A stretch of 24,000 bases of DNA from Sulfurovum riftiae (lineage in GTDB: Bacteria; Campylobacterota; Campylobacteria; Campylobacterales; Sulfurovaceae). Location: contig NZ_LNKT01000045.1 in the NCBI RefSeq assembly GCF_001595645.1, forward strand, positions 69,472 through 93,471, written 5' to 3'. The notes under the pieces were generated by a model. It was not told where the DNA came from and made no database searches. It saw only the letters and a list, made by a program, of their open reading frames with translations. Below, one piece after another: positions 1 through 24,000 of this stretch. Numbering within the stretch: position 1 is the stretch's first letter; each line of letters begins with the position of its first letter. The position numbers were made by a program, and so were the translations under genes.

Positions 1-1
1 G

Positions 2-661
2 TTGTTTGATGAGTTTGAACTGGTTGTAGAGTATCTTGCACCTATACCAGTAGAAGATGGTAAGGTGCGTGTGAAGTGTTTTAGAACATTGGAAATATAT
101 AGTGGTAGAAGAGAGATACTGGGATTGTATCTTAGTGAGAATGAGGGAGCCAACTTCTGGCTGCAGGTTCTGACTGATTTAAGCAAAGATATCCTTATTG
201 CTTCTGTAGATGGTTTAAAGGGCTTTCCTGAAGCCACATTCCCACAAACAGAGGTACAGCTATGTATCGTCCATCAAATCAGAAATTCATTCAAATATGT
301 AGCTTCTGAAAATCAGAAAGAGTTCATGAAAGATCTTAAACAAGTTTACCAGGCACTCTCCAAAGAGGCTGCTGAATTGGAGTTGGATAGGCTTGAAGAG
401 AAATGGGGAGACAAATATCCTGAAGATATCAGACGTATTATTTACACGACAAATATTATTGAATCAGTGTATCGACAGTTCAGAAAACTTACTAAAACCA
501 AAGGAGCATTTCCTAATGAAAATTCATTGTTAAAATTGCTGTATATGGGAATTCAAAATGCCCAGAAAAAATGGACAATGCCAATGAGAAACTGGTCTCT
601 GACCATTTCTCAACTGGCGATCTTCTTTGAGGGAAGATTGGATAAGGCTCTGAAGTTGTAA
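2..661 (+). pseudogene. IS256-family (Mutator-type DDE) transposase remnant; 5' end runs off the window and the copy looks decayed
   Basis: The ORF carries family signatures: ILGLYLSENEGANFWLQVLTDL, SVDGLKGFPEA..FPQTEVQLCIVHQIRNS, IRRIIYTTNIIES, KKWTMPMRNW. Compared with my memory of full-length IS256-type proteins it lacks the DAIH block holding the first catalytic Asp. It also lacks about 20 aa between KYP and EIRRIIYTTN. These look like in-frame deletions. Confidence 0.7.
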
Positions 662-791
662 TATAATTCACTCATCTATCGGGTGACACAAAATTCTGAA
701 TGGTCTCAAAAATTCCTTTTATCAGAGGAGGGTCTAATTCCTTGATCTTTTGGGCCATATCATTAAATTCTGATAAGTACTTTATTGTAGG

Positions 792-1493
792 TTAAAAGTT
801 GTAACTTATACCAAAGTTCCAACTGTCAACTGAAACATCAAAATCTATATCATAACCAAAAACTTCTTCTGTTGTATCATCATCATATAATCTTACATAG
901 TCAATAAAAACTGATAGATTATTAATAATACTAAACGAAGCTCCAATACCCCAAGAAAGACCATCTTCATCTTCCTCCACATCATCAAAATCTATAGATG
1001 CATACCCCACTAAAATATAAATGTTAAAATCTTCATTTATAGGATAACTTGGTTTAATATAAATTCCCCATACATTTTCATCATCATTATCAGAAGAGCC
1101 TGAGCTATTCATCCAAGGATGCGTTGATGAGGTGTTAGTATAATCTATATCACCGAATGTTCTCCAGTATCTACCTTCAATGGCAATATACTGATTAAGT
1201 TTATATCCTGCTTGAAGCATTATTGTATTGAGATCATAATCAGATTCTGCCTGTATTATAATGGGGTGGTTCATGTTTGCTTCTGAATTTGCATTCATTG
1301 GTCCATATGCAAGACCCAAATAGAAACCTACATCAGATACAATGGCATTTTGTGGAGTGATAATATCACTAGAGGTATATCCACTGTCATGCTTTGCCTT
1401 ATACGAATTTGAACCATAGGCTGGATAAGATTCCGCCATCACTGTTGTACCTATTGCCAATGTTAAAATAAGTGAGAGTGTTAATTTTTTCAT
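792..1493 (-). CDS. Small outer-membrane beta-barrel protein (OmpA-like/OMP_b-brl type)
   Basis: Signal peptide MKKLTLSLILTLAIGTTVMA. Alternating aromatic/hydrophobic beta-strand pattern. C-terminus ends ...WNFGISYNF with a terminal Phe, typical of OMPs. GAGGAAA RBS upstream. The gene is AT-rich. Confidence 0.75.
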   Translation of the reverse strand: MKKLTLSLILTLAIGTTVMAESYPAYGSNSYKAKHDSGYTSSDIITPQNAIVSDVGFYLGLAYGPMNANSEANMNHPIIIQAESDYDLNTIMLQAGYKLNQYIAIEGRYWRTFGDIDYTNTSSTHPWMNSSGSSDNDDENVWGIYIKPSYPINEDFNIYILVGYASIDFDDVEEDEDGLSWGIGASFSIINNLSVFIDYVRLYDDDTTEEVFGYDIDFDVSVDSWNFGISYNF

Positions 1494-1958
1494 AAGATTT
1501 TTCCTCGTTTTTATGTCATTTTATTATATCTAAAGAAAATATAAAAGAATCTTTTCAGTTTCAAAAAATGTTGGGGGAATAGTCTTTCATTTGAGCACAC
1601 CTATTACGATCAAGAACGGCTTGAGGTCACTTTTAAGTTTTTTCTACTTTTTCCTGACAATACGACCTGAGTATTTACAGAATGGAAAGATCTTCCTGGA
1701 CCAGTGGACACAAATCCTCACAAACGACGCTGTAGCGTATCATTTCCATGGTTGGAAAGATGGAAATATTGATGAAAATCTTCTCTAGTTCTGCTTGAAG
1801 ATAGATTGAAGATTAGGATTTTGAGTTTTCAATAGCTCTCGTAGAGACTAAAAATATATAAATTAGATTTTAAAAGCAAAGATATAAGCAAGGCTCCTGA
1901 ATACTTTAGAAAAAGTTGTGATAATGGGTATTATCAGGGATGTTACAGAATAGGATTC

Positions 1959-2177
1959 ATGTATATATTAGCTCAAGTGGTAAATAAAGATAATGTTAAA
2001 TCTGCCGAATATTATAAAAAAAGATGTGATGGAAACGATACTGATAGTTGTGTATTTCTTGGAGCTGCCTATCTTGAGGGTGTAGGAGTAAGCAAAAATA
2101 AACTTAAAGCAAAGAGTTTCTATAAAAAGGCGTGTACTTTGGGAGATGTATATGCTTGTCAGAAGGTTATACCTTAG
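1959..2177 (+). CDS. Sel1-like repeat (Helicobacter cysteine-rich protein, Hcp-like) fragment, probably a 5'-truncated remnant
   Basis: Contains repeats of the type AxxYYKKxCDxxxxxxCxxLGxxYxxGxGVxKNxxKAxxFYKKACxLGxxxAC. The same frame stays open back to 1845 (..APEYFRKSCDNGYYQGCYRIGFMY..) with no start codon, so the N-terminus appears lost. Confidence 0.6.
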   Translation: MYILAQVVNKDNVKSAEYYKKRCDGNDTDSCVFLGAAYLEGVGVSKNKLKAKSFYKKACTLGDVYACQKVIP

Positions 2178-2294
2178 AAATTCAAAGTGGGGAAAGGAAG
2201 TATGATAGTTGCAAGGGTTATGGACGTATTAGAAATTTTAGTAGCTATTTCTCTCTGACTAAAAAGGTGGGGGAGTATAATCTGAAAGGTTTCC

Positions 2295-2837
2295 CCGATG
2301 CTTGCATCGGTTGGATTCAAGCCCAAAGAGCAGAGATGTTATGATATGGAATGAGTGATCATATTTTCAAAAGTCATAACAAAACAGTATTGTTGTATCA
2401 CTTGGTGTTTCCAGCAAAGTATCGGAGAAAAGTATTCAGTAAAGCTGTTGAGAAAACTTTGATTGAGACGTGTTTGGGAATAGCTCAAAGATATGAAATA
2501 CATTATTTTGGAAATTGGAAATGATGAGGACCATGTACATTTTTTGGTGCAAGGTGTTTCAAAGATGCCAGTTTCAAGAATAGTGCAGATTATCAAAAGT
2601 ATTACTGCTCGTGAGCTTTTTTCTCAACGCAAAGAGGTCAAGAAGCTTCTGTTGGGAGGGAATTTATGGACAAGTGGATTTTATGCTAATACAGTAGGAC
2701 AATATGCCAGTGAAGAAGCCCTTCGAAATTATGTCAAAAATCAAGGGTGAGAATACAACAAGGTGCATTCTGGTTAACTTCGGTTTGACTTTGAATGTTG
2801 AGACAGTTATGGATACCCCGTTGCTTGCAGTGGGGTA
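2295..2837 (+). mobile_element. IS200/IS605-family element (tnpA only) with left- and right-end hairpins
   Basis: Left hairpin: CCGATGC-TT-GCATCGG at 2295-2310. Right hairpin: CCCCGTTGC-TT-GCAGTGGGG within 2814-2837. Both share the core CCCCG(A/T)TGCTTGCA and flank a Y1-transposase ORF. Confidence 0.7.
2351..2750 (+). pseudogene. tnpA: IS200/IS605 family TnpA (Y1/HUH transposase), frameshifted
   Basis: The N-terminal part starts at ATG 2351 (MSDHIFKSHNKTVLLYHLVFPAKYRRKVF...AQRYEIH) and stops at about 2527. The C-terminal part (ILEIGNDEDHVHFLVQ...ITARELF...GGNLWTSGFYANTVG) is in another frame, ORF 2493..2750. The frame switch lies near 2495-2510. Confidence 0.8.
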
Positions 2838-2950
2838 GTTCATTTACATAACAGATATGTTTTCCCACATTCGTTAAGCAGTGTTGCATCATCCCCTCCT
2901 AACCAAAGTTATATTACAATAAGAACAAACTATCCTGTGGAGTCTCTGCC

Positions 2951-3799
2951 GTGAAAATCTTACTTATCAATTTCAATCCTGTTGTCTCCAGACTTTTTGC
3001 TTTGTGTACGCGTGATGCGCATATTGAGTTGGATGAAGTGGAGGAGGTCAGCGATGTTGAGAGGGGAAAGCACTATGATCTGCTGTTTGTGGATGATGCT
3101 TCCTATGTGGAGAGTGTCAAAGAGTTCATGGAGAGCAGAAGCATAGGCAAAAAAGTGTTTATCTCGTATGAGCCGGGGAGTGTTTCCGGTTTTAACCTCA
3201 CTCTGAAAAAACCTTTTCTTCCGTCACAAATCCTGAATATCATAGAGAATGCGACGGTTGCAGAAGAAGTGAAAGAGGAAGAGGAGGAAGCACCGGTGAT
3301 CTTCCCTTTGGATGAAGAGGAAAAGAACATTGAAGAGAGTAAAGAGGATTCAGAAGTGACACCGTCGATCTTTCCGTTGGCTGCGGAAGAGACAGAGGAA
3401 GAGGAGATCGTTCCGGAGAATCCTCACATACTCGACAGCAGAGAGATTGAAAAGATAAAGGATCTGCTCGATATGGAAGAGAATGAAATACTCCCTGTCG
3501 AAGAGGAGCTCCCCGAGGAAGTGGTGGAGCAGCGAAAGGTAGAGGCCATTACGGCTCAGCTGATCGCAGACGGGCTTGAGATCGTTGAGGAAGAGGAGAT
3601 CGTCAAGACGATACAGGCGGGAAAGAAGTCCAAAAAGAAGAAAAAAAAGGAAGATACGGGTCCTTTCAGCAAAGAGGAGTTCGATGCTATCCAAAAGGCA
3701 TTCAGGGAAGCACTTTTCAGCCTTAAACCCAAAAAGATCAAAAAACTTCTCAAAGGCAAAAAAGTAGAATTGAAATTGAAACTAAAGGATCAGGACTGA
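2951..3799 (+). CDS. Poly-E-rich acidic protein with a degenerate receiver-like N-terminal domain (positional equivalent of H. pylori HP0322)
   Basis: GTG start with GGAG 9 nt upstream. The N-terminal ~100 aa (MKILLINFNPVV...YDLLFVDD...KKPFLPSQIL) resemble a CheY-like fold. Long E/K low-complexity tail. The stop overlaps the gmk start (TGATG). Confidence 0.7.
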   Translation: MKILLINFNPVVSRLFALCTRDAHIELDEVEEVSDVERGKHYDLLFVDDASYVESVKEFMESRSIGKKVFISYEPGSVSGFNLTLKKPFLPSQILNIIENATVAEEVKEEEEEAPVIFPLDEEEKNIEESKEDSEVTPSIFPLAAEETEEEEIVPENPHILDSREIEKIKDLLDMEENEILPVEEELPEEVVEQRKVEAITAQLIADGLEIVEEEEIVKTIQAGKKSKKKKKKEDTGPFSKEEFDAIQKAFREALFSLKPKKIKKLLKGKKVELKLKLKDQD

Positions 3800-4413
3800 T
3801 GCATAAAGGGGCAATACTGGTACTTTCCGGACCCAGCGGAGCGGGGAAGAGTACCATTATCAATGCGGCTTCCGATGAGATAGGCGAGTACTACTTCTCC
3901 ATCTCCACAACGACAAGGGAACCAAGGGTCGGGGAAGAGGATGGTGTGGACTATTTCTTCGTGACCAAAGAGTGTTTTGAAGAAGATATCAAGGCGGGAA
4001 ATTTCCTGGAGTATGCACAGGTACACGGTAACTACTACGGTACCTCGCTCAAACCGGTCAAAGAAGCGCTTGCACAGGAAAAGCTGGTGATTTTCGATAT
4101 CGATATACAGGGACATCGGCTGGTACGGGCAAAGATGGATGATATCACGACCTCCGCTTTCATTACACCACCGACGCTCAAGGAACTTGAGACAAGGCTT
4201 CGTGCACGCTGTACGGATGATGAAGCGGTGATCCTCAGACGTATAGAGAATGCCAAAGAGGAGATCAAAGCGGTAGGAGAGTATGATTTTACGATCATCA
4301 ATGATACAGTAGAGGAAGCAGCGCAGAAATTCATCATTGTCGCCAAAGCAGCCAGACTCAAACAGAGCAAGGAAGATGAGGCGGAATTCATACAGCATTG
4401 GCTTGGCGTTTAA
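3799..4413 (+). CDS. gmk: Guanylate kinase
   Basis: P-loop GPSGAGKST and the guanylate kinase motif STTTREPRxGExDGxDYFFV. Confidence 0.95.
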   Translation: MHKGAILVLSGPSGAGKSTIINAASDEIGEYYFSISTTTREPRVGEEDGVDYFFVTKECFEEDIKAGNFLEYAQVHGNYYGTSLKPVKEALAQEKLVIFDIDIQGHRLVRAKMDDITTSAFITPPTLKELETRLRARCTDDEAVILRRIENAKEEIKAVGEYDFTIINDTVEEAAQKFIIVAKAARLKQSKEDEAEFIQHWLGV

Positions 4414-4507
4414 AAAAAACTGCTTATTGACGCTTCCTTAAACATTTTTAAGTATAATTGTTAAAATTTTTAAAATTGCACCTCAGAGTGCAGACAAAGG
4501 ATGAACC

Positions 4508-4732
4508 ATGGGTATGCCAAGTATGCCAGAGTTGCTGATCGTTTTGGCGATCGTTGTACTTCTTTTCGGAGCGAAAAAAATTCCAGATCTTGCAAAAGGA
4601 ATGGGTAAGGGTATCAAAGACTTCAAGAAAGCCATCAAAGAGGATGACGAAGAAGACGTAAAAGAGATCGCAAAGAAAGAAGAGCCGAAGGTCGAAGAGA
4701 AGACTGAAGAAAAAAAGAGCGAGAACGCTTAA
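4508..4732 (+). CDS. tatA: Twin-arginine translocase subunit TatA/E
   Basis: N-terminal TM helix plus hinge, [34 protein letters not shown], followed by an acidic/lysine tail. AAAGGA RBS. Confidence 0.9.
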
Positions 4733-4767
4733 GTTGAGCGCTGAGCGTTCAGCGTTCAGTGTTCGGA
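4733..4767 (+). repeat. Heptamer array GTTGAGC/GCTGAGC/GTTCAGC/GTTCAGT/GTTCGGA directly after the tatA stop; self-complementary
   Basis: 7-nt periodicity read directly. On the + strand RNA, 4733-4744 pairs with 4749-4760: 12 bp including 3 G.U, with loop GCGU. Confidence 0.8.
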
Positions 4768-4831
4768 ATATTCTACACAGTGTGTTTAGCACACCTCCAC
4801 CTACTATCCCACAAAAATTACGGAATTGTCT

Positions 4832-6529
4832 ATGAAGCTAAAAGAAAAAATTAACAAAGTTATTAAAAAAGCTTTTGAAAAAGCGGGTATCGATGAAACA
4901 CCTATTCCTGTTTCCGAAGCGACCAAACCGGAGTTCGGGGACTATCAGTTCAACGGTGCAATGGCGCTTTCGAAGAAACTGGGAAAGAACCCAAGAGAGA
5001 TTGCAACAGAAATCTTGGAACATCTTGATCTTTCAGGAATTCTGGCCAAAGCAGAAATTGCAGGACCGGGGTTCATCAACCTCTGGCTGAACGATGATTG
5101 GGTAGCGAAAGCCTGCCGGGAGGCATGTGAAGATAAAAGATTGGGTGTTGCAAAAAAATCCGATCCGATCAAAGTGGTAGTGGACTACTCCGGGCCGAAC
5201 ATGGCAAAACAGATGCACGTAGGACACCTTCGTTCCACGATCATCGGCGATACGCTGGCAAACCTTCTGGAATTCCTCGGTGATGAGGTGATACGCCAGA
5301 ACCATGTCGGAGACTGGGGAACACAGTTCGGTATGCTCATTGCCTATCTCGAAGAGATGGGTGAAGATGGTTCGGGTTCTCTCCAGGACCTGGAACAGTT
5401 CTATAAAGATGCCAAGAAGCGTTTCGATGAAGATGAAGCGTTTGCGAACAAGGCAAGAGAGTATGTCGTCAAAATACAGAGCGGTGACCCGCATTGCCTG
5501 AACCTCTGGCAGAAATTCATCGATATTTCTCTGGGACACTGCGAGGTCGTTTATGAAAAGCTCGATGTCAATCTGAAACGCGAACATGTGCGAGCGGAGA
5601 GTTTCTACAACGAAGAATTGCCGAAGGTGATAGATGAACTCGATGCGGTCAAGATGCTTCAGGAGAGCGACGGTGCACAGTGTGTCTTCCTCGAAGGCGA
5701 AGAGATACCTGTGATCGTCCAGAAGGGTGACGGAGGGTATCTGTATGCCACGACAGACCTGGCTGCATTGCGCTACAGAGCCAATGTGCTGGGGGCCAAA
5801 CGTATCTCCTATGTGGTGGATGCTCGACAGGCAGAGCACTTCAAACAGGTCTTCAAAGTGGCAAAGGCTTCCGGTTTCGTCCCTGAGGATGTCAAACTGG
5901 AGCATATCGCTTTTGGAACGATGATGGATGCGGGTGGCAAACCTTTTAAAACACGTGACGGTGGAACGGTAAAGCTCATCGATCTTCTTGATGAAGCTGT
6001 GGTCAAAGCCAAAGCGGCGATCAAAGAGAAGGATGACTACTCTGAAGAGGAGATAGAGAGACTGGCGAAGATCATCGGTATCGGTGCGGTGAAGTATGCA
6101 GACCTCTCCATCAATCGTGAGTCGAACTATATCTTCAACTGGGACAAGATGCTCTCCTTCGAGGGAAATACCTCACTCTATATGCAGTATGCCTATGCGA
6201 GGATACAGAGTATCTTCAGGAAGTATGGGGGTCGGATAAACGGAGAGATCATCATTACAGATACACTCGAACACCGCTTGAGTGTCATGCTGCTTCGTTT
6301 CGAAGAGGTGCTTGAGAGGGCAGCGGAAGATGCTGCACCCAATCAGATCACGACCTATCTGTATGAACTGGTGACACTCTTCATGCGTTTTTATGAGCAG
6401 AACCCGATACTCAAAGAGGGCGTGGATGAGAAGACAAAACAGTCACGTCTTGCCCTGGCGGATATGACGGCAAGAACGATCAAGCAGGGATTGGATATAC
6501 TGGGAATTGATGTGGTGGACAAGCTCTAA
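4832..6529 (+). CDS. argS: Arginine--tRNA ligase
   Basis: Class I HIGH motif (HVGHLRS). ArgRS-typical N-terminal and DALR anticodon-binding regions (GAVKYADLS, LYMQYAYARI). I prefer ATG 4832 to the TTG at 4826. Confidence 0.93.
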   Translation: MKLKEKINKVIKKAFEKAGIDETPIPVSEATKPEFGDYQFNGAMALSKKLGKNPREIATEILEHLDLSGILAKAEIAGPGFINLWLNDDWVAKACREACEDKRLGVAKKSDPIKVVVDYSGPNMAKQMHVGHLRSTIIGDTLANLLEFLGDEVIRQNHVGDWGTQFGMLIAYLEEMGEDGSGSLQDLEQFYKDAKKRFDEDEAFANKAREYVVKIQSGDPHCLNLWQKFIDISLGHCEVVYEKLDVNLKREHVRAESFYNEELPKVIDELDAVKMLQESDGAQCVFLEGEEIPVIVQKGDGGYLYATTDLAALRYRANVLGAKRISYVVDARQAEHFKQVFKVAKASGFVPEDVKLEHIAFGTMMDAGGKPFKTRDGGTVKLIDLLDEAVVKAKAAIKEKDDYSEEEIERLAKIIGIGAVKYADLSINRESNYIFNWDKMLSFEGNTSLYMQYAYARIQSIFRKYGGRINGEIIITDTLEHRLSVMLLRFEEVLERAAEDAAPNQITTYLYELVTLFMRFYEQNPILKEGVDEKTKQSRLALADMTARTIKQGLDILGIDVVDKL

Positions 6530-6562
6530 GCGTACTTTGCTTCGTTTGAAGGAGAAGACAAT

Positions 6563-6907
6563 ATGAAAACAGTGATCATTCTGGCAATTCTGGTGACGTT
6601 CGTTATGGCATTTGTCAGTTACAATAAAAGCAGGGATTTTAAAAAACTTCTCATTACGCTGGGGAGCTTTATTGTCATGCTCTATCTGTTATGGGTCGGT
6701 TTCAGGGTGTCTATTGCTATTTTCCCTCTGAAAATAGCCAATATAGTACTGGGATTCTTTGCCTGGGGAGGGATCGTCTACTATATGCTGCGTGACCGCT
6801 ATGTCTGGTGGGTCATTTTCTCTCCGTTGCTCGTACCTCTGCTCTTCGTGCTCTTTTCCCTTATCGGCGGATCGCGTTATGAAGATATCTGGAGACAACT
6901 CTTTTGA
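6563..6907 (+). CDS. Small integral membrane protein, function unknown
   Basis: 114 aa with about four hydrophobic helices. Strong AGGAG RBS. No motif recognised. Confidence 0.6.
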   Translation: MKTVIILAILVTFVMAFVSYNKSRDFKKLLITLGSFIVMLYLLWVGFRVSIAIFPLKIANIVLGFFAWGGIVYYMLRDRYVWWVIFSPLLVPLLFVLFSLIGGSRYEDIWRQLF

Positions 6908-6910
6908 TGC

Positions 6911-6930
6911 AGAGACAGCATTGTGTCTCT
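6911..6930. terminator. Hairpin between the convergent membrane-protein gene and rsfS
   Basis: AGAGACA-GCATTG-TGTCTCT. No clear U-tract, so terminator status is uncertain. Confidence 0.4.
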
Positions 6931-6950
6931 ACAGTGTTGAGTAGGTTGGT

Positions 6951-7295
6951 CTAGGCTTCTTTCTTTTTCTGGTTTTCTACCAGTTCACTCAAAAATGTTT
7001 CAAGTGAGTAGCGCTGTCTGTATTCCGGGATCATGATATGGATCAGGATATCGCCAAGGTCCGCTACGACCCATTCATCACTTATATCGGTAGCGAGGAA
7101 TGTTTCACCCAGCGGTTTGAGGTCTTTTTTGAGGTGCTCGTAAAGCGCGACGGTATGTTTGGGGTTGAGCGAATTGGCGATAACGACATAGTTCGCGATA
7201 TAATCCGCATCTTCCAGGTTGAAGACCTCTATCTCTTCCGCTTTTTTTTCATCAAGTATCTTGACGATATTCTCTATTCTTTCATCGGTTGTCAT
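6951..7295 (-). CDS. rsfS: Ribosome silencing factor RsfS (iojap-like)
   Basis: Typical RsfS size and motifs (DYxVIAxxxxxxHxxAL, WVxxDxGDIxIHIMxxExRxxYxLE). Sits directly downstream of nadD, which is the classical nadD-rsfS pairing. Confidence 0.9.
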   Translation of the reverse strand: MTTDERIENIVKILDEKKAEEIEVFNLEDADYIANYVVIANSLNPKHTVALYEHLKKDLKPLGETFLATDISDEWVVADLGDILIHIMIPEYRQRYSLETFLSELVENQKKKEA

Positions 7296-7871
7296 TCAGT
7301 GTTTTCCTTTAGGGTTGTCATGTAGGGTCCTTTGGACCGATTGTTTGATTCTGTTGTCAATATAGTGTAAATCTATCTCTTCTCTTATTGTGGTCGAGCT
7401 GACGGGAAAATTGATCTCAAGGATCTTCCATGATCGCAGTTTCTCCGTGTTCAATGGATGGTTCTTTCTTGTTGCGATCACCCATGTGACCGTCTTGTTG
7501 AGCCACTCGAATTCATGCCAGTCTGTCAATGTTGACAGGTTGTCGGAACCGATAATGAGATACTTTACTTCATACATTGTGTTAAAATGCTTTACACTTT
7601 GTGAGGTCCGTATGCTTTTGCCCTGTCTGATCTCATAATCATCGACGCTTACCTTGGGCAAGCCATCAAAAAGCTTATGACACCACTCCAGGCGTTTTTC
7701 TGCGCTGGCCAGTGACGATCGCTTAAAGGGATTCAAATAGGCAGGAAGAACAATGAGCCGGTCGATCTCAAGCGCTTCGACAGCCTTTCGGACGATCTCC
7801 TGATGTCCTTTGTGCGGAGGGTCGAAACTCCCCCCGAATATTGCGACTGTCGGCTTGGACTGATTAACCAA
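7296..7871 (-). CDS. nadD: Nicotinate-nucleotide adenylyltransferase
   Basis: GGSFDPPHKGH nucleotidyltransferase (H/T)xGH motif. The ORF apparently uses a TTG start. Confidence 0.88.
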   Translation of the reverse strand: MVNQSKPTVAIFGGSFDPPHKGHQEIVRKAVEALEIDRLIVLPAYLNPFKRSSLASAEKRLEWCHKLFDGLPKVSVDDYEIRQGKSIRTSQSVKHFNTMYEVKYLIIGSDNLSTLTDWHEFEWLNKTVTWVIATRKNHPLNTEKLRSWKILEINFPVSSTTIREEIDLHYIDNRIKQSVQRTLHDNPKGKH

Positions 7872-7982
7872 ATGCTAACCTCATTTACTGTAAAATTACG
7901 CACTATTGAATAGTGACGAATGGTCGCATTTTAACATAGTTTTGCATAAGGGCACCTCCTAAATAAATCATAAAGGTATAAA

Positions 7983-8978
7983 ATGGCTGTAAAAGTAGCG
8001 ATAAACGGATTGGGCAGGATCGGTAGATGTGTGGCACGTATCATTGCAGACAGAGATGATATTGAGCTGGTTGCGGTCAATGCGAGCGGAACGGAGGAGA
8101 TGCTTGAATACAACCTCAAATACGACTCTGTACACGGCAGACGAACGGATATCACTGTAGCGGACGGGTATGTGAATATCGGCAGGACCAAAGCGAAGAT
8201 CTTTGCGGAACGTGAACTTGAGAAGCTCGATTTTGCTTCCTGCGGTGCAGAGATCGTGCTTGAATGTACAGGGGCGTTCCTGACTGCCGAGAGCGTACAG
8301 CCGTACCTTGACAACGGTATCAAAAAGGTGCTTTTTTCCGCACCTGCAAAAGATGACACAGCTACTTTCGTTCTGGGCGCCAATGCCGATGCGTATGCCG
8401 GTCAGTCCATTGTTTCCAATGCAAGCTGTACCACGAACGGTCTGGCACCTGTCGCCAAAGTGCTTGATGACGCTTTCGGCATCCAGAAGGGGCTTATGAC
8501 AACGATCCACTCCTATACCTCTTCACAGCCGATCCTCGATGCAAAGCACAAGAAAGACCCGAGAAAAGGGCGCGCAGGGGCACTCAATATCCTGCCGACG
8601 ACAACAGGTGCGGCCAAGGCGATCTCCAAAGTGCTTCCCCAGCTTGAAGGCAAACTCAACGGACAGGCGATCAGGGTACCGACCCCGGATGTCTCCATGG
8701 TGGACCTGACGGTCACACTCAATGAAGAGGTGATCCTCGATGAGGTCAAAGCCGCATTCAAGATCGCAAGCGAGGGCTCACACAAAGGGATCCTCGGTGT
8801 GGATGAAGAGTACAGGGTCTCCCAGGACTTCGTAGGTGAGGAGCTCAGCTCCGTAGTGGCACTCGATACCATTCAGGTGATCGGCGGCAATATGGTCAAG
8901 GTACTCTCCTGGTATGACAATGAGTGGGGATACTCCTGCAGACTGGTAGACATGGCTGTGCACATCAGCAAGAAATAA
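7983..8978 (+). CDS. gap: Glyceraldehyde-3-phosphate dehydrogenase (type I)
   Basis: INGLGRIGR NAD-binding motif, active site SNASCTTN, C-terminal WYDNEWGYS. Confidence 0.96.
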   Translation: MAVKVAINGLGRIGRCVARIIADRDDIELVAVNASGTEEMLEYNLKYDSVHGRRTDITVADGYVNIGRTKAKIFAERELEKLDFASCGAEIVLECTGAFLTAESVQPYLDNGIKKVLFSAPAKDDTATFVLGANADAYAGQSIVSNASCTTNGLAPVAKVLDDAFGIQKGLMTTIHSYTSSQPILDAKHKKDPRKGRAGALNILPTTTGAAKAISKVLPQLEGKLNGQAIRVPTPDVSMVDLTVTLNEEVILDEVKAAFKIASEGSHKGILGVDEEYRVSQDFVGEELSSVVALDTIQVIGGNMVKVLSWYDNEWGYSCRLVDMAVHISKK

Positions 8979-9009
8979 ACCCTAAAATCCAAGTAAGTAA
9001 AGCGAACAA

Positions 9010-10203
9010 ATGAAAACAGTAAAAGATATCGATATTGACGGCAAAAGAGTATTTATACGATGTGACTTCAACGTACCAAAAGACGAATTCGGTAACATCA
9101 CCGATGACAGACGTATCCGTTCTGCACTGCAGACGATCCGCTACTGCATTGACAGAGACTGCAAGATCATTCTTGCATCACATTATGAGAGACCGGAACC
9201 GGGCAAGTATGAAGAGAAATACTCTTTGAAACCCGTAGCAAAAAGGCTGCATACCCTTCTGAAGATCAAAAATGAACTCTATATGGCCAATGATGTGGTC
9301 GGTCCGGATGCCAAAGAGAAAGCGGCCAAACTGGAGGCAGGTGACGTTCTGATGCTTGAGAACCTTCGTTATGAAGCAGGGGAGACCAGCAATGATGAGG
9401 CATTTGCCAAAGAGTTGGCTTCCTTTGCCGATGTCTATATCAATGACGCTTTCGGTGCTTGCCATAGAAAGCATGCTTCTATCTATGCTATTGCAAAACA
9501 GTTCGACAGAGACCATAAAGCGGCAGGTTTTCTGATGGCAAAAGAAGTTAACTTCTTCAGCAAAGTACTTGAAGAACCTATCAGACCCTTTGTGGCGGTG
9601 GTAGGCGGATCGAAAGTATCGGGTAAACTTCAGGCTTTGACCAACCTCCTCAATAAAGTGGACAAAGTCATTATCGGCGGCGGTATGGCATTTACTTTTC
9701 TCAAGGCACAGGGCTATGAGATCGGCAAATCGCTGGTGGAGGATGACCTGATCGACGAAGCAAGGGACATCATGGAAAAAGCGCACTCTCTGGGTGTGAA
9801 ATTCTACCTCCCTGTCGATTTTGTCGTGGCACCGGAATTTTCAGAGAATACAGCAGTCAAATACCTTCCTTCCCAGGAGATCCCTCATGACTGGATGGGG
9901 CTCGATACGGGACCGGCCTCTTCAAGACTTTTCCGTGAAGTGCTCAACGATGCACAGACGATCATCTGGAACGGGCCAATGGGCGTGTACGAGATGGACA
10001 AGTTCTCCAAAGGGAGTATCATGATGTCTCACCATATCGCGGAGACACATGCAACGACCATTGTTGGCGGTGGTGATACTGCTGATGTGGCACAAAGAGC
10101 CGGGGATGTGGATGAAATGACCTTTGTCAGTACCGGAGGCGGTGCAAGCCTCAAGCTGATAGAGGGAATCAAACTTCCCGGTCTTGAAGCATTAGAAAAG
10201 TGA
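9010..10203 (+). CDS. pgk: Phosphoglycerate kinase
   Basis: RxDFNVP, GGAKVSxK-like (GGSKVSGK), GGGDT and STGGGA motifs. The stop codon TGA forms the first 3 nt of the heptamer array. Confidence 0.96.
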
Positions 10204-10228
10204 ACAGAGTACAGTGAACAATGAACAA
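10199..10228 (+). repeat. Cassette 1, 5' arm: tandem heptamers TGAACAG/AGTACAG/TGAACAA/TGAACAA
   Basis: 7-nt periodicity read directly. 10209-10223 (GTACAGTGAACAATG) is the perfect reverse complement of 10582-10596. The arm contains the pgk stop and the four-helix-bundle ATG. Confidence 0.9.
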
Positions 10229-10580
10229 TAATATTTTGAGTGAAAAAAGTTTTTCTTTTGCCCTTAGAATCATTAAATTGTCATCGTTCCTAACTGATAA
10301 AAAAAGAGAGTATACTCTTTCAAAACAGATTTTACGAAGTGGTACTTCAATTGGTGCTTTGGTGCGTGAAGCACAATATGCACAGTCCAAATCGGATTTT
10401 ATTCATAAATTAAGTATTGCACTTAAAGAAGCCAATGAAACAGAATATTGGTTGCAGTTATTGGTAGAGTCTGAATATATAAGTCGTAAGATGTTTGAAA
10501 GTATTGAACCAGAAATAAAAGAGTTATTGAGATTATTGATCTCAAGTATAAAAACCACAAAACAAAATATAAATACATAA
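10221..10580 (+). CDS. Four-helix-bundle protein (23S rRNA intervening-sequence protein family, TIGR02436/PF05635, Avd-like), copy 1
   Basis: Family-typical KSFSFALRIIKL...LSKQILRSGTSIGALVREAQYAQSKSDFIHKLSIALKEANETEYWLQLL. About 119 aa. Much more AT-rich than pgk and tpiA. Confidence 0.9.
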   Translation: MNNNILSEKSFSFALRIIKLSSFLTDKKREYTLSKQILRSGTSIGALVREAQYAQSKSDFIHKLSIALKEANETEYWLQLLVESEYISRKMFESIEPEIKELLRLLISSIKTTKQNINT

Positions 10581-10581
10581 G

Positions 10582-10614
10582 CATTGTTCACTGTACATTG
10601 TACATTGTTCACTG
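10582..10614 (+). repeat. Cassette 1, 3' arm: tandem heptamers CATTGTT/CACTGTA/CATTGTA/CATTGTT/CACTG
   Basis: 7-nt periodicity. Inverted complement of the 5' arm. Starts 2 nt after the ORF stop and ends just before the tpiA RBS (AAAGGA). Confidence 0.9.
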
Positions 10615-10626
10615 AAAGGATACCCT

Positions 10627-11316
10627 ATGATCTTTGCTGCCAACTTTAAAATGAACCATACGCGTGCGACGACCAAAGCCTATCTGGATGTATTGGCTCA
10701 GAAGCTGGTTTCAAAATGCAGTGAAGACCGTGTTTTCATTTTTCCGCCTGCCACGGCACTGGATAGGTATGAAGGTGATTTTACGATTGGAGTGCAGAAT
10801 GCCTATATGGCGGAGTCCGGTGCCTATACCGGTGAGATCGGCCTGGAACAGCTTGAAGAGTTCGGCATAAAGACCATTCTCATCGGCCATAGTGAAAGGC
10901 GTGATGTTCTGGGTGAGGACCAGGCACTGGTCGCTGAGAAATTCGCCTATTTCAAAGCGCAGGGTTTCGAGATCGTCTACTGTATCGGTGAAGCATTGGA
11001 GGTAAGGGAAAAGGGAGATGAAGCGGTAATGGCACATCTTCTTTCCCAGTTCGAGGGGATCGACCTCTCGTATGAAAAACTCATCATTGCCTATGAACCG
11101 ATCTGGGCGATCGGTACAGGGCGTTCTGCGACGACAGAAGAGATCTCCTCTACACATGCGTCACTCAAAGAGCACTTTGACAGGCCTCTGCTCTATGGCG
11201 GCTCCGTCAAACCTGAAAACATCAAAGAGATCACTGCAATTGATGGTGTGGATGGTGTTCTGGTAGGTTCCGCTTCTTTGGATGTGGAGCGTTTTTCCGA
11301 AATGATCTTCGCGTAA
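10627..11316 (+). CDS. tpiA: Triose-phosphate isomerase
   Basis: MIFAANFKMN start, IGHSERR, YEPIWAIGTG, GGSV motifs. Confidence 0.95.
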   Translation: MIFAANFKMNHTRATTKAYLDVLAQKLVSKCSEDRVFIFPPATALDRYEGDFTIGVQNAYMAESGAYTGEIGLEQLEEFGIKTILIGHSERRDVLGEDQALVAEKFAYFKAQGFEIVYCIGEALEVREKGDEAVMAHLLSQFEGIDLSYEKLIIAYEPIWAIGTGRSATTEEISSTHASLKEHFDRPLLYGGSVKPENIKEITAIDGVDGVLVGSASLDVERFSEMIFA

Positions 11317-11327
11317 GAAATTGGAGT

Positions 11328-11363
11328 CGGGACTTCAGTCCCGTTAACGCGACTGAAGTCGCG
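11328..11363. terminator. Twin hairpins between convergent tpiA and nusA
   Basis: CGGGAC-TTCA-GTCCCG (11328-11343) and CGCGAC-TGAA-GTCGCG (11348-11363), arranged around a central GTTAAC. No clean U-tract on either strand, so terminator function is uncertain. Confidence 0.5.
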
Positions 11364-11379
11364 ATTCCTGGAGGAGGTT

Positions 11380-12543
11380 TTATTTGAACAGATCCGCCAA
11401 TGCGCTTGTATCTGTTGTCTTCTCCATTTCACCGCCTTCAGCAGATTCAGGTTGTCTTTCTGTGACCCCTTCCACTTCATTCAGCTCAATGGTATAGCCT
11501 GTCAGCATCGATGCCAGACGGATGTTGATACCGCTTTTACCGATCGCTTTGGCTTTCTGGTCGCCGGTAATGTTGATGACAGCTTTCTTCTCATCCTGAT
11601 CGACCTTGATGCTCTGCGTGATCGCAGGACTTAATGCCCTTGTGATGAAGATCTCCGGGATGGGAGAGTATTCGATACAGTCGATGTTCTCACCGTTAAG
11701 CTCTTCACTGACCGCGTTGATACGCACCCCTTTGACACCGACAGCAGCACCGATAGGGTCCACATTCATCTGGTCGGTCTTCAGTGCGATCTTCGCTCTC
11801 TCACCGGGAATTCTCGCAGCATTGACGATCTCGACGACGCCGTCCGCGATCTCCGGCACTTCACTTGCCATCAGGGCTTCAAGGAACTTTGGCGATGTTC
11901 TTGTCAGCTCGAGGAAAAGACCATACTGCGGATCGACACTGACATAACGCAGCAGCGCTCTGATGGTATCTCCGCGCTTGAACTTTTCGCCTTTGATACG
12001 GTTCCTGAGTGTCAAAATCCCCTTCAGCTCGCCGATCTCCACATGGGTATTGTCGTCGGCGTCAATACGGTTGACAGTCCCCAACATGACAGTACCGACC
12101 TTTTCTCTGTATTTTTCGAACAGGTCCTGCTCGATACGTCTCTGTAGGTGATATTCAAGCTCTCTGAAAAGATTGGCGGAAGCGGTACGTCCATGATCTT
12201 CGAGGATGAACTCCTCTGTCAGTTTGTCGCCGATCTCGAGTGACTCGTCGAACTCTTTGGCTTCGGAGAGAGGCATAACGGCATCGGAAGGTACCATCTC
12301 TTTGTTATCTTCTCTTCCTACTTCCACGAAAAGCTGCTCATCGTCATCTGCCACGACCGTAATGACCTTGTGTACTGAATAGGTCTTGGTATCGTTATCG
12401 ATGGTCACTTCGAAATTGCTTGTATAGCTTGTCAGTTTTTTGGCAGTGTTGATCAGTGCTTCTTTGAATGCTTCGATCGCATGTTCTTTTGAGATGTTTT
12501 TTTCATGTGCGATCGCTTCTATGATATCTAGTATTTTTTCCAT
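11380..12543 (-). CDS. nusA: Transcription termination/antitermination factor NusA
   Basis: N-terminal MEKILDIIEAIAHEKNI, S1 domain and two KH domains (GxxGxRI, GKxGxNIRLA). I prefer ATG 12543, which has an AAGGAAA RBS, to the ORF-track start at 12594. Confidence 0.93.
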   Translation of the reverse strand: MEKILDIIEAIAHEKNISKEHAIEAFKEALINTAKKLTSYTSNFEVTIDNDTKTYSVHKVITVVADDDEQLFVEVGREDNKEMVPSDAVMPLSEAKEFDESLEIGDKLTEEFILEDHGRTASANLFRELEYHLQRRIEQDLFEKYREKVGTVMLGTVNRIDADDNTHVEIGELKGILTLRNRIKGEKFKRGDTIRALLRYVSVDPQYGLFLELTRTSPKFLEALMASEVPEIADGVVEIVNAARIPGERAKIALKTDQMNVDPIGAAVGVKGVRINAVSEELNGENIDCIEYSPIPEIFITRALSPAITQSIKVDQDEKKAVINITGDQKAKAIGKSGINIRLASMLTGYTIELNEVEGVTERQPESAEGGEMEKTTDTSALADLFK

Positions 12544-12733
12544 AATCCATTTCCTTGAATGTAGTTTCAATCCTACCGCTACAAGAGGTAACATAACAGT
12601 GTTAAGAACGTCCGGGGGAGCAGTGTTTTTGAAGAATAGAATTATATCTCATCTAACCTTTACTGAAAATAAAGTATAATAAATGAAATTGATGTCATGA
12701 AACTGAATAATAAATTGCAAAAGGTATAGAGAA

Positions 12734-12973
12734 ATGAAACTGAAACTTGCTAGAACGACACTTAAAGCAAAACCGAAAACCATCGAGTTGAAAAAACTGG
12801 AAGAGGAACTAGCAAGCAGATCGATCTTTTACTTTGACAAAGACAATTCCCATAAAGAGCTGAAAGAGCTTATCGAATATTTCGAAGAGAAGGGCTATTC
12901 TGTCTATATGCGCGAAGTGAAATATGGCCTTGATGATAACGAGTTCATCTACGAAGTACATATCATTGCCTAA
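12734..12973 (+). CDS. Small conserved protein (79 aa), possibly the HP0268-like family found next to miaB in Helicobacter
   Basis: Good RBS (AAAGG) and a clean ORF. Sits directly upstream of miaB, as HP0268 does relative to HP0269. The family assignment is from memory and position only. Confidence 0.55.
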   Translation: MKLKLARTTLKAKPKTIELKKLEEELASRSIFYFDKDNSHKELKELIEYFEEKGYSVYMREVKYGLDDNEFIYEVHIIA

Positions 12974-12982
12974 GGAGAACAG

Positions 12983-13010
12983 GTAGCGCGTTGTGCGTAG
13001 CCAGTAGAAT
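12983..13010 (+). repeat. Heptamer-periodic tract GTAGCGC/GTTGTGC/GTAGCCA/GTAGAAT
   Basis: GTAG recurs with 7-nt spacing, read directly. The tract is degenerate. Confidence 0.55.
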
Positions 13011-13037
13011 CTTACACTCATTAAACACTTTATCTTC

Positions 13038-13067
13038 TACCCCTACCCACATTACCCACTACCCACT
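13038..13067 (+). repeat. Approximately heptameric tract TACCCC/TACCCACAT/TACCCAC/TACCCAC just upstream of the miaB ATG
   Basis: Read directly. Opposite polarity (CTAC vs GTAG) to the 12983-13010 tract and only partly complementary to it. It occupies the place where an SD would be expected. Confidence 0.6.
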
Positions 13068-13072
13068 ATAAA

Positions 13073-14368
13073 ATGAAGAAACTATTTATCGAAACCCTCG
13101 GATGCGCAATGAATGTCCGTGACAGTGAACATATGATCGCCGAACTGAACCGGAAAGAACCTTACGAACTCACGCAGAATCTTGACGAAGCCGACCTTAT
13201 CATCATCAACACCTGTTCCGTCAGGGAAAAACCGGTCGCCAAACTCTTCTCAGAGATCGGTGTCTTCAACAAGCACAAAAAATCCGGAGCCAAGATAGGT
13301 GTTGCAGGGTGTACTGCGAGCCACCTGGGGAAAGATATTATCAAGAGAGCACCGTCGGTGGATTTTGTCATCGGTGCAAGGAATGTCTCAAAGATCACAC
13401 AGGTGGTCGACAAAAAACATGCCGTTGAAATAGATACGGATTATGATGAGAGTACCTATGCGTTCGGTGAGTACAGGACCAACCCTTTCAAAGCGATGGT
13501 GAATATCTCCATCGGCTGTGACAAATCCTGTACCTTCTGTATCGTTCCTGCGACCAGAGGCGATGAGATTTCCATTCCCAGTGACCTTTTGGTACAGGAG
13601 ATTAGCAAAGCGGTCGCATCGGGTGCCAGAGAGGTGATGCTTCTGGGGCAGAATGTCAATAATTACGGCAGACGTTTCGGTGCCGCAGAAGAGCAGATCG
13701 ATTTTACGGGACTGCTTCGCAAGATCTCGAAGATAGAAGGACTGGAGCGTATCAGGTTCACCTCACCTCATCCGCTGCACATGGATGATGCATTCATCGA
13801 AGAGTTCGCCTCCAATCCGAAGATATGCAAGCAGATACATGTGCCGCTTCAGAGCGGCTCGACCTCTCTGCTCAAAGCCATGAAGCGCGGCTATACCAAA
13901 GAGAATTTTCTCAACCGTTGTGAGAAGATACGCACGCTCTGTCCCGAAGCAACGATCTCTACCGATATCATTGTGGGATTTCCGGGAGAGCGCGAAGAAG
14001 ATTTTGCAGATACGATGGATGTCCTTGAAAAGGTGCGTTTTGAACAGCTTTTTTCTTTCAAGTACTCTCCCAGACCCCATACGGAAGCGGCAGAATTCGA
14101 AGAGCAGATCGATGATAAAGTTGCCGGGGAACGCCTGACAAGATTGCAGGCAAGGCATACGGAGATCCTCGATGAGATTATGGATGCACAGCTTGGGAAG
14201 ATACATGAGGTCTATTTCGACGAACTCAAATCCAACGGCAGGATTTCCGGACGAAGCGATGACGGAAAACTGGTCTTTGTCGAAGGAAGTGAAGAGCTGC
14301 TCGGGAAGATCGTGGATGTCAAGATCACAAAAACGTCACGCGGTGCACTAGACGGTGTAGTGGTATAG
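13073..14368 (+). CDS. miaB: tRNA-2-methylthio-N6-dimethylallyladenosine synthase (radical SAM methylthiotransferase)
   Basis: UPF0004 N-terminal domain ([20 protein letters not shown]), radical SAM CxxxCxxC (CDKSCTFC), C-terminal TRAM domain. Confidence 0.93.
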
Positions 14369-14374
14369 AGTGTT

Positions 14375-14995
14375 ATGAAGGAGTTTTTCAGGGGAGTGGC
14401 AAAGGTTATCGTTCCTCCTCTTGTCTACCTTTTGATGCGGATCATCTGGTGGACGACTTCCAAGAAATTCCATTTCATCTCTCCCGTAAGTGAGGTACAG
14501 CATGTCTGTGTCTGCTGGCACGGCGAACTTCTTATGAGCCCTCAGGCCTACAGGAAAATACACAGAAAACAGCCGGCATCGGCCATCATCTCTTCCCATT
14601 TTGACGGCTCGCTTATTGCAGGTACACTGCAACTTCTGGGGATAAGGCCGCTGAGAGGTTCTACCAAAAAAGGTGCAAAACAGGTGCTCCTTCAGGCATT
14701 TAAAAGTATCAAGCAGGGGGAAGAGGTACTCATTACGCCCGATGGCCCCAGGGGGCCCAGACACTCCATGAGTGACGGTGCCGTAGGGATCGCACTCAAG
14801 AGTAATCTGCCGATCTTCATTATGAACTTCACGGCTGAGAACTACTGGCAACTGAAGAGTTGGGACCGGTTCGTCATCCCCAAGCCTTTTACAAAGGTTG
14901 ATTTCTATCTGCAGAGCGTCTCTCTGGAGGGCATGGATTTTGAAGAGGCGAAAGAGTACCTTCGAGAGAAAATGTTAGAACATACAATTCCGTAG
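14375..14995 (+). CDS. DUF374 / lysophospholipid acyltransferase-like protein (HP0270-like)
   Basis: N-terminal TM segment. WHGELL (HxxxxD-like region), ITPDGPRGP motif typical of DUF374. Conserved position after miaB. Confidence 0.75.
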   Translation: MKEFFRGVAKVIVPPLVYLLMRIIWWTTSKKFHFISPVSEVQHVCVCWHGELLMSPQAYRKIHRKQPASAIISSHFDGSLIAGTLQLLGIRPLRGSTKKGAKQVLLQAFKSIKQGEEVLITPDGPRGPRHSMSDGAVGIALKSNLPIFIMNFTAENYWQLKSWDRFVIPKPFTKVDFYLQSVSLEGMDFEEAKEYLREKMLEHTIP

Positions 14996-14996
14996 A

Positions 14997-15026
14997 GTCG
15001 GTTTACCGACCAGGTTTTTTATTTCA
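14997..15026 (+). terminator. Rho-independent terminator after the DUF374 gene (first hairpin of a double-hairpin element)
   Basis: GTCGG-TTTA-CCGAC followed by CAGGTTTTTTATTT. Confidence 0.7.
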
Positions 15027-15063
15027 TGGTCGGTGAACCGACCCTACAGGGGAGGAATATAGA

Positions 15064-15900
15064 ATGAAAGAGAAGCTTCAAAACTATGTAGAAGATTTTC
15101 TTGAATATCTTCTTGATGTTCGCGGGTACTCTGAACTTTCTGTGGAGACCTACGAGATCGCGTTGCGACAGATGGGTGAGGTGAGCCATTTTTATGAAGA
15201 GGACGGCATGACGGTGCTCGATATCACCCCATTTCGTTTCAAGATCGTTAAAAACAGTAAAAAGACCATTGTCAAAAAACTCTCAGCCGTGCGCTCTTTC
15301 GTCAAATACCTTGAAGAGCAGTGCCATCTTTTGGTCAAACTCATTGCAGATGAGTCCATAAAGGTACCCCAAAGCCTCCCCAAGCCTATTGAAGAGCAGT
15401 ATATAGACGAGGTGTTGGAGAAGGCCAATTTGGAGGAGAAACTGCTTATAACGATGTTGTATGGTTTGGGACTGAGAATTTCTGAACTCAGTGGGATGAA
15501 ACTGGAAGATATCAAAGGTGAGTGGGTACAGATACATGGGAAAGGGAATAAAGTAAGAGAGTTGCCTTTGATGGAGGAATTAACGAGACTGATCAAATTG
15601 TATCGTGACCGTTATGTGCCTAAAAGGTATCTTTTTGAAAAAGGCAATGCTCCGATGAACGCGGCACAACTGCGCTACAAATTGACAAAACTCTTTAAAA
15701 AAGAGGGGCTGAAGGTCACCCCTCATCAACTGCGCCACTCTTTTGCGACACATCTTCTCAACCATGGTGCAAGAATAGCCGATGTCAGCGAACTCCTGGG
15801 GCATGAGACGATGGCCACGACACAGGTCTATACCAAACTTGGGTCGGTAAAGAAGATGCAGGAGTATATGAAGGCGCATCCACTCGCAAAAGAGGAGTGA
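15064..15900 (+). CDS. xerH: Tyrosine site-specific recombinase, XerH/XerC-D type
   Basis: Catalytic motifs LGLRISE (Arg I), HQLRHSFATHLL (H-x-x-R), LLGHETMATTQVYT (catalytic Tyr). GGAGG RBS. Confidence 0.85.
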   Translation: MKEKLQNYVEDFLEYLLDVRGYSELSVETYEIALRQMGEVSHFYEEDGMTVLDITPFRFKIVKNSKKTIVKKLSAVRSFVKYLEEQCHLLVKLIADESIKVPQSLPKPIEEQYIDEVLEKANLEEKLLITMLYGLGLRISELSGMKLEDIKGEWVQIHGKGNKVRELPLMEELTRLIKLYRDRYVPKRYLFEKGNAPMNAAQLRYKLTKLFKKEGLKVTPHQLRHSFATHLLNHGARIADVSELLGHETMATTQVYTKLGSVKKMQEYMKAHPLAKEE

Positions 15901-15948
15901 CCCTTCGACAGGCTCAGGGACCGAGGAAAAAAATCGTTTATCCCGTAG

Positions 15949-15975
15949 GGTGGGCTTCAGCCCACCTTTCTTTAC
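15949..15975 (+). terminator. Hairpin plus T-rich tail downstream of xerH (first hairpin of a double-hairpin element)
   Basis: GGTGGGC-TTCA-GCCCACC followed by TTTCTTTAC. Confidence 0.55.
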
Positions 15976-16036
15976 AATTCGGATTTGAAATAATAATCCA
16001 TTTGTCTATAGGTTTTTTGGTGGGCTAAAGCCCACC

Positions 16037-17020
16037 CTACGGAAGTATTGTTAGGTCAATATTTTCCCGGTACAAATACGCTCTGATCTTGGGAGGAATC
16101 CTTTTGACCCTGCACTTTTCTTTGAATTCTTTTGGCATATCTGTTGTAACGTAGGGGGCAACATAAAGAAGGTCATCCTCTATTTCAATTGCCCACTCCC
16201 CACCAATGACCAGACTTTTTTCTCTTGCTATTTCTTCTCTCTGAGCAGAGGAAAGAAGATATCCCAGTTTTTTCAGTGTAAGGTCAGCAGCTTTTACTTT
16301 TGAACTAGTCTGCCTGAGTTTGATGATACGCAGTTGTTTTTCAGCGAAAAGCGTTTCGAAACCGGATTCGAGCAGTTTTTTATCGTCTCTCAGATAGGAA
16401 AAACTTCGTTTGATCCCCTCTCTGAATTGGGAAATGAGCGGATCGGAAAACGCTTTTCTAAAACGGTTACGTTCATATTTTTCATTGCTGTTGCTGTCGT
16501 CTATGAAATAGGGATAGTTATGTATTTCTAAATAATCAAGCAGTTCTTCCTTGGAATATTCAAGAAGAGGTCGAATCAAAGTATATCCATCCCTTTTACT
16601 TACTGGTTCAAGCCCAATGAGTTCTGAAAGCCCGGCTCCTTTGGTCAGGCGCATAAAAAGCCATTCAAGCTGGTCGTTCAGTTGATGTGCGGTCAGAAGC
16701 GTATCGTAGCCATGTTCTGCAATAAGGGTTTCAAAAAAATCGTAGCGGAATTTTCGTGCGTTTGCTTCAAAATGAGTTTTGAATACTGGTGCCTTGGTGG
16801 TGTAACACTTTTTGCCATATTTTTTCGCCAATGCTTTGGCATGCTCCTCTTCCTTGTTACTTTCCGGTCGTGTTCCGTAATTCACCAACGCGATATCGAA
16901 AGGGATATTGTTTTCCAAAAGAAGGAAAAAGAGGGCGGAAGAGTCTATTCCTGCTGAGAAGGCGAGCAGATTCTTCTTTTGAAGTAGGAAGTAGGAAGTA
17001 GGAAGTAGCAATTGAGACAT
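16037..17020 (-). CDS. tilS: tRNA(Ile)-lysidine synthetase
   Basis: PP-loop SAGIDSS (SGGxDS type) and a TilS-like central region. The first ~13 codons (MSQLLLPTSYFLL) are encoded by cassette/repeat sequence. The ATG overlaps the upstream four-helix-bundle stop (TAATG). Confidence 0.88.
   Translation of the reverse strand: MSQLLLPTSYFLLQKKNLLAFSAGIDSSALFFLLLENNIPFDIALVNYGTRPESNKEEEHAKALAKKYGKKCYTTKAPVFKTHFEANARKFRYDFFETLIAEHGYDTLLTAHQLNDQLEWLFMRLTKGAGLSELIGLEPVSKRDGYTLIRPLLEYSKEELLDYLEIHNYPYFIDDSNSNEKYERNRFRKAFSDPLISQFREGIKRSFSYLRDDKKLLESGFETLFAEKQLRIIKLRQTSSKVKAADLTLKKLGYLLSSAQREEIAREKSLVIGGEWAIEIEDDLLYVAPYVTTDMPKEFKEKCRVKRIPPKIRAYLYRENIDLTILP
16981..17008. repeat. Cassette 2 arm: (GAAGTAG)x4, perfect, lying inside tilS codons 4-13
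   Basis: Four identical tandem heptamers read directly. Reverse complement of 17373-17396 (24 nt, perfect). Confidence 0.95.
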
Positions 17021-17373
17021 TATATAGATTCTTTGATTTTTTTTGTACTTGAAATAAGAAGTTTTAGAAGCTCATCTATTTCAGGAGCAATACTATTGTA
17101 CATTTTCTCATTGATATAATTAGATTCATTGAGTATTAAGAGCCAATATTCTGTTTCATTTGCTTCTTTAAGTGCGATAGTAAGCTTGTGTAGAAAATCA
17201 GCTGTTGATTGTGCATATTGTGCTTCTCTTATGAGTGCTCCAATGGATGTTCCACTTCGTAAAATTTGTTTTGAAAGTATATGTTCTTTGTGATTTTTCT
17301 GTAAATACTGGGAAAGCTTGACAATACGTAAGGCAAAAGAGAAACTTTTGTCGCGTAAGAGATCTTTTTTCAT
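17020..17373 (-). CDS. Four-helix-bundle protein (23S rRNA IVS protein / Avd-like family), copy 2
   Basis: KSFSFALRIVKL...LSKQILRSGTSIGALIREAQYAQSTADFLHKLTIALKEANETEYWLLIL. 117 aa and AT-rich. Lies 2 nt after the rimO stop and overlaps the tilS start by 1 nt. Confidence 0.9.
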   Translation of the reverse strand: MKKDLLRDKSFSFALRIVKLSQYLQKNHKEHILSKQILRSGTSIGALIREAQYAQSTADFLHKLTIALKEANETEYWLLILNESNYINEKMYNSIAPEIDELLKLLISSTKKIKESI

Positions 17374-17399
17374 TCCTACTTCCTACTTCCTACTTCCTC
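17373..17399. repeat. Cassette 2 arm: (TTCCTAC)x3 plus one degenerate unit, forming the rimO C-terminus and stop and reaching the first base of the four-helix-bundle start codon
   Basis: Read directly. Encodes the RimO tail ..SEEVGSRK* on the minus strand. Perfect 24-nt complement of 16981-17008. Confidence 0.95.
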
Positions 17400-18704
17400 A
17401 CTGATGAGTGTTGCCAGCAATTGGCTTCCTACCAGTTCTGTCACCTTTGCTTCATACACTTTTCCATATTCGACCGGGAGGTCGGAAGTGTCGTTGATGA
17501 GGACCTCACCATCAATATCTACTGCCCACTGAAGCGGCCTGGCAGAGAGAAGGTACTCATGCTCGTCGCTTTCGCCGTCGATGACAAGTTCAATGGTCTT
17601 GCTTACCATTTTTTCCAACGATCTTAATGTTGAGGCTTCAGCGATCTCCCCGAGTATCTCTGCTCTCTCATCGATGATCTCCTGGGGGATCTGCTGCATT
17701 GCATAGGCTGTTGTGGTTTCCTCATTGGAATAATGGAAAGTATTGAATCTGTCGAAGCCGAAGTTTTCCATGAAGGTACAGAGTTTCTCAAAGCTCTCCT
17801 GTGTCTCTCCCGGATGCCCTGCAATGACAGAGGTTCTCAGGAAAGCATTGGGTTTGCTTTTCATGTATTCAAGCAGCTCGATGGTTTTCTGCTCGCCAAA
17901 ACCACGCTTCATGATCTTGAGTACAGCATCGTCGATGTGCTGGATAGGCATATCATAGTAGGTCTGGAAGATCTTTGAGTCGGCAATGGCATCGATGAGT
18001 GCAAAGGTGGTCGTGCTTGGATAAAGGTACAGAATACGTGCCGAGCGTACACCTTCAATGGATTCAACAGCATTGATGAGGTCGATGAGTCCGTCTTTGA
18101 GACCCATATCTCTTCCGTAACTCGAGGAGTCCTGTGAGATGAAGGAGAAGTCATAATAGCCTTGTGCAGCCAGCATAGTTACTTCTTTTTCAATGGAAGA
18201 GAGCGAGCGTGAATGCAGTTTTCCTTTGAAGCTCGGAATGGCACAGAAGGAGCAGGCCTGGTTACACCCCTCGGCGATCTTGATATAGGCATGGTAATTC
18301 GAACCGGTAATGACCCTGCCGGAAGTTTCTGTTGCCAGGTAGACTTCCGGGGAGAAGGTACTCTGTTTTGAAGCAATGAGTTCATCGATCTTCTCATAGT
18401 CACCCACACCGGTAAAGATATCGATCTCCGGCATATCCTGCTGAAGCTCCTCTTTGTAACGTTCTGAAAGACAGCCGCTCATGACAAGGATGGACTCTTC
18501 TTTTCGCTGGTTATGCAGTTCCAGTACTGTGTTGATACTCTCTTCTTTTGCCGCATCGATGAAGCCGCAGGTATTGACGATAATGACATCGGCTTCTGTA
18601 TTGTCATCGGTGATCTCATACTCTTTGAGACGGCCAAGCATCACTTCGCTGTCAACAAGGTTTTTGGTACAGCCAAGGCTTACCAGATGTAGTTTTTTAG
18701 ACAT
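17376..18704 (-). CDS. rimO: Ribosomal protein S12 methylthiotransferase
   Basis: MSKKLHLVSLGCTKNLVDSE N-terminus, radical SAM CNQACSFC, TRAM domain. I prefer ATG 18704 to the ORF-track start at 18779. Confidence 0.92.
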   Translation of the reverse strand: MSKKLHLVSLGCTKNLVDSEVMLGRLKEYEITDDNTEADVIIVNTCGFIDAAKEESINTVLELHNQRKEESILVMSGCLSERYKEELQQDMPEIDIFTGVGDYEKIDELIASKQSTFSPEVYLATETSGRVITGSNYHAYIKIAEGCNQACSFCAIPSFKGKLHSRSLSSIEKEVTMLAAQGYYDFSFISQDSSSYGRDMGLKDGLIDLINAVESIEGVRSARILYLYPSTTTFALIDAIADSKIFQTYYDMPIQHIDDAVLKIMKRGFGEQKTIELLEYMKSKPNAFLRTSVIAGHPGETQESFEKLCTFMENFGFDRFNTFHYSNEETTTAYAMQQIPQEIIDERAEILGEIAEASTLRSLEKMVSKTIELVIDGESDEHEYLLSARPLQWAVDIDGEVLINDTSDLPVEYGKVYEAKVTELVGSQLLATLISEEVGSRK

Positions 18705-18734
18705 AGTTTTTCTTTTAGTTATAAAATTTTTGAG

Positions 18735-18743
18735 ATTATAGCA
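18735..18743 (-). promoter_or_regulatory. Extended -10 (TGCTATAAT) candidate promoter for rimO
   Basis: The minus-strand sequence TGCTATAAT lies about 31 nt upstream of the rimO ATG. Confidence 0.5.
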
Positions 18744-18843
18744 TATTCTTGTAGATAGAAAAATCGAAGGATCCGTCATTCTCGGCTTGACTGGGAATCT
18801 ATAGATATCGTTCTAAATAATAAGGTTTGAATTTTTTTAAGGG

Positions 18844-18885
18844 AAAATAAAAAAGAGGCAAGAGCCGGGCCGCAGGCCCGAACTC
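18844..18885 (-). terminator. Rho-independent terminator of the porin gene
   Basis: Minus strand: GAGTTCGGGCC-TGC-GGCCCGGCTC followed by TTGCCTCTTTTTTATTTT. Confidence 0.85.
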
Positions 18886-18913
18886 TCTGTGTTACAACGT
18901 TAAGAACTGATTC

Positions 18914-20371
18914 TTAGAAGTCGTAAGAAGCGATTAGACGGATAACGTTGTTTGTTTCTGGAATAAATGCACCAGTGTTACCACTGTCATCTCTGTTAGG
19001 ATTGTTTGAACCCCAGTCGAAATCTTGGTTAATCCACATTGCTTTAAGACCAAGGTCTCCATAAGCAGTGTTGAATTTTGTAGCATAGATGAAGTCAAAT
19101 TCATTGAAGTCATGATCATTTCCATCTAAACCATCTTCAACATCGGAAGCACCGTATGCAGCGATGAATTTACCACCAAGACCTTTGTATATACCTTTGA
19201 TCATCCATGTGTCAACATCACCCTGATGTCCATCGATGAAGATCTGGTTAAGAACCATCTGAGTATAGAGTGGAGATTTAACACCTGTACCGAAGTTTGT
19301 TACAGTAAGACCACCATCTGTGTCTACACCCGTATAGGCAGCCAATGCACTGAAGTCACCCCAGTGTCCACCTACTTTTACACCCCATGCAGTTGTGCTG
19401 TCTACAACAATGTCACTTGCATCAAGGTATCCACCTTGAAGGCCGAATTCTACAGGGAAGTCAGCAGTGTTGTATGCAAGATCACCCCAAAGTACATCAA
19501 CATCTACGTCTGCACCATTAACACCACCACCTTTAATAGCAGATGGAGCATAATAGTATGTACCTGTTGCTGTCAAACCTGCAATAGATTTGTTCTGTGC
19601 AGTCAACATATAGACACCATCATCAGCAATTCTTTCCCAGTCAGCCATATCATGAGTACTGGTAATTGCTACAATTGAACCAGCCCAGCTACGAGAACCG
19701 TTTGCTCTAGTTACATAAGCACCGACCAAAGTTGTGTCTGGAAGGTCTGTGTTAACAACAAGTGCTGCTTCAAATGTGTTCTTGAAGATATTCCAACCCT
19801 CAGAGAATGCAAATGGAGAAAGAGATTTAGGAAGTTCTTGACGACCTATTTTGATTGAAGTATTAGCGATACCATATGTCAAGTATGCCTGGCTGATCCA
19901 TGCTCCACTCAATGCATTGTCTGCATCTTTTGTACCATTCAAGAATGCATCCTGCTCACCAACACTTTGCATACTACCTGTCACAACACCATAGTCTACA
20001 AGGTTTAGAGTTGAAAGACCAGTAAGCTCAGCACCGAAACCGATACCTGCGATCACGTCTTTGTTGCTTACTCTGAGTTGAAGACCAGCATCTGCTGCAG
20101 AAGATCTTCTGTCAAACATATCGTTGTCAGCACCTACGATAGGCCCAGCAACACCACCACCTGGTAGTCCACCGTATGGTAGTATATTGAGGCCGCCTGC
20201 CCCAAGTGCACCATAAACAAAGTTCTGGTGATCCATTGTCTGGTAATAAACTTTTGCTGTTCCACTCCACTCCCAGTTGGAAGTTTCCTCTACTACTGGT
20301 GCTGGAGCGATATCACCGCCCGCCATAACTGCTACTGAAGCCACTACTGAAAGTAATAATGCTTTTTTCAT
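18914..20371 (-). CDS. Major outer membrane porin (Campylobacter MOMP/PorA-like)
   Basis: Signal peptide MKKALLLSVVASVAVMAGG. G/Y/T/D-rich beta-barrel composition. C-terminal ..LIASYDF. Consensus promoter, AGGAG RBS and a strong terminator suggest high expression. Confidence 0.8.
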   Translation of the reverse strand: MKKALLLSVVASVAVMAGGDIAPAPVVEETSNWEWSGTAKVYYQTMDHQNFVYGALGAGGLNILPYGGLPGGGVAGPIVGADNDMFDRRSSAADAGLQLRVSNKDVIAGIGFGAELTGLSTLNLVDYGVVTGSMQSVGEQDAFLNGTKDADNALSGAWISQAYLTYGIANTSIKIGRQELPKSLSPFAFSEGWNIFKNTFEAALVVNTDLPDTTLVGAYVTRANGSRSWAGSIVAITSTHDMADWERIADDGVYMLTAQNKSIAGLTATGTYYYAPSAIKGGGVNGADVDVDVLWGDLAYNTADFPVEFGLQGGYLDASDIVVDSTTAWGVKVGGHWGDFSALAAYTGVDTDGGLTVTNFGTGVKSPLYTQMVLNQIFIDGHQGDVDTWMIKGIYKGLGGKFIAAYGASDVEDGLDGNDHDFNEFDFIYATKFNTAYGDLGLKAMWINQDFDWGSNNPNRDDSGNTGAFIPETNNVIRLIASYDF

Positions 20372-20403
20372 TGTAATCTCCTTGTTTTTTTGAATACGAG
20401 CGA

Positions 20404-20433
20404 ATTATAACATATTATATTTATAAATGTCAA
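20404..20433 (-). promoter_or_regulatory. Near-consensus sigma-70 promoter for the porin gene
   Basis: Minus strand: TTGACA, 18-nt spacer, TATAAT. AGGAG RBS (20378-20382 on the + strand) precedes the ATG. Confidence 0.7.
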
Positions 20434-20702
20434 GTTTATTAATAAAAAGTTAATGGAGGAAACGATTGCTTATGAACCCCGTGTACACGTATGGTTTTGA
20501 TGATTTTTAAATAACTTAAATTAATTTTAAAGAAATTTTTTTAAGAAAAATACGCTTTTTTTAAGAATAGTAAACGATTTTTTAACCGGATTAGCTAAAG
20601 ATAAGAGACTGATAATGAAGGATTATGAATAAGCGATCGCTTGATGAACGTACAGTTTGAAAATTTAGAGTTGAAAAGTTCGTAATTTAGGGGGTTTGTA
20701 AG

Positions 20703-20778
20703 TGGTGGCGCCGGACGGAATCGAACCGCCGACACATGGATTTTCAATCCATTGCTCTACCAACTGAGCTACGGAGCC
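20703..20778 (-). tRNA. tRNA-Phe (anticodon GAA)
   Basis: The reverse complement reads GGCTCCGTAGCTCAGTTGGTAGAGCAATGGATTGAAAATCCATGTGTCGGCGGTTCGATTCCGTCCGGCGCCACCA. Cloverleaf with D arm GCTC/GAGC, anticodon loop TTGAAAA, T-loop TTCGATT and encoded CCA. One U4:C69 acceptor mismatch. Confidence 0.93.
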
Positions 20779-20921
20779 ACTGTAGTTGTTTGTAAGTGGC
20801 TGAAATTATAACGGCTTAAACTTAAAATAAAAAGAGAAAATGGAATAATGTATTATTTTTGATGAGATTCCGGATCAAGTCCGGAATGACGTTGAGAACA
20901 GATATGGAATAGCAAAAGATC

Positions 20922-22166
20922 TTAAAGTTGTTTTACCAGGTTCATAAAGATCTCTCCTCTTTGGGCGTAATTCTTGAACTGGTCAAAACTTGCAGCGGCG
21001 GGGGAGAGGAGGCCTACATCATCGGCCTGCATATTTTTGTCAATGGCATGTACGGCGTTTTCAAGTGTGTTTGATTCGACGGCAGGGATATTGTATTCCC
21101 TGGCAAGTGAAAGAAGTCTTTCGCTGTTCGCCCCGATCGTATATAATGTAAGTGAAACCTGGGACATGGCTTCAAAATAGGGGTGCAGGTCAACACCCTT
21201 GTCATCCCCCCCTGCAATGAGGTGGATGTGATGGTCGTCATAGGCCTTTATGGCCTGGACCGCGGCATCCACATTGGTTGCTTTGGAGTCATTCACCCAG
21301 AGTCTTCCTTGTGCATCGTGGAACTCCTGCTGCCTGTTGAGATCCATTTTGAAGGTATTGATACAGGCATAGTCCACTTCGTCGAAAAGGACACGGGTCA
21401 CTGCCAGTGCCAGCATGGCATCTTCCAGAAAGGCCGCTTTGAAGTTGATGAGGGCCGGGTCAATGTTGAAATAGTCCGAGAGGAAATCTGTGGAGTCGTA
21501 CTCGACGACAAAAGCATCTGTTTCAGGCAGGTTCAGCCCTTTGGGGACCAGTGCCAGCTCCCCCTCTTTCATGGTAAGCAGCGGACGGAGCTTGTCTGCC
21601 TCATAGGCCTCTTCCGTACCGTGCCAATCAAGATGATCCGGTGTGATGGGAAGCAGGAGATAAATATCCGGTGAGGCGGTCTTTGTATAGTGAAGGGCAT
21701 AGGAACTTGACTCGAGTACCCAGATGGGGGCTTCTGCATCCATTGCCGCCAAGGGTACGCCGATGTTTCCCCCGCTTACCGCACCCCTGTGTTCGAGCAG
21801 GTGGGTAAGCATCTGGGTGGTGGTGGTCTTGCCATTGGTGCCACTGATCCAAACTGTGAATGGCATATGCCGTTCAAGTGAAGAGTGAAGAGTGAAGAGT
21901 GAAGAATGATGTGGTGCCAGAATGTAGTCATATTCGCTCAAAAGATGTTTGGCTTTCTGAATGAGCGGATGGTTTGGCTTGAGGCTTGGTGTAGTGACCT
22001 CAAGTTCACTTTTGTCCGGATCGAACAGCGAAGAGGGCAGTATCTTGTTGCCTTCCTCATCTGTATAGGGTTCTTTGACATTGTCATCATAGAAGATACA
22101 TCCCCCTCCCAGCTTTTTGGCAATGGCTCTAGTGGTCAGTCCGTATCCGAATAGTGTGGGCTTCAT
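20922..22166 (-). CDS. murD: UDP-N-acetylmuramoylalanine--D-glutamate ligase
   Basis: Epsilon-type N-terminus MKPTLFGYGLTTRAIAKKL, P-loop GTNGKTTTT, Mur ligase central and C-terminal domains (NDSKATN). Carries an in-frame heptamer-array insertion just before the P-loop. Confidence 0.93.
   Translation of the reverse strand: MKPTLFGYGLTTRAIAKKLGGGCIFYDDNVKEPYTDEEGNKILPSSLFDPDKSELEVTTPSLKPNHPLIQKAKHLLSEYDYILAPHHSSLFTLHSSLERHMPFTVWISGTNGKTTTTQMLTHLLEHRGAVSGGNIGVPLAAMDAEAPIWVLESSSYALHYTKTASPDIYLLLPITPDHLDWHGTEEAYEADKLRPLLTMKEGELALVPKGLNLPETDAFVVEYDSTDFLSDYFNIDPALINFKAAFLEDAMLALAVTRVLFDEVDYACINTFKMDLNRQQEFHDAQGRLWVNDSKATNVDAAVQAIKAYDDHHIHLIAGGDDKGVDLHPYFEAMSQVSLTLYTIGANSERLLSLAREYNIPAVESNTLENAVHAIDKNMQADDVGLLSPAAASFDQFKNYAQRGEIFMNLVKQL
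21879..21907. repeat. Intragenic heptamer array (TGAAGAG)x3 plus TGAAGAA inside murD
   Basis: Read directly. Same sequence and orientation as the 22187-22216 arm. Translated on the minus strand as HHSSLFTLHSSLE. Confidence 0.9.
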
Positions 22167-22186
22167 GAAAAACTCCGCTTTTCAAA

Positions 22187-22216
22187 TGAAGAGTGAAGAG
22201 TGAAGAGTGAAGAGTG
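22187..22216. repeat. Cassette 3 arm: (TGAAGAG)x4 between the four-helix-bundle stop and the murD RBS
   Basis: Four perfect tandem heptamers. Reverse complement of 22657-22677. Confidence 0.95.
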
Positions 22217-22250
22217 TTGGTTTGCATTGCTGTGCAATGCTTCTATTATA

Positions 22251-22610
22251 TCAGGATGCATTGTTGATGTTCTCTTTTGCTGTTTTGATACTTGATGCAA
22301 GTATTTTTAAAAGGTGTTCTATATCGTCAAGGAGACTAAGTGCAAGTTTTTCCTGAAGATAATTACAGTCCTTTAAAAGCCGTAGCCAGTATTTTGTTTC
22401 ATTTGCTTCTTTAAGTGAAATAGATAGTTTATTGATAAAGTCAAGTTTTGATTGTGCATACTTGCCTTCTGCGATCAAGGCACCAATCGCCGTTCCTGAA
22501 CGTAAAAGCTGTTTGCTAAGAATAAATTCTTTTTTCTCTTGCTGTAAATACTCATTACATTTTACAATGCGAATGGAAAAATTGTAACTCTTCTCTTCTA
22601 GTATACTCAT
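22251..22610 (-). CDS. Four-helix-bundle protein (23S rRNA IVS protein / Avd-like family), copy 3
   Basis: KSYNFSIRIVKC...LSKQLLRSGTAIGALIAEGKYAQSKLDFINKLSISLKEANETKYWLRLL. 119 aa, AT-rich, and the most diverged of the three copies. Confidence 0.88.
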   Translation of the reverse strand: MSILEEKSYNFSIRIVKCNEYLQQEKKEFILSKQLLRSGTAIGALIAEGKYAQSKLDFINKLSISLKEANETKYWLRLLKDCNYLQEKLALSLLDDIEHLLKILASSIKTAKENINNAS

Positions 22611-22656
22611 GGTTCTTTCTCAAAAGATGGAAGCTTTCTGAAAGAAAGCATACCAC

Positions 22657-22688
22657 AACTCTTCACTCTTCACTCTTAATTCTTCACT
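22657..22688. repeat. Cassette 3 arm: ACTCTTC/ACTCTTC/ACTCTTA/ATTCTTC/ACTG between the mraY stop and the four-helix-bundle gene
   Basis: 7-nt periodicity. 22658-22677 is a perfect 20-nt complement of the (GAAGAGT)n arm. Confidence 0.9.
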
Positions 22689-22707
22689 GCTCAAAGTAAA
22701 GCTTTGA

Positions 22708-23766
22708 TCATCTAATTTTAAGTGTGATGAGTGCGAGTACATTGGTGATGAATGCGATCATCCAGAAGCGGATGATGATCTTGTTCTCGGGCCACTCTTT
22801 GAGTTCGAAGTGGTGGTGGATGGGTGCCATGAGGAAAACACGTTTCTTGCGCAGTTTGTAGCTTCCGACCTGCAGAATGACAGAAACAGTTTCCATGACG
22901 AAGATGAAACCGATGAGAATGAGCAGGACCTCACTTTTGCCAAGGATGGCAAGGTATGCCAGAAAACCACCGATAGAGAGGCTTCCCGTATCTCCCATGA
23001 AGATCTCCGCCGGATAACAGTTGTACCATAAGAATCCCATAAGTGCACCGGCAAGTGCAGTAGTAAGGACCAGGACCTCTCCCACACCTTTGATGTTGGG
23101 CATCAGGAGGTACTCGCTGATGATTGCATGTCCTGTAATGTAGACGATGACGCCAAGAGAGACGAGAGAGATGATGGAAGGTACCGTTGCCAGGCCATCC
23201 AGGCCATCGGTAAGGTTCACGGCATTGGTGACAGCAAGGAACATGACGATCCAAAAGGGGATGGCAAAATACCCCATATCAAAAAGTGGTGTCTTGACAA
23301 AAGGCACATAGAATTCAGTGGGGAAACCGGAGTAGACAAGCAGGCCGGTGGAGATAAGGGCAACAACGACCTGCAGGCCCATTTTTCCGCGGGGAGTAAG
23401 CCCCTCAAGGTTGTCACCTGAGAGAATTTTCCCAATGTCATCCTTAAAGCCTACCAGGCCAAAACCTACAAGAGTAATAAGCCCACCCCAGACATAGATG
23501 TTGGCCAGGTCGATGACGATGAATGCGGCGATAAGTGTTGCCGTAATGAAAACCGCTCCGCCCATAGTAGGGGTCTTTCCTTTGCCTGCATGTGCTGCGA
23601 CATATTTGCTGATGGGCTGGTTGGCATTTTTGGAAATGGCCCAGGCCAGATACTTTGGCATGAGTATCAAGACAAGCAGAAAAGCAAGCAGAAAAGCGAG
23701 TCCGGCACGCACGGAGATGTATCCGAAAAGGTTCATGTGGAGGAGATGGTTCAGTTCATATAGCAT
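22708..23766 (-). CDS. mraY: Phospho-N-acetylmuramoyl-pentapeptide transferase
   Basis: Ten-TM protein with [13 protein letters not shown], the conserved [11 protein letters not shown] motif (here [11 protein letters not shown]), and APIHHHFE. Confidence 0.95.
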
Positions 23767-23876
23767 AGGCGACTTTCATTTTGGGATACCGGTAGTAGTA
23801 TCCCTTTAGGTATAAGAAAGGTTATTTTACTATGATTTCAATAAAAATAAGACATTTAAATATGCAGGATAATTTA

Positions 23877-24000
23877 TGAGTATTCAGAAAACAGTGCTGA
23901 TCATCACCGACGGTATCGGGTATAAGCCCCAGGGGGGCTGCAATGCATTCGAAGCGGCCAAAAAACCGACCTATGAAATGCTTTTTAAAACAGCCCCGTA
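23877..24000 (+). CDS. gpmI: 2,3-bisphosphoglycerate-independent phosphoglycerate mutase, 5' part (runs off the window)
   Basis: ATG at 23877, then [41 protein letters not shown]. This matches the iPGM N-terminus pattern (LIILDGxG...NA...AxxPxxD.L). Confidence 0.8.

Follow-up and report, generated by a model that had tools for sequence, protein, structure and literature searches.

The window analysed here, a 24,000-nt stretch of Sulfurovum riftiae DNA, raises the question of why small genes of a single family, each clamped between inverted arrays of tandem heptamers, are wedged between housekeeping genes, and what kind of element this arrangement represents. Three intact PF05635/TIGR02436 genes are found, at the junctions pgk|tpiA, rimO|tilS and mraY|murD. 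Cassette 1 (c1) carries an ORF of 119 amino acids (10221-10580, plus strand) between the genes for PGK (9010-10203) and TIM (10627-11316). Cassette 2 (c2) carries one of 117 amino acids (17020-17373, minus strand) between RimO (17376-18779; TIGR01125, 388 bits, cutoff 357) and TilS (16037-17020), and cassette 3 (c3) one of 119 amino acids (22251-22610, minus strand) between MraY (22708-23766) and MurD (20922-22166). In profile searches all three ORFs matched PF05635 with 94-100 bits (cutoff 33.8; E-values 1e-27 to 7e-29) and TIGR02436 with 101-108 bits (cutoff 24; E-values 2e-31 to 3e-29). The original prediction had recognized three intact family members, half to two-thirds identical by eye, AT-richer than their neighbours, co-oriented with both of them, enclosed by inverted arrays with some four heptamers each and linked to no transposase, RT or nuclease, and all of this was borne out. 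Computed protein identities are 68% (c1/c2), 57% (c1/c3) and 56% (c2/c3), the GC content is 0.29-0.34 in the cassettes against 0.45-0.50 in the flanks, and co-orientation and bracketing hold at each of the three loci. The cassettes are about 413-500 nt long; in full-length form their sole ORF is the four-helix-bundle gene, and no cognate transposase was found. An IS256 fragment at 2-661 lies 9.5 kb away and is unrelated to the cassettes.

The arms are 27-42 nt in length and are built from the units GTGAACA, GTAGGAA and GTGAAGA. In c1, the 5' arm (GTGAACAGAGTACAGTGAACAATGAACAAT, 10200-10229, plus strand) holds both the TGA that ends pgk (10201-10203) and the cassette ATG (10221-10223), while the complementary 3' arm (CATTGTTCACTGTACATTGTACATTGTTCACTG, 10582-10614, plus strand) is followed by a spacer (AAAGGATACCCT, 10615-10626, plus strand) with a Shine-Dalgarno-like motif for tpiA. 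In c2, the 5' arm (GAAGTAG/GTAGGAA, 3.7 copies, 17373-17399, minus strand) abuts the cassette ATG (17373-17371) and codes for the final residues of rimO, EEVGSRK, plus its TAG stop. The TAA stop of the c2 ORF overlaps the tilS ATG (TAATG), and rimO, the four-helix-bundle gene and tilS thus form a chain of overlapping stop and start codons. The c2 3' arm (CTACTTC, 4 copies, 16981-17012, minus strand) has no stop in any frame and extends the tilS ORF at its N-terminus by LLLPTSYFLLQ. In c3, the 5' arm (4.4 GTGAAGA-type units, 22658-22693, minus strand) is located 15 nt downstream of the mraY stop, and the 3' arm (ACTCTTC, 4.3 copies, with an imperfectly complementary inner spacer, 22187-22246, minus strand) is followed by a further spacer (22167-22186) before the murD ATG, which contains the murD Shine-Dalgarno GGAG and joins the base of the stem in the predicted fold. 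Heptamer arrays were located by TRF at 10211-10229 and 10582-10608 in c1, at 16981-17008 (4.0 copies, 100%) and 17373-17398 in c2, and at 22187-22216 (4.3 copies, 100%) and 22658-22688 in c3. Inverted pairing covers 29 nt at 83% in c1, 24 nt at 100% in c2 and 60 nt at 77% in c3, and the perfect complementarity of 15, 24 and 20 bp previously given for these loci was reproduced.

Such arrays might be no more than generic, pre-existing intergenic repeats (STRR-like) at which four-helix-bundle genes land or survive, with no functional link between the two. Heptamer repeats have indeed been described independently of these genes, and solo arrays without the gene occur in the window and elsewhere. 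A census of 81 cassettes from about ten phyla, set against 1577 random positions of equal geometry, makes this reading highly improbable. An inverted-repeat score of at least 12 was reached by 80% of the cassettes and by 0.4% of the controls, as expected if flanking inverted arrays are general to the family. Period-7 arrays flank about 80% of the cassettes on each side against 2% of the controls (1.9% of the 1577 at a score of at least 15/21), and the periodicity is restricted to 7, not 5, 6, 8 or 9. Array length is tight at about 4.3 units, the median cassette length is 441 nt, and 7 of 10 distant plasmid-borne members (27-48% identity) possess the same architecture; a few loci (L018, L031, L067, L169) have direct rather than inverted arrays. 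The cassette architecture is therefore supported as family-wide. Both arms of a cassette, moreover, match each other and follow the protein lineage.

Orthologous junctions in close relatives, whose comparison the original prediction had proposed, yielded clean empty sites. The pgk|tpiA junction has neither cassette nor arrays in five relatives, the sister lineage among them (L177, L181, L183, NBC37-1 and S. lithotrophicum), with 91-92% nucleotide identity and a TAATG overlap in L177, and S. lithotrophicum also has an empty mraY|murD junction. At pgk|tpiA, a further relative, L180, carries an arms-only hairpin, TGAACAG-AGTACA-CTGTTCA, whose outer boundaries and downstream spacer are identical to those of the full cassette; this spacer is common to the arms-only allele and missing from the empty sites, and is therefore part of the insert. 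At each of the three loci a discrete cassette has been inserted, and the arms belong to the insert. Array-free empty sites, census enrichment and the L180 boundaries together largely refute the notion of pre-existing repeats.

The words of the units differ from locus to locus, as had been claimed, but they are not free: they are variants of one purine-rich 5' consensus, D-T-G-A-n-A-A. In relatives the units include TTGACAA, TTGAGAA and TGACCAG, among others. The further claim that the covarying arms reveal selection for a stem, not for a sequence, was overstated, in view of this shared consensus, of an arm type that correlates with protein lineage (rho 0.34) and of arm mismatches (47 G.U, 72 A.C, 132 other) that show no G.U excess. 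As G.U is not preferred, the sequences give no specific sign of selection for an RNA helix over a DNA inverted repeat, and co-inheritance with concerted evolution accounts equally well for the complementarity of the arms.

The two arms differ in their reading frames, an asymmetry which, like the arms-only derivatives and the solo arrays, had been overlooked earlier. A stop codon is present in 35 of 38 5' units, 32 of 38 5' arms block all three frames, and a host ORF of at least 80 codons terminates within the 5' array in 23 of 38. Of 44 3' arms, 33 leave every frame open, so that the downstream gene can start upstream of the arm and read through it. Many arrays end at an ATG, and the cassette ATG abuts or falls within the 5' arm. 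At fixed base composition the stop-codon excess is moderate (74 of 82 observed, 61 expected), and in GC-rich hosts the units have no stops. A frame-independent design of this kind, "stop here" at one end and "read on" at the other, would explain low-cost insertion between essential co-translated genes and may serve as a template for engineered neutral operon insertion modules.

Clean presence/absence and arms-only alleles are also what a mobile element acting at the DNA level would leave, with the arrays as terminal inverted repeats or cruciform/hairpin signals for a host or trans-encoded recombinase, the arms-only copies as MITE-like non-autonomous derivatives, and the RNA stem and frame properties as by-products. 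Array turnover is seen at single sites, the arms read purine-rich inward from both ends, a strand-symmetric arrangement as in transposon ends, and the mismatches without G.U bias fit as well. Arms-only forms moreover insert in frame: a solo array inside murD (CTCTTCA, 4.7 copies, 21877-21909, minus strand), of the same unit and orientation as the c3 3' arm, lies within an in-frame insert of 15 aa that contains HSSLFTLHSSL; this site of MurD is hypervariable, with inserts in 86 of 119 homologues. A purely DNA-level element is nevertheless improbable, because its role does not predict the frame asymmetry or the near-absolute sense orientation. The upstream gene is co-oriented with the cassette in 73 of 74 cases (baseline 76%), which extends the co-orientation noted in the window across the census, and both neighbours are co-oriented in 63 of 68 (baseline 58%). 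Target duplication is absent, the flank match averaging 1.15 nt, compared with 1.17 nt when pairings were shuffled (62 elements). The great differences in units between loci argue against a single sequence-specific transposase, no copy is linked to a transposase, RT or nuclease, and different sites were never found to carry identical cassettes. No recent transposition was seen, protein pairs at least 90% identical always sharing their context. A classical IS or MITE was rejected, as terminal inverted repeats are present with neither target-site duplication nor cognate transposase. Correia/NEMIS elements of Neisseria and Rickettsia palindromic elements are likewise short, with inverted ends, no transposase and transcription into mRNA hairpins; Correia hairpins are RNase III substrates, and Rickettsia elements insert in frame into coding genes, as the arms-only forms do in murD. 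Both, however, are gene-less with family-wide conserved sequences, and Correia has a TA target duplication, whereas the cassettes have variable tandem-heptamer ends, no target duplication and, in the full form, a conserved protein gene.

Promoters or terminators of the cassettes' own, earlier named as features that would isolate them, were not detected beyond chance. When RNA was folded across the cassettes, the arms formed the terminal stem in both minimum-energy and centroid structures (z -4.6 to -5.0). Of the IVS-like operon cassette originally proposed, the insertion, the co-orientation, the missing promoter and the size and layout stand; the covariation argument is too strong, and the label "selfish" is uncertain. 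We hold with moderate confidence that these are self-contained, operon-compatible cassettes, the protein-operon counterpart of the ORF-bearing 23S rRNA IVS. Such a cassette comprises, in order, a 5' arm of about four heptamers, the four-helix-bundle ORF, a reverse-complement 3' arm and a short RBS spacer for the next gene, and sits in sense orientation between two operon genes, apparently leaving both intact. The 5' arm has stops in every frame and often supplies the stop codon of the upstream host gene. Transcription would probably proceed by host read-through, and translation by termination-reinitiation, in coupling with the gene upstream. Within the transcript, the arms may pair into a 25-30 bp stem that draws the flanking host genes together and would be a plausible substrate for RNase III, by analogy with the homologous IVS of Coxiella and Leptospira. 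The cassettes would spread through rare insertion and loss together with homologous recombination of flanks, any catalytic steps presumably being left to host enzymes.

The ORF-bearing IVS of Coxiella 23S rRNA is 428 nt long, and its 28-bp stem is cleaved by RNase III (PMC4990558). ORF-bearing 23S IVSs (Leptospira; Coxiella burnetii S23p) share with the cassettes a homologous PF05635 protein, a similar size (428 nt in Coxiella, median 441 nt here), an ORF looped from a 25-30 bp stem of terminal inverted repeats, AT-richness relative to the host, the lack of a mobility enzyme and a sporadic distribution; a stem of this length around a PF05635 ORF, within a total of about 430-760 nt, is what was found here. 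In contrast to the IVSs, the cassettes lie between protein genes in polycistronic mRNA, not in helix 25/45 of 23S rRNA. No rRNA was found in the window, in which Rfam identifies one tRNA only. The heptamer arms have stop and open-frame properties that are sensible only beside coding genes. Purifying selection acts on the cassette protein, whereas production of Coxiella S23p is reported to be improbable. No prior description of an arrayed operon cassette was found in the literature that could be searched, and the packaging of the gene as a heptamer-clamped operon cassette seems not to have been described before. Integron cassettes are similarly promoterless, single-gene and expressed from upstream transcription, with inverted repeats variable in sequence and conserved in structure; here, however, repeats flank both sides, and the cassettes are single in housekeeping operons rather than arrayed. 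An integron was rejected, as there is no integrase or attI, a XerC/D-like ORF at 15064-15900 reaching 89 bits against the TIGR02249 cutoff of 265.

The AlphaFold model of the c1 protein (pLDDT 92.6) shows four helices in an up-and-down bundle, matching 2RLD (TM 0.90-0.96 at 58% identity; sequence E-value 4e-45) and 2GSC (TM 0.82). The predicted likeness to Avd was confirmed at the level of fold, with TM 0.75 to 4DWL at 16% identity and pentameric relatives in common, the crystals of 2RLD, 2GSC and 4DWL each having five chains, A-E. Identity as a DGR Avd was rejected (NF033474, 16-20 bits against a cutoff of 80; 16% identity), and no reverse transcriptase, template repeat or variable repeat was found nearby, nor any RT domain among the scanned neighbours. 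We know of no function for PF05635 outside DGRs, although structures have been solved. Strong purifying selection on the protein (dN/dS 0.04-0.15) leaves the label "selfish" uncertain.

This selection also suits a partnership between protein and repeats, in which a putative homopentamer, like 2RLD and Avd, would bind arrays of its own type, either as RNA or as DNA. On this view the arms would serve as autoregulatory operators and the solo arrays and arms-only hairpins at other junctions as trans targets, together making up a system of post-transcriptional "operon punctuation" that spreads horizontally. The idea overlaps with the operon-cassette reading and places the function in protein-array recognition. 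It is consistent with the five-chained crystals and with Avd, which binds RNA stem-loops in the DGR ribonucleoprotein, and with the tight array length, an arm type that follows protein lineage and the coexistence of three paralogues and three unit types in one genome. Cassette-bearing loci contain solo arrays at seven times the density of control loci (5.9 per 100 kb, compared with 0.83), and some operons carry arrays at nearly every gene junction. Apart from the murD array, the window holds two that were detected by TRF: an arms-only mini-hairpin between tatA and argS (4733-4764, plus strand; -21.6 kcal/mol, z -3.6), in which two TGAGC-type units precede the complement GTTCAGC, and a solo 3'-arm-type array (CTACCCA, 4.4 copies, 13037-13068, plus strand) ending 4 nt before the miaB ATG. 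The partnership is nonetheless rather doubtful, as the window proteins are near-neutral in charge by eye and Avd is basic, and as shared descent confounds the protein-arm correlation. Local matching is not strict either: in ST-21 the murD-internal array is of c2 type, unlike the adjacent cassette.

Cyanobacterial STRR sequences consist of tandem 7-nt units. To our knowledge, decades of cataloguing tandem heptamer repeats have produced no partner or mechanism. TAACTGA repeats, described in Beggiatoaceae, Cyanobacteria and Bacteroidetes with suspected horizontal spread, are another group without a known factor that bears on the partnership (PMC4679880). Read as CTGATAA, they fit D-T-G-A-n-A-A and contain stop codons in forward orientation. 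Like the cassette arms, TAACTGA and STRR arrays occur as tandem heptamers, preferentially just upstream of start codons or across ORF ends, in the same phyla, with units of the same class and different words. They differ in having been reported as arrays alone, as candidate regulatory sites; an inverted partner, an enclosed gene or a PF05635 link is unmentioned in the STRR and TAACTGA literature that could be searched.

It can be proposed, tentatively, that PF05635 pentamers are the missing trans-acting partners of STRR, TAACTGA and related heptamer repeats, each lineage reading its own unit type. Gene-bearing forms would then be autonomous, and arms-only and solo forms, at junctions or in frame, non-autonomous members of a hitherto unrecognised, horizontally spreading class of elements that punctuates operons. 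If true, this class of elements would tune termination, reinitiation and mRNA processing. Linking PF05635 to heptamer repeats gives both a concrete context, a defined cassette with defined ends, and the empty, arms-only and full forms provide a natural allele series. PF05635 genes reported in cas operons (PMC3936711) may on this basis be re-read as cassette insertions rather than cas functions. The family is large, with 14,513 clusters at 50% identity matching PF05635 at an E-value of 1e-3 or better.

The three cassettes of the window, each consisting of a 5' heptamer arm, a four-helix-bundle (4HB) ORF and a complementary 3' arm, are found between pgk and tpiA (cassette 1, ORF 10221-10580, plus strand), rimO and tilS (cassette 2, ORF 17020-17373, minus strand) and mraY and murD (cassette 3, ORF 22251-22610, minus strand). 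The ORFs encode proteins of 117-119 amino acids with over-cutoff matches to both PF05635 (E 1e-27 to 7e-29) and TIGR02436 (E about 1e-30), and those of cassettes 2 and 3 are identical to two S. riftiae proteins annotated as 'four helix bundle protein'; the MurD of the window is likewise 100% identical to the S. riftiae protein. The cassette 1 protein shares 68% identity with that of cassette 2 and 57% with that of cassette 3. About four heptamers were identified on each side of each ORF using Tandem Repeats Finder and an inverted-repeat search, the paired arrays being complementary; the coordinates, unit sequences and numbers of perfect pairs (15, 24 and 20) of the original prediction were all verified.

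The AlphaFold model contains four helices (pLDDT 92.6) and superposes on 2RLD from Bacteroides thetaiotaomicron with a TM of 0.90-0.96 at 58% identity, followed by 2GSC. Avd, the DGR accessory protein to which the original prediction had linked the family, superposes more weakly (4DWL, TM 0.75), and the 4HB proteins of the window score far under the cutoff of the Avd equivalog model. No reverse transcriptase was found near the window cassettes, and PADLOC defence models gave no match. PF05635 is a large family, with 14,513 clusters at 50% identity among matches at E 1e-3 or better. Orthologous pairs have dN/dS values of 0.10-0.15 if unsaturated and of 0.04-0.08 if saturated.

A scan with one genome per species yielded over 575 relatives, of which the best 80 loci, picked on protein similarity alone (55-74% identity), were analysed. 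They are distributed amongst Campylobacterota, Bacteroidota, Cyanobacteriota, Chloroflexota, Planctomycetota, Acidobacteriota, Gammaproteobacteria, Spirochaetota and others. Flanking inverted arrays proved to be a trait of the family: a flank-to-flank inverted repeat with a score of at least 12 is present in 80% of 81 cassettes and in 0.4% of 1577 random control positions of the same geometry in the same loci. The period-7 signal is found upstream of 84% and downstream of 78% of the cassettes, against 1.9% of the controls, while periods 5, 6, 8 and 9 are at background level. Inverted purine-rich/pyrimidine-rich heptamer arms also occur in 7 of 10 more distant, plasmid-borne members (27-48% identity) from Nostoc, Euhalothece, Gloeocapsa, Chlorohelix, Azospirillum and others. 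Arm type and protein lineage are correlated, with a Spearman coefficient of 0.34. The AT-richness noticed in the window holds as well, the cassettes there having a GC of 0.29-0.34 and their flanks 0.45-0.50; 78 of the 81 cassettes are richer in AT than their flanks, by 10 points on average. In a minority of cassettes (L169, L018, L031 and L067; L-numbers denote loci of relatives), the flanking arrays are direct and not inverted. One of these is L169, a Pseudanabaena plasmid with a 4HB gene between cas6 and cas4, in which AAAGCTA is repeated 15 times upstream and AAAGCCA 10 times downstream. Such cassettes fall outside the explanation of the stem model.

The heptamer units are not free but follow one consensus, D-T-G(a)-A(g)-n-A-A, registered on a stop codon, with a median array length of 4.2-4.3 units, or about 30 nt. 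TGA, TAG or TAA is contained in the unit on the sense strand of the 5' arm in 35 of 38 cases and on the antisense strand of the 3' arm in 39 of 44. Since 7 = 1 mod 3, three consecutive units place a stop in every frame, and the 5' arm is closed in all three reading frames in 32/38 whereas the 3' arm is open in all three in 33/44. A host ORF of at least 80 codons enters the 5' array and terminates there in 23 of 38 cassettes, and the cassette ATG frequently lies inside the array or immediately after it. In the window, the first TGA of arm 1 is the end of pgk, and arm 2 supplies the last seven codons of rimO together with its TAG stop. Cassette 2 forms a chain, with 2 nt between the rimO TAG and the 4HB ATG and with the 4HB TAA overlapping the tilS ATG; its 3' arm is read in the tilS ORF as LLLPTSYFLLQ, and this arrangement recurs in L001 and L002. 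The enrichment of stop codons in the units is real but moderate (74/82 observed, 61/82 expected from base-shuffled units at fixed base composition), and units of GC-rich hosts, such as GTCGGAG and GGACAGA, carry none. A universal stop-codon trait is therefore not proposed, and 'purine-rich arm first' is the more general rule; by symmetry it is true of both strands. Stronger conservation of the arms than of synonymous sites was dropped as a general claim, as it holds in the two Sulfurovum pairs but not in several Bacteroidota pairs.

Comparison of orthologous junctions identifies the cassettes as insertions. At pgk-tpiA, the sister lineage L177, with 91-92% nucleotide identity to S. riftiae across both genes, has the pgk TAA overlapping the tpiA ATG and no array; the site is also empty in L181, L183, Sulfurovum sp. 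NBC37-1 and S. lithotrophicum. L180 possesses at this junction, with exactly the boundaries of cassette 1, TGAACAG-AGTACA-CTGTTCA followed by CTGAAAGGATA; the gene is absent, and the insert corresponds to the riftiae arms at their outer ends, followed by the Shine-Dalgarno spacer that S. riftiae also has. At mraY-murD, S. lithotrophicum reads TAA-t-ATG without array, and S. sp. ST-21 has an orthologue of cassette 3 in which 36 nt of the 3' arm are identical, although the third positions of the ORF are only 58% identical. The GGAG-bearing spacer before murD is found only in cassette-bearing genomes. These alleles indicate that the insert brings with it the stop of the upstream gene and the ribosome-binding site of the downstream gene. 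Arrays pre-existing at the target, a possibility raised by the original prediction, are not encountered at the empty sites; the arms arrive with the insert.

The median element length is 441 nt. No target-site duplication was detected, flank matches averaging 1.15 nt and those of shuffled pairings 1.17. No recently transposed copies were found, as all protein pairs with at least 90% identity are orthologues in the same context. Phages are not the main vehicle, since only 2 loci were encountered among 2.9 million viral contigs. In one Sulfurovum genome (L188, 1658-1800), the mraY-murD spacer lacks a cassette; its 143 nt include a duplication of the murD 5' end and a palindrome of another type, which suggests repeated rearrangement at this junction.

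All three window cassettes have the orientation of both neighbours (PGK and TIM, RimO and TilS, MraY and MurD), and this is the general pattern: the upstream neighbour is co-oriented in 73/74 cases (p 3e-8) and the downstream one in 70/75 (p 7e-5) against a baseline of 75.7%, and both are in 63/68 against 58.4% (p 3e-10), the baselines being taken from the same loci as the cassettes. The median gap to the neighbouring gene is about 30 nt, and a scan around the three window cassettes revealed no sigma-70-like promoters or intrinsic terminators above shuffled expectation. Hosts of distant members include RND-efflux, helicase-methylase, csx2-cas1, cas6-cas4 and DUF1156-HEPN operons. Their presence in cas operons agrees with an earlier count of 18 such genes inside cas loci, interpreted then as a cas-associated function (PMC3936711).

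In predicted RNA folds, the arms of all three window cassettes pair as the terminal stem in both minimum-energy and centroid structures (z -4.9, -5.0 and -4.6), and the base of the predicted stem of cassette 3 includes the murD Shine-Dalgarno sequence. The original claim that covariation of the arms implies selection on a stem is nevertheless too strong. Against 1873 Watson-Crick pairs there are 47 G.U, 72 A.C and 132 other mismatches, that is, without the wobble excess looked for as a mark of RNA-level selection, and sequence alone thus does not distinguish an RNA helix under selection from a DNA inverted repeat that is maintained. A putative role at the level of transcript or translation is argued for most strongly by the location of the cassettes in sense direction within operons and by the asymmetry in reading frames between the two arms.

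Among known systems, the ORF-bearing 23S rRNA intervening sequence (IVS) is the most similar in kind. That of Coxiella, an AT-rich element of 428 nt, has a PF05635 ORF placed in the loop of a terminal stem of 28 bp, in the middle of which RNase III cuts (PMC4990558). The window cassettes share its protein family, size and layout, but they are located between protein-coding genes and their arms are coding-aware; no Rfam family was matched at the cassettes. The original reading of IVS-like cassettes that would ride on operon transcripts is supported as to architecture, insertion status and dependence on host transcription. In DGRs, the homologue Avd acts as a pentamer that binds RNA stem-loops, and it is therefore a reasonable idea that the cassette protein may bind its own stem or arrays. 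Direct heptamer repeats belonging to the same consensus class have been reported to adjoin start codons in Beggiatoaceae, Cyanobacteria and Bacteroidetes, with no factor or transfer mechanism known; they were described without mention of 4HB proteins (PMC4679880). In the full-text literature, the coverage of which was incomplete, no account of PF05635 genes enclosed by inverted heptamer arrays was found, and novelty is provisional to that extent. New aspects are the generality across phyla, the consensus of the units, the frame logic of a closed 5' and an open 3' arm, the stop and ribosome-binding site carried by the insert, the allelic series from empty through arms-only to full, and the link to solo heptamer arrays, i.e. 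those outside cassettes.

Solo arrays number 5.9 per 100 kb in cassette loci and 0.83 in unrelated control loci, a difference of about seven times, and are frequently adjacent forward-plus-reverse 'empty hairpins' at gene junctions. The window contains a forward-plus-reverse mini-hairpin between tatA and argS (4733-4764, -21.6 kcal/mol, z -3.6) and an array of the 3'-arm type that ends 4 nt ahead of the miaB start (13037-13068), both possibly footprints of lost cassettes. Turnover of units is seen at rimO-tilS. There, S. riftiae and L002 share GTAGGAA with L007/L008, which have it in the 5' arm and in which every unit of the 3' arm is changed to GTAGGAG; L001 has GTGAGCA in both arms, and in L033 an ATGAAAA cassette precedes a leftover CTTCCTA array. 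Arrays of one unit type are present at nearly every junction of a Symbiothrix ABC-transporter operon (L051 1385-5721) and of a Thermoguttaceae locus (L018 1436-9274), and some of these arrays encode termini of the flanking proteins.

A CTCTTCA solo array lies inside murD (21877-21909). It falls in a hypervariable surface site of Sulfurovum MurD, after ..SEYDY and before PFT[IV]W[IV]SGTNGKT. Among 119 Sulfurovum-like homologues (P0391-P0510), 33 have a minimal 10-residue linker at this site and 86 are extended in frame by inserts of +3 to +41 residues; many of the inserts are the product of heptamer arrays or other small palindromes. The unit type varies among close species, being CTCTTCA in S. 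riftiae and CTACTTC in ST-21; L016 has an ATGAGTA hairpin, and L004 has none.

Several other features were identified. A XerC/D-like tyrosine recombinase under the XerC and XerD cutoffs is encoded between cassettes 1 and 2 (15064-15900); in L002 (3528-4411), a TGAGAAA array directly adjoins the start codon of a XerC/D-like gene, and a matching AAATGAG array forms the end of the convergent tilS. GC-rich REP-like palindromes of the GGTGGGCTTCAGCCCACC type occupy convergent intergenic regions at 11323-11368 (tpiA/nusA) and 15943-16042 (xerC-like/tilS) and represent a second repeat family, unrelated to the heptamer arrays. A degenerate IS256-family transposase fragment (2-661) is cut by the window start. 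An ORF of 485 amino acids (18914-20371) has a signal-peptide-like N-terminus and a porin-like composition, with no Pfam or NCBIfam match. The region 20400-20900 is very AT-rich (GC 0.27), contains a 20-nt tandem repeat (20535-20583) and adjoins tRNA-Phe (20703-20778). Finally, a small ORF of the HP0268 family (12734-12973; PF18618, E 2e-35) is located in the nusA-miaB interval, a position conserved in L177, L180 and L186.

Follow-up and report, generated by a model that had tools for sequence, protein, structure and literature searches.

Intervening sequences (IVSs) that carry an ORF within 23S rRNA, as in Coxiella and Leptospira, are the closest known system to the element analyzed here. The IVS in helix 45 of Coxiella burnetii 23S rRNA bears an S23p ORF, is closed by a 28-bp terminal stem, and has tandem GACAGAT heptamers ahead of the ATG, the copy number of which differs between strains (PMC4990558). 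RNase III cuts this IVS in vitro within the stem, at the first repeat (PMC4990558). The Coxiella ORF has been described as decaying and probably not translated.

Heptamer arrays are also found at gene starts, as TAACTGA in Beggiatoaceae, cyanobacteria, and Bacteroidetes (MacGregor, 2015), as TTTTGAA/TTCAAAA in Nostoc 7120, and as five copies of MTYCTGA in Geobacter metallireducens. The published arrays have been treated as stand-alone putative regulator sites, and the Nostoc study postulates a heptamer-binding partner. In the open-access literature we found neither heptamer arrays linked to PF05635 genes nor inverted pairs of arrays around a gene, and none of the papers found describes a PF05635 gene that lies between inverted heptamer arrays anywhere but in rRNA.

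Correia- and ERIC-type MITEs are inverted-repeat elements that lie between co-transcribed genes, and the RNA hairpins they form undergo RNase III processing or affect the stability of the mRNA. They are non-coding, their numerous copies are nearly identical, their terminal repeats are fixed, and they duplicate a TA at the target. In REPIN-RAYT systems, inverted repeats stand on both sides of a single gene and are also present in the genome as ORF-less intergenic hairpin doublets, and the RAYT itself is a HUH/Y1 transposase.

A heptamer-flanked insertion between pgk and tpiA

We analyzed a window of 24,000 nucleotides from Sulfurovum riftiae, in which an ORF-bearing cassette, here cassette 1, lies between the genes pgk and tpiA (Table 1). 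Its two arrays are built from the heptamer TGAACAR. The pgk stop codon (TGA, 10201-10203) doubles as the first TGA in the 5′ array, which also includes the ATG of the cassette ORF (10221-10223), and the pgk C-terminus is of normal length when compared with relatives. No Shine-Dalgarno sequence precedes this ATG. The ORF ends in a TAA at 10578-10580, two nucleotides before the start of the 3′ array, which in turn stops at the tpiA ribosome-binding site. The coordinates given in the earlier note, among them those of the pgk stop and the ORF ATG, were all correct when checked on the sequence.

Table 1. Coordinates of the cassettes, heptamer arrays, and neighboring genes in the window.
Feature	Position	Strand	Details
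pgk (phosphoglycerate kinase)	9010..10203	+	PF00162 E 1.8e-150
Cassette 1 5′ heptamer array	10199..10229	+	AGTGAAC AGAGTAC AGTGAAC AATGAAC AAT, four units
Cassette 1 ORF, 119 aa	10221..10580	+	PF05635 E 1e-27; TIGR02436 E 2e-31
Cassette 1 3′ heptamer array, inverted relative to the 5′ array	10582..10613	+	CATTGTT CACTGTA CATTGTA CATTGTT CACT; non-coding here
tpiA ribosome-binding site and CDS	10614..11316	+	AAAGGA 10615-10620; ATG at 10627, CDS 10627-11316; PF00121 E 2e-69
Cassette 2, between rimO (17376-18779) and tilS (16037-17020)	16981..17398	-	5′ array 17373-17398 (GGAAGTA units), ORF 17020-17373, 3′ array 16981-17012
Cassette 3, between mraY (22708-23766) and murD (20922-22166)	22185..22693	-	5′ array 22656-22693 (TGAAGAG units), ORF 22251-22610, 3′ array 22185-22216
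Solo TGAAGAG array within murD	21877..21909	-	reverse (no-stop) orientation
ORF-less mini heptamer hairpin, tatA stop to argS	4733..4764	.	
Solo heptamer array	13037..13068	.	reverse orientation (complement TGGGTAG)

The product of the cassette ORF had been read as a four-helix bundle in the earlier note, and its database matches agree, with full-length matches of 96.8 bits to PF05635 (cut-off 33.8) and 108.3 bits to TIGR02436 (cut-off 24). The closest solved homologue, PDB 2RLD (E 1e-40), was deposited with five chains, and Xcc0516 has been described as a pentamer (cited in PMC4990558). By analogy with these two homologues, the cassette protein would be a homopentameric toroid of four-helix bundles. 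The protein is mildly basic (18 K+R versus 14 D+E). We found no support in the literature for the idea that it is a HEPN-like RNase. To our knowledge, PF05635 has no known catalytic motif.

The pgk-tpiA junction is empty in several relatives (L081-L086), where the genes can adjoin as closely as 1 nt (L082), and cassette 1 is therefore an insertion that splits the pair, as the earlier note had supposed. In two of the empty sites (L085 and L086), AAAAGGA, the same tpiA ribosome-binding site, directly follows the pgk stop, and cassette 1 is placed exactly between these two signals. Orthologous cassettes fill the same junction in other relatives (L161, L162, and L164), and orthologues of cassette 1 are located on four metagenome contigs. 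The nearest empty site (L081) holds an unrelated spacer of 120 nt, and its junction is empty even though its TpiA is 91% identical to that of L164, which has the cassette. No exact match to the TpiA of the window is on record. As a target-site duplication we found only TGA (3 nt; 10201-03 and 10613-15) or GAAA (4 nt), both too short for significance. Cassette 1 is not a recent or freely excising element, since the divergence of the orthologous cassettes at pgk-tpiA parallels that of the host genes. It is an old resident of the junction.

Substitution patterns indicate purifying selection on the protein and on both arrays. Synonymous sites were saturated, and dN/dS ranged from 0.04 to 0.25, with 0.04-0.07 for the cassette 1 ORF against its orthologues. 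At the same synonymous saturation, 29 of 31 columns of the 3′ array were invariant between the window, L161, L162, and L164 (94% versus 34% at codon third positions; p 1e-9), a conservation that exceeds even that of codon second positions. In the part of the 5′ array that lies outside the ORF (10199-10220), 68% of columns were invariant among orthologues, again compared to 34% at third positions.

Cassette 1 has in common with ORF-bearing 23S IVSs a PF05635 (S23p) ORF in the loop, a length near 420-440 nt, a Shine-Dalgarno sequence that is weak or missing, and reliance on host transcription. With the Coxiella IVS it further shares complementary termini, able to form a stem of ~28 bp, and TGA-containing heptamers immediately 5′ of the ATG, since GACAGAT in tandem also reads TGACAGA. 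Unlike rRNA IVSs, however, it lies between protein-coding genes rather than in an rRNA helix, and its stop and start codons interlock with the neighboring genes. Its ORF, in contrast to that of the Coxiella IVS, is under strong purifying selection. The 5′ array also resembles TAACTGA-type arrays, which have a period of 7, a stop codon in each unit, and all forward frames closed, and which overlap the upstream stop and end a few nucleotides short of a start codon with no ribosome-binding site. The heptamer itself differs (TGAACAR versus the TAACTGA of MacGregor, 2015).

Pairing between the arms of cassette 1

The two arms of cassette 1 are able to form a helix of about 28 bp. As the earlier note had stated, 10209-10223 (GTACAGTGAACAATG) is the perfect reverse complement of 10582-10596, and a repeat finder lengthened the arms, which then span 29 nt and are 83% complementary. 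Several pairing registers are open to such heptamer-repeat arms. RNA folding, which the note had proposed as a check, returned the stem in both the minimum-free-energy and the centroid fold (whole-region z = -3.97). The arm-arm duplex reached -35.1 kcal/mol, compared to -10.1 ± 3.0 in 500 shuffles of the 3′ arm, the best of which gave -21.4. A helix of ~25 bp between 10199-10223 and 10582-10606 had been described before; the long stem holds, but the register does not, as the thermodynamically preferred one is shifted by 7 nt and joins 10199-10229 to 10583-10613 with 28 pairs over 31 positions, including 2 G·U. Pair probability was at least 0.9 for 25 of these 28 pairs. This helix is predicted to hide the ORF ATG, as the note had anticipated, together with the pgk stop, and would likewise bring the pgk 3′ end near the tpiA 5′ region.

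We asked of the sequence divergence whether the helix itself bears the mark of selection, and the wobble-pair test gave no support. Inter-arm mismatches on the sense strand comprised 62 G·U and 61 A·C, showing no bias toward G·U, which lowers our confidence in a function of the stem as RNA. A search for compensatory change among the orthologues was also negative, in that the 5′ arm varies and the 3′ arm shows no matching change. In two loci (L007 and L008), all four of the four 3′ units have been altered in concert, leaving one A·C mismatch per unit, which suggests that the identity of an array is kept better than the pairing between arms. Conservation of the 3′ array also exceeds what pairing alone requires. 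Covariation was visible solely as a switch of the whole heptamer type on both arms at one site, which could also have been caused by independent insertion.

A shared design in the window and across phyla

The wider context of cassette 1 was overlooked by the earlier note: the window contains three cassettes in all, and their design is very widespread. The cassettes at pgk-tpiA, rimO-tilS, and mraY-murD each have a heptamer of their own, are mutually 57-68% identical, and differ at their ends. In cassette 2, the TAG stop of rimO lies inside the 5′ array, 2 nt ahead of the ATG, and the ORF stop is overlapped by the tilS ATG, with the 3′ array read through as the N-terminus of tilS; its inverted repeat spans 24 nt at 100% complementarity. 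The stem of cassette 3 extends up to about 60 nt (22187-22246 with 22627-22686). Both fold like cassette 1 (z -3.5 and -5.1, respectively).

Heptamer arrays also occur in the window with no ORF. The solo array in murD forms an in-frame part of a 45-nt insertion just ahead of the P-loop, and resembles TAACTGA-type arrays in that these are also tolerated within ORFs in reverse orientation. One relative has a MurD that lacks this array (L004), and another carries an ORF-less inverted heptamer hairpin at the site (L016). The array at 13037-13068 ends 4 nt upstream of the ATG of a miaB-like gene (13073). We found no rRNA in the window, where the only Rfam match was one tRNA, and none at 18 atypical loci that were checked.

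We sampled 76 relative loci from more than 10 phyla, and cassette 1 belongs to a cross-phylum family with identical tight geometry. A flank inverted-repeat score of at least 12 was reached by 80% of the 76 loci, compared to 1% of shuffled-partner trials, the arms have a period of 7 across the family, and period-7 arrays were found at 52.5 per 100 kb in cassette loci versus 3.6 in control loci. Of 47 loci, 33 had the stop of the upstream gene within the 5′ array and another 11 had it 4-9 nt ahead of the array, and median gaps were 1 nt from the 5′ array to the ATG and 5 nt from the ORF stop to the 3′ array. Neighbors on both sides were co-directional in 57 of 60 loci (95% versus 53% background; p 8e-13), and we found no excess of promoters or terminators at cassettes. 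Read inward, the 5′ arms had stops in at least two frames in 56/61 loci, whereas read outward they had none in 34/61. A few stop-less arrays exist, such as GTCGGAG in Nostoc and CAGGGAG in locus L011, so frame-closing is not universal.

Array length was mostly 4-5 units (median 4.6-4.8; 46/64 3′ arrays), although these figures are affected by the TRF score threshold, which curtails short arrays. Proteins that resemble each other tend to have heptamers that resemble each other, and this held across phyla as well (Spearman 0.45; permutation p ≤ 0.001); some protein columns divide significantly by heptamer class in mutual information, a division that binding specificity and shared descent would produce alike. 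Genomes with cassettes also bear many ORF-less arrays of the same heptamer. Across the more than 10 phyla, protein identity is 55-75%, and PF05635 as a whole counts 11,496 protein clusters at 50% identity.

Interpretations of the cassette and their implications

Jointly, these data are best explained, in our judgment and on balance probably, by a hairpin cassette of the IVS type that resides in an mRNA operon, with a 5′ array that ends upstream translation, a translationally coupled ORF, and a stem that is likely an RNase III site. Cassette 1, being promoterless, would be transcribed solely within gap-pgk-tpiA. A stop codon in every unit of the 5′ array would close all three frames, because a period of 7 is coprime with 3, and upstream translation would consequently terminate in the array, adjoining the ORF ATG. 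The ORF could then be translated through termination-reinitiation coupling, and the 3′ array, open in every frame, would hand over to the ribosome-binding site of the downstream gene. Whenever ribosomes do not hold the arms apart, a long dsRNA stem would form and hide the ATG. By analogy with the Coxiella IVS, such a stem may be an RNase III substrate, cleavage of which would yield pgk, cassette, and tpiA pieces, making excision of cassette 1 at the RNA level plausible. A bypass of the insert, also raised by the earlier note, is unnecessary, as pgk, the ORF, and tpiA are separate frames with their own stops and starts.

Instead of serving mainly as pairing partners, the arrays may be sequence-specific sites for the cassette's own pentamer, bound TRAP-like on ssRNA or DNA with one heptamer per subunit; the protein would then autoregulate its start codon or act in trans on neighbors and ORF-less arrays, and pairing would be secondary. 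The predominance of 4-5 units (median 4.6-4.8) matches the five chains of 2RLD and the homopentamer described for the family (PMC4990558), yet 4-5 units also fit a 28-35 bp RNase III substrate, and short arrays are curtailed by the TRF threshold. Conservation of the 3′ array far past the needs of pairing argues for this reading, as do the many ORF-less arrays of the same heptamer in cassette genomes, the partner postulated in the Nostoc study, and the protein columns that split by heptamer class. The protein-heptamer correlation (Spearman 0.45) also points this way, but joint inheritance or transfer of ORF and arrays explains it equally, and the charge of the protein is just mildly basic. We hold array binding to be a rather unlikely account of the design.

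Similarly doubtful in our view is a mobile element acting primarily at the DNA level, comparable to an ORF-bearing MITE or to REPIN-RAYT, whose array ends would serve movement or gene conversion, leaving the RNA hairpin incidental. Like REPIN-RAYT, the cassettes place a single gene between inverted repeats and have ORF-less versions in the genome, one of them in-frame within murD. Mobility would account for presence and absence at pgk-tpiA among relatives as close as L081 and L164 (TpiA 91% identical), for a common design whose proteins are 55-75% identical across more than 10 phyla, and for the joint travel of ORF and heptamer type across phyla, and it is consistent with the concerted unit changes within arrays and the absent G·U bias. 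However, the cassette has no transposase, nuclease, or recombinase domain, the window copies (57-68% identical, with different ends) reveal no recent transposition, and cassettes diverge in step with host genes. Transcriptional and translational constraints are indicated by the 95% co-orientation and by the geometry at codon level, the candidate 3-nt TGA duplication is too short for significance, and few family members turned up in viral contigs (2 matches) or plasmids (32/72,556, mostly cyanobacterial megaplasmids). Unlike Correia or ERIC MITEs, the cassettes have a conserved ORF, divergent copies, heptamer ends that vary by copy, and no clear target duplication beyond the 3-nt TGA repeat, and we rejected membership in that class.

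Avd, the accessory protein of diversity-generating retroelements (DGRs), belongs to the fold class of the cassette protein, the pentameric four-helix bundles, and is distantly similar to it in sequence (NF033474, E 5e-4). The match scored 20.3 bits, however, where the cut-off is 80, no reverse transcriptase was found among the window ORFs, nor were template/variable repeats found nearby, and the neighbors are all housekeeping genes. An integron gene cassette might be suspected from a promoterless ORF with a hairpin-forming repeat and from a tyrosine recombinase gene at 15064-15900. This recombinase is Xer-like, however (89 bits to the integron-integrase model; cut-off 265), the cassettes are scattered among housekeeping genes with no intI array, and their repeats lie on both sides rather than as a single 3′ attC; we judge an Avd or integron origin very improbable. 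Many heptamer registers do inflate apparent complementarity, but a coincidence due to chance or low complexity, or an error of assembly, would have to recur in three independent cassettes, in some 60 other loci that were assembled independently, and on four metagenome contigs, and to survive the shuffle controls, which leaves it a negligible probability. A phage, defence, or plasmid origin was also rejected, given the two viral-contig matches, the absence of any match in the PADLOC and PHROG comparison, and the plasmid count above.

The origin and function of rRNA IVSs and their 'S23p' ORF have been in question since the early 1990s. If rRNA IVSs are one landing site of a larger class of mRNA-operon cassettes, then this question becomes approachable in ordinary operons. 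PF05635 genes between cmr3 and cmr2 have been interpreted as cas-associated (PMC3936711); that position is what would be expected from a promiscuous intercistronic cassette, and is a warning against annotation by guilt-by-association. The inserts have been tolerated over the long term in essential operons for glycolysis, cell-wall synthesis, and tRNA modification, and even in the murD coding sequence.

The cassettes also offer a candidate link between four-helix-bundle proteins and the tandem heptamer arrays at gene starts. In its boldest form, which we put forward as a decidedly improbable proposal, the PF05635 pentamer is the partner of the tandem-heptamer arrays of cyanobacteria, Beggiatoaceae, Bacteroidota, and Geobacter, with one subunit per 7-nt unit and about five per ring, and forms with them a self-propagating, horizontally transferred post-transcriptional module. 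Were this so, ORF-less heptamer hairpins would be its non-autonomous satellites, and the module would enter cistron boundaries, and also rRNA helices as 'IVSs', controlling the processing or translation of host operons.

Anatomy of the cassette between pgk and tpiA

Between pgk and tpiA, an ORF of 119 aa is bracketed by inverted arrays of tandem heptamers (cassette 1), and re-reading of the sequence bore out all coordinates that the earlier note had assigned to it. The 5' array consists of four heptamers (AGTGAAC AGAGTAC AGTGAAC AATGAAC) and, as had been claimed, holds both the pgk TGA and the ORF ATG. The inverted 3' array (CATTGTT CACTGTA CATTGTA CATTGTT CACT), from 10582, stops one base short of GAAAGGA, the tpiA ribosome-binding site. 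A Shine-Dalgarno sequence is absent at the cassette ATG. A repeat finder matched the arms over 29 nt at 83%, and 10209-10223 complements 10582-10596 without a mismatch. The long-range stem proposed in the earlier note was present in the minimum-free-energy and centroid structures when 10150-10660 was folded as RNA (z -3.97), but the partition function preferred a pairing one heptamer off the one proposed, 10199-10229 with 10583-10613 (28 pairs over 31 positions, mostly at a probability of at least 0.9). Arm duplex energy was -35.1 kcal/mol versus -10.1 ± 3.0 kcal/mol for shuffles (n = 500). The stem-and-array pattern is confirmed and is not a product of chance.

The ORF encodes a PF05635/TIGR02436 'four helix bundle' protein, matched at 1e-40 by PDB 2RLD, an uncharacterised protein deposited with five chains. 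Two further PF05635 copies lie elsewhere in the window, at 68% and 57% identity, one between rimO and tilS (cassette 2) and one between mraY and murD (cassette 3). The heptamer differs between all three cassettes: cassette 2 is bracketed by inverted tandem GGAAGTA arrays (24 nt, 100% complementary) and cassette 3 by inverted tandem TGAAGAG arrays whose stem can be extended to 60 nt. Terminal stems also form in the predicted folds of both (z -3.5 and -5.1). All else in the window is housekeeping genes; it contains no reverse transcriptase, and its sole recombinase is Xer-like.

Features of the pgk-tpiA cassette, its counterparts and other repeats
Feature	Position	Strand	Remark
ORF-less mini hairpin	4733-4764		directly after tatA stop
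gap	7983-8978
pgk	9010-10203		TGA 10201-10203
Cassette 1 ORF	10221-10580		ATG 10221-10223; TAA end at 10580
tpiA	10627-11316
Solo reverse array	13037-13068		complement TGGGTAG
G+C-rich inverted repeat	15943-15966 / 16019-16042		24 nt, 96% complementary
tilS start and 3' array, window	16981-17022	minus
tilS start and 3' array, L002	2389-2430
tilS start and 3' array, L001	1339-1390
tilS start and 3' array, L007	3358-3400
Cassette 2 ORF	17020-17373	minus
murD	20922-22166	minus
Array inside murD	21877-21909		reverse-orientation TGAAGAG
Cassette 3 inner stem	22216-22246 / 22627-22656		60 nt overall, 77%
Cassette 3 ORF	22251-22610	minus

Several other repeats were observed. Cassette 3 departs from cassettes 1 and 2 in two ways: its stem runs inward past the heptamers into unique complementary sequence, and its 5' array is set apart from the ATG by a 45-nt leader whose ribosome-binding site is weak. 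The mini hairpin after tatA is made of loop-less forward and reverse heptamers, and the solo reverse array, with no four-helix-bundle gene, ends 4 nt upstream of a miaB-like ATG. The repeat CCGTAGGGTGGGCTTCAGCCCACC, in the gap where the Xer-like recombinase gene and tilS converge, is not related to the heptamer arrays. The array inside murD forms a 45-nt in-frame insertion immediately ahead of the P-loop; in the relative L004 (about 3640-3680) the orthologous murD is uninterrupted, and in L016 (3660-3770) that codon position is taken, likewise in frame, by an inverted heptamer hairpin of about 108 nt without an ORF. Two relatives, L051 (Symbiothrix, 1072-5410) and L018 (Thermoguttaceae, 898-6117), have a forward/reverse heptamer pair at every operon junction, built of the unit that the local cassette uses, with short loops that encode conserved mini-ORFs (in L018, MKxxxxFxxNxxRLRHCSLF..., extending into the reverse array).

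Insertion, selection and spread

Metagenome relatives with TpiA 65-74% identical have empty pgk-tpiA junctions, in agreement with the earlier claim of an insert: one has 1 nt between the pgk stop and the tpiA ATG (L082), and two have an AAAAGGA ribosome-binding site directly after the pgk stop (L085 and L086). An orthologous cassette occupies the same junction in L161 (protein 98% identical), L162 (78%) and L164-166 (77%). Cassette-protein divergence runs parallel to that of the host genes, with 77-78% identity for the cassette protein, 73-80% for TpiA and 81-91% for Pgk (window versus L162 and L164), and, at the rimO-tilS site, 84%, 89% for RimO and 71% for TilS (window versus L002). By these comparisons, cassette 1 is an insertion of long standing. 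The junction is nevertheless subject to gain or loss, since in L081 it is empty despite 91% identity between its TpiA and that of cassette-bearing L164. The 120-nt L081 spacer (about 70-190) begins TGCGCGACTTCTTCACTATAT, has a weak likeness to a decayed 3' array (TTGTTCACTGTAC), and also contains a separate small hairpin.

Judged from the alignments, selection on the cassette is strong. Protein dN/dS was 0.04-0.25, with synonymous sites saturated. In the four-way alignment (window, L161, L162 and L164) the most conserved stretch is the 3' array, though non-coding, with 29 of 31 columns invariant (p = 1e-9), compared with 34% of third and 81% of second codon positions; invariant columns make up 68% of the 5' array upstream of the ORF (10199-10220; p = 0.004) and 31% of the spacer to tpiA.

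With each species represented by one genome, a scan recovered more than 575 relatives, and the best 80 of these, 55-74% identical to the window proteins, span many phyla (Campylobacterota, Bacteroidota, Chloroflexota, Cyanobacteriota, Acidobacteriota, Planctomycetota, Verrucomicrobiota, Spirochaetota, Gammaproteobacteria and others). An inverted repeat scoring at least 12 was found in the ORF flanks of 80% of 76 testable loci, versus 1% of trials with shuffled flanks and 24% with flanks swapped between loci. The arms have period 7, and period-7 arrays, usually of 4-5 units, number 52.5 per 100 kb in cassette loci versus 3.6 per 100 kb in control loci (363 kb). At 33 of 47 loci the upstream gene stops within the 5' array, and at 11 more its stop precedes the array by 4-9 nt; median gaps are 1 nt from array to ATG and 5 nt from ORF stop to 3' array. 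Both neighbours lie on the ORF's strand at 57 of 60 loci, versus 53% for other gene triples (p = 8e-13), and none of 18 atypical loci was located in rRNA. More remote members on plasmids of Nostoc and Bernardetia (48-57% identity) have the same build. The copy on Nostoc punctiforme pNPUN01 (L170, 2440-3020), directly upstream of xisH-xisI and beside Tn7-like tnsA/Mu-transposase genes, is flanked by GTCGGAG arrays that are Shine-Dalgarno-like and hold no stop codon; the Bernardetia copy (L169, 2330-2950) is preceded by 16 tandem TTAGTGA units and followed by recF.

Stop codons in the arrays

A stop codon is present in almost all heptamers (consensus TGA-N-A-R-N, sometimes a TAG or TAA unit), and because a period of 7 is coprime with 3, at least three units close all three frames. 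Read inward, 5' arms have stops in at least two frames at 56 of 61 loci and in all three at 31, where shuffling predicts 18% for three frames; reading the 3' arm from the opposite end gives the same result. Read outward, 34-36 of 61 arms are stop-free, and the cassette therefore ends incoming translation from either side while staying open to outgoing translation. A few arrays have no stop codons and are Shine-Dalgarno-like instead (GTCGGAG, CAGGGAG). From its sequence, the rimO-tilS junction exploits this asymmetry: the rimO TAG is the last 5' array unit, 2 nt upstream of the ORF ATG, the tilS ATG overlaps the ORF stop (TAATG in the window, ATGA in L002 and L001), and the tilS frame runs through the 3' array (residues about 4-14) with no alternative start beyond it. 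This arrangement is common to three different heptamer types.

Proposed working of the cassette

Cassette 1 has the anatomy of an ORF-bearing intervening sequence (IVS) of rRNA genes, since it combines an S23p ORF with heptamers like those of the Coxiella IVS. The Coxiella burnetii 23S rRNA IVS, 428-444 nt long, carries an S23p (PF05635) ORF with a poor Shine-Dalgarno sequence and, upstream of the start codon, 'three tandem heptameric repeats (GACAGAT)' in strain-variable number (PMC4990558); in tandem these read TGACAGA, the same unit class as in cassette 1. The defining location in an rRNA helix is not shared, however, and cassette 1 is an IVS-type cassette in mRNA operons. Forward heptamer arrays known from Beggiatoaceae, cyanobacteria and Bacteroidetes block every reading frame, run over the stop of the gene upstream and end next to start codons that have no ribosome-binding site (PMC4679880); a Nostoc 7120 heptamer study postulated a binding partner, and Geobacter metallireducens has 'five tandem heptanucleotide repeats MTYCTGA'. 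Where PF05635 genes lie between cmr3 and cmr2, they were once taken as cas-associated; an intercistronic cassette accounts for this position with no functional link.

Most likely, cassette 1 works as an IVS within an mRNA. It would be transcribed by read-through, its ORF would be translated by termination-reinitiation coupling to pgk, and the stem would form in vivo and be cleaved by RNase III. Since the ATG has no Shine-Dalgarno sequence, coupling is the simplest account of a protein under selection. The earlier note had found a real feature and described its anatomy correctly, and its interpretation was partly right.

Several observations count against a purely RNA-helix function. Arm mismatches show no G.U excess (62 G.U versus 61 A.C), orthologous 5' arms drift without compensation, and the 3' array is conserved beyond what pairing requires. 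In L007 (3367-3396) and L008, all four 3' units differ by the same base from those of the window and L002 (CTACTTC to CTACCTC) over an unchanged 5' array, leaving one A.C mismatch per unit; the units of an array change together. These results point to a role for the arrays themselves, and two other readings therefore stay alive. The arrays may be binding sites for the cassette's putative pentamer, which their length of 4-5 units would fit; across phyla, the more alike two proteins are, the more alike their heptamers tend to be (rho 0.45, p <= 0.001), and TGAAAAG cassettes of four phyla encode proteins 70-83% identical. Alternatively, a DNA-level mobile-element logic may lie behind the cassettes, as favoured by ORF-less mini versions, which occupy all junctions of certain operons (L051, L018) and, in L016, lie in frame inside murD at the site of the solo array of the window, a site that is empty in L004.

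The literature searched yielded no link between heptamer arrays and PF05635 genes and no bracketed cassette outside rRNA. Apparently undescribed in the context of mRNA operons, the cassette family, with 11,496 clusters at 50% identity (E <= 1e-3), is very widespread.

Follow-up and report, generated by a model that had tools for sequence, protein, structure and literature searches.

Can an essential gene come to depend for its start codon on DNA that was inserted beside it? The question is raised by the rimO–tilS junction of Sulfurovum riftiae, which we analysed within a window of 24,000 nt on contig NZ_LNKT01000045.1 (GCF_001595645.1); all coordinates are positions in that window. TilS makes lysidine, which is required for reading AUA codons. 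Between the two genes lies a third, the IVP gene, bracketed by inverted repeats made of tandem heptamers, and we refer to the whole as cassette 2, since the window holds three such cassettes within its 24 kb, each at a different junction. rimO, the IVP gene and tilS are all oriented along the minus strand, with the following features:

17376..18704, minus strand: rimO (S12 methylthiotransferase), 442 aa by gene calling on the public contig; TIGR01125, 6.2e-116
16981..17401, minus strand: whole inserted cassette 2, 421 nt, comprising upstream arm, IVP gene, tilS start and downstream arm
17373..17401, minus strand: upstream (5') arm, GTGA + (GGAAGTA)n, purine-rich
17376..17378, minus strand: rimO stop codon TAG, within the 5' arm and 2 nt ahead of the IVP ATG
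17020..17373, minus strand: IVP gene, four-helix-bundle protein of 117 aa; PF05635 and TIGR02436 matches
17018..17022, minus strand: TAATG, the IVP stop overlapping the tilS start codon
16981..17008, minus strand: downstream (3') arm, (CTACTTC)x4, pyrimidine-rich
16037..17020, minus strand: tilS (tRNA-Ile lysidine synthetase), 327 aa; PF01171, 3.3e-54; TIGR02432, 1.3e-49

The identity of the three proteins is clear. Whole-protein scores of IVP exceed the curated cut-offs of both PF05635 (7.5e-29, 100.5 bits, cut-off 33.8) and TIGR02436 (5.7e-31, 107 bits, cut-off 24), and its structure match is PDB 2RLD (E=4e-34). TilS is 100% identical to the S. riftiae protein and its profile match begins at residue 17, while the maximal rimO ORF spans 17376..18779, with the start placed at 18704 by gene callers. 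The two arms form an inverted repeat of 24 nt at 100% identity (16981-17004 / 17373-17396), or 27 nt at 96%, and both are heptamer arrays of 100% periodicity, (GAAGTAG)x4.0 at 16981-17008 and (TTCCTAC)x3.7 at 17373-17398; GAAGTAGGAAGTAG occurs 5 times against 0.13 expected, a count reached in 0/100 shuffles. An earlier note on this DNA, made from the letters alone, had described the 24-bp arms as perfect and as coding sequence of both neighbours, and repeat search and ORF reading agree. As the note had it, the upstream arm encodes the RimO tail SEEVGSRK (residues 460-467) together with the TAG stop (17378-17376), directly after the Pfam TRAM_2 match, which stops at residue 459; the IVP ATG follows 2 nt later (17373-17371), its A being the last base of an arm that also bears SD-like AGGA/GGAAG motifs; and TAATG (17022-17018) combines the IVP stop with the tilS ATG. 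No frame of the 3' arm contains a stop, and the arm encodes TilS residues 5-13 (LLPTSYFLL). Here the note was right about the array but not about its extent, which it had given as codons 4-13: the perfect array takes in codons 5-13 and one base of codon 14, and codon 4 is reached only when the repeat is extended to its imperfect 27-nt form. The terminal peptides predicted from the ORFs are (M)SQLLLPTSYFLLQK for TilS and ...LLATLISEEVGSR for RimO.

We compared this junction with that of relatives, setting the insert boundaries by pairwise local alignment, as MAFFT misplaced the right flank of the empty site. In the closest cassette-free relative (L163, TilS 80% identical), homology of the flanks ends at 17402 and resumes at 16980, and cassette 2 stands in place of 51 nt of the L163 junction, which held the final codons of RimO with its stop, the spacer between the genes and the first ~11 codons of TilS. 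Since this part of the old junction was replaced, SEEVGSRK with its stop and TilS MSQLLLPTSYFLL are cassette-encoded add-ons. A survey of 75 rimO–tilS loci, many of them from MAGs, revealed about 30 empty, Sulfurovum-like junctions in which RimO ends in ...ATLIKAL, a spacer of 8-12 nt follows and TilS begins with MLTLDVSHLKEKKNLLAFS (N-terminus MLTLDVSHLKE). The note had called for a search for the locus without the cassette, and these relatives provide it, ending RimO and beginning TilS otherwise, so that its view of the terminal peptides as lineage-specific holds. IVP cassettes with arm-coded RimO tails and TilS N-termini occupy 20 of the 75 loci, with heptamers that vary (GAAGTAG, ATGAGAA, ATGAGGA, ATGAAAG, ATGAAAA, GTGAGCA). 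Solo 3' arms with the ATG but without IVP are present in five, two are nested cases in which an older ATG and arm persist behind a newer cassette, and two hold degenerate footprints. TilS N-termini of 120 homologues likewise fall into one ancestral class and several heptamer-coded classes. The outer boundaries of the rimO–tilS cassettes are identical for three heptamer types, which favours one origin plus allelic exchange over repeated insertion at this junction; the TilS tree is poorly resolved, with cassette states interleaved. The IVP of cassette 2 is under purifying selection (dN/dS 0.05-0.2 against orthologous cassettes, with saturated synonymous sites). Between the window and locus L002, the arms are identical at 31/32 and 27/28 nt, and the IVP between them is 77% identical and saturated at synonymous sites.

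These data led us to the tilS start codon. A scan for in-frame ATG, GTG and TTG ahead of the PP-loop motif found only the ATG and the codon-4 TTG in the window, just as the note had stated, and this TTG is not conserved. Across 22 cassette-bearing orthologous loci, 20 have an ATG in the tilS frame at -11..+4 nt, counted from the end of the IVP stop, and in 16 it is the sole possible tilS start; loci that have lost IVP retain the ATG plus the 3' arm. The claim that TilS depends on the cassette for its initiation is thereby supported: start codon and first residues appear to come from cassette-derived sequence, and an essential gene would therefore depend on inserted DNA. In the AF2 model of TilS, residues 1-10 have a pLDDT of 69 and the first core strand lies at 17-20; the N-terminal segment is thus predicted to be outside the confidently folded core, which bears on the tolerance of a new N-terminus. 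In locus L032, the ATG is followed by bases (ATGCTCACACT) that agree with the ancestral tilS start, and therefore the ATG may in some lineages be ancestral rather than cassette-borne.

Taken together, we consider it probable that cassette 2 is a copy of a widespread family that has replaced the rimO–tilS junction, is expressed in a coupled chain and supplies the start of tilS. According to this model, the cassette sits in the co-directional rimO-to-tilS junction, where the purine-rich 5' arm, with a stop codon in every heptamer, ends RimO and offers the IVP gene Shine-Dalgarno-like motifs 7 nt apart; the 3' end gives tilS its ATG, overlapping the IVP stop, and the pyrimidine-rich 3' arm, with all frames open, is read as TilS residues 5-13. 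Expression would rely on read-through transcription and then on a termination-reinitiation chain from rimO through IVP to tilS. In a scan of 15900-19000, promoters and terminators were counted at shuffle level, and a promoter-like site within IVP (17305->17276) carries no weight. We infer the serial coupling from geometry only, namely the 2-nt gap between rimO and IVP, the TAATG overlap and the similarly tight spacing in orthologues, where 19/20 cassettes have the rimO stop at -4..+22 nt relative to the IVP start. Coupling would be no novelty of the cassette, since the ancestral junction has no strong SD and a spacer of 8-12 nt. If the chain operates, tilS could not be expressed without the 3' end of the cassette, and therefore at least that part would be shielded from deletion; such a stabilising, 'addictive' effect would show concretely how a selfish insert can come to be irremovable, with the start part outliving the cassette gene.

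The two sister cassettes sit at other junctions of the window:

10195..10614, plus strand: sister cassette 1 (pgk-IVP-tpiA), GTGAACA-type heptamers (repeat search, Pfam)
22167..22704, minus strand: sister cassette 3 (mraY-IVP-murD), (TGAAGAG)n arms (repeat search, Pfam)

The first heptamer of cassette 1 contains the stop of Pgk, and the 3' arm of this cassette falls between genes. Cassette 3 was inserted cleanly into an ancestral TAATG stop/start overlap, as seen from empty sites in L165 and L166, and murD keeps its own start intact, so that members of the family need not capture a start codon. Comparison of homologues also revealed mini-versions without IVP, heptamer-coded inserts that lie in frame in the MurD linker; a PDB sequence search with such an insert gave no alignment for the N-terminal domain. 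In a sample of 69 usable metagenomic IVP loci, 55 have inverted arms, 53 of these with period 7; element size has a median of 438 nt. Arms are complementary within cassettes far more than between them (median scores 18 vs 8), and neighbours are mostly co-oriented (upstream about 63/66, downstream about 55/63). Stops in all three frames occur in 51% of the 5' arms versus 19% in shuffles, that is in about half of the arms and largely because of purine richness and the single T per unit, and 67% of the 3' arms are open in all frames, compared with 35% in shuffles. The family would consist of small, promoterless, selfish-looking cassettes in which a PF05635 four-helix-bundle gene stands between terminal inverted arms made of tandem heptamers specific to each cassette. 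Full-text searches of the literature yielded no prior description of heptamer-armed IVP cassettes in operons; papers on UCYN-A, Arthrospira and Nostoc give the IVP gene name only. The heptanucleotide elements of Geobacter are unrelated to these arms, and a CRISPR-like reading of the arrays was dismissed, as they have 3-5 units of 7 nt and no spacers.

What, then, are the arms? Intervening sequences of 23S rRNA, which replace the loop of helix 9, 25 or 45, are the nearest relatives of the cassette in architecture, and those that bear an ORF (S23p of Coxiella burnetii, Leptospira) likewise encode a PF05635 protein. The Coxiella element measures 428-444 nt, similar to cassette 2 (421 nt) and the family median, and has a 28-bp stem that RNase III cuts in the middle and a decaying, apparently untranslated ORF (PMC4990558). 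In both, complementary termini of 24-28 bp, longer than the ~20 bp that define an intervening sequence, close an ORF that has no promoter of its own and rides on the host transcript. Cassette 2, however, lies between protein-coding genes instead of within 23S rRNA, flanked by rimO and tilS coding sequence; its arms are tandem heptamers translated in the neighbours, and its IVP is under purifying selection, whereas the Coxiella ORF decays. Rfam at gathering thresholds matched a tRNA as the sole hit in the window, with no rRNA and nothing on the arms, and in two spacer loci and ten related loci (including six without a called ORF on at least one side) the hits were tRNAs plus a DUF805b cis-regulatory motif at one unrelated locus, again with no rRNA. 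If the arms worked as in the rRNA elements, they would form an RNA stem of 24-27 bp through which RNase III excises or regulates IVP and controls rimO and tilS. The arms are indeed predicted to pair as a 23+3 bp helix closing the IVP ORF (z-score -4.2 for the 451-nt stretch spanning cassette 2; -8.9 and about -48 kcal/mol for the arms-only minihairpin), they covary within cassettes and show far more conservation than the coding sequence around them. Yet a mid-stem cut would cost rimO its stop and detach the tilS ATG from the rest of its ORF, harming both neighbours; both arms are translated, so that ribosomes should hold them unpaired; G·U pairs are no more frequent than A·C mismatches (31 vs 31, a comparison of low power in which register shifts of the arrays add mismatches); the arms of L003 and L032 are perfectly periodic but only about 71-86% complementary; and solo 3' arms survive without a partner. 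We therefore hold a functional RNA helix to be doubtful, and structure-dependent control, as proposed in the earlier note, is unsupported. A different precedent comes from the TAACTGA repeats of Beggiatoaceae, Cyanobacteria and Bacteroidetes, heptamer direct repeats that end 1 nt before start codons, contain three-frame stops and overlap upstream ORF ends (MacGregor 2015, PMC4679880). The cassettes share with them tandem heptamers just ahead of starts, a stop in each unit that closes every frame, some overlaps with upstream ORF ends and reverse-orientation copies read as protein. TAACTGA repeats, in contrast, use a single conserved heptamer, do not form inverted pairs around a gene and have no tie to PF05635, whereas the unit is GAAGTAG in cassette 2 and another in other cassettes, and the two arrays are complementary. 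By analogy, the arms might primarily be translation signals, with tandem SD-like or regulator-binding units before the start and the inverted copy as an anti-SD-like mask. Their units hold AGGA or GAGGA and often ATG or GTG, and with a period of 7 nt an SD falls 7 nt ahead of the start codon in which the array ends; but an SD-like core is missing from many arms elsewhere (AATTGAC, AGTTGAT), no regulator is known, and the terminal placement of the arms on the insert would go unexplained, and we regard this reading as unlikely.

Alternatively, the arms may act at the DNA level as terminal inverted repeats for mobility, in the manner of a MITE or foldback element, or be recognised as hairpins, their coding use being an incidental by-product of insertion into a tight junction, followed by small deletions. 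This is quite possible, if short of an even chance. The arms lie exactly at the insert ends (16981..17401), the site is polymorphic for presence and absence with cassette types interleaved among close relatives, three cassettes occur at different junctions in 24 kb, the missing strand-specific wobble signature fits a DNA-level constraint, and IVP-less mini-versions are found in frame within murD. Set against this are the lack of a target-site duplication at cassette 2 (flanks ...CTCATCA, insert, AAAAGAAG..., with 51 nt replaced), none being evident at cassette 3 either; the lack of a transposase in or beside cassette 2; and the arms themselves, which differ in their heptamers among the three window and 55 metagenomic cassettes instead of sharing a terminal sequence, making a sequence-specific transposase unlikely. 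Identical arms at two genomic sites were not seen, and this reading would account neither for the conserved ATG next to the stop of IVP nor for the strand asymmetry that the arms show. A DNA-level role of the arms is largely compatible with the replaced, chain-coupled junction that we favour and does not exclude it. Rickettsia palindromic elements and in-frame MITEs are inverted-repeat mobile sequences that become part of a host protein without destroying it, and the heptamer-coded MurD-linker inserts look like such elements read as protein; they are, however, geneless and inside ORFs, whereas cassette 2 carries a gene, sits at a junction and supplies a stop and a start codon. Integron cassettes are also small, promoterless, single-gene units with imperfect inverted repeats that are expressed by read-through, but they have one attC at one end, are captured by an integrase at attI and are stacked in arrays, unlike IVP cassettes with their two flanking arms, no integrase seen and a scattered distribution in housekeeping operons. 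Avd of diversity-generating retroelements belongs to a distantly related family; a reading along these lines was rejected, as the IVP hit to NF033474 is weak (16.5 bits against a cut-off of 80) and there is no RT among the called flanking genes and scanned ORFs. It is, finally, very improbable that the cassette arrangement is ancestral, with empty junctions as secondary deletions and terminal peptides that are no add-ons. Junction cassettes do reach hosts with TilS identities down to 53-60% (L085, L129), but about 51 nt of conserved sequence present at the empty sites is missing from cassette loci, and deletion could not recreate it; the loci of greatest divergence (labelled Nitratifractor or Campylobacteraceae) have no cassette and show ML.L-type N-termini.

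Beyond the replaced and coupled rimO–tilS junction that we favour, we tentatively suggest that IVP cassettes constitute an unrecognised operon-junction class in which the heptamer arms serve as a reading-frame adaptor. A 5' arm that closes three frames could end any upstream gene, and a 3' arm that is open in three frames, with an ATG at the IVP stop, could restart any downstream gene. Since 7 mod 3 = 1, one heptamer gained or lost shifts the frame by one, and repeat slippage could bring a junction in frame. An element of this kind would splice itself into translationally coupled pairs, and capture of an essential start would make its removal lethal.

The architecture of inverted heptamer arms, about 440 nt in length and co-oriented inside operons, gives PF05635, a large 'four helix bundle' family without known function (at least 8,000 clusters retrieved), a defined setting and links it to the ORF-bearing 23S rRNA intervening sequences. 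Earlier reports of IVP genes 'associated' with cas operons and CRISPR arrays (PMC3936711, PMC10910872) may reflect simple insertion between operon genes. For genome annotation, short repeat-coded N- and C-terminal extensions are to be expected beside IVP genes, and arm-coded N-terminal peptides also occur in other downstream genes, including ABC ATPases and a response regulator.

The cassette between rimO and tilS (cassette 2, 16981..17401, minus strand) consists of a gene for a four-helix-bundle protein, here IVP, and two heptamer arms, termed 5' and 3' relative to the minus-strand genes.

17376 (end), minus strand: rimO, TIGR01125 match at 6.2e-116, TRAM domain ending at residue 459
17373-17398: 5' arm, (TTCCTAC)x3.7, perfectly periodic
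17020..17373, minus strand: IVP, 117 aa, matching PF05635 ('23S rRNA-intervening sequence protein', 7.5e-29) and TIGR02436 ('four helix bundle protein', 5.7e-31)
16981-17008: 3' arm, (GAAGTAG)x4.0, perfectly periodic
16037..17020, minus strand: tilS, PP-loop match from residue 17 on

The nearest solved structure to IVP is 2RLD (4e-34). The arms form an inverted repeat that is perfect over 24 nt and 96% over 27 nt, and the 14-mer GAAGTAGGAAGTAG occurs 5 times versus 0.13 expected. The cassette as described in the earlier note was confirmed: the arm contains the rimO TAG, 2 nt separate that stop from the IVP ATG, the IVP stop and the tilS start share TAATG, and the only in-frame tilS start candidates ahead of the PP-loop are this ATG and the TTG at codon 4. 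The array that the note had placed over tilS codons 4-13 needed correction, as the perfect array covers codons 5-13. The maximal rimO ORF carries 25 additional N-terminal codons (window 18705-18779, minus strand), an extension that is probably not real since gene callers on the public contig begin at M26 (442 aa).

The TilS protein of the window has 100% identity to TilS from Sulfurovum riftiae. We retrieved 80 Sulfurovum-like genomic loci via TilS, and the 75 that contain both genes preserve the rimO→tilS adjacency. Among 120 TilS homologues the N-termini are of two kinds, the common MLTLDxSHLKEKK-NLLAFS form versus a heptamer-coded set, the latter being exact translations of differing tandem heptamers (LLPTSYF, FLIPHSS, CSLLTAH, LLPPTSY, FLISHFS). 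At about 30 loci the junction is empty, meaning cassette-free: RimO ends ...QLLATLIKAL*, and after a spacer of 8-12 nt TilS starts MLTLDVSHLKEKKNLLAFS. Loci labelled Nitratifractor or Campylobacteraceae, the most divergent ones, are likewise empty. An IVP cassette is present in 20 loci, and in 20/20 both the RimO tail past ...ATL(I/L) and the TilS residues ahead of KKNLLAFS are arm-coded, which supports the proposal that the arms serve as coding sequence of RimO and TilS. Compared with the closest empty relative (L163, TilS 80% identical), homology is lost at window 17402 and regained at 16980; 51 nt of ancestral junction were therefore replaced by 421 nt (16981..17401), with the arms as the exact ends of the insert and no target-site duplication. 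Because the empty loci have other termini and the insert boundaries bracket both peptides, SEEVGSRK and MSQLLLPTSYFLL are lineage-specific add-ons, as had been suspected. The outer boundaries at this site are the same for three heptamer types, and junction states are interleaved among close relatives. Both features fit a single old insertion with later divergence and allelic exchange via the flanks, with repeated insertion at the site as a conceivable alternative.

The earlier note had further claimed that the cassette supplies the tilS start codon. In 20/22 cassette loci a tilS-frame ATG occurs between -11 and +4 nt relative to the end of the IVP stop, in patterns that include TAATG, ATGA, TAAATG and CATGCTAAATAA; in 16 cassette loci it is the sole ATG/GTG/TTG ahead of the PP-loop motif, and the codon-4 TTG of the window is not conserved. 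Moreover, several loci without IVP have retained the ATG and the 3' arm as TilS N-terminus, together with REP-like palindromes (L010), a GIY-YIG gene (L016), an IS200-like/RAYT gene (L046) or another short insert (L070, L073). In L051 and L077 an older ATG+(TTCCTAC)n piece lies behind a newer cassette with differing arms, and L069 and L071 hold degenerate footprints. Start position and retention after IVP loss support the claim, and at the sequence level there is direct comparative evidence that TilS is now dependent on cassette-derived sequence. Here, clearly, an essential gene has had its start taken over by inserted DNA. In L032, however, the bases past the ATG match the ancestral tilS start, so this codon may be ancestral in some lineages. 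In the AlphaFold model of TilS (mean pLDDT 89.7) residues 1-10 score 69 and the first core strand spans residues 17-20, which places the new peptide outside the modelled folded core.

In 19/20 loci the rimO stop and the IVP start are spaced by -4..+22 nt, the tilS ATG abuts the IVP stop, and no strong SD precedes tilS in the window or in empty sites. From this geometry, the simplest reading, and a plausible one, is that transcription would read through rimO→IVP→tilS and that translation would proceed by serial termination-reinitiation in the same order. IVP is a functional gene, with a dN/dS of 0.05-0.2 and saturated synonymous sites. The arms are under nucleotide-level constraint: between the window and L002 they have 31/32 and 27/28 bases in common, the intervening IVP gene being 77% identical.

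We also considered the proposal that the RNA helix of the arms exerts structure-dependent control. The predicted stem is strong: the arms pair as a 23+3 bp helix closing the ORF, with folding z-scores of -8.9 when the arms are taken by themselves and -4.2 for a 451-nt stretch across the element, and they covary, the median complementarity score being 18 within versus 8 between cassettes (n=88). However, G·U mismatches are exactly as frequent as A·C mismatches (31 each), the arms of L003 and L032, though still periodic, have diverged to ~71-86% complementarity, and translation runs through both arms. In the Coxiella IVS, RNase III cuts mid-stem (PMC4990558); here such a cut would take away the rimO stop and leave tilS severed from its start. 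We therefore rate structure-dependent control as unsupported; arm complementarity may instead be a DNA-level property of the element.

The closest known system is the ORF-bearing 23S rRNA IVS, with which cassette 2 has protein family, size and closing stem in common but not the defining location in 23S rRNA; we classify it as an IVS-type cassette residing in mRNA operon junctions. The TAACTGA repeats of MacGregor have the same heptamer-before-start and all-frame-stop logic, yet they consist of one conserved unit, without inverted pairing or an IVP link. Full-text literature searches found no account of operon-borne IVP cassettes with heptamer arms. The window holds two sister cassettes, each with its own heptamer.

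10195-10614: pgk-IVP-tpiA, heptamer unlike that of cassette 2, Pgk stop within the first heptamer
22167-22704: mraY-IVP-murD (cassette 3), inserted cleanly into a TAATG overlap that is ancestral

Between its 5' arm and the IVP start, cassette 3 additionally contains a small hairpin, and it supplies murD with a new SD (GCGGAG). A metagenome scan with the IVP alignment gave 80 loci, 69 with usable flanks; inverted arms were found in 55/69, with period 7 in 53/55 (median arm length 31 nt, complementarity 92%, element size 438 nt). Neighbours are co-oriented upstream in ~63/66 loci and downstream in ~55/63, and the cassettes sit in ordinary operons (HsdS→next gene, HlyD→ABC ATPase, cysD→cysN, argC→argD, murA→hisG, etfB→etfA). 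Several downstream proteins, including ABC ATPases and one response regulator, carry arm-coded N-terminal peptides. Purines make up 71% of the 5' arms, which have stops in all three frames in 51% of cases versus 19% in shuffles, and the 3' arms leave all frames open in 67% versus 35%, a frame bias that is partly a trivial product of purine richness. Composite 5' arms (L074 3021-3118; L035/L030/L042), built from several differing heptamer arrays one after another or from units that alternate (for example GTGAGCA/AGTAGCA), suggest arm turnover through array growth or serial insertion. IVP genes among cas genes were interpreted earlier as functional association (PMC3936711, PMC10910872); our data suggest cassette insertions instead.

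Within murD (20922..22166, minus strand), an in-frame (CTCTTCA)n array at window 21877-21909 (minus strand) codes HHSSLFTLHSSLE in the linker ahead of the GTNGKTT P-loop; its heptamer is that of the cassette 3 arms, ~280 nt upstream. A linker insert is absent in about 35 of 120 homologues (SEYDYFDKEMPFSIWISG), and the others have inserts of 10-45 aa, many heptamer-coded, some of which resemble the two arms of an IVP-less mini-element translated through.

The rimO-tilS junction itself appears to be a general insertion hot spot (L028, L029, L052, L016, L054, L046, L010), with inserts comprising nucleotidyltransferase + HEPN/DUF86 pairs, GIY-YIG genes (one within an IVP cassette), an IS200-like/RAYT gene with REP-like palindromes, and such palindromes by themselves. 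At a dozen or more IVP-free loci (L007 from Sulfurovum sp. CS9, L017, L019, L021, L026, L034, L039, L058, L060, L064, L065, L067) the spacer holds a conserved, apparently structured element of ~130-150 nt (aatcacgc..cttgtcgtggcgaacgcccttgaaagcggagcgattcgagagccacgacgcttttttgcttcg..), which had no Rfam match and could be a small RNA or cis-regulatory element. Two places in the window, 15943-16042 downstream of tilS and 11323-11368, hold GC-rich REP-like palindromes (GGTGGGCTTCAGCCCACC and its relatives) that bear no relation to the heptamer arms.

Follow-up and report, generated by a model that had tools for sequence, protein, structure and literature searches.

An in-frame heptamer array in the MurD inter-domain linker of Sulfurovum riftiae as a probable relic of an intervening-sequence-like element

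Genomic context of the murD array

The window, a stretch of 24,000 nucleotides of the Sulfurovum riftiae genome (GCF_001595645.1, NZ_LNKT01000045.1:69472-93471), contains mraY and, downstream of it on the same strand, murD (Table 1). Between the two genes lies cassette 3, consisting of a PF05635/S23p ORF, two inverted arms with heptanucleotide units (heptamers) and a small hairpin just inside each arm; the stem of a third small hairpin, at the murD ribosome-binding site, covaries among relatives. The inverted arms form a 60-nt stem with 77% complementarity, the heptamer part of which (24 nt) is 96% complementary. Two further PF05635 cassettes were present in the window, at 10221-10580 (TGAACAA-type arms) and 17020-17373 (GAAGTAG arms), each with its own heptamer, and Tandem Repeats Finder located other heptamer arrays at 4733, 10195, 10582, 13037, 16981 and 17373.

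A search of the window against Rfam returned only tRNA-Phe, with no rRNA and, in the mraY-murD region, no known RNA family. Promoter and terminator scans gave nothing above background, and the coding strand from mraY to murD was free of terminators. Target-site duplications were seen neither at the linker nor at the cassette borders. Neither a mechanism nor an enzyme of mobility was identified; the only ORF-bearing relative of the array encodes PF05635 and not a transposase. Among the arms of 12 cassettes, those at the 3' end were stop-free in all frames, except for one stop formed by flanking bases in L001 (loci of relatives are numbered in this way throughout), and those at the 5' end, which contain TGA, TAA or TAG, had stops in two or all three frames.

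Table 1. Features of the mraY-murD region of S. riftiae; positions are counted from the first nucleotide of the window.
Feature	Position	Strand	Remarks
murD, UDP-N-acetylmuramoyl-L-alanine--D-glutamate ligase	20922..22166	-	414 aa, intact ORF; Mur ligase M and C domains
MurD inter-domain linker codons, Y81-V105, YILAPHHSSLFTLHSSLERHMPFTV	21852..21926	-	25 aa vs. basal 10 aa
Junction palindrome, TGAACGGCAT and ATGCCATTCA	21857..21876	-	directly after the array; 3' half = codons M-P-F-T
In-frame heptamer array in murD	21879..21906	-	mRNA TTCTTCA + 3x CTCTTCA, translated HSSLFTLHSS
Small hairpin GAAAAGC-GGA-GTTTTTC	22167..22183	-	contains the murD ribosome-binding site; between cassette 3' arm and murD ATG
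Cassette 3 3' arm, (CTCTTCA)x4 on mRNA	22187..22216	-	direct-repeat partner of the murD array
Small hairpin GCATTGC-aca-GCAATGC (mRNA sense)	22224..22240	-	just inside the 3' arm
Cassette ORF, 119 aa	22251..22610	-	PF05635 (23S rRNA-intervening sequence protein / S23p four-helix-bundle), E=7e-27
Small hairpin GCTTTCT-ttc-AGAAAGC (mRNA sense)	22623..22639	-	just inside the 5' arm; within the 60-nt extended stem
Cassette 3 5' arm	22657..22688	-	mRNA TGAAGAA TTAAGAG TGAAGAG TGAAGAG; complementary to both downstream arrays; contains stop codons
mraY	22708..23766	-	upstream operon gene

Sequence and position of the array

The 414-aa murD product was 100% identical to S. riftiae MurD in the NCBI protein database (P0001). 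On the plus strand of S. riftiae, positions 21879-21906 (28 bases) read TGAAGAG three times and then TGAAGAA; on the transcript, the array extends from 259 nt (start) to 287 nt (end) downstream of the murD ATG. Its peptide stands in the context ...SEYDYILAPHHSSLFTLHSSLERHMPFTVWISGTNGKTT, with HSSLFTLHSS within ...APHHSSLFTLHSSLER.... Inspection of the sequence, the ORF and Tandem Repeats Finder (21877-21909, period 7, 4.7 copies, 96% matches) agreed with the first-pass annotation that a heptamer array lies in frame inside murD. Two details needed correction: the annotated end at 21907 was one base past the fourth unit, and the array does not immediately precede WISGTNGK, being separated from it by the seven residues RHMPFTV. 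The inverted partner annotated at the cassette 5' arm was real, being recovered as an inverted repeat.

The array is identical in sequence and orientation to the cassette arm at 22187-22216, as had been proposed, and the likeness reaches into both flanks of the arrays as a direct repeat of 39 nt with 92% identity (21873-21911 vs. 22181-22219); two direct repeats thus bracket the 5' end of murD. With up to two mismatches allowed, the array 14-mer occurred nine times in the 24 kb, all within three arrays (21879-21906, 22187-22214 and, inverted, 22659-22686), compared to an expectation of 0.42, and none of 100 shuffles reached nine. The clustering of the arrays in the S. riftiae window exceeds chance.

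The murD copy is a lone right (3'-type) arm that has no partner arm within the linker and retains a 20-nt junction palindrome. Counterparts of this palindrome in relatives were TGAAAGGC/GCCTTTCA, TGAAAGGCA/TGCCTTTCA, TGAAAGGAA/TTCCTTTCA and TAAAAGGC/GCCTTTTA. Across relatives, 95% of cells were paired and compensatory changes occurred in two of eight pairs, a value reached by 21 of 500 shuffles, which suggests conserved pairing with modest backing from covariation.

Since assemblers can be misled by short tandem repeats, the possibility was considered that the copy of the cassette arm in murD had been created during sequencing or assembly. Against this, arrays identical in kind were found at the same murD codon position in independent assemblies from different projects (L007 from ENA; L008, L010 and L011 from JGI) and in the NCBI protein P0001, and the murD reading frame is intact. 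An artefact can, in practical terms, be discarded.

From SEYD to the tryptophan of WISGTNGK, the S. riftiae linker comprises 25 aa vs. 10 aa in the basal form, i.e., 15 additional residues (45 extra bases) with the frame preserved. The annotated insertion between the N-terminal and central domains was thereby upheld, but not its size, which had been put at approximately 10-12 aa. An AlphaFold model, in which the entire MurD N-terminal domain is weakly predicted, placed a coil at residues 84-102 (pLDDT<50 at 87-99) between a helix (78-83) and a strand (103-108). The alignment with Escherichia coli MurD begins at query residue 104, corresponding to chain residue 106, and the insert sits just before it; the region around residue 106 is, we presume from the published structure, the junction of domains 1 and 2. 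Occupation by the insert of a structurally permissive, disordered loop between the N-terminal and central domains is moderately supported by these predictions.

Linker variation among relatives

The comparison covered 120 MurD proteins, those closest to the S. riftiae protein, together with the DNA of 88 loci, and 84 Sulfurovum-type murD loci were counted. The stretch from SEYD to WISGTNGK measured 10 aa in 46/84 of these loci and 11-51 aa in the other 38; among the 120 proteins, a linker of more than 10 aa was present in 87. The basal 10-aa linker (YFxxEMPFSI) also occurred in Sulfurimonas MurD, and insert-bearing and basal forms were interspersed in the MurD tree. The extra residues were translated repeat DNA, namely inverted heptamer arrays with the small hairpin and junction of the cassette 3' end, internally deleted cassettes or REP-like palindromes. 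As judged from these alignments, the comparison shows the MurD linker to behave as a hot spot of insertion and turnover across the Sulfurovum lineage.

A complete linker element consisted of four parts: a left heptamer arm, e.g., (GGGAGCA)x4, read as GSREQGAGS; a small hairpin GCATTGCAAAGCAATGC, read as EALQSNAN or ASQSDA, followed by AAAC; a right arm of approximately four units (CTCTTCA, CTCCTCA, TTCCTCA, CTCCTAC, CTACCCA or CCATCCA); and a short palindrome running into the P-F-T codons. Two-arm versions occurred in L032, L053 and L025, and the linkers of L053, L032 and L041 combined the left arm (GGGAGCA)x4 with a right arm. In L025 and L022, the linker carried both termini of their own cassette type, type B (..GAGGAACYGAA.. 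and ..ATCGGTTACTCATT..), the ORF being deleted; one left-arm unit of L025, a potential in-frame stop, had TTA in place of TGA. The hairpin module found at 22224..22240 in S. riftiae, translated as EALQSNAN or ASQSDA, preceded the linker array in L007, L017, L035, L053, L049 and L014. The L017 linker, ATAGAAGCATTGCAGAGCAATGCAAACCAACA(CTCCTCA)4, resembled the S. riftiae cassette 3' end, ATAGAAGCATTGCACAGCAATGCAAACCAACA(CTCTTCA)4, and was nearly identical to it outside the heptamers. The right arm and junction palindrome stood alone in S. riftiae, L008 and L011. REP-like palindromes occupied the same MurD site in L020, L048, L051 and L070, and in L014, L027, L032, L041 and L078 all that remained of the cassette upstream of murD was a solo 3' arm. 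Across loci, arrays had approximately four units and were always in frame. In the 427 kb scanned, a sample biased to murD neighbourhoods, murD was the only long ORF with clean heptamer arrays deep inside it. A protein-database search with 45 aa of the translated cassette end gave no candidate with three words in common.

The relatives bore out the earlier proposal that arrays can exist without the ORF and enter coding sequence, and revised its picture of the insertion in three respects. The insertion was neither private nor recent, the same array being present at the same site in relatives with 66-78% murD nucleotide identity. What had been read as a plain heptamer run is, in relatives, one arm (the right) of a full hairpin element with homology to the cassette 3' terminus. 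Finally, insertion was not specific to heptamer arrays, the linker being hypervariable genus-wide and accommodating other repeat types as well. The cassette-free locus L008 encoded the peptide with the same repetitive DNA rather than with non-repetitive DNA.

The array could alternatively have grown as a local microsatellite, with no contribution from the cassette, by slippage and expansion of a native seed, the CCTTTCA in the P-F-T codons. The native codons CCTTTCAC are indeed similar to the unit CTCTTCAC, and the array lies directly upstream of the P-F-T codons. However, the direct repeat shared with the cassette arm covers non-repeat flanks, and the arrays of relatives are accompanied by the small hairpin and AAAC spacer of the cassette or by a left arm. 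The length is nearly always approximately four units, as in cassette arms, whereas slipping microsatellites vary, and in other lineages the site is occupied by REP hairpins or by heptamers of unrelated sequence. Local slippage is thus a very improbable origin.

In L021, the sequence TTGAAAGG..ATG resembled a ribosome-binding site and start codon, and internal translation initiation at Met101 was considered; it was rejected as a general feature, most relatives having Lys or Leu at this position.

Nucleotide constancy and co-variation with the cassette

Among S. riftiae, L007, L008, L010 and L011, the array was identical at 26-28 of 28 positions. The third codon positions of murD in the same five genomes were only 38-50% identical (65% between L008 and L011), and overall nucleotide identity was 66-83%. 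The alignments show that the nucleotide sequence of the array is kept constant across genomes. This identity, despite diverged third codon positions, cannot be explained by protein-level selection on a variable loop.

This bears on an adaptive role of the linker, in which selection would have favoured the peptide HSSLFTLHSSLER for a function in MurD, e.g., in the spacing of domains or in an interaction. At least 10 of the 120 MurD proteins share the peptide and the reading frame is open in every case, as such a role would predict. On the other hand, the linker varies extremely in length (10-51 aa) and in sequence, its peptides being unrelated, basal 10-aa forms are scattered through the tree, the conservation takes in all synonymous positions, and the segment is predicted to be low-confidence coil. 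We hold selection for the peptide to be highly unlikely.

The linker heptamer matched that of the resident cassette exactly in S. riftiae, L007, L010 and L011, and closely in L001, L009, L017 and L025. The 5' arm of a locus paired with its own linker at a mean of -28.3 kcal/mol vs. -21.7 kcal/mol with the linkers of other loci (permutation p~0.001, uncorrected for phylogeny). In L007, the cassette end and the linker shared a 21-nt hairpin, GCATCGCAAAGCGATGCAAAC, that departed at three positions from its counterpart in the orthologous cassette of S. riftiae. L010 and L001, sisters by MurD with 92% identity downstream of the linker, had different cassette types (IVP 61% identical), and their linker arms differed accordingly (CTCTTCA vs. 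YTCCTCA). The matched heptamers, the L007 hairpin and the L010/L001 pair fit gene conversion or re-copying between neighbouring arrays. Gene conversion is what we infer from these sequence patterns. A recombination breakpoint test exactly at the linker gave only a weak mosaic signal, which carries no weight in this argument. Similar co-variation would be expected from co-transfer of the cassette and the murD 5' end by recombination, or from selection for pairing, and the strong nucleotide conservation could equally reflect selection on RNA or DNA structure.

The match was not universal. L008 had the array with neither a cassette nor a 5' arm, its mraY-murD gap being 27 nt, and in L028 and L018 the cassette arms were mismatched to the linker array.

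Pairing of the array with the cassette 5' arm

The first-pass annotation had described the murD array as a third partner for the cassette stem, and the upstream arm can indeed pair with either downstream array. The predicted duplex of the 5' arm had an energy of -58.1 kcal/mol with the proximal arm plus its 30-nt extension and -51.0 kcal/mol with the distal murD array; for the heptamer parts alone, the values were -40.3 and -37.5 kcal/mol, respectively. In the minimum free energy (MFE) structure of a 921-nt transcript (-228.8 kcal/mol), the 5' arm even paired with the murD array; when the array was blocked, the best fold was 4.3 kcal/mol less stable. A transcript ending before the distal array folded onto the proximal arm. 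For L007, L011 and L017, the MFE partner of the 5' arm was likewise the linker array, and for L001, L009, L025 and L028 it was the cassette's own 3' arm. In the type-A group (S. riftiae, L007, L010 and L011), the linker array and the 3' arm of the cassette were similarly complementary to the 5' arm. Given this complementarity and the MFE preference for the linker array, a function for the array is conceivable.

Such a function could be that of an RNA switch or processing device, with the array kept as an alternative partner of the 5' arm and RNase III cleavage or a translation block tuning murD relative to mraY. The close duplex energies, the fold of the 921-nt transcript and of three relatives, the co-variation of linker and cassette heptamers, and the conservation of the array at synonymous positions would all suit it, and intervening-sequence (IVS) stems and Correia elements in mRNAs are cleaved by RNase III (PMC4990558, PMC10969869). 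Against it, the array persists in L008, which lacks a cassette and any complementary arm nearby; the cassette arms of L028 and L018 cannot pair with their own linker arrays (-6.8 kcal/mol in L028); and four loci (L001, L009, L025 and L028) fold onto their own 3' arm. Co-transcriptional folding would favour the proximal helix, as the transcript without the distal array folds proximally, and ribosomes translating murD would open the distal helix. Moreover, 46/84 relatives have no insert. We consider such a device, whose long-range helix would enclose the IVP ORF, the murD ribosome-binding site and N-domain codons, unlikely. The helix between the 5' arm and the murD array is physically plausible in this group by folding predictions, but with the evidence from L008, L028 and L018 the third-partner role is neither conserved nor required for persistence of the array.

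Proposed origin and significance

The array is probably a tolerated in-frame relic of an IVS-like element, made uniform through gene conversion or re-insertion. It would be what is left, namely the right arm, of a hairpin-forming repeat element that has no ORF and is of one family with the ends of the PF05635/S23p cassette upstream of murD. That cassette is in turn a putative intervening-sequence-like element in an mRNA operon instead of in 23S rRNA. What the sequence shows is that the element occupies, in frame, the stretch joining the N-terminal and central domains of MurD. Two properties may explain why it is tolerated: the linker is apparently a poorly ordered loop, and the right-arm heptamers, as complements of left arms bearing TGA, TAA or TAG, would be stop-free in three frames. 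Because a 7-nt period visits every frame, only right-arm-type arrays can survive inside a gene. Concerted evolution would account for the constancy of the array, which would undergo gene conversion with the cassette arm 308 nt upstream and with further arrays of the pool, or be copied anew from them. As a relic of this kind, the array would be a passenger and not a device, and its competition with the cassette 3' arm for the 5' arm a by-product. The duplex between the 5' arm and the array would be an RNase III-type substrate, again probably a by-product rather than the reason for its existence.

A bolder interpretation is that S23p cassettes and their ORF-less heptamer-hairpin derivatives form an active family colonising mRNAs, with arms that are frame-proof by design (5' arms with stops in all frames, 3' arms with none) and that reach into the essential murD, and that the murD and cassette arms are kept matched as alternative RNase III-processed helices coupling murD expression to the cassette. 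We regard this as quite doubtful.

How S23p-bearing intervening sequences arose and how they move are questions that have stood open since the 1990s. At this locus, an S23p-type element is seen away from rRNA and in three states, as a full cassette, as a decayed cassette and as a hairpin that has no ORF and is translated within an essential enzyme. With dozens of natural alleles at one site, it constitutes a natural experiment on the spread and turnover of such elements. The murD alleles bear on whether heptamer stems are RNase III substrates in mRNAs, and on how much foreign sequence is tolerated by the inter-domain linker of MurD, an antibiotic target. For annotation, they are a warning that 'low-complexity' inserts of 10-50 residues in Sulfurovum proteins can be translated repeat DNA.

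Comparison with known systems

Literature searches returned nothing on Sulfurovum heptanucleotide repeats or on S23p cassettes outside rRNA, and no description was found of heptamer-armed S23p cassettes in operons or of derivatives inside murD. The nearest known systems are compared below.

The S23p IVS of 23S rRNA (Leptospira, Coxiella, Brucella and Xanthomonas-type) share with cassette 3 a PF05635 ORF of approximately 120 aa, a terminal stem of approximately 28-30 bp and a heptamer stem. The IVS in Coxiella 23S rRNA combines an S23p ORF with a 28-bp stem at its termini and tandem heptamers (GACAGAT x2-3), and RNase III excises it (PMC4990558). Tandem heptamers in the stem region are likewise present here, and the murD array copies one such arm. 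In contrast to these IVS, the cassette lies between mraY and murD and the array inside coding sequence, rather than in 23S rRNA, and the array is without a PF05635 ORF, so that it would represent no more than part of such an element or something derived from it. The stems on which an excision by RNase III would depend are thermodynamic predictions here.

Correia/NEMIS elements and MITEs resemble the cassette as terminal-inverted-repeat elements co-transcribed with their neighbours, and RNase III would be expected to act on the long stem (PMC10969869). They differ in that neither a target-site duplication, a related transposase nor a conserved terminal inverted repeat was found here, the arms being heptamer arrays; the element does not group with MITEs. 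Phase-variable heptanucleotide contingency loci also have a tandem 7-nt repeat within coding sequence. In murD, however, approximately four units are fixed across genomes with no on/off variants evident, and a change of one unit would frameshift an essential gene; the locus does not behave as a contingency locus. Phase variation was rejected on the same grounds, the copy number being fixed and the gene essential.

The in-frame palindromic elements are alike in carriage. Rickettsia genes carry palindromic elements (RPEs) in frame and Correia elements in mRNAs are cleaved by RNase III (PMC10969869); intragenic REPs are known, and Sulfurovum has REP families (PMC3733652). In RPEs and intragenic REPs, as in murD, a hairpin-type repeat lies in frame in a housekeeping gene and its peptide occupies a permissive place, leaving the protein intact (PMC10969869, PMC3733652). 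In S. riftiae the left arm has been lost and the 20-nt junction palindrome is the part still able to fold, both arms being retained in relatives. The murD insert lies in a coding gene with an open ORF, orthologues without the insert exist, and its site appears permissive and surface-exposed, in a model with a weakly predicted N-terminal domain. As for multiple copies, the S. riftiae heptamer forms three arrays within the 24-kb window. The likeness to RPEs is one of carriage, and sequence similarity to them is not expected. Here, in contrast to RPEs and intragenic REPs, the arms are arrays of a 7-nt unit that differs by locus, the element is related to ORF-bearing S23p cassettes, and one site in one gene is reused by different elements. 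The S. riftiae murD array is a real feature and probably a variant of in-frame palindromic elements such as the Rickettsia RPEs.

Cassettes and arrays

Three cassettes, each a PF05635 (S23p/IVS-protein) ORF between inverted heptamer arrays, were found within the 24 kb of the window, all inserted between operon genes and each with a different heptamer. The PF05635 proteins encoded by them shared only 56–68% identity with one another. The coordinates of the cassettes and of the other features are collected in the table; numbering at the murD loci of relatives (L numbers) is that of each locus.

Features of the window and heptamer arrays at murD loci of relatives
Feature	Position	Strand	Remarks
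PF05635 cassette	window 10195-10614	+	inverted arrays, TGAACAA-type heptamer arms
PF05635 cassette 2	window 16981-17398	-	inverted arrays, GAAGTAG heptamer arms
PF05635 cassette 3	window 22181-22693	-	inverted arrays, TGAAGAG heptamer arms
Solo heptamer array without cassette	window 13037-13068		CTACCCA x4.4; directly upstream of ATG at 13073
Solo heptamer array without cassette	window 4733-4766		GYTSAGC units; immediately past stop of small ORF
REP-like GC-rich palindrome	window 15943-16042		CCGTAGGGTGGGCTTCAGCCCACC + inverted copy
REP-like GC-rich palindrome	window 11323-11368		GGAGTCGGGACTTCAGTCCCG...
tRNA-Phe (GAA)	window 20703-20778	-	downstream of murD
Heptamer array	L008 1975-2005		3' of murD stop
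Heptamer array	L032 3786-3816		3' of murD stop
Heptamer array	L039 1696-1726		3' of murD stop
Heptamer array	L041 2431-2461		3' of murD stop

Arm asymmetry and reading frames

Arms and frames were compared in 12 cassettes, from the window and from L001, L007, L009, L010, L011, L017, L018, L025, and L028. The 5' arms contained TGA, TAA, or TAG and consequently carried stops in at least two of the three frames, and the 3' arms were stop-free in every frame, apart from one stop contributed by flanking bases in L001. A 5' arm unit TTAAGAG, with an extra TAA, was conserved and stood opposite CTCTTCA, which is not its exact complement; an exact complement would give the 3' arm a stop. This asymmetry suggests that the 7-nt period renders the cassette indifferent to the frame in which it is inserted.

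The final codons and TAG stop of the upstream ORF 17376..18779 (...ISEEVGSRK*) come from the 5' arm of cassette 2 (window 17373-17398), and downstream of this cassette the ATG of ORF 16037..17020 overlaps the cassette ORF stop, its translation crossing the 3' arm (16981-17020). The murD of L001 and L007 appears to start within the cassette, in a frame that crosses the cassette 3' arm.

Cassette turnover

Between L010 and L001, MurD after the linker (the codons between SEYD and WISGTNGK) was 92% identical and the cassette proteins were 61% identical; judged by sequence, the mraY-murD cassette is evidently replaced between these close relatives. Over codons 1–38, S. riftiae murD showed a nucleotide identity of 0.75–0.78 to L008/L011 vs. 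0.66–0.67 to L001/L010/L007, and this affinity was reversed after the linker. The switch across the linker is a weak sign that recombination has occurred around the cassette.

The mraY-murD gap of L014, L027, L032, L041, and L078 had no PF05635 ORF; upstream of murD it contained the RBS hairpin, preceded by a lone 3' arm (TTTCTCA or TTACTCA x4). In L027, both ends of the PF05635 ORF were still visible, fused as remnants. Together, these solo 3' arms and fused ends indicate that cassettes decay through internal deletion, with the 3' arm staying behind.

In several relatives, TTACTCA/TTTCTCA-type arrays also lay directly 3' of the stop codon of murD, a second array site flanking this gene. The heptamers of the window's solo arrays recurred in murD linkers: CTACCCA in the L028 array, and the GYTSAGC family (as CTCAGCG) making up the linker of L018 and L026.

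RBS hairpin and palindromes

A small hairpin following the 3' arm of the cassette and preceding the murD ATG (window 22167-22183) contained the murD ribosome-binding site, with equivalents in L009, L011, L017, L025, and L028. Its stem showed compensatory changes among relatives (GAAAAAC/GTTTTTC, GAAAATTCC/GGAATTTTC, and GATAAACTTC/GAAGTTTATC). A TTGAAA...TTTCA outline was common to this hairpin and the junction palindrome behind the murD-internal array. Palindromes related to the REP-like ones of the window occurred in the murD linker or mraY-murD gap of L020, L048, and L028.

Follow-up and report, generated by a model that had tools for sequence, protein, structure and literature searches.

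In the Sulfurovum riftiae window (the whole stretch of 24,000 nucleotides that was analysed), cassette 3 lies between the essential cell-wall genes mraY and murD, and all parts of this locus are on the minus strand. The upstream host gene, mraY (22708..23766, 352 amino acids, PF00953 with E 1.2e-33), ends with a TGA stop codon at 22708-22710, and its product is 88% identical to the Sulfurovum MraY of locus L001. The downstream host gene, murD (20922..22166, 414 amino acids, PF08245 and PF02875), starts with an ATG at 22164-22166 and encodes a protein with 66-81% identity to MurD of close relatives. The cassette consists of an ORF (22251..22610) for a 119 amino acid four-helix-bundle protein of the PF05635/TIGR02436 family, denoted IVP3, that is enclosed by two inverted repeat arrays, the 5' arm (22657..22688) and the 3' arm (22187..22216). 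A sequence-only reading of this DNA had placed the arms about 20 nt away from the stop of mraY and the ATG of murD, with the murD ribosome-binding site outside and with spacers of 35-45 nt between the arms and the ORF; this layout is borne out by the measured distances of 19 nt to the mraY stop, 20 nt to the murD ATG (the Shine-Dalgarno (SD) sequence GGAG at 22173-22176 falls outside the arm), 46 nt from the 5' arm to the ORF and 34 nt from the ORF to the 3' arm. An SD-like GAGAAAG is located ∼6 nt upstream of the IVP3 start codon.

IVP3 is a member of the 23S rRNA intervening-sequence (IVS)/four-helix-bundle family, with an Avd-like fold, as indicated by matches to PF05635 (E 7.2e-27, 94.1 bits, cut-off 33.8), TIGR02436 (E 2.9e-29, 101.5 bits, cut-off 24) and, in a profile search, PDB 2RLD (E 1.8e-44). 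The AlphaFold model (pLDDT 95.4) contains four helices and, in Foldseek comparisons, shows TM scores of 0.89 to 2RLD, 0.83 to 2GSC and 0.72-0.76, with a probability of 1.00 at 13-18% sequence identity, to DGR Avd (reference structures PDB 4DWL, DGR RNP 8UBE and related entries). The protein is 100% identical to a Sulfurovum riftiae protein and is indeed the most diverged of the three copies in the window, with 57-58% identity to the remaining two, which share 68% identity. The dN/dS values for IVP are between 0.03 and 0.17, with dS saturated, so the protein is under strong purifying selection. A search of PADLOC and PHROGs (anti-phage defence and phage families) gave no IVP3 match at E <= 0.01; homologues are found in 2 of 50,697 phage records and in 31 plasmid records, mostly large Nostoc plasmids, and the PF05635 family comprises 14,733 clusters at 50% identity.

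Paired heptamer arms and hairpins

The arms are inverted arrays of the heptamer GAAGAGT. In the RNA sense, the purine-rich 5' arm reads AGTGAAGA-ATTAAGA-GTGAAGA-GTGAAGA-GTT, and the 3' arm, (ACTCTTC)x4.3, is perfect, pyrimidine-rich and stop-free in all three frames. TRF reports the 3' arm array as (TGAAGAG)x4.3 at 22187-22216 with 100% matches and the 5' arm array as (ACTCTTC)x4.4 at 22658-22688 with 83% matches, and together with a complement search confirms the arm positions and the 20 bp of perfect complementarity seen in the initial inspection, the longest perfect complement being formed by 22189-22208 with 22658-22677. The 14-mer GAAGAGTGAAGAGT, with up to two mismatches, occurs 9 times in the window compared with 0.22 occurrences expected, and this number was reached in 0 of 100 shuffles.

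The predicted helix between the arms spans ∼30 bp and includes a conserved internal loop; it comprises 20 bp, a 3x3 loop caused by one conserved odd unit in the 5' arm, and another 8 bp. The long-range helix on which the sequence-only reading depended is thus found in the folding prediction (MFE -142.2 kcal/mol, z = -5.3), and it is predicted for cassettes 1 and 2 as well. Because the arms extend to ∼60 nt at 77% complementarity, the two inner hairpins of the cassette mirror each other. The claim that this architecture is maintained over considerable evolutionary distance is supported: the same fold scheme is recovered in 11/11 mini-constructs tested, 11 of the 42 pairs in the RNAalifold consensus stay paired through changes on both sides, and in L090, every unit of both arms carries a compensatory change from G-C to U-A. 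The 32 nt of the 5' arm are identical in the window copy (WIN), L007, L022, L085 and L089 despite the saturated dS between copies, so that conservation of the arms exceeds that of synonymous sites.

Both spacers between the ORF and the arms contain a 7-bp hairpin, as originally described: H1 (GCTTTCT-GAA-AGAAAGC on the plus strand, 22633..22649) and H2 (GCATTGC-ACA-GCAATGC in the RNA sense, GCATTGC-TGT-GCAATGC on the plus strand, 22224..22240), the latter located 10 nt after the IVP stop. On the question of conservation within the subfamily, the two hairpins give different answers. H1 is kept mainly in sequence across subfamily A, with double-sided changes in one of the six pairs, and its loop is flipped from TTTT to AAAA between two copies; H2 is kept in structure through compensatory stem changes in L007, L081, L085, L169 and L090 (stems GCATTGC/GCAATGC, GCATTCT/AGAATGC, GTTTTGC/GCAAAAC, ACAAAC/GTTTGT and GCACAC/GTGTGC). 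Outside the arms, the hairpin H0 (TCAAAGC-TTTA-CTTTGA, 22691..22707), which is specific to Sulfurovum subfamilies, directly follows the mraY stop, and variants with covarying stems (caaagc/gctttg versus tgaagc/gcttca) occupy the same position in L007, L022, L018, L021 and L023. On the other side, the outer segment H3 (TTTGAAAAGC-GGA-GTTTTTC, 22167..22186) holds the murD SD in its hairpin loop and is missing from the empty sites in L002, L063 and L014. The possibility that insertion generally leaves outer hairpins made from flanking host sequence was considered and rejected, given that across 79 cassettes the regions beyond the arms show no better folding than shuffled sequence (median z -0.16 and -0.11); such hairpins are striking at the gcpE-dnaB junction of L088 and at priA, and are subfamily-specific. 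The outer hairpins may reflect either microhomology or templated palindrome growth.

A third array, (ACTCTTC)x4.7 in the RNA sense (21877..21909, minus strand, 96% matches in TRF), is located in frame inside murD; it matches the 3' arm in unit and orientation and follows ACCACA (compare ACCAACA in the cassette). The encoded HSSLFTLHSSLE falls in the linker that joins the N-terminal domain of MurD to the central one. The MurD alignment points to a base state without an insert at this position, and in those relatives that have an insert, the repeat unit of the insert DNA differs between species. Because arrays of the 3' arm type are stop-free, such an in-frame insertion would be tolerated in murD.

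Empty, filled and decayed sites

Comparison of the mraY-murD junction in 80 Campylobacterota loci shows that in most of these the gap is 2-40 nt long, which represents the empty site (3-9 nt in L002, L063 and L014; 2 nt in Campylobacter). The junction is filled by a full cassette of the same subfamily in L007, L022 and L081 and by a cassette of a different subfamily in L006 and L009, and ORF-less or decayed remnants are found in L018, L020, L021, L023, L029 and L032. Because relatives have empty sites, cassette 3 is an insertion, in agreement with the original observation that it splits the mraY-murD junction.

At priA-gcpE, gcpE-dnaB and mraY-murD, the cassettes share their arms and encode proteins with 84-90% identity, and the gene pairs pgk-tpiA, MiaB-like/tilS-like and gmk-nadD host the cassette as well, always in the sense orientation with respect to the host genes. 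In two genomes, the nucleotide identity of the cassette is 95-97%, compared with 86.8% for the flanking gcpE, and in L185 and L187, the arms are nested or replaced. We infer from this distribution that the cassette is mobile. A comparison of filled with empty sites revealed no target-site duplication, no long direct repeat pair was found near cassette 3, and the 19 window ORFs scanned, all housekeeping genes or IVP copies, include no transposase, integrase or reverse transcriptase (RT).

Across the family, the scorable neighbours are co-oriented with the IVP gene in 54/56 cases upstream and 55/60 cases downstream, and the IVP start follows the upstream stop at a median distance of 48 nt. The promoter scan yielded promoter-like sites at no more than the chance frequency, and the terminator scan detected neither a terminator-like site nor a T-tract terminator on the transcribed strand; one terminator-like match covers H2 on the antisense strand. 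An Rfam search of the window, at the gathering threshold and at E <= 1, gave a single tRNA and no rRNA.

Heptamer arms across the PF05635 family

The survey of the arm design covered 79 non-redundant cassettes, drawn from DNA of gut, soil, vent and cyanobacterial origin. Tandem arrays with a period of 7 are present in the IVP flanks of 69 of these cassettes, and no other period was found; up to 150 nt from IVP ORFs, the density of period-7 arrays is 3.57 per kb, compared with 0.037 per kb elsewhere, a ∼96-fold difference. The median copy number in these arrays is 4.3, and the median arm-to-arm score for the 79 cassettes is 44 compared with 18 for mismatched pairs. The heptamer unit is cassette-specific, with no single genome-wide motif, and on Nostoc plasmids, heptamer arrays likewise bracket a PF05635 gene. 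A heptamer-arm design is thus common to such cassettes across many bacterial phyla, a feature that has so far gone unreported: in literature searches on heptamer arms around PF05635 genes, only a remark on the Coxiella IVS turned up (PMC4990558).

The two arms differ in composition and purity. In the RNA sense, the 5' arms contain 3% C and the 3' arms 4% G, and 24 of the 3' arrays are perfect compared with 5 of the 5' arrays (p = 0.002). Stops in at least two frames are present in 51 of the 55 5' arrays (93%) compared with 81% in unit-shuffled nulls, and the 5' arms are stop-rich mostly because their composition is C-poor; the notion that the heptamers exist for the purpose of providing stops in all three frames was rejected since the shuffled nulls come that close. 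The mismatches in the 79 arm helices comprise 76 sense G-U and 107 sense A-C pairs, both counts being inflated by concerted changes; in L007, A-C is present in all four units. The lack of a sense G-U signature lends no support to selection on the sense RNA and would fit maintenance at the DNA level as well as, or better than, selection on RNA.

With a period of 7 and 4.3 and 4.4 copies, the arms of cassette 3 fall into the class of heptameric intergenic simple sequence repeats (SSRs), and the cyanobacterial STRR heptamers are comparable over-represented repeats. An excess of heptameric SSRs has been documented in Xanthomonas (GGGAATC, 70-75 convergent pairs) and Nostoc (GGGGA(C/T)T) (Rehm et al. 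2015, PMC4692102); these repeats are transcribed, and their excess in bacterial genomes is so far unexplained (PMC4692102). They resemble the arms in consisting of tandem 7-nt units, ∼4 per array, in being intergenic within operons and in often forming inverted pairs, but in those studies the repeats were not connected to PF05635 genes. Several other classes of elements share individual traits with the cassettes. Integron gene cassettes also carry a small promoter-less ORF that relies on outside transcription, but no integrase was found among the window ORFs scanned, attC and attI are absent, and the IVP cassettes are solitary and have arms at both ends. MITEs have inverted-repeat ends and ORF-less derivatives, but cassette 3, with the gene for the bundle protein as its sole ORF, differs from transposons and MITEs in lacking a transposase and a visible target-site duplication and in having tandem heptamer arrays as ends. 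Unlike intrinsic terminators and REP hairpins, the arms pair across ∼450 nt and track PF05635 ORFs.

A model of the cassette and its alternatives

Cassette 3 is most likely a small selfish gene cassette, akin to the intervening sequences that fragment rRNA, that resides between two essential cell-wall genes. The ORF-bearing IVS of 23S rRNA are known from Leptospira, Coxiella burnetii, Xanthomonas and Brucella (Ralph & McClelland 1993; Warrier et al. 2016, PMC4990558), and the IVS of Salmonella, Leptospira and Coxiella are excised by RNase III; the Coxiella IVS, which encodes a protein of the PF05635 family, carries tandem heptamers (GACAGAT x3) 5' of its ORF, is cut by RNase III at the first repeat, as mapped by RACE, and has an S23p ORF that is decaying and apparently not expressed (PMC4990558). 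The similarities to cassette 3 include the PF05635/S23p protein in the sense orientation without a promoter of its own, inverted repeats that flank the element and form an enclosing stem, tandem heptamers on the 5' side, a sporadic distribution and a presumably selfish nature. In contrast to these IVS, cassette 3 is located in mRNA, between mraY and murD, rather than in helix 9, 25 or 45 of 23S rRNA, has the extra hairpins H0, H1, H2 and H3, is accompanied by a stray array within the murD coding sequence, and, unlike the Coxiella IVS, encodes a protein under clear purifying selection. The other instructive relative is Avd, a basic pentamer that acts in the DGR RNP as an RNA-binding partner and attaches to a stem-loop in the RNA of its own element; in DGR RNA, too, complementary segments flank the cargo (10.1101/2023.10.23.563531). 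Avd and IVP3 share the four-helix-bundle fold, but neither an RT nor a template/variable repeat pair was detected among the window ORFs scanned, and the IVP cassettes are solitary and located in housekeeping operons.

The reading that we favor, with a probability of roughly 0.55, is that cassette 3 is a promoter-less, operon-riding insertion of the IVS type whose arms form an RNA helix of the kind cut by RNase III. The cassette would be passively transcribed together with mraY and murD, and the arm helix would bring the mraY stop and the murD SD and ATG within ∼20 nt of its base. By analogy with the rRNA intervening sequences, we infer that RNase III cuts the arm helix of cassette 3; such cleavage would free the IVP message and leave separate mraY and murD messages capped by H0 and H3, and would therefore limit polarity on these essential genes. 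An oligomer of the Avd-like IVP might bind its own cassette RNA, via the arms or H1/H2, and serve the element in maintenance, copying or control of cleavage. The heptameric build would make the helix tolerant of the gain and loss of units and would yield a purine-rich, stop-rich 5' arm together with a stop-free 3' arm.

Some observations run counter to an RNA-level model. In a longer, 866-nt transcript model, the favored partner of the 5' arm is the distal array inside murD, and RNase III cleavage there would destroy the murD mRNA. The flip of the H1 loop is an event at the DNA level. Coxiella S23p is seemingly unexpressed, whereas the IVP ORF in the window is clearly under selection.

A possible although rather unlikely alternative is that the arms act in DNA, as terminal inverted repeats or as cruciform or hairpin ends for copying or recombination, such that their complementarity is kept by template switching (quasi-palindrome correction), RNA pairing is incidental, and IVP is a DNA- or cDNA-handling factor, possibly working with a reverse transcriptase as Avd does. 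In addition to the inverted H1 loop and the Avd-like fold, this would account for the almost strictly Watson-Crick pairing without an excess of sense-strand G-U, for base changes shared by all units across the two arms (GAAGAGT versus GAATAGT) with the odd unit kept, for the turnover of units at orthologous positions, with each array internally uniform, and for the outer hairpins that, at new sites, overlap the stop and start codons of the host genes. It is weakened by the lack of a transposase, integrase or RT among the window ORFs scanned and of visible target-site duplications at filled compared with empty sites, and by the processing by RNase III demonstrated for the homologous rRNA element; furthermore, a pure DNA palindrome requires neither the near-universal sense orientation nor the transcription-related asymmetry of the arms in composition and purity.

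The location of the murD SD in the H3 loop, with the helix base adjoining the mraY stop and the murD start, and the potential for alternative pairing with the array inside murD could instead suggest a domesticated regulator of the dcw operon, in which the helix and hairpins adjust the translation of murD or the stability of the mRNA, with IVP as a host regulatory RNA-binding protein. Residence at mraY-murD in several species has been long, because dS is saturated between the orthologous copies, which is also in line with domestication. Such a role is nevertheless improbable, considering that the closest relatives and most Campylobacterota do without the cassette and have the two genes tightly adjacent or overlapping, that the same cassette resides between pairs of genes unrelated to these, such as pgk-tpiA, MiaB-like/tilS-like, priA-gcpE, gcpE-dnaB and gmk-nadD, and that it decays to remnants in several lineages. 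Finally, intergenic DNA often contains hairpins and repeats, and a terminator-like match does cover H2 (on the antisense strand), but the view that the arrays are no more than ordinary terminators acting locally, or intergenic repeats of the REP type, independent of the ORF, against which the sequence-only reading was set, is extremely hard to reconcile with the data: the arrays flank the ORF in most surveyed cassettes, with a single period and a density far above that found elsewhere, the arms complement each other at long range rather than locally, and there is neither a T-tract terminator on the sense strand nor an Rfam match.

The locus and its relatives link the PF05635 family, the function of which, apart from the DGR relative Avd, has been unexplained since rRNA intervening sequences came to light in the early 1990s, to the excess of heptameric repeats. 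PF05635 genes between inverted, cassette-specific heptamer arrays in essential-gene operons lend themselves to a concrete, testable model that covers excision by RNase III, binding of the arms by the protein, and the acquisition and loss of cassettes at defined empty sites, and they call for caution in the annotation of PF05635 through guilt by association. It is tempting to speculate, albeit quite tentatively, that heptamer-armed PF05635 cassettes might be a distinct, phylum-spanning class of operon-riding mobile elements for which 23S rRNA IVS are merely the best-known landing site. Full, ORF-less and solo-arm derivatives would then be a major source of the excess heptameric repeats that are found between genes in bacteria, and also of arrays that intrude in frame into essential genes, and the Avd-like protein would recognise the arm helix or hairpins of its own element, driving copying or insertion or gating excision by RNase III. 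If so, some of the reported 'associations' of PF05635, for example, with cas operons, would reflect hitch-hiking.

The array within murD, in turn, shows that an essential enzyme can contain translated pieces of the element. A parallel exists with the Rickettsia palindromic elements (RPE), which Ogata and colleagues reportedly described in 2000 as inserted in frame in protein-coding genes: like these, the murD array and the longer inserts that relatives have in MurD are repeat-derived, in frame, translated and located in a surface linker of the product of an essential gene. There is no sequence relationship between the two, and the MurD insert differs from RPE in that it consists of a heptamer array, or of the decayed pair of arms from a cassette with an ORF, with a unit that changes between species at the same position.

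Cassette 3 at the mraY-murD junction

Every gene near cassette 3 is carried by the minus strand. Between mraY (22708-23766, PF00953) and murD (20922-22166, Mur ligase domains), the 119-aa ORF of IVP3 (22251-22610, minus strand), one of three proteins of the 23S rRNA intervening-sequence (IVS) type in the window, is flanked by a (TGAAGAG)x4.3 array with 100% matches (22187-22216) and an (ACTCTTC)x4.4 array with 83% matches (22658-22688). The sequence-only reading had placed heptamer arms with 20 perfect complementary bp at both cassette ends, about 20 nt from the host genes, with the murD ribosome-binding site outside, a 7-bp hairpin in each of the 35-45 nt spacers between ORF and arms, and IVP3 as the most diverged of the three proteins. 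This description proved accurate: 22189-22208 pairs with 22658-22677, the arms lie 19 nt from the mraY stop and 20 nt from the murD ATG, the Shine-Dalgarno (SD) sequence GGAG is at 22173-22176, the spacers measure 46 and 34 nt, the hairpins are present at 22633-22649 and 22224-22240, and IVP3 is 57-58% identical to the other two proteins, which share 68% identity with each other. The interpretation, as far as it was given, is correct, and the finding is real. The heptamer motif has nine matches compared with 0.22 expected, far above chance, and the full arms extend over ∼60 nt at 77% complementarity, so that the inner hairpins mirror each other. Folding of the minus-strand RNA yields the anticipated long-range helix (MFE -142.2 kcal/mol, z = -5.3). 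A tRNA gene (68.3 bits, 20706-20778, minus strand) lies directly 3' of murD within the cell-wall gene region.

IVP3 is 100% identical to an annotated Sulfurovum riftiae protein and belongs to a family of 14 733 clusters at 50% identity. The profile search matched PDB 2RLD at 1.8e-44, and the AlphaFold model, with four helices and a pLDDT of 95.4, superimposes on 2RLD with a TM score of 0.89, on Xcc0516 (2GSC) with 0.83, and on Avd, the accessory protein of diversity-generating retroelements (DGRs; 4DWL and the 8UB* RNP structures), with 0.72-0.76 (probability 1.00). IVP3 has no match to defence or phage families. Among the copies of the cassette 3 type (subfamily A), dN/dS is 0.03-0.17, with dS saturated in most pairs; the protein is shown to be under selection and is, therefore, functional.

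Cassette 3 is a PF05635 cassette of the IVS type, located in an mRNA at an operon junction. The closest known system is the ORF-bearing 23S rRNA IVS, which is built alike and probably works alike; cassette 3 is not itself an rRNA IVS because it lies outside rRNA, the location that defines that class. A DGR was rejected, with neither a reverse transcriptase nor a TR/VR pair among the ORFs scanned, as was a transposon or MITE, with neither a transposase nor a target-site duplication; integron cassette and terminator were likewise rejected as the identity of cassette 3.

Gain, loss and decay among relatives

Comparison of 80 Campylobacterota loci retrieved by MraY (the closest relatives, Sulfurovum MAGs, reach 88% identity) shows that cassette 3 is an insertion into the operon junction in sense orientation. 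In most loci, the mraY-murD gap is 2-40 nt (4 nt in L002, 3 nt in L063, 9 nt in L014, 2 nt in Campylobacter). In L007, L022 and L081 (Sulfurovum sp. ST-21), the gap holds subfamily A, with the 5' arm and both inner hairpins, H1 and H2, identical to those of cassette 3, and in L006, L009 and L028, it is occupied by a second subfamily with AATGAGT/ACTCATT arms. Decay is seen at the same junction: the L032 copy is a pseudogene, the L020 copy has lost its ORF, and ORF-less subfamily-A remnants are found in L018, L021, L023 and L029. The gaps of three Nitratifractor-like MAGs (L056, L058, L059) span 200-420 nt without an ORF (for example, L059 11060-11470) and are filled by a succession of distinct heptamer arrays, between four and eight in number.

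Other junctions are occupied as well. Close IVP3 homologues (67-84% identical) reside between priA and gcpE in many Sulfurovum genomes, and one genome has an additional copy between gcpE and dnaB, a site that is empty in relatives (TGATG overlap). In two genomes compared, the cassettes share 95-97% nucleotide identity versus 86.8% for the adjoining gcpE. L185 and L187 each carry a GAAGAGT cassette nested inside older arms, those of a GAATAGT-type cassette. Taken together, the filled, empty, nested and decayed sites and the identity contrast show gain, loss, replacement and decay, which, judging by sequence comparison, is how an element that is mobile or exchanged horizontally would behave; the cassette has no visible mobility enzyme.

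Several details of these sites are worth recording. In L185/L187 (∼1870-2000 and ∼2360-2440), a complete GAAGAGT cassette comes after a GTGAATA-type 5' arm, and a ACTATCTT remnant after (ACTCTTC)4; one cassette seems to have taken the place of another within older arms. The gcpE-dnaB site is newly filled in L088 (2860-3000 and 3357-3460, compared with L085 4440-4520); there, the gcpE stop TGA falls within the 5' arm, and the 3' half of a 13-bp hairpin, TTTTCCATCAAAA-gga-TTTTGATGGAAAA, is the native dnaB start region, which could stem either from microhomology during insertion or from the templated growth of a palindrome. The 820-aa DnaB of L085-L088 (for example, L088 3436-5898) contains an intein, by Hom_end_hint and LAGLIDADG matches, and the operon therefore harbours a second kind of selfish element. 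ACTAATT/AATTNTT-type arrays just 3' of the murD stop in several species (L004 7567-7592, L009 2991-3022, L007 12889-12925) suggest a further hot spot.

The cassette type also has an in-frame offshoot within murD. A third array, (ACTCTTC)x4.7 (21877-21909, minus strand), encodes HSSLFTLHSSLE in the MurD interdomain linker. In an alignment of 64 MurD sequences, the base state (399 aa) has no residues between SEYDYF and MPFSIWISGTNGKT, and a Sulfurovum subset has 4-36 extra residues after SEYDYF. In relatives, the insert DNA consists of decayed cassette pieces, namely 5'-arm-like arrays such as GGGAGCA and AATGAGCAACCGA (subfamily B), a hairpin resembling H2, an array rich in pyrimidines, and a hairpin with host PFT codons as its 3' half. 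The arrays occupy an orthologous position, and the unit varies by species (ACTCTTC in the window, ACTCCTC in L007 and L020, ATTCCTC in L009, CTACTTC in L081, ATCTTCC in L059) and is uniform within each array, which indicates concerted evolution.

RNA-level and DNA-level accounts of the arms

The arms and hairpins are shown to be constrained. The 32-nt 5' arm, AGTGAAGAATTAAGAGTGAAGAGTGAAGAGTT, is identical in the window, L007, L022, L085 and L089 despite saturated dS and is thus constrained far more than synonymous sites; its odd unit, ATTAAGA, produces a 3x3 internal loop. All 11 mini-constructs adopt a common scheme: the outer hairpin H0, a helix of 8 bp, an internal loop and 20 bp, a short extension, a multiloop bearing the ORF with H1 and H2, and the outer hairpin H3. 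RNAalifold predicts 42 pairs, 11 of which show double-sided changes with pairing retained; in L090, U-A substitutes for G-C in each unit of both arms. L007 is the reverse case: only the 3' arm is altered, with all four units ACTCCTC, giving four A-C oppositions. The predicted helix is conserved and brings the stop codon of mraY to its base together with the SD/ATG of murD. The possibility that the inner hairpins are conserved in other copies is borne out for H2, which is conserved structurally through compensatory changes (stems GCATTGC, GCATTCT, GTTTTGC, ACAAAC and GCACAC with their complements), and in part for H1, where mainly the sequence is conserved and double-sided changes affect one pair. 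Alternative helices are possible: in an 866-nt transcript model (21850-22715, minus strand), the partner of the 5' arm is the distal array inside murD, and the proximal 3' arm pairs instead with IVP codons 4-8 (GAAGAGAAGAGU, ∼22587-22598).

In rRNA IVS of the IVP3 protein family, RNase III excises the element by cutting the inverted-repeat stem, and of the three tandem heptamers in Coxiella, the first is where the cut maps (PMC4990558). Avd forms basic pentamers and binds a stem-loop in the RNA of its own element (10.1101/2023.10.23.563531). By analogy, cassette 3 would be transcribed passively, its arm helix would be an RNase III substrate, and cleavage would free the IVP message from those of mraY and murD, limiting harm to the host, while IVP would bind the RNA of its own cassette to the benefit of the element. 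The insertion and the IVS-type identity by themselves are highly probable; for the entire scheme, with passive transcription, RNase III cleavage of the arms and RNA binding by IVP, the odds are only slightly better than even (roughly 0.55).

The main rival explanation places both the action and the maintenance of the arms at the DNA level, with four observations in its favour. The arms lack a G-U signature of the sense strand (76 G-U versus 107 A-C), and base changes are shared in concerted fashion among units and between arms. The outer hairpins at new sites overlap host stop and start codons. A hairpin loop is flipped between cassette copies: the two in L088 (1434-1790 and 3001-3357) have exactly inverted H1 loops, GCTTTTC-TTTT-GAAAAGC versus GCTTTTC-AAAA-GAAAAGC, which is a DNA-level hairpin flip. 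The RNA-level and DNA-level explanations are compatible rather than exclusive.

Heptamer arms as a general design

Scanning of metagenome contigs with protein alignment yielded 80 loci (gut, soil, termite, sediment, vent) and, together with other loci, a non-redundant set of 79 cassettes. With periods 3-12 tested, the only tandem repeats detected within 150 nt of the ORF are of period 7, upstream in 55 of the 79 cassettes, downstream in 58, on both sides in 44 and on at least one side in 69, compared with 6/790 among shuffled controls. Unit sequences vary widely among cassettes and the arms within a cassette are complementary, with a median arm-to-arm local score of 44 within versus 18 across cassettes; the median array has 4.3 units. 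Period-7 density is 3.57 per kb near IVP ORFs versus 0.037 per kb elsewhere, other periods being essentially absent, and 1.07 Mb around mraY, not selected for IVP, contain 31 period-7 arrays versus at most five for any other period. Neighbours are co-oriented with the IVP ORF in 54 of 56 scorable cases upstream and 55 of 60 downstream, and the upstream stop precedes the IVP start by a median of 48 nt. The 5' arms contain 3% C and the 3' arms 4% G; 3' arms are purer (24 perfect arrays versus 5; Wilcoxon p = 0.002). On Nostoc plasmids, GTCGGAG/CGACCTC and AATTCAA/TTTGAAT arrays flank genes annotated 'four helix bundle protein'.

What emerges is a rule of construction that is general and apparently undescribed, in which each cassette is armed with inverted arrays of its own heptamer: apart from the Coxiella remark, no description of it was found in the accessible literature that was searched. 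Heptameric repeats are over-represented in bacteria, so far without explanation, and Xanthomonas has 70-75 convergent GGGAATC array pairs; these arrays were not linked to PF05635 genes (PMC4692102). The reported association of 23S_rRNA_IVP genes with cas operons (PMC3936711, PMC10910872) may reflect cassettes inserting between any co-oriented genes.

Two further ORFs of the IVP3 family are present in the window, cassette 1 (10221-10580, plus strand) between pgk and tpiA, with NNGNACA-type arm units, and cassette 2 (17020-17373, minus strand) between a MiaB-like radical-SAM gene and a tilS-like gene, with GAAGTAG units; a 28-bp long-range helix is predicted for each. In both cassettes (10195-10614 and 16981-17398), the 5' arm either contains the IVP start codon or directly abuts it, and the helix would therefore bury this codon. 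Two solo arrays without a PF05635 ORF are probably ORF-less remnants: GTTSAGC x4.6 (4733-4764), between tatA, whose stop it directly follows, and argS, and CTACCCA x4.4 (13037-13068), which ends 4 nt upstream of the ATG of a MiaB-like gene and has a degenerate GGTAG-type partner upstream. REP-like palindromes, for example, CCGTAGGGTGGGCTTCAGCCCACC, form a separate repeat class at 15943-16042 and 11323-11368, and related 'tagggtggg...cccacc' hairpins are found in the mraY-murD gap of L004, L011 and L013.
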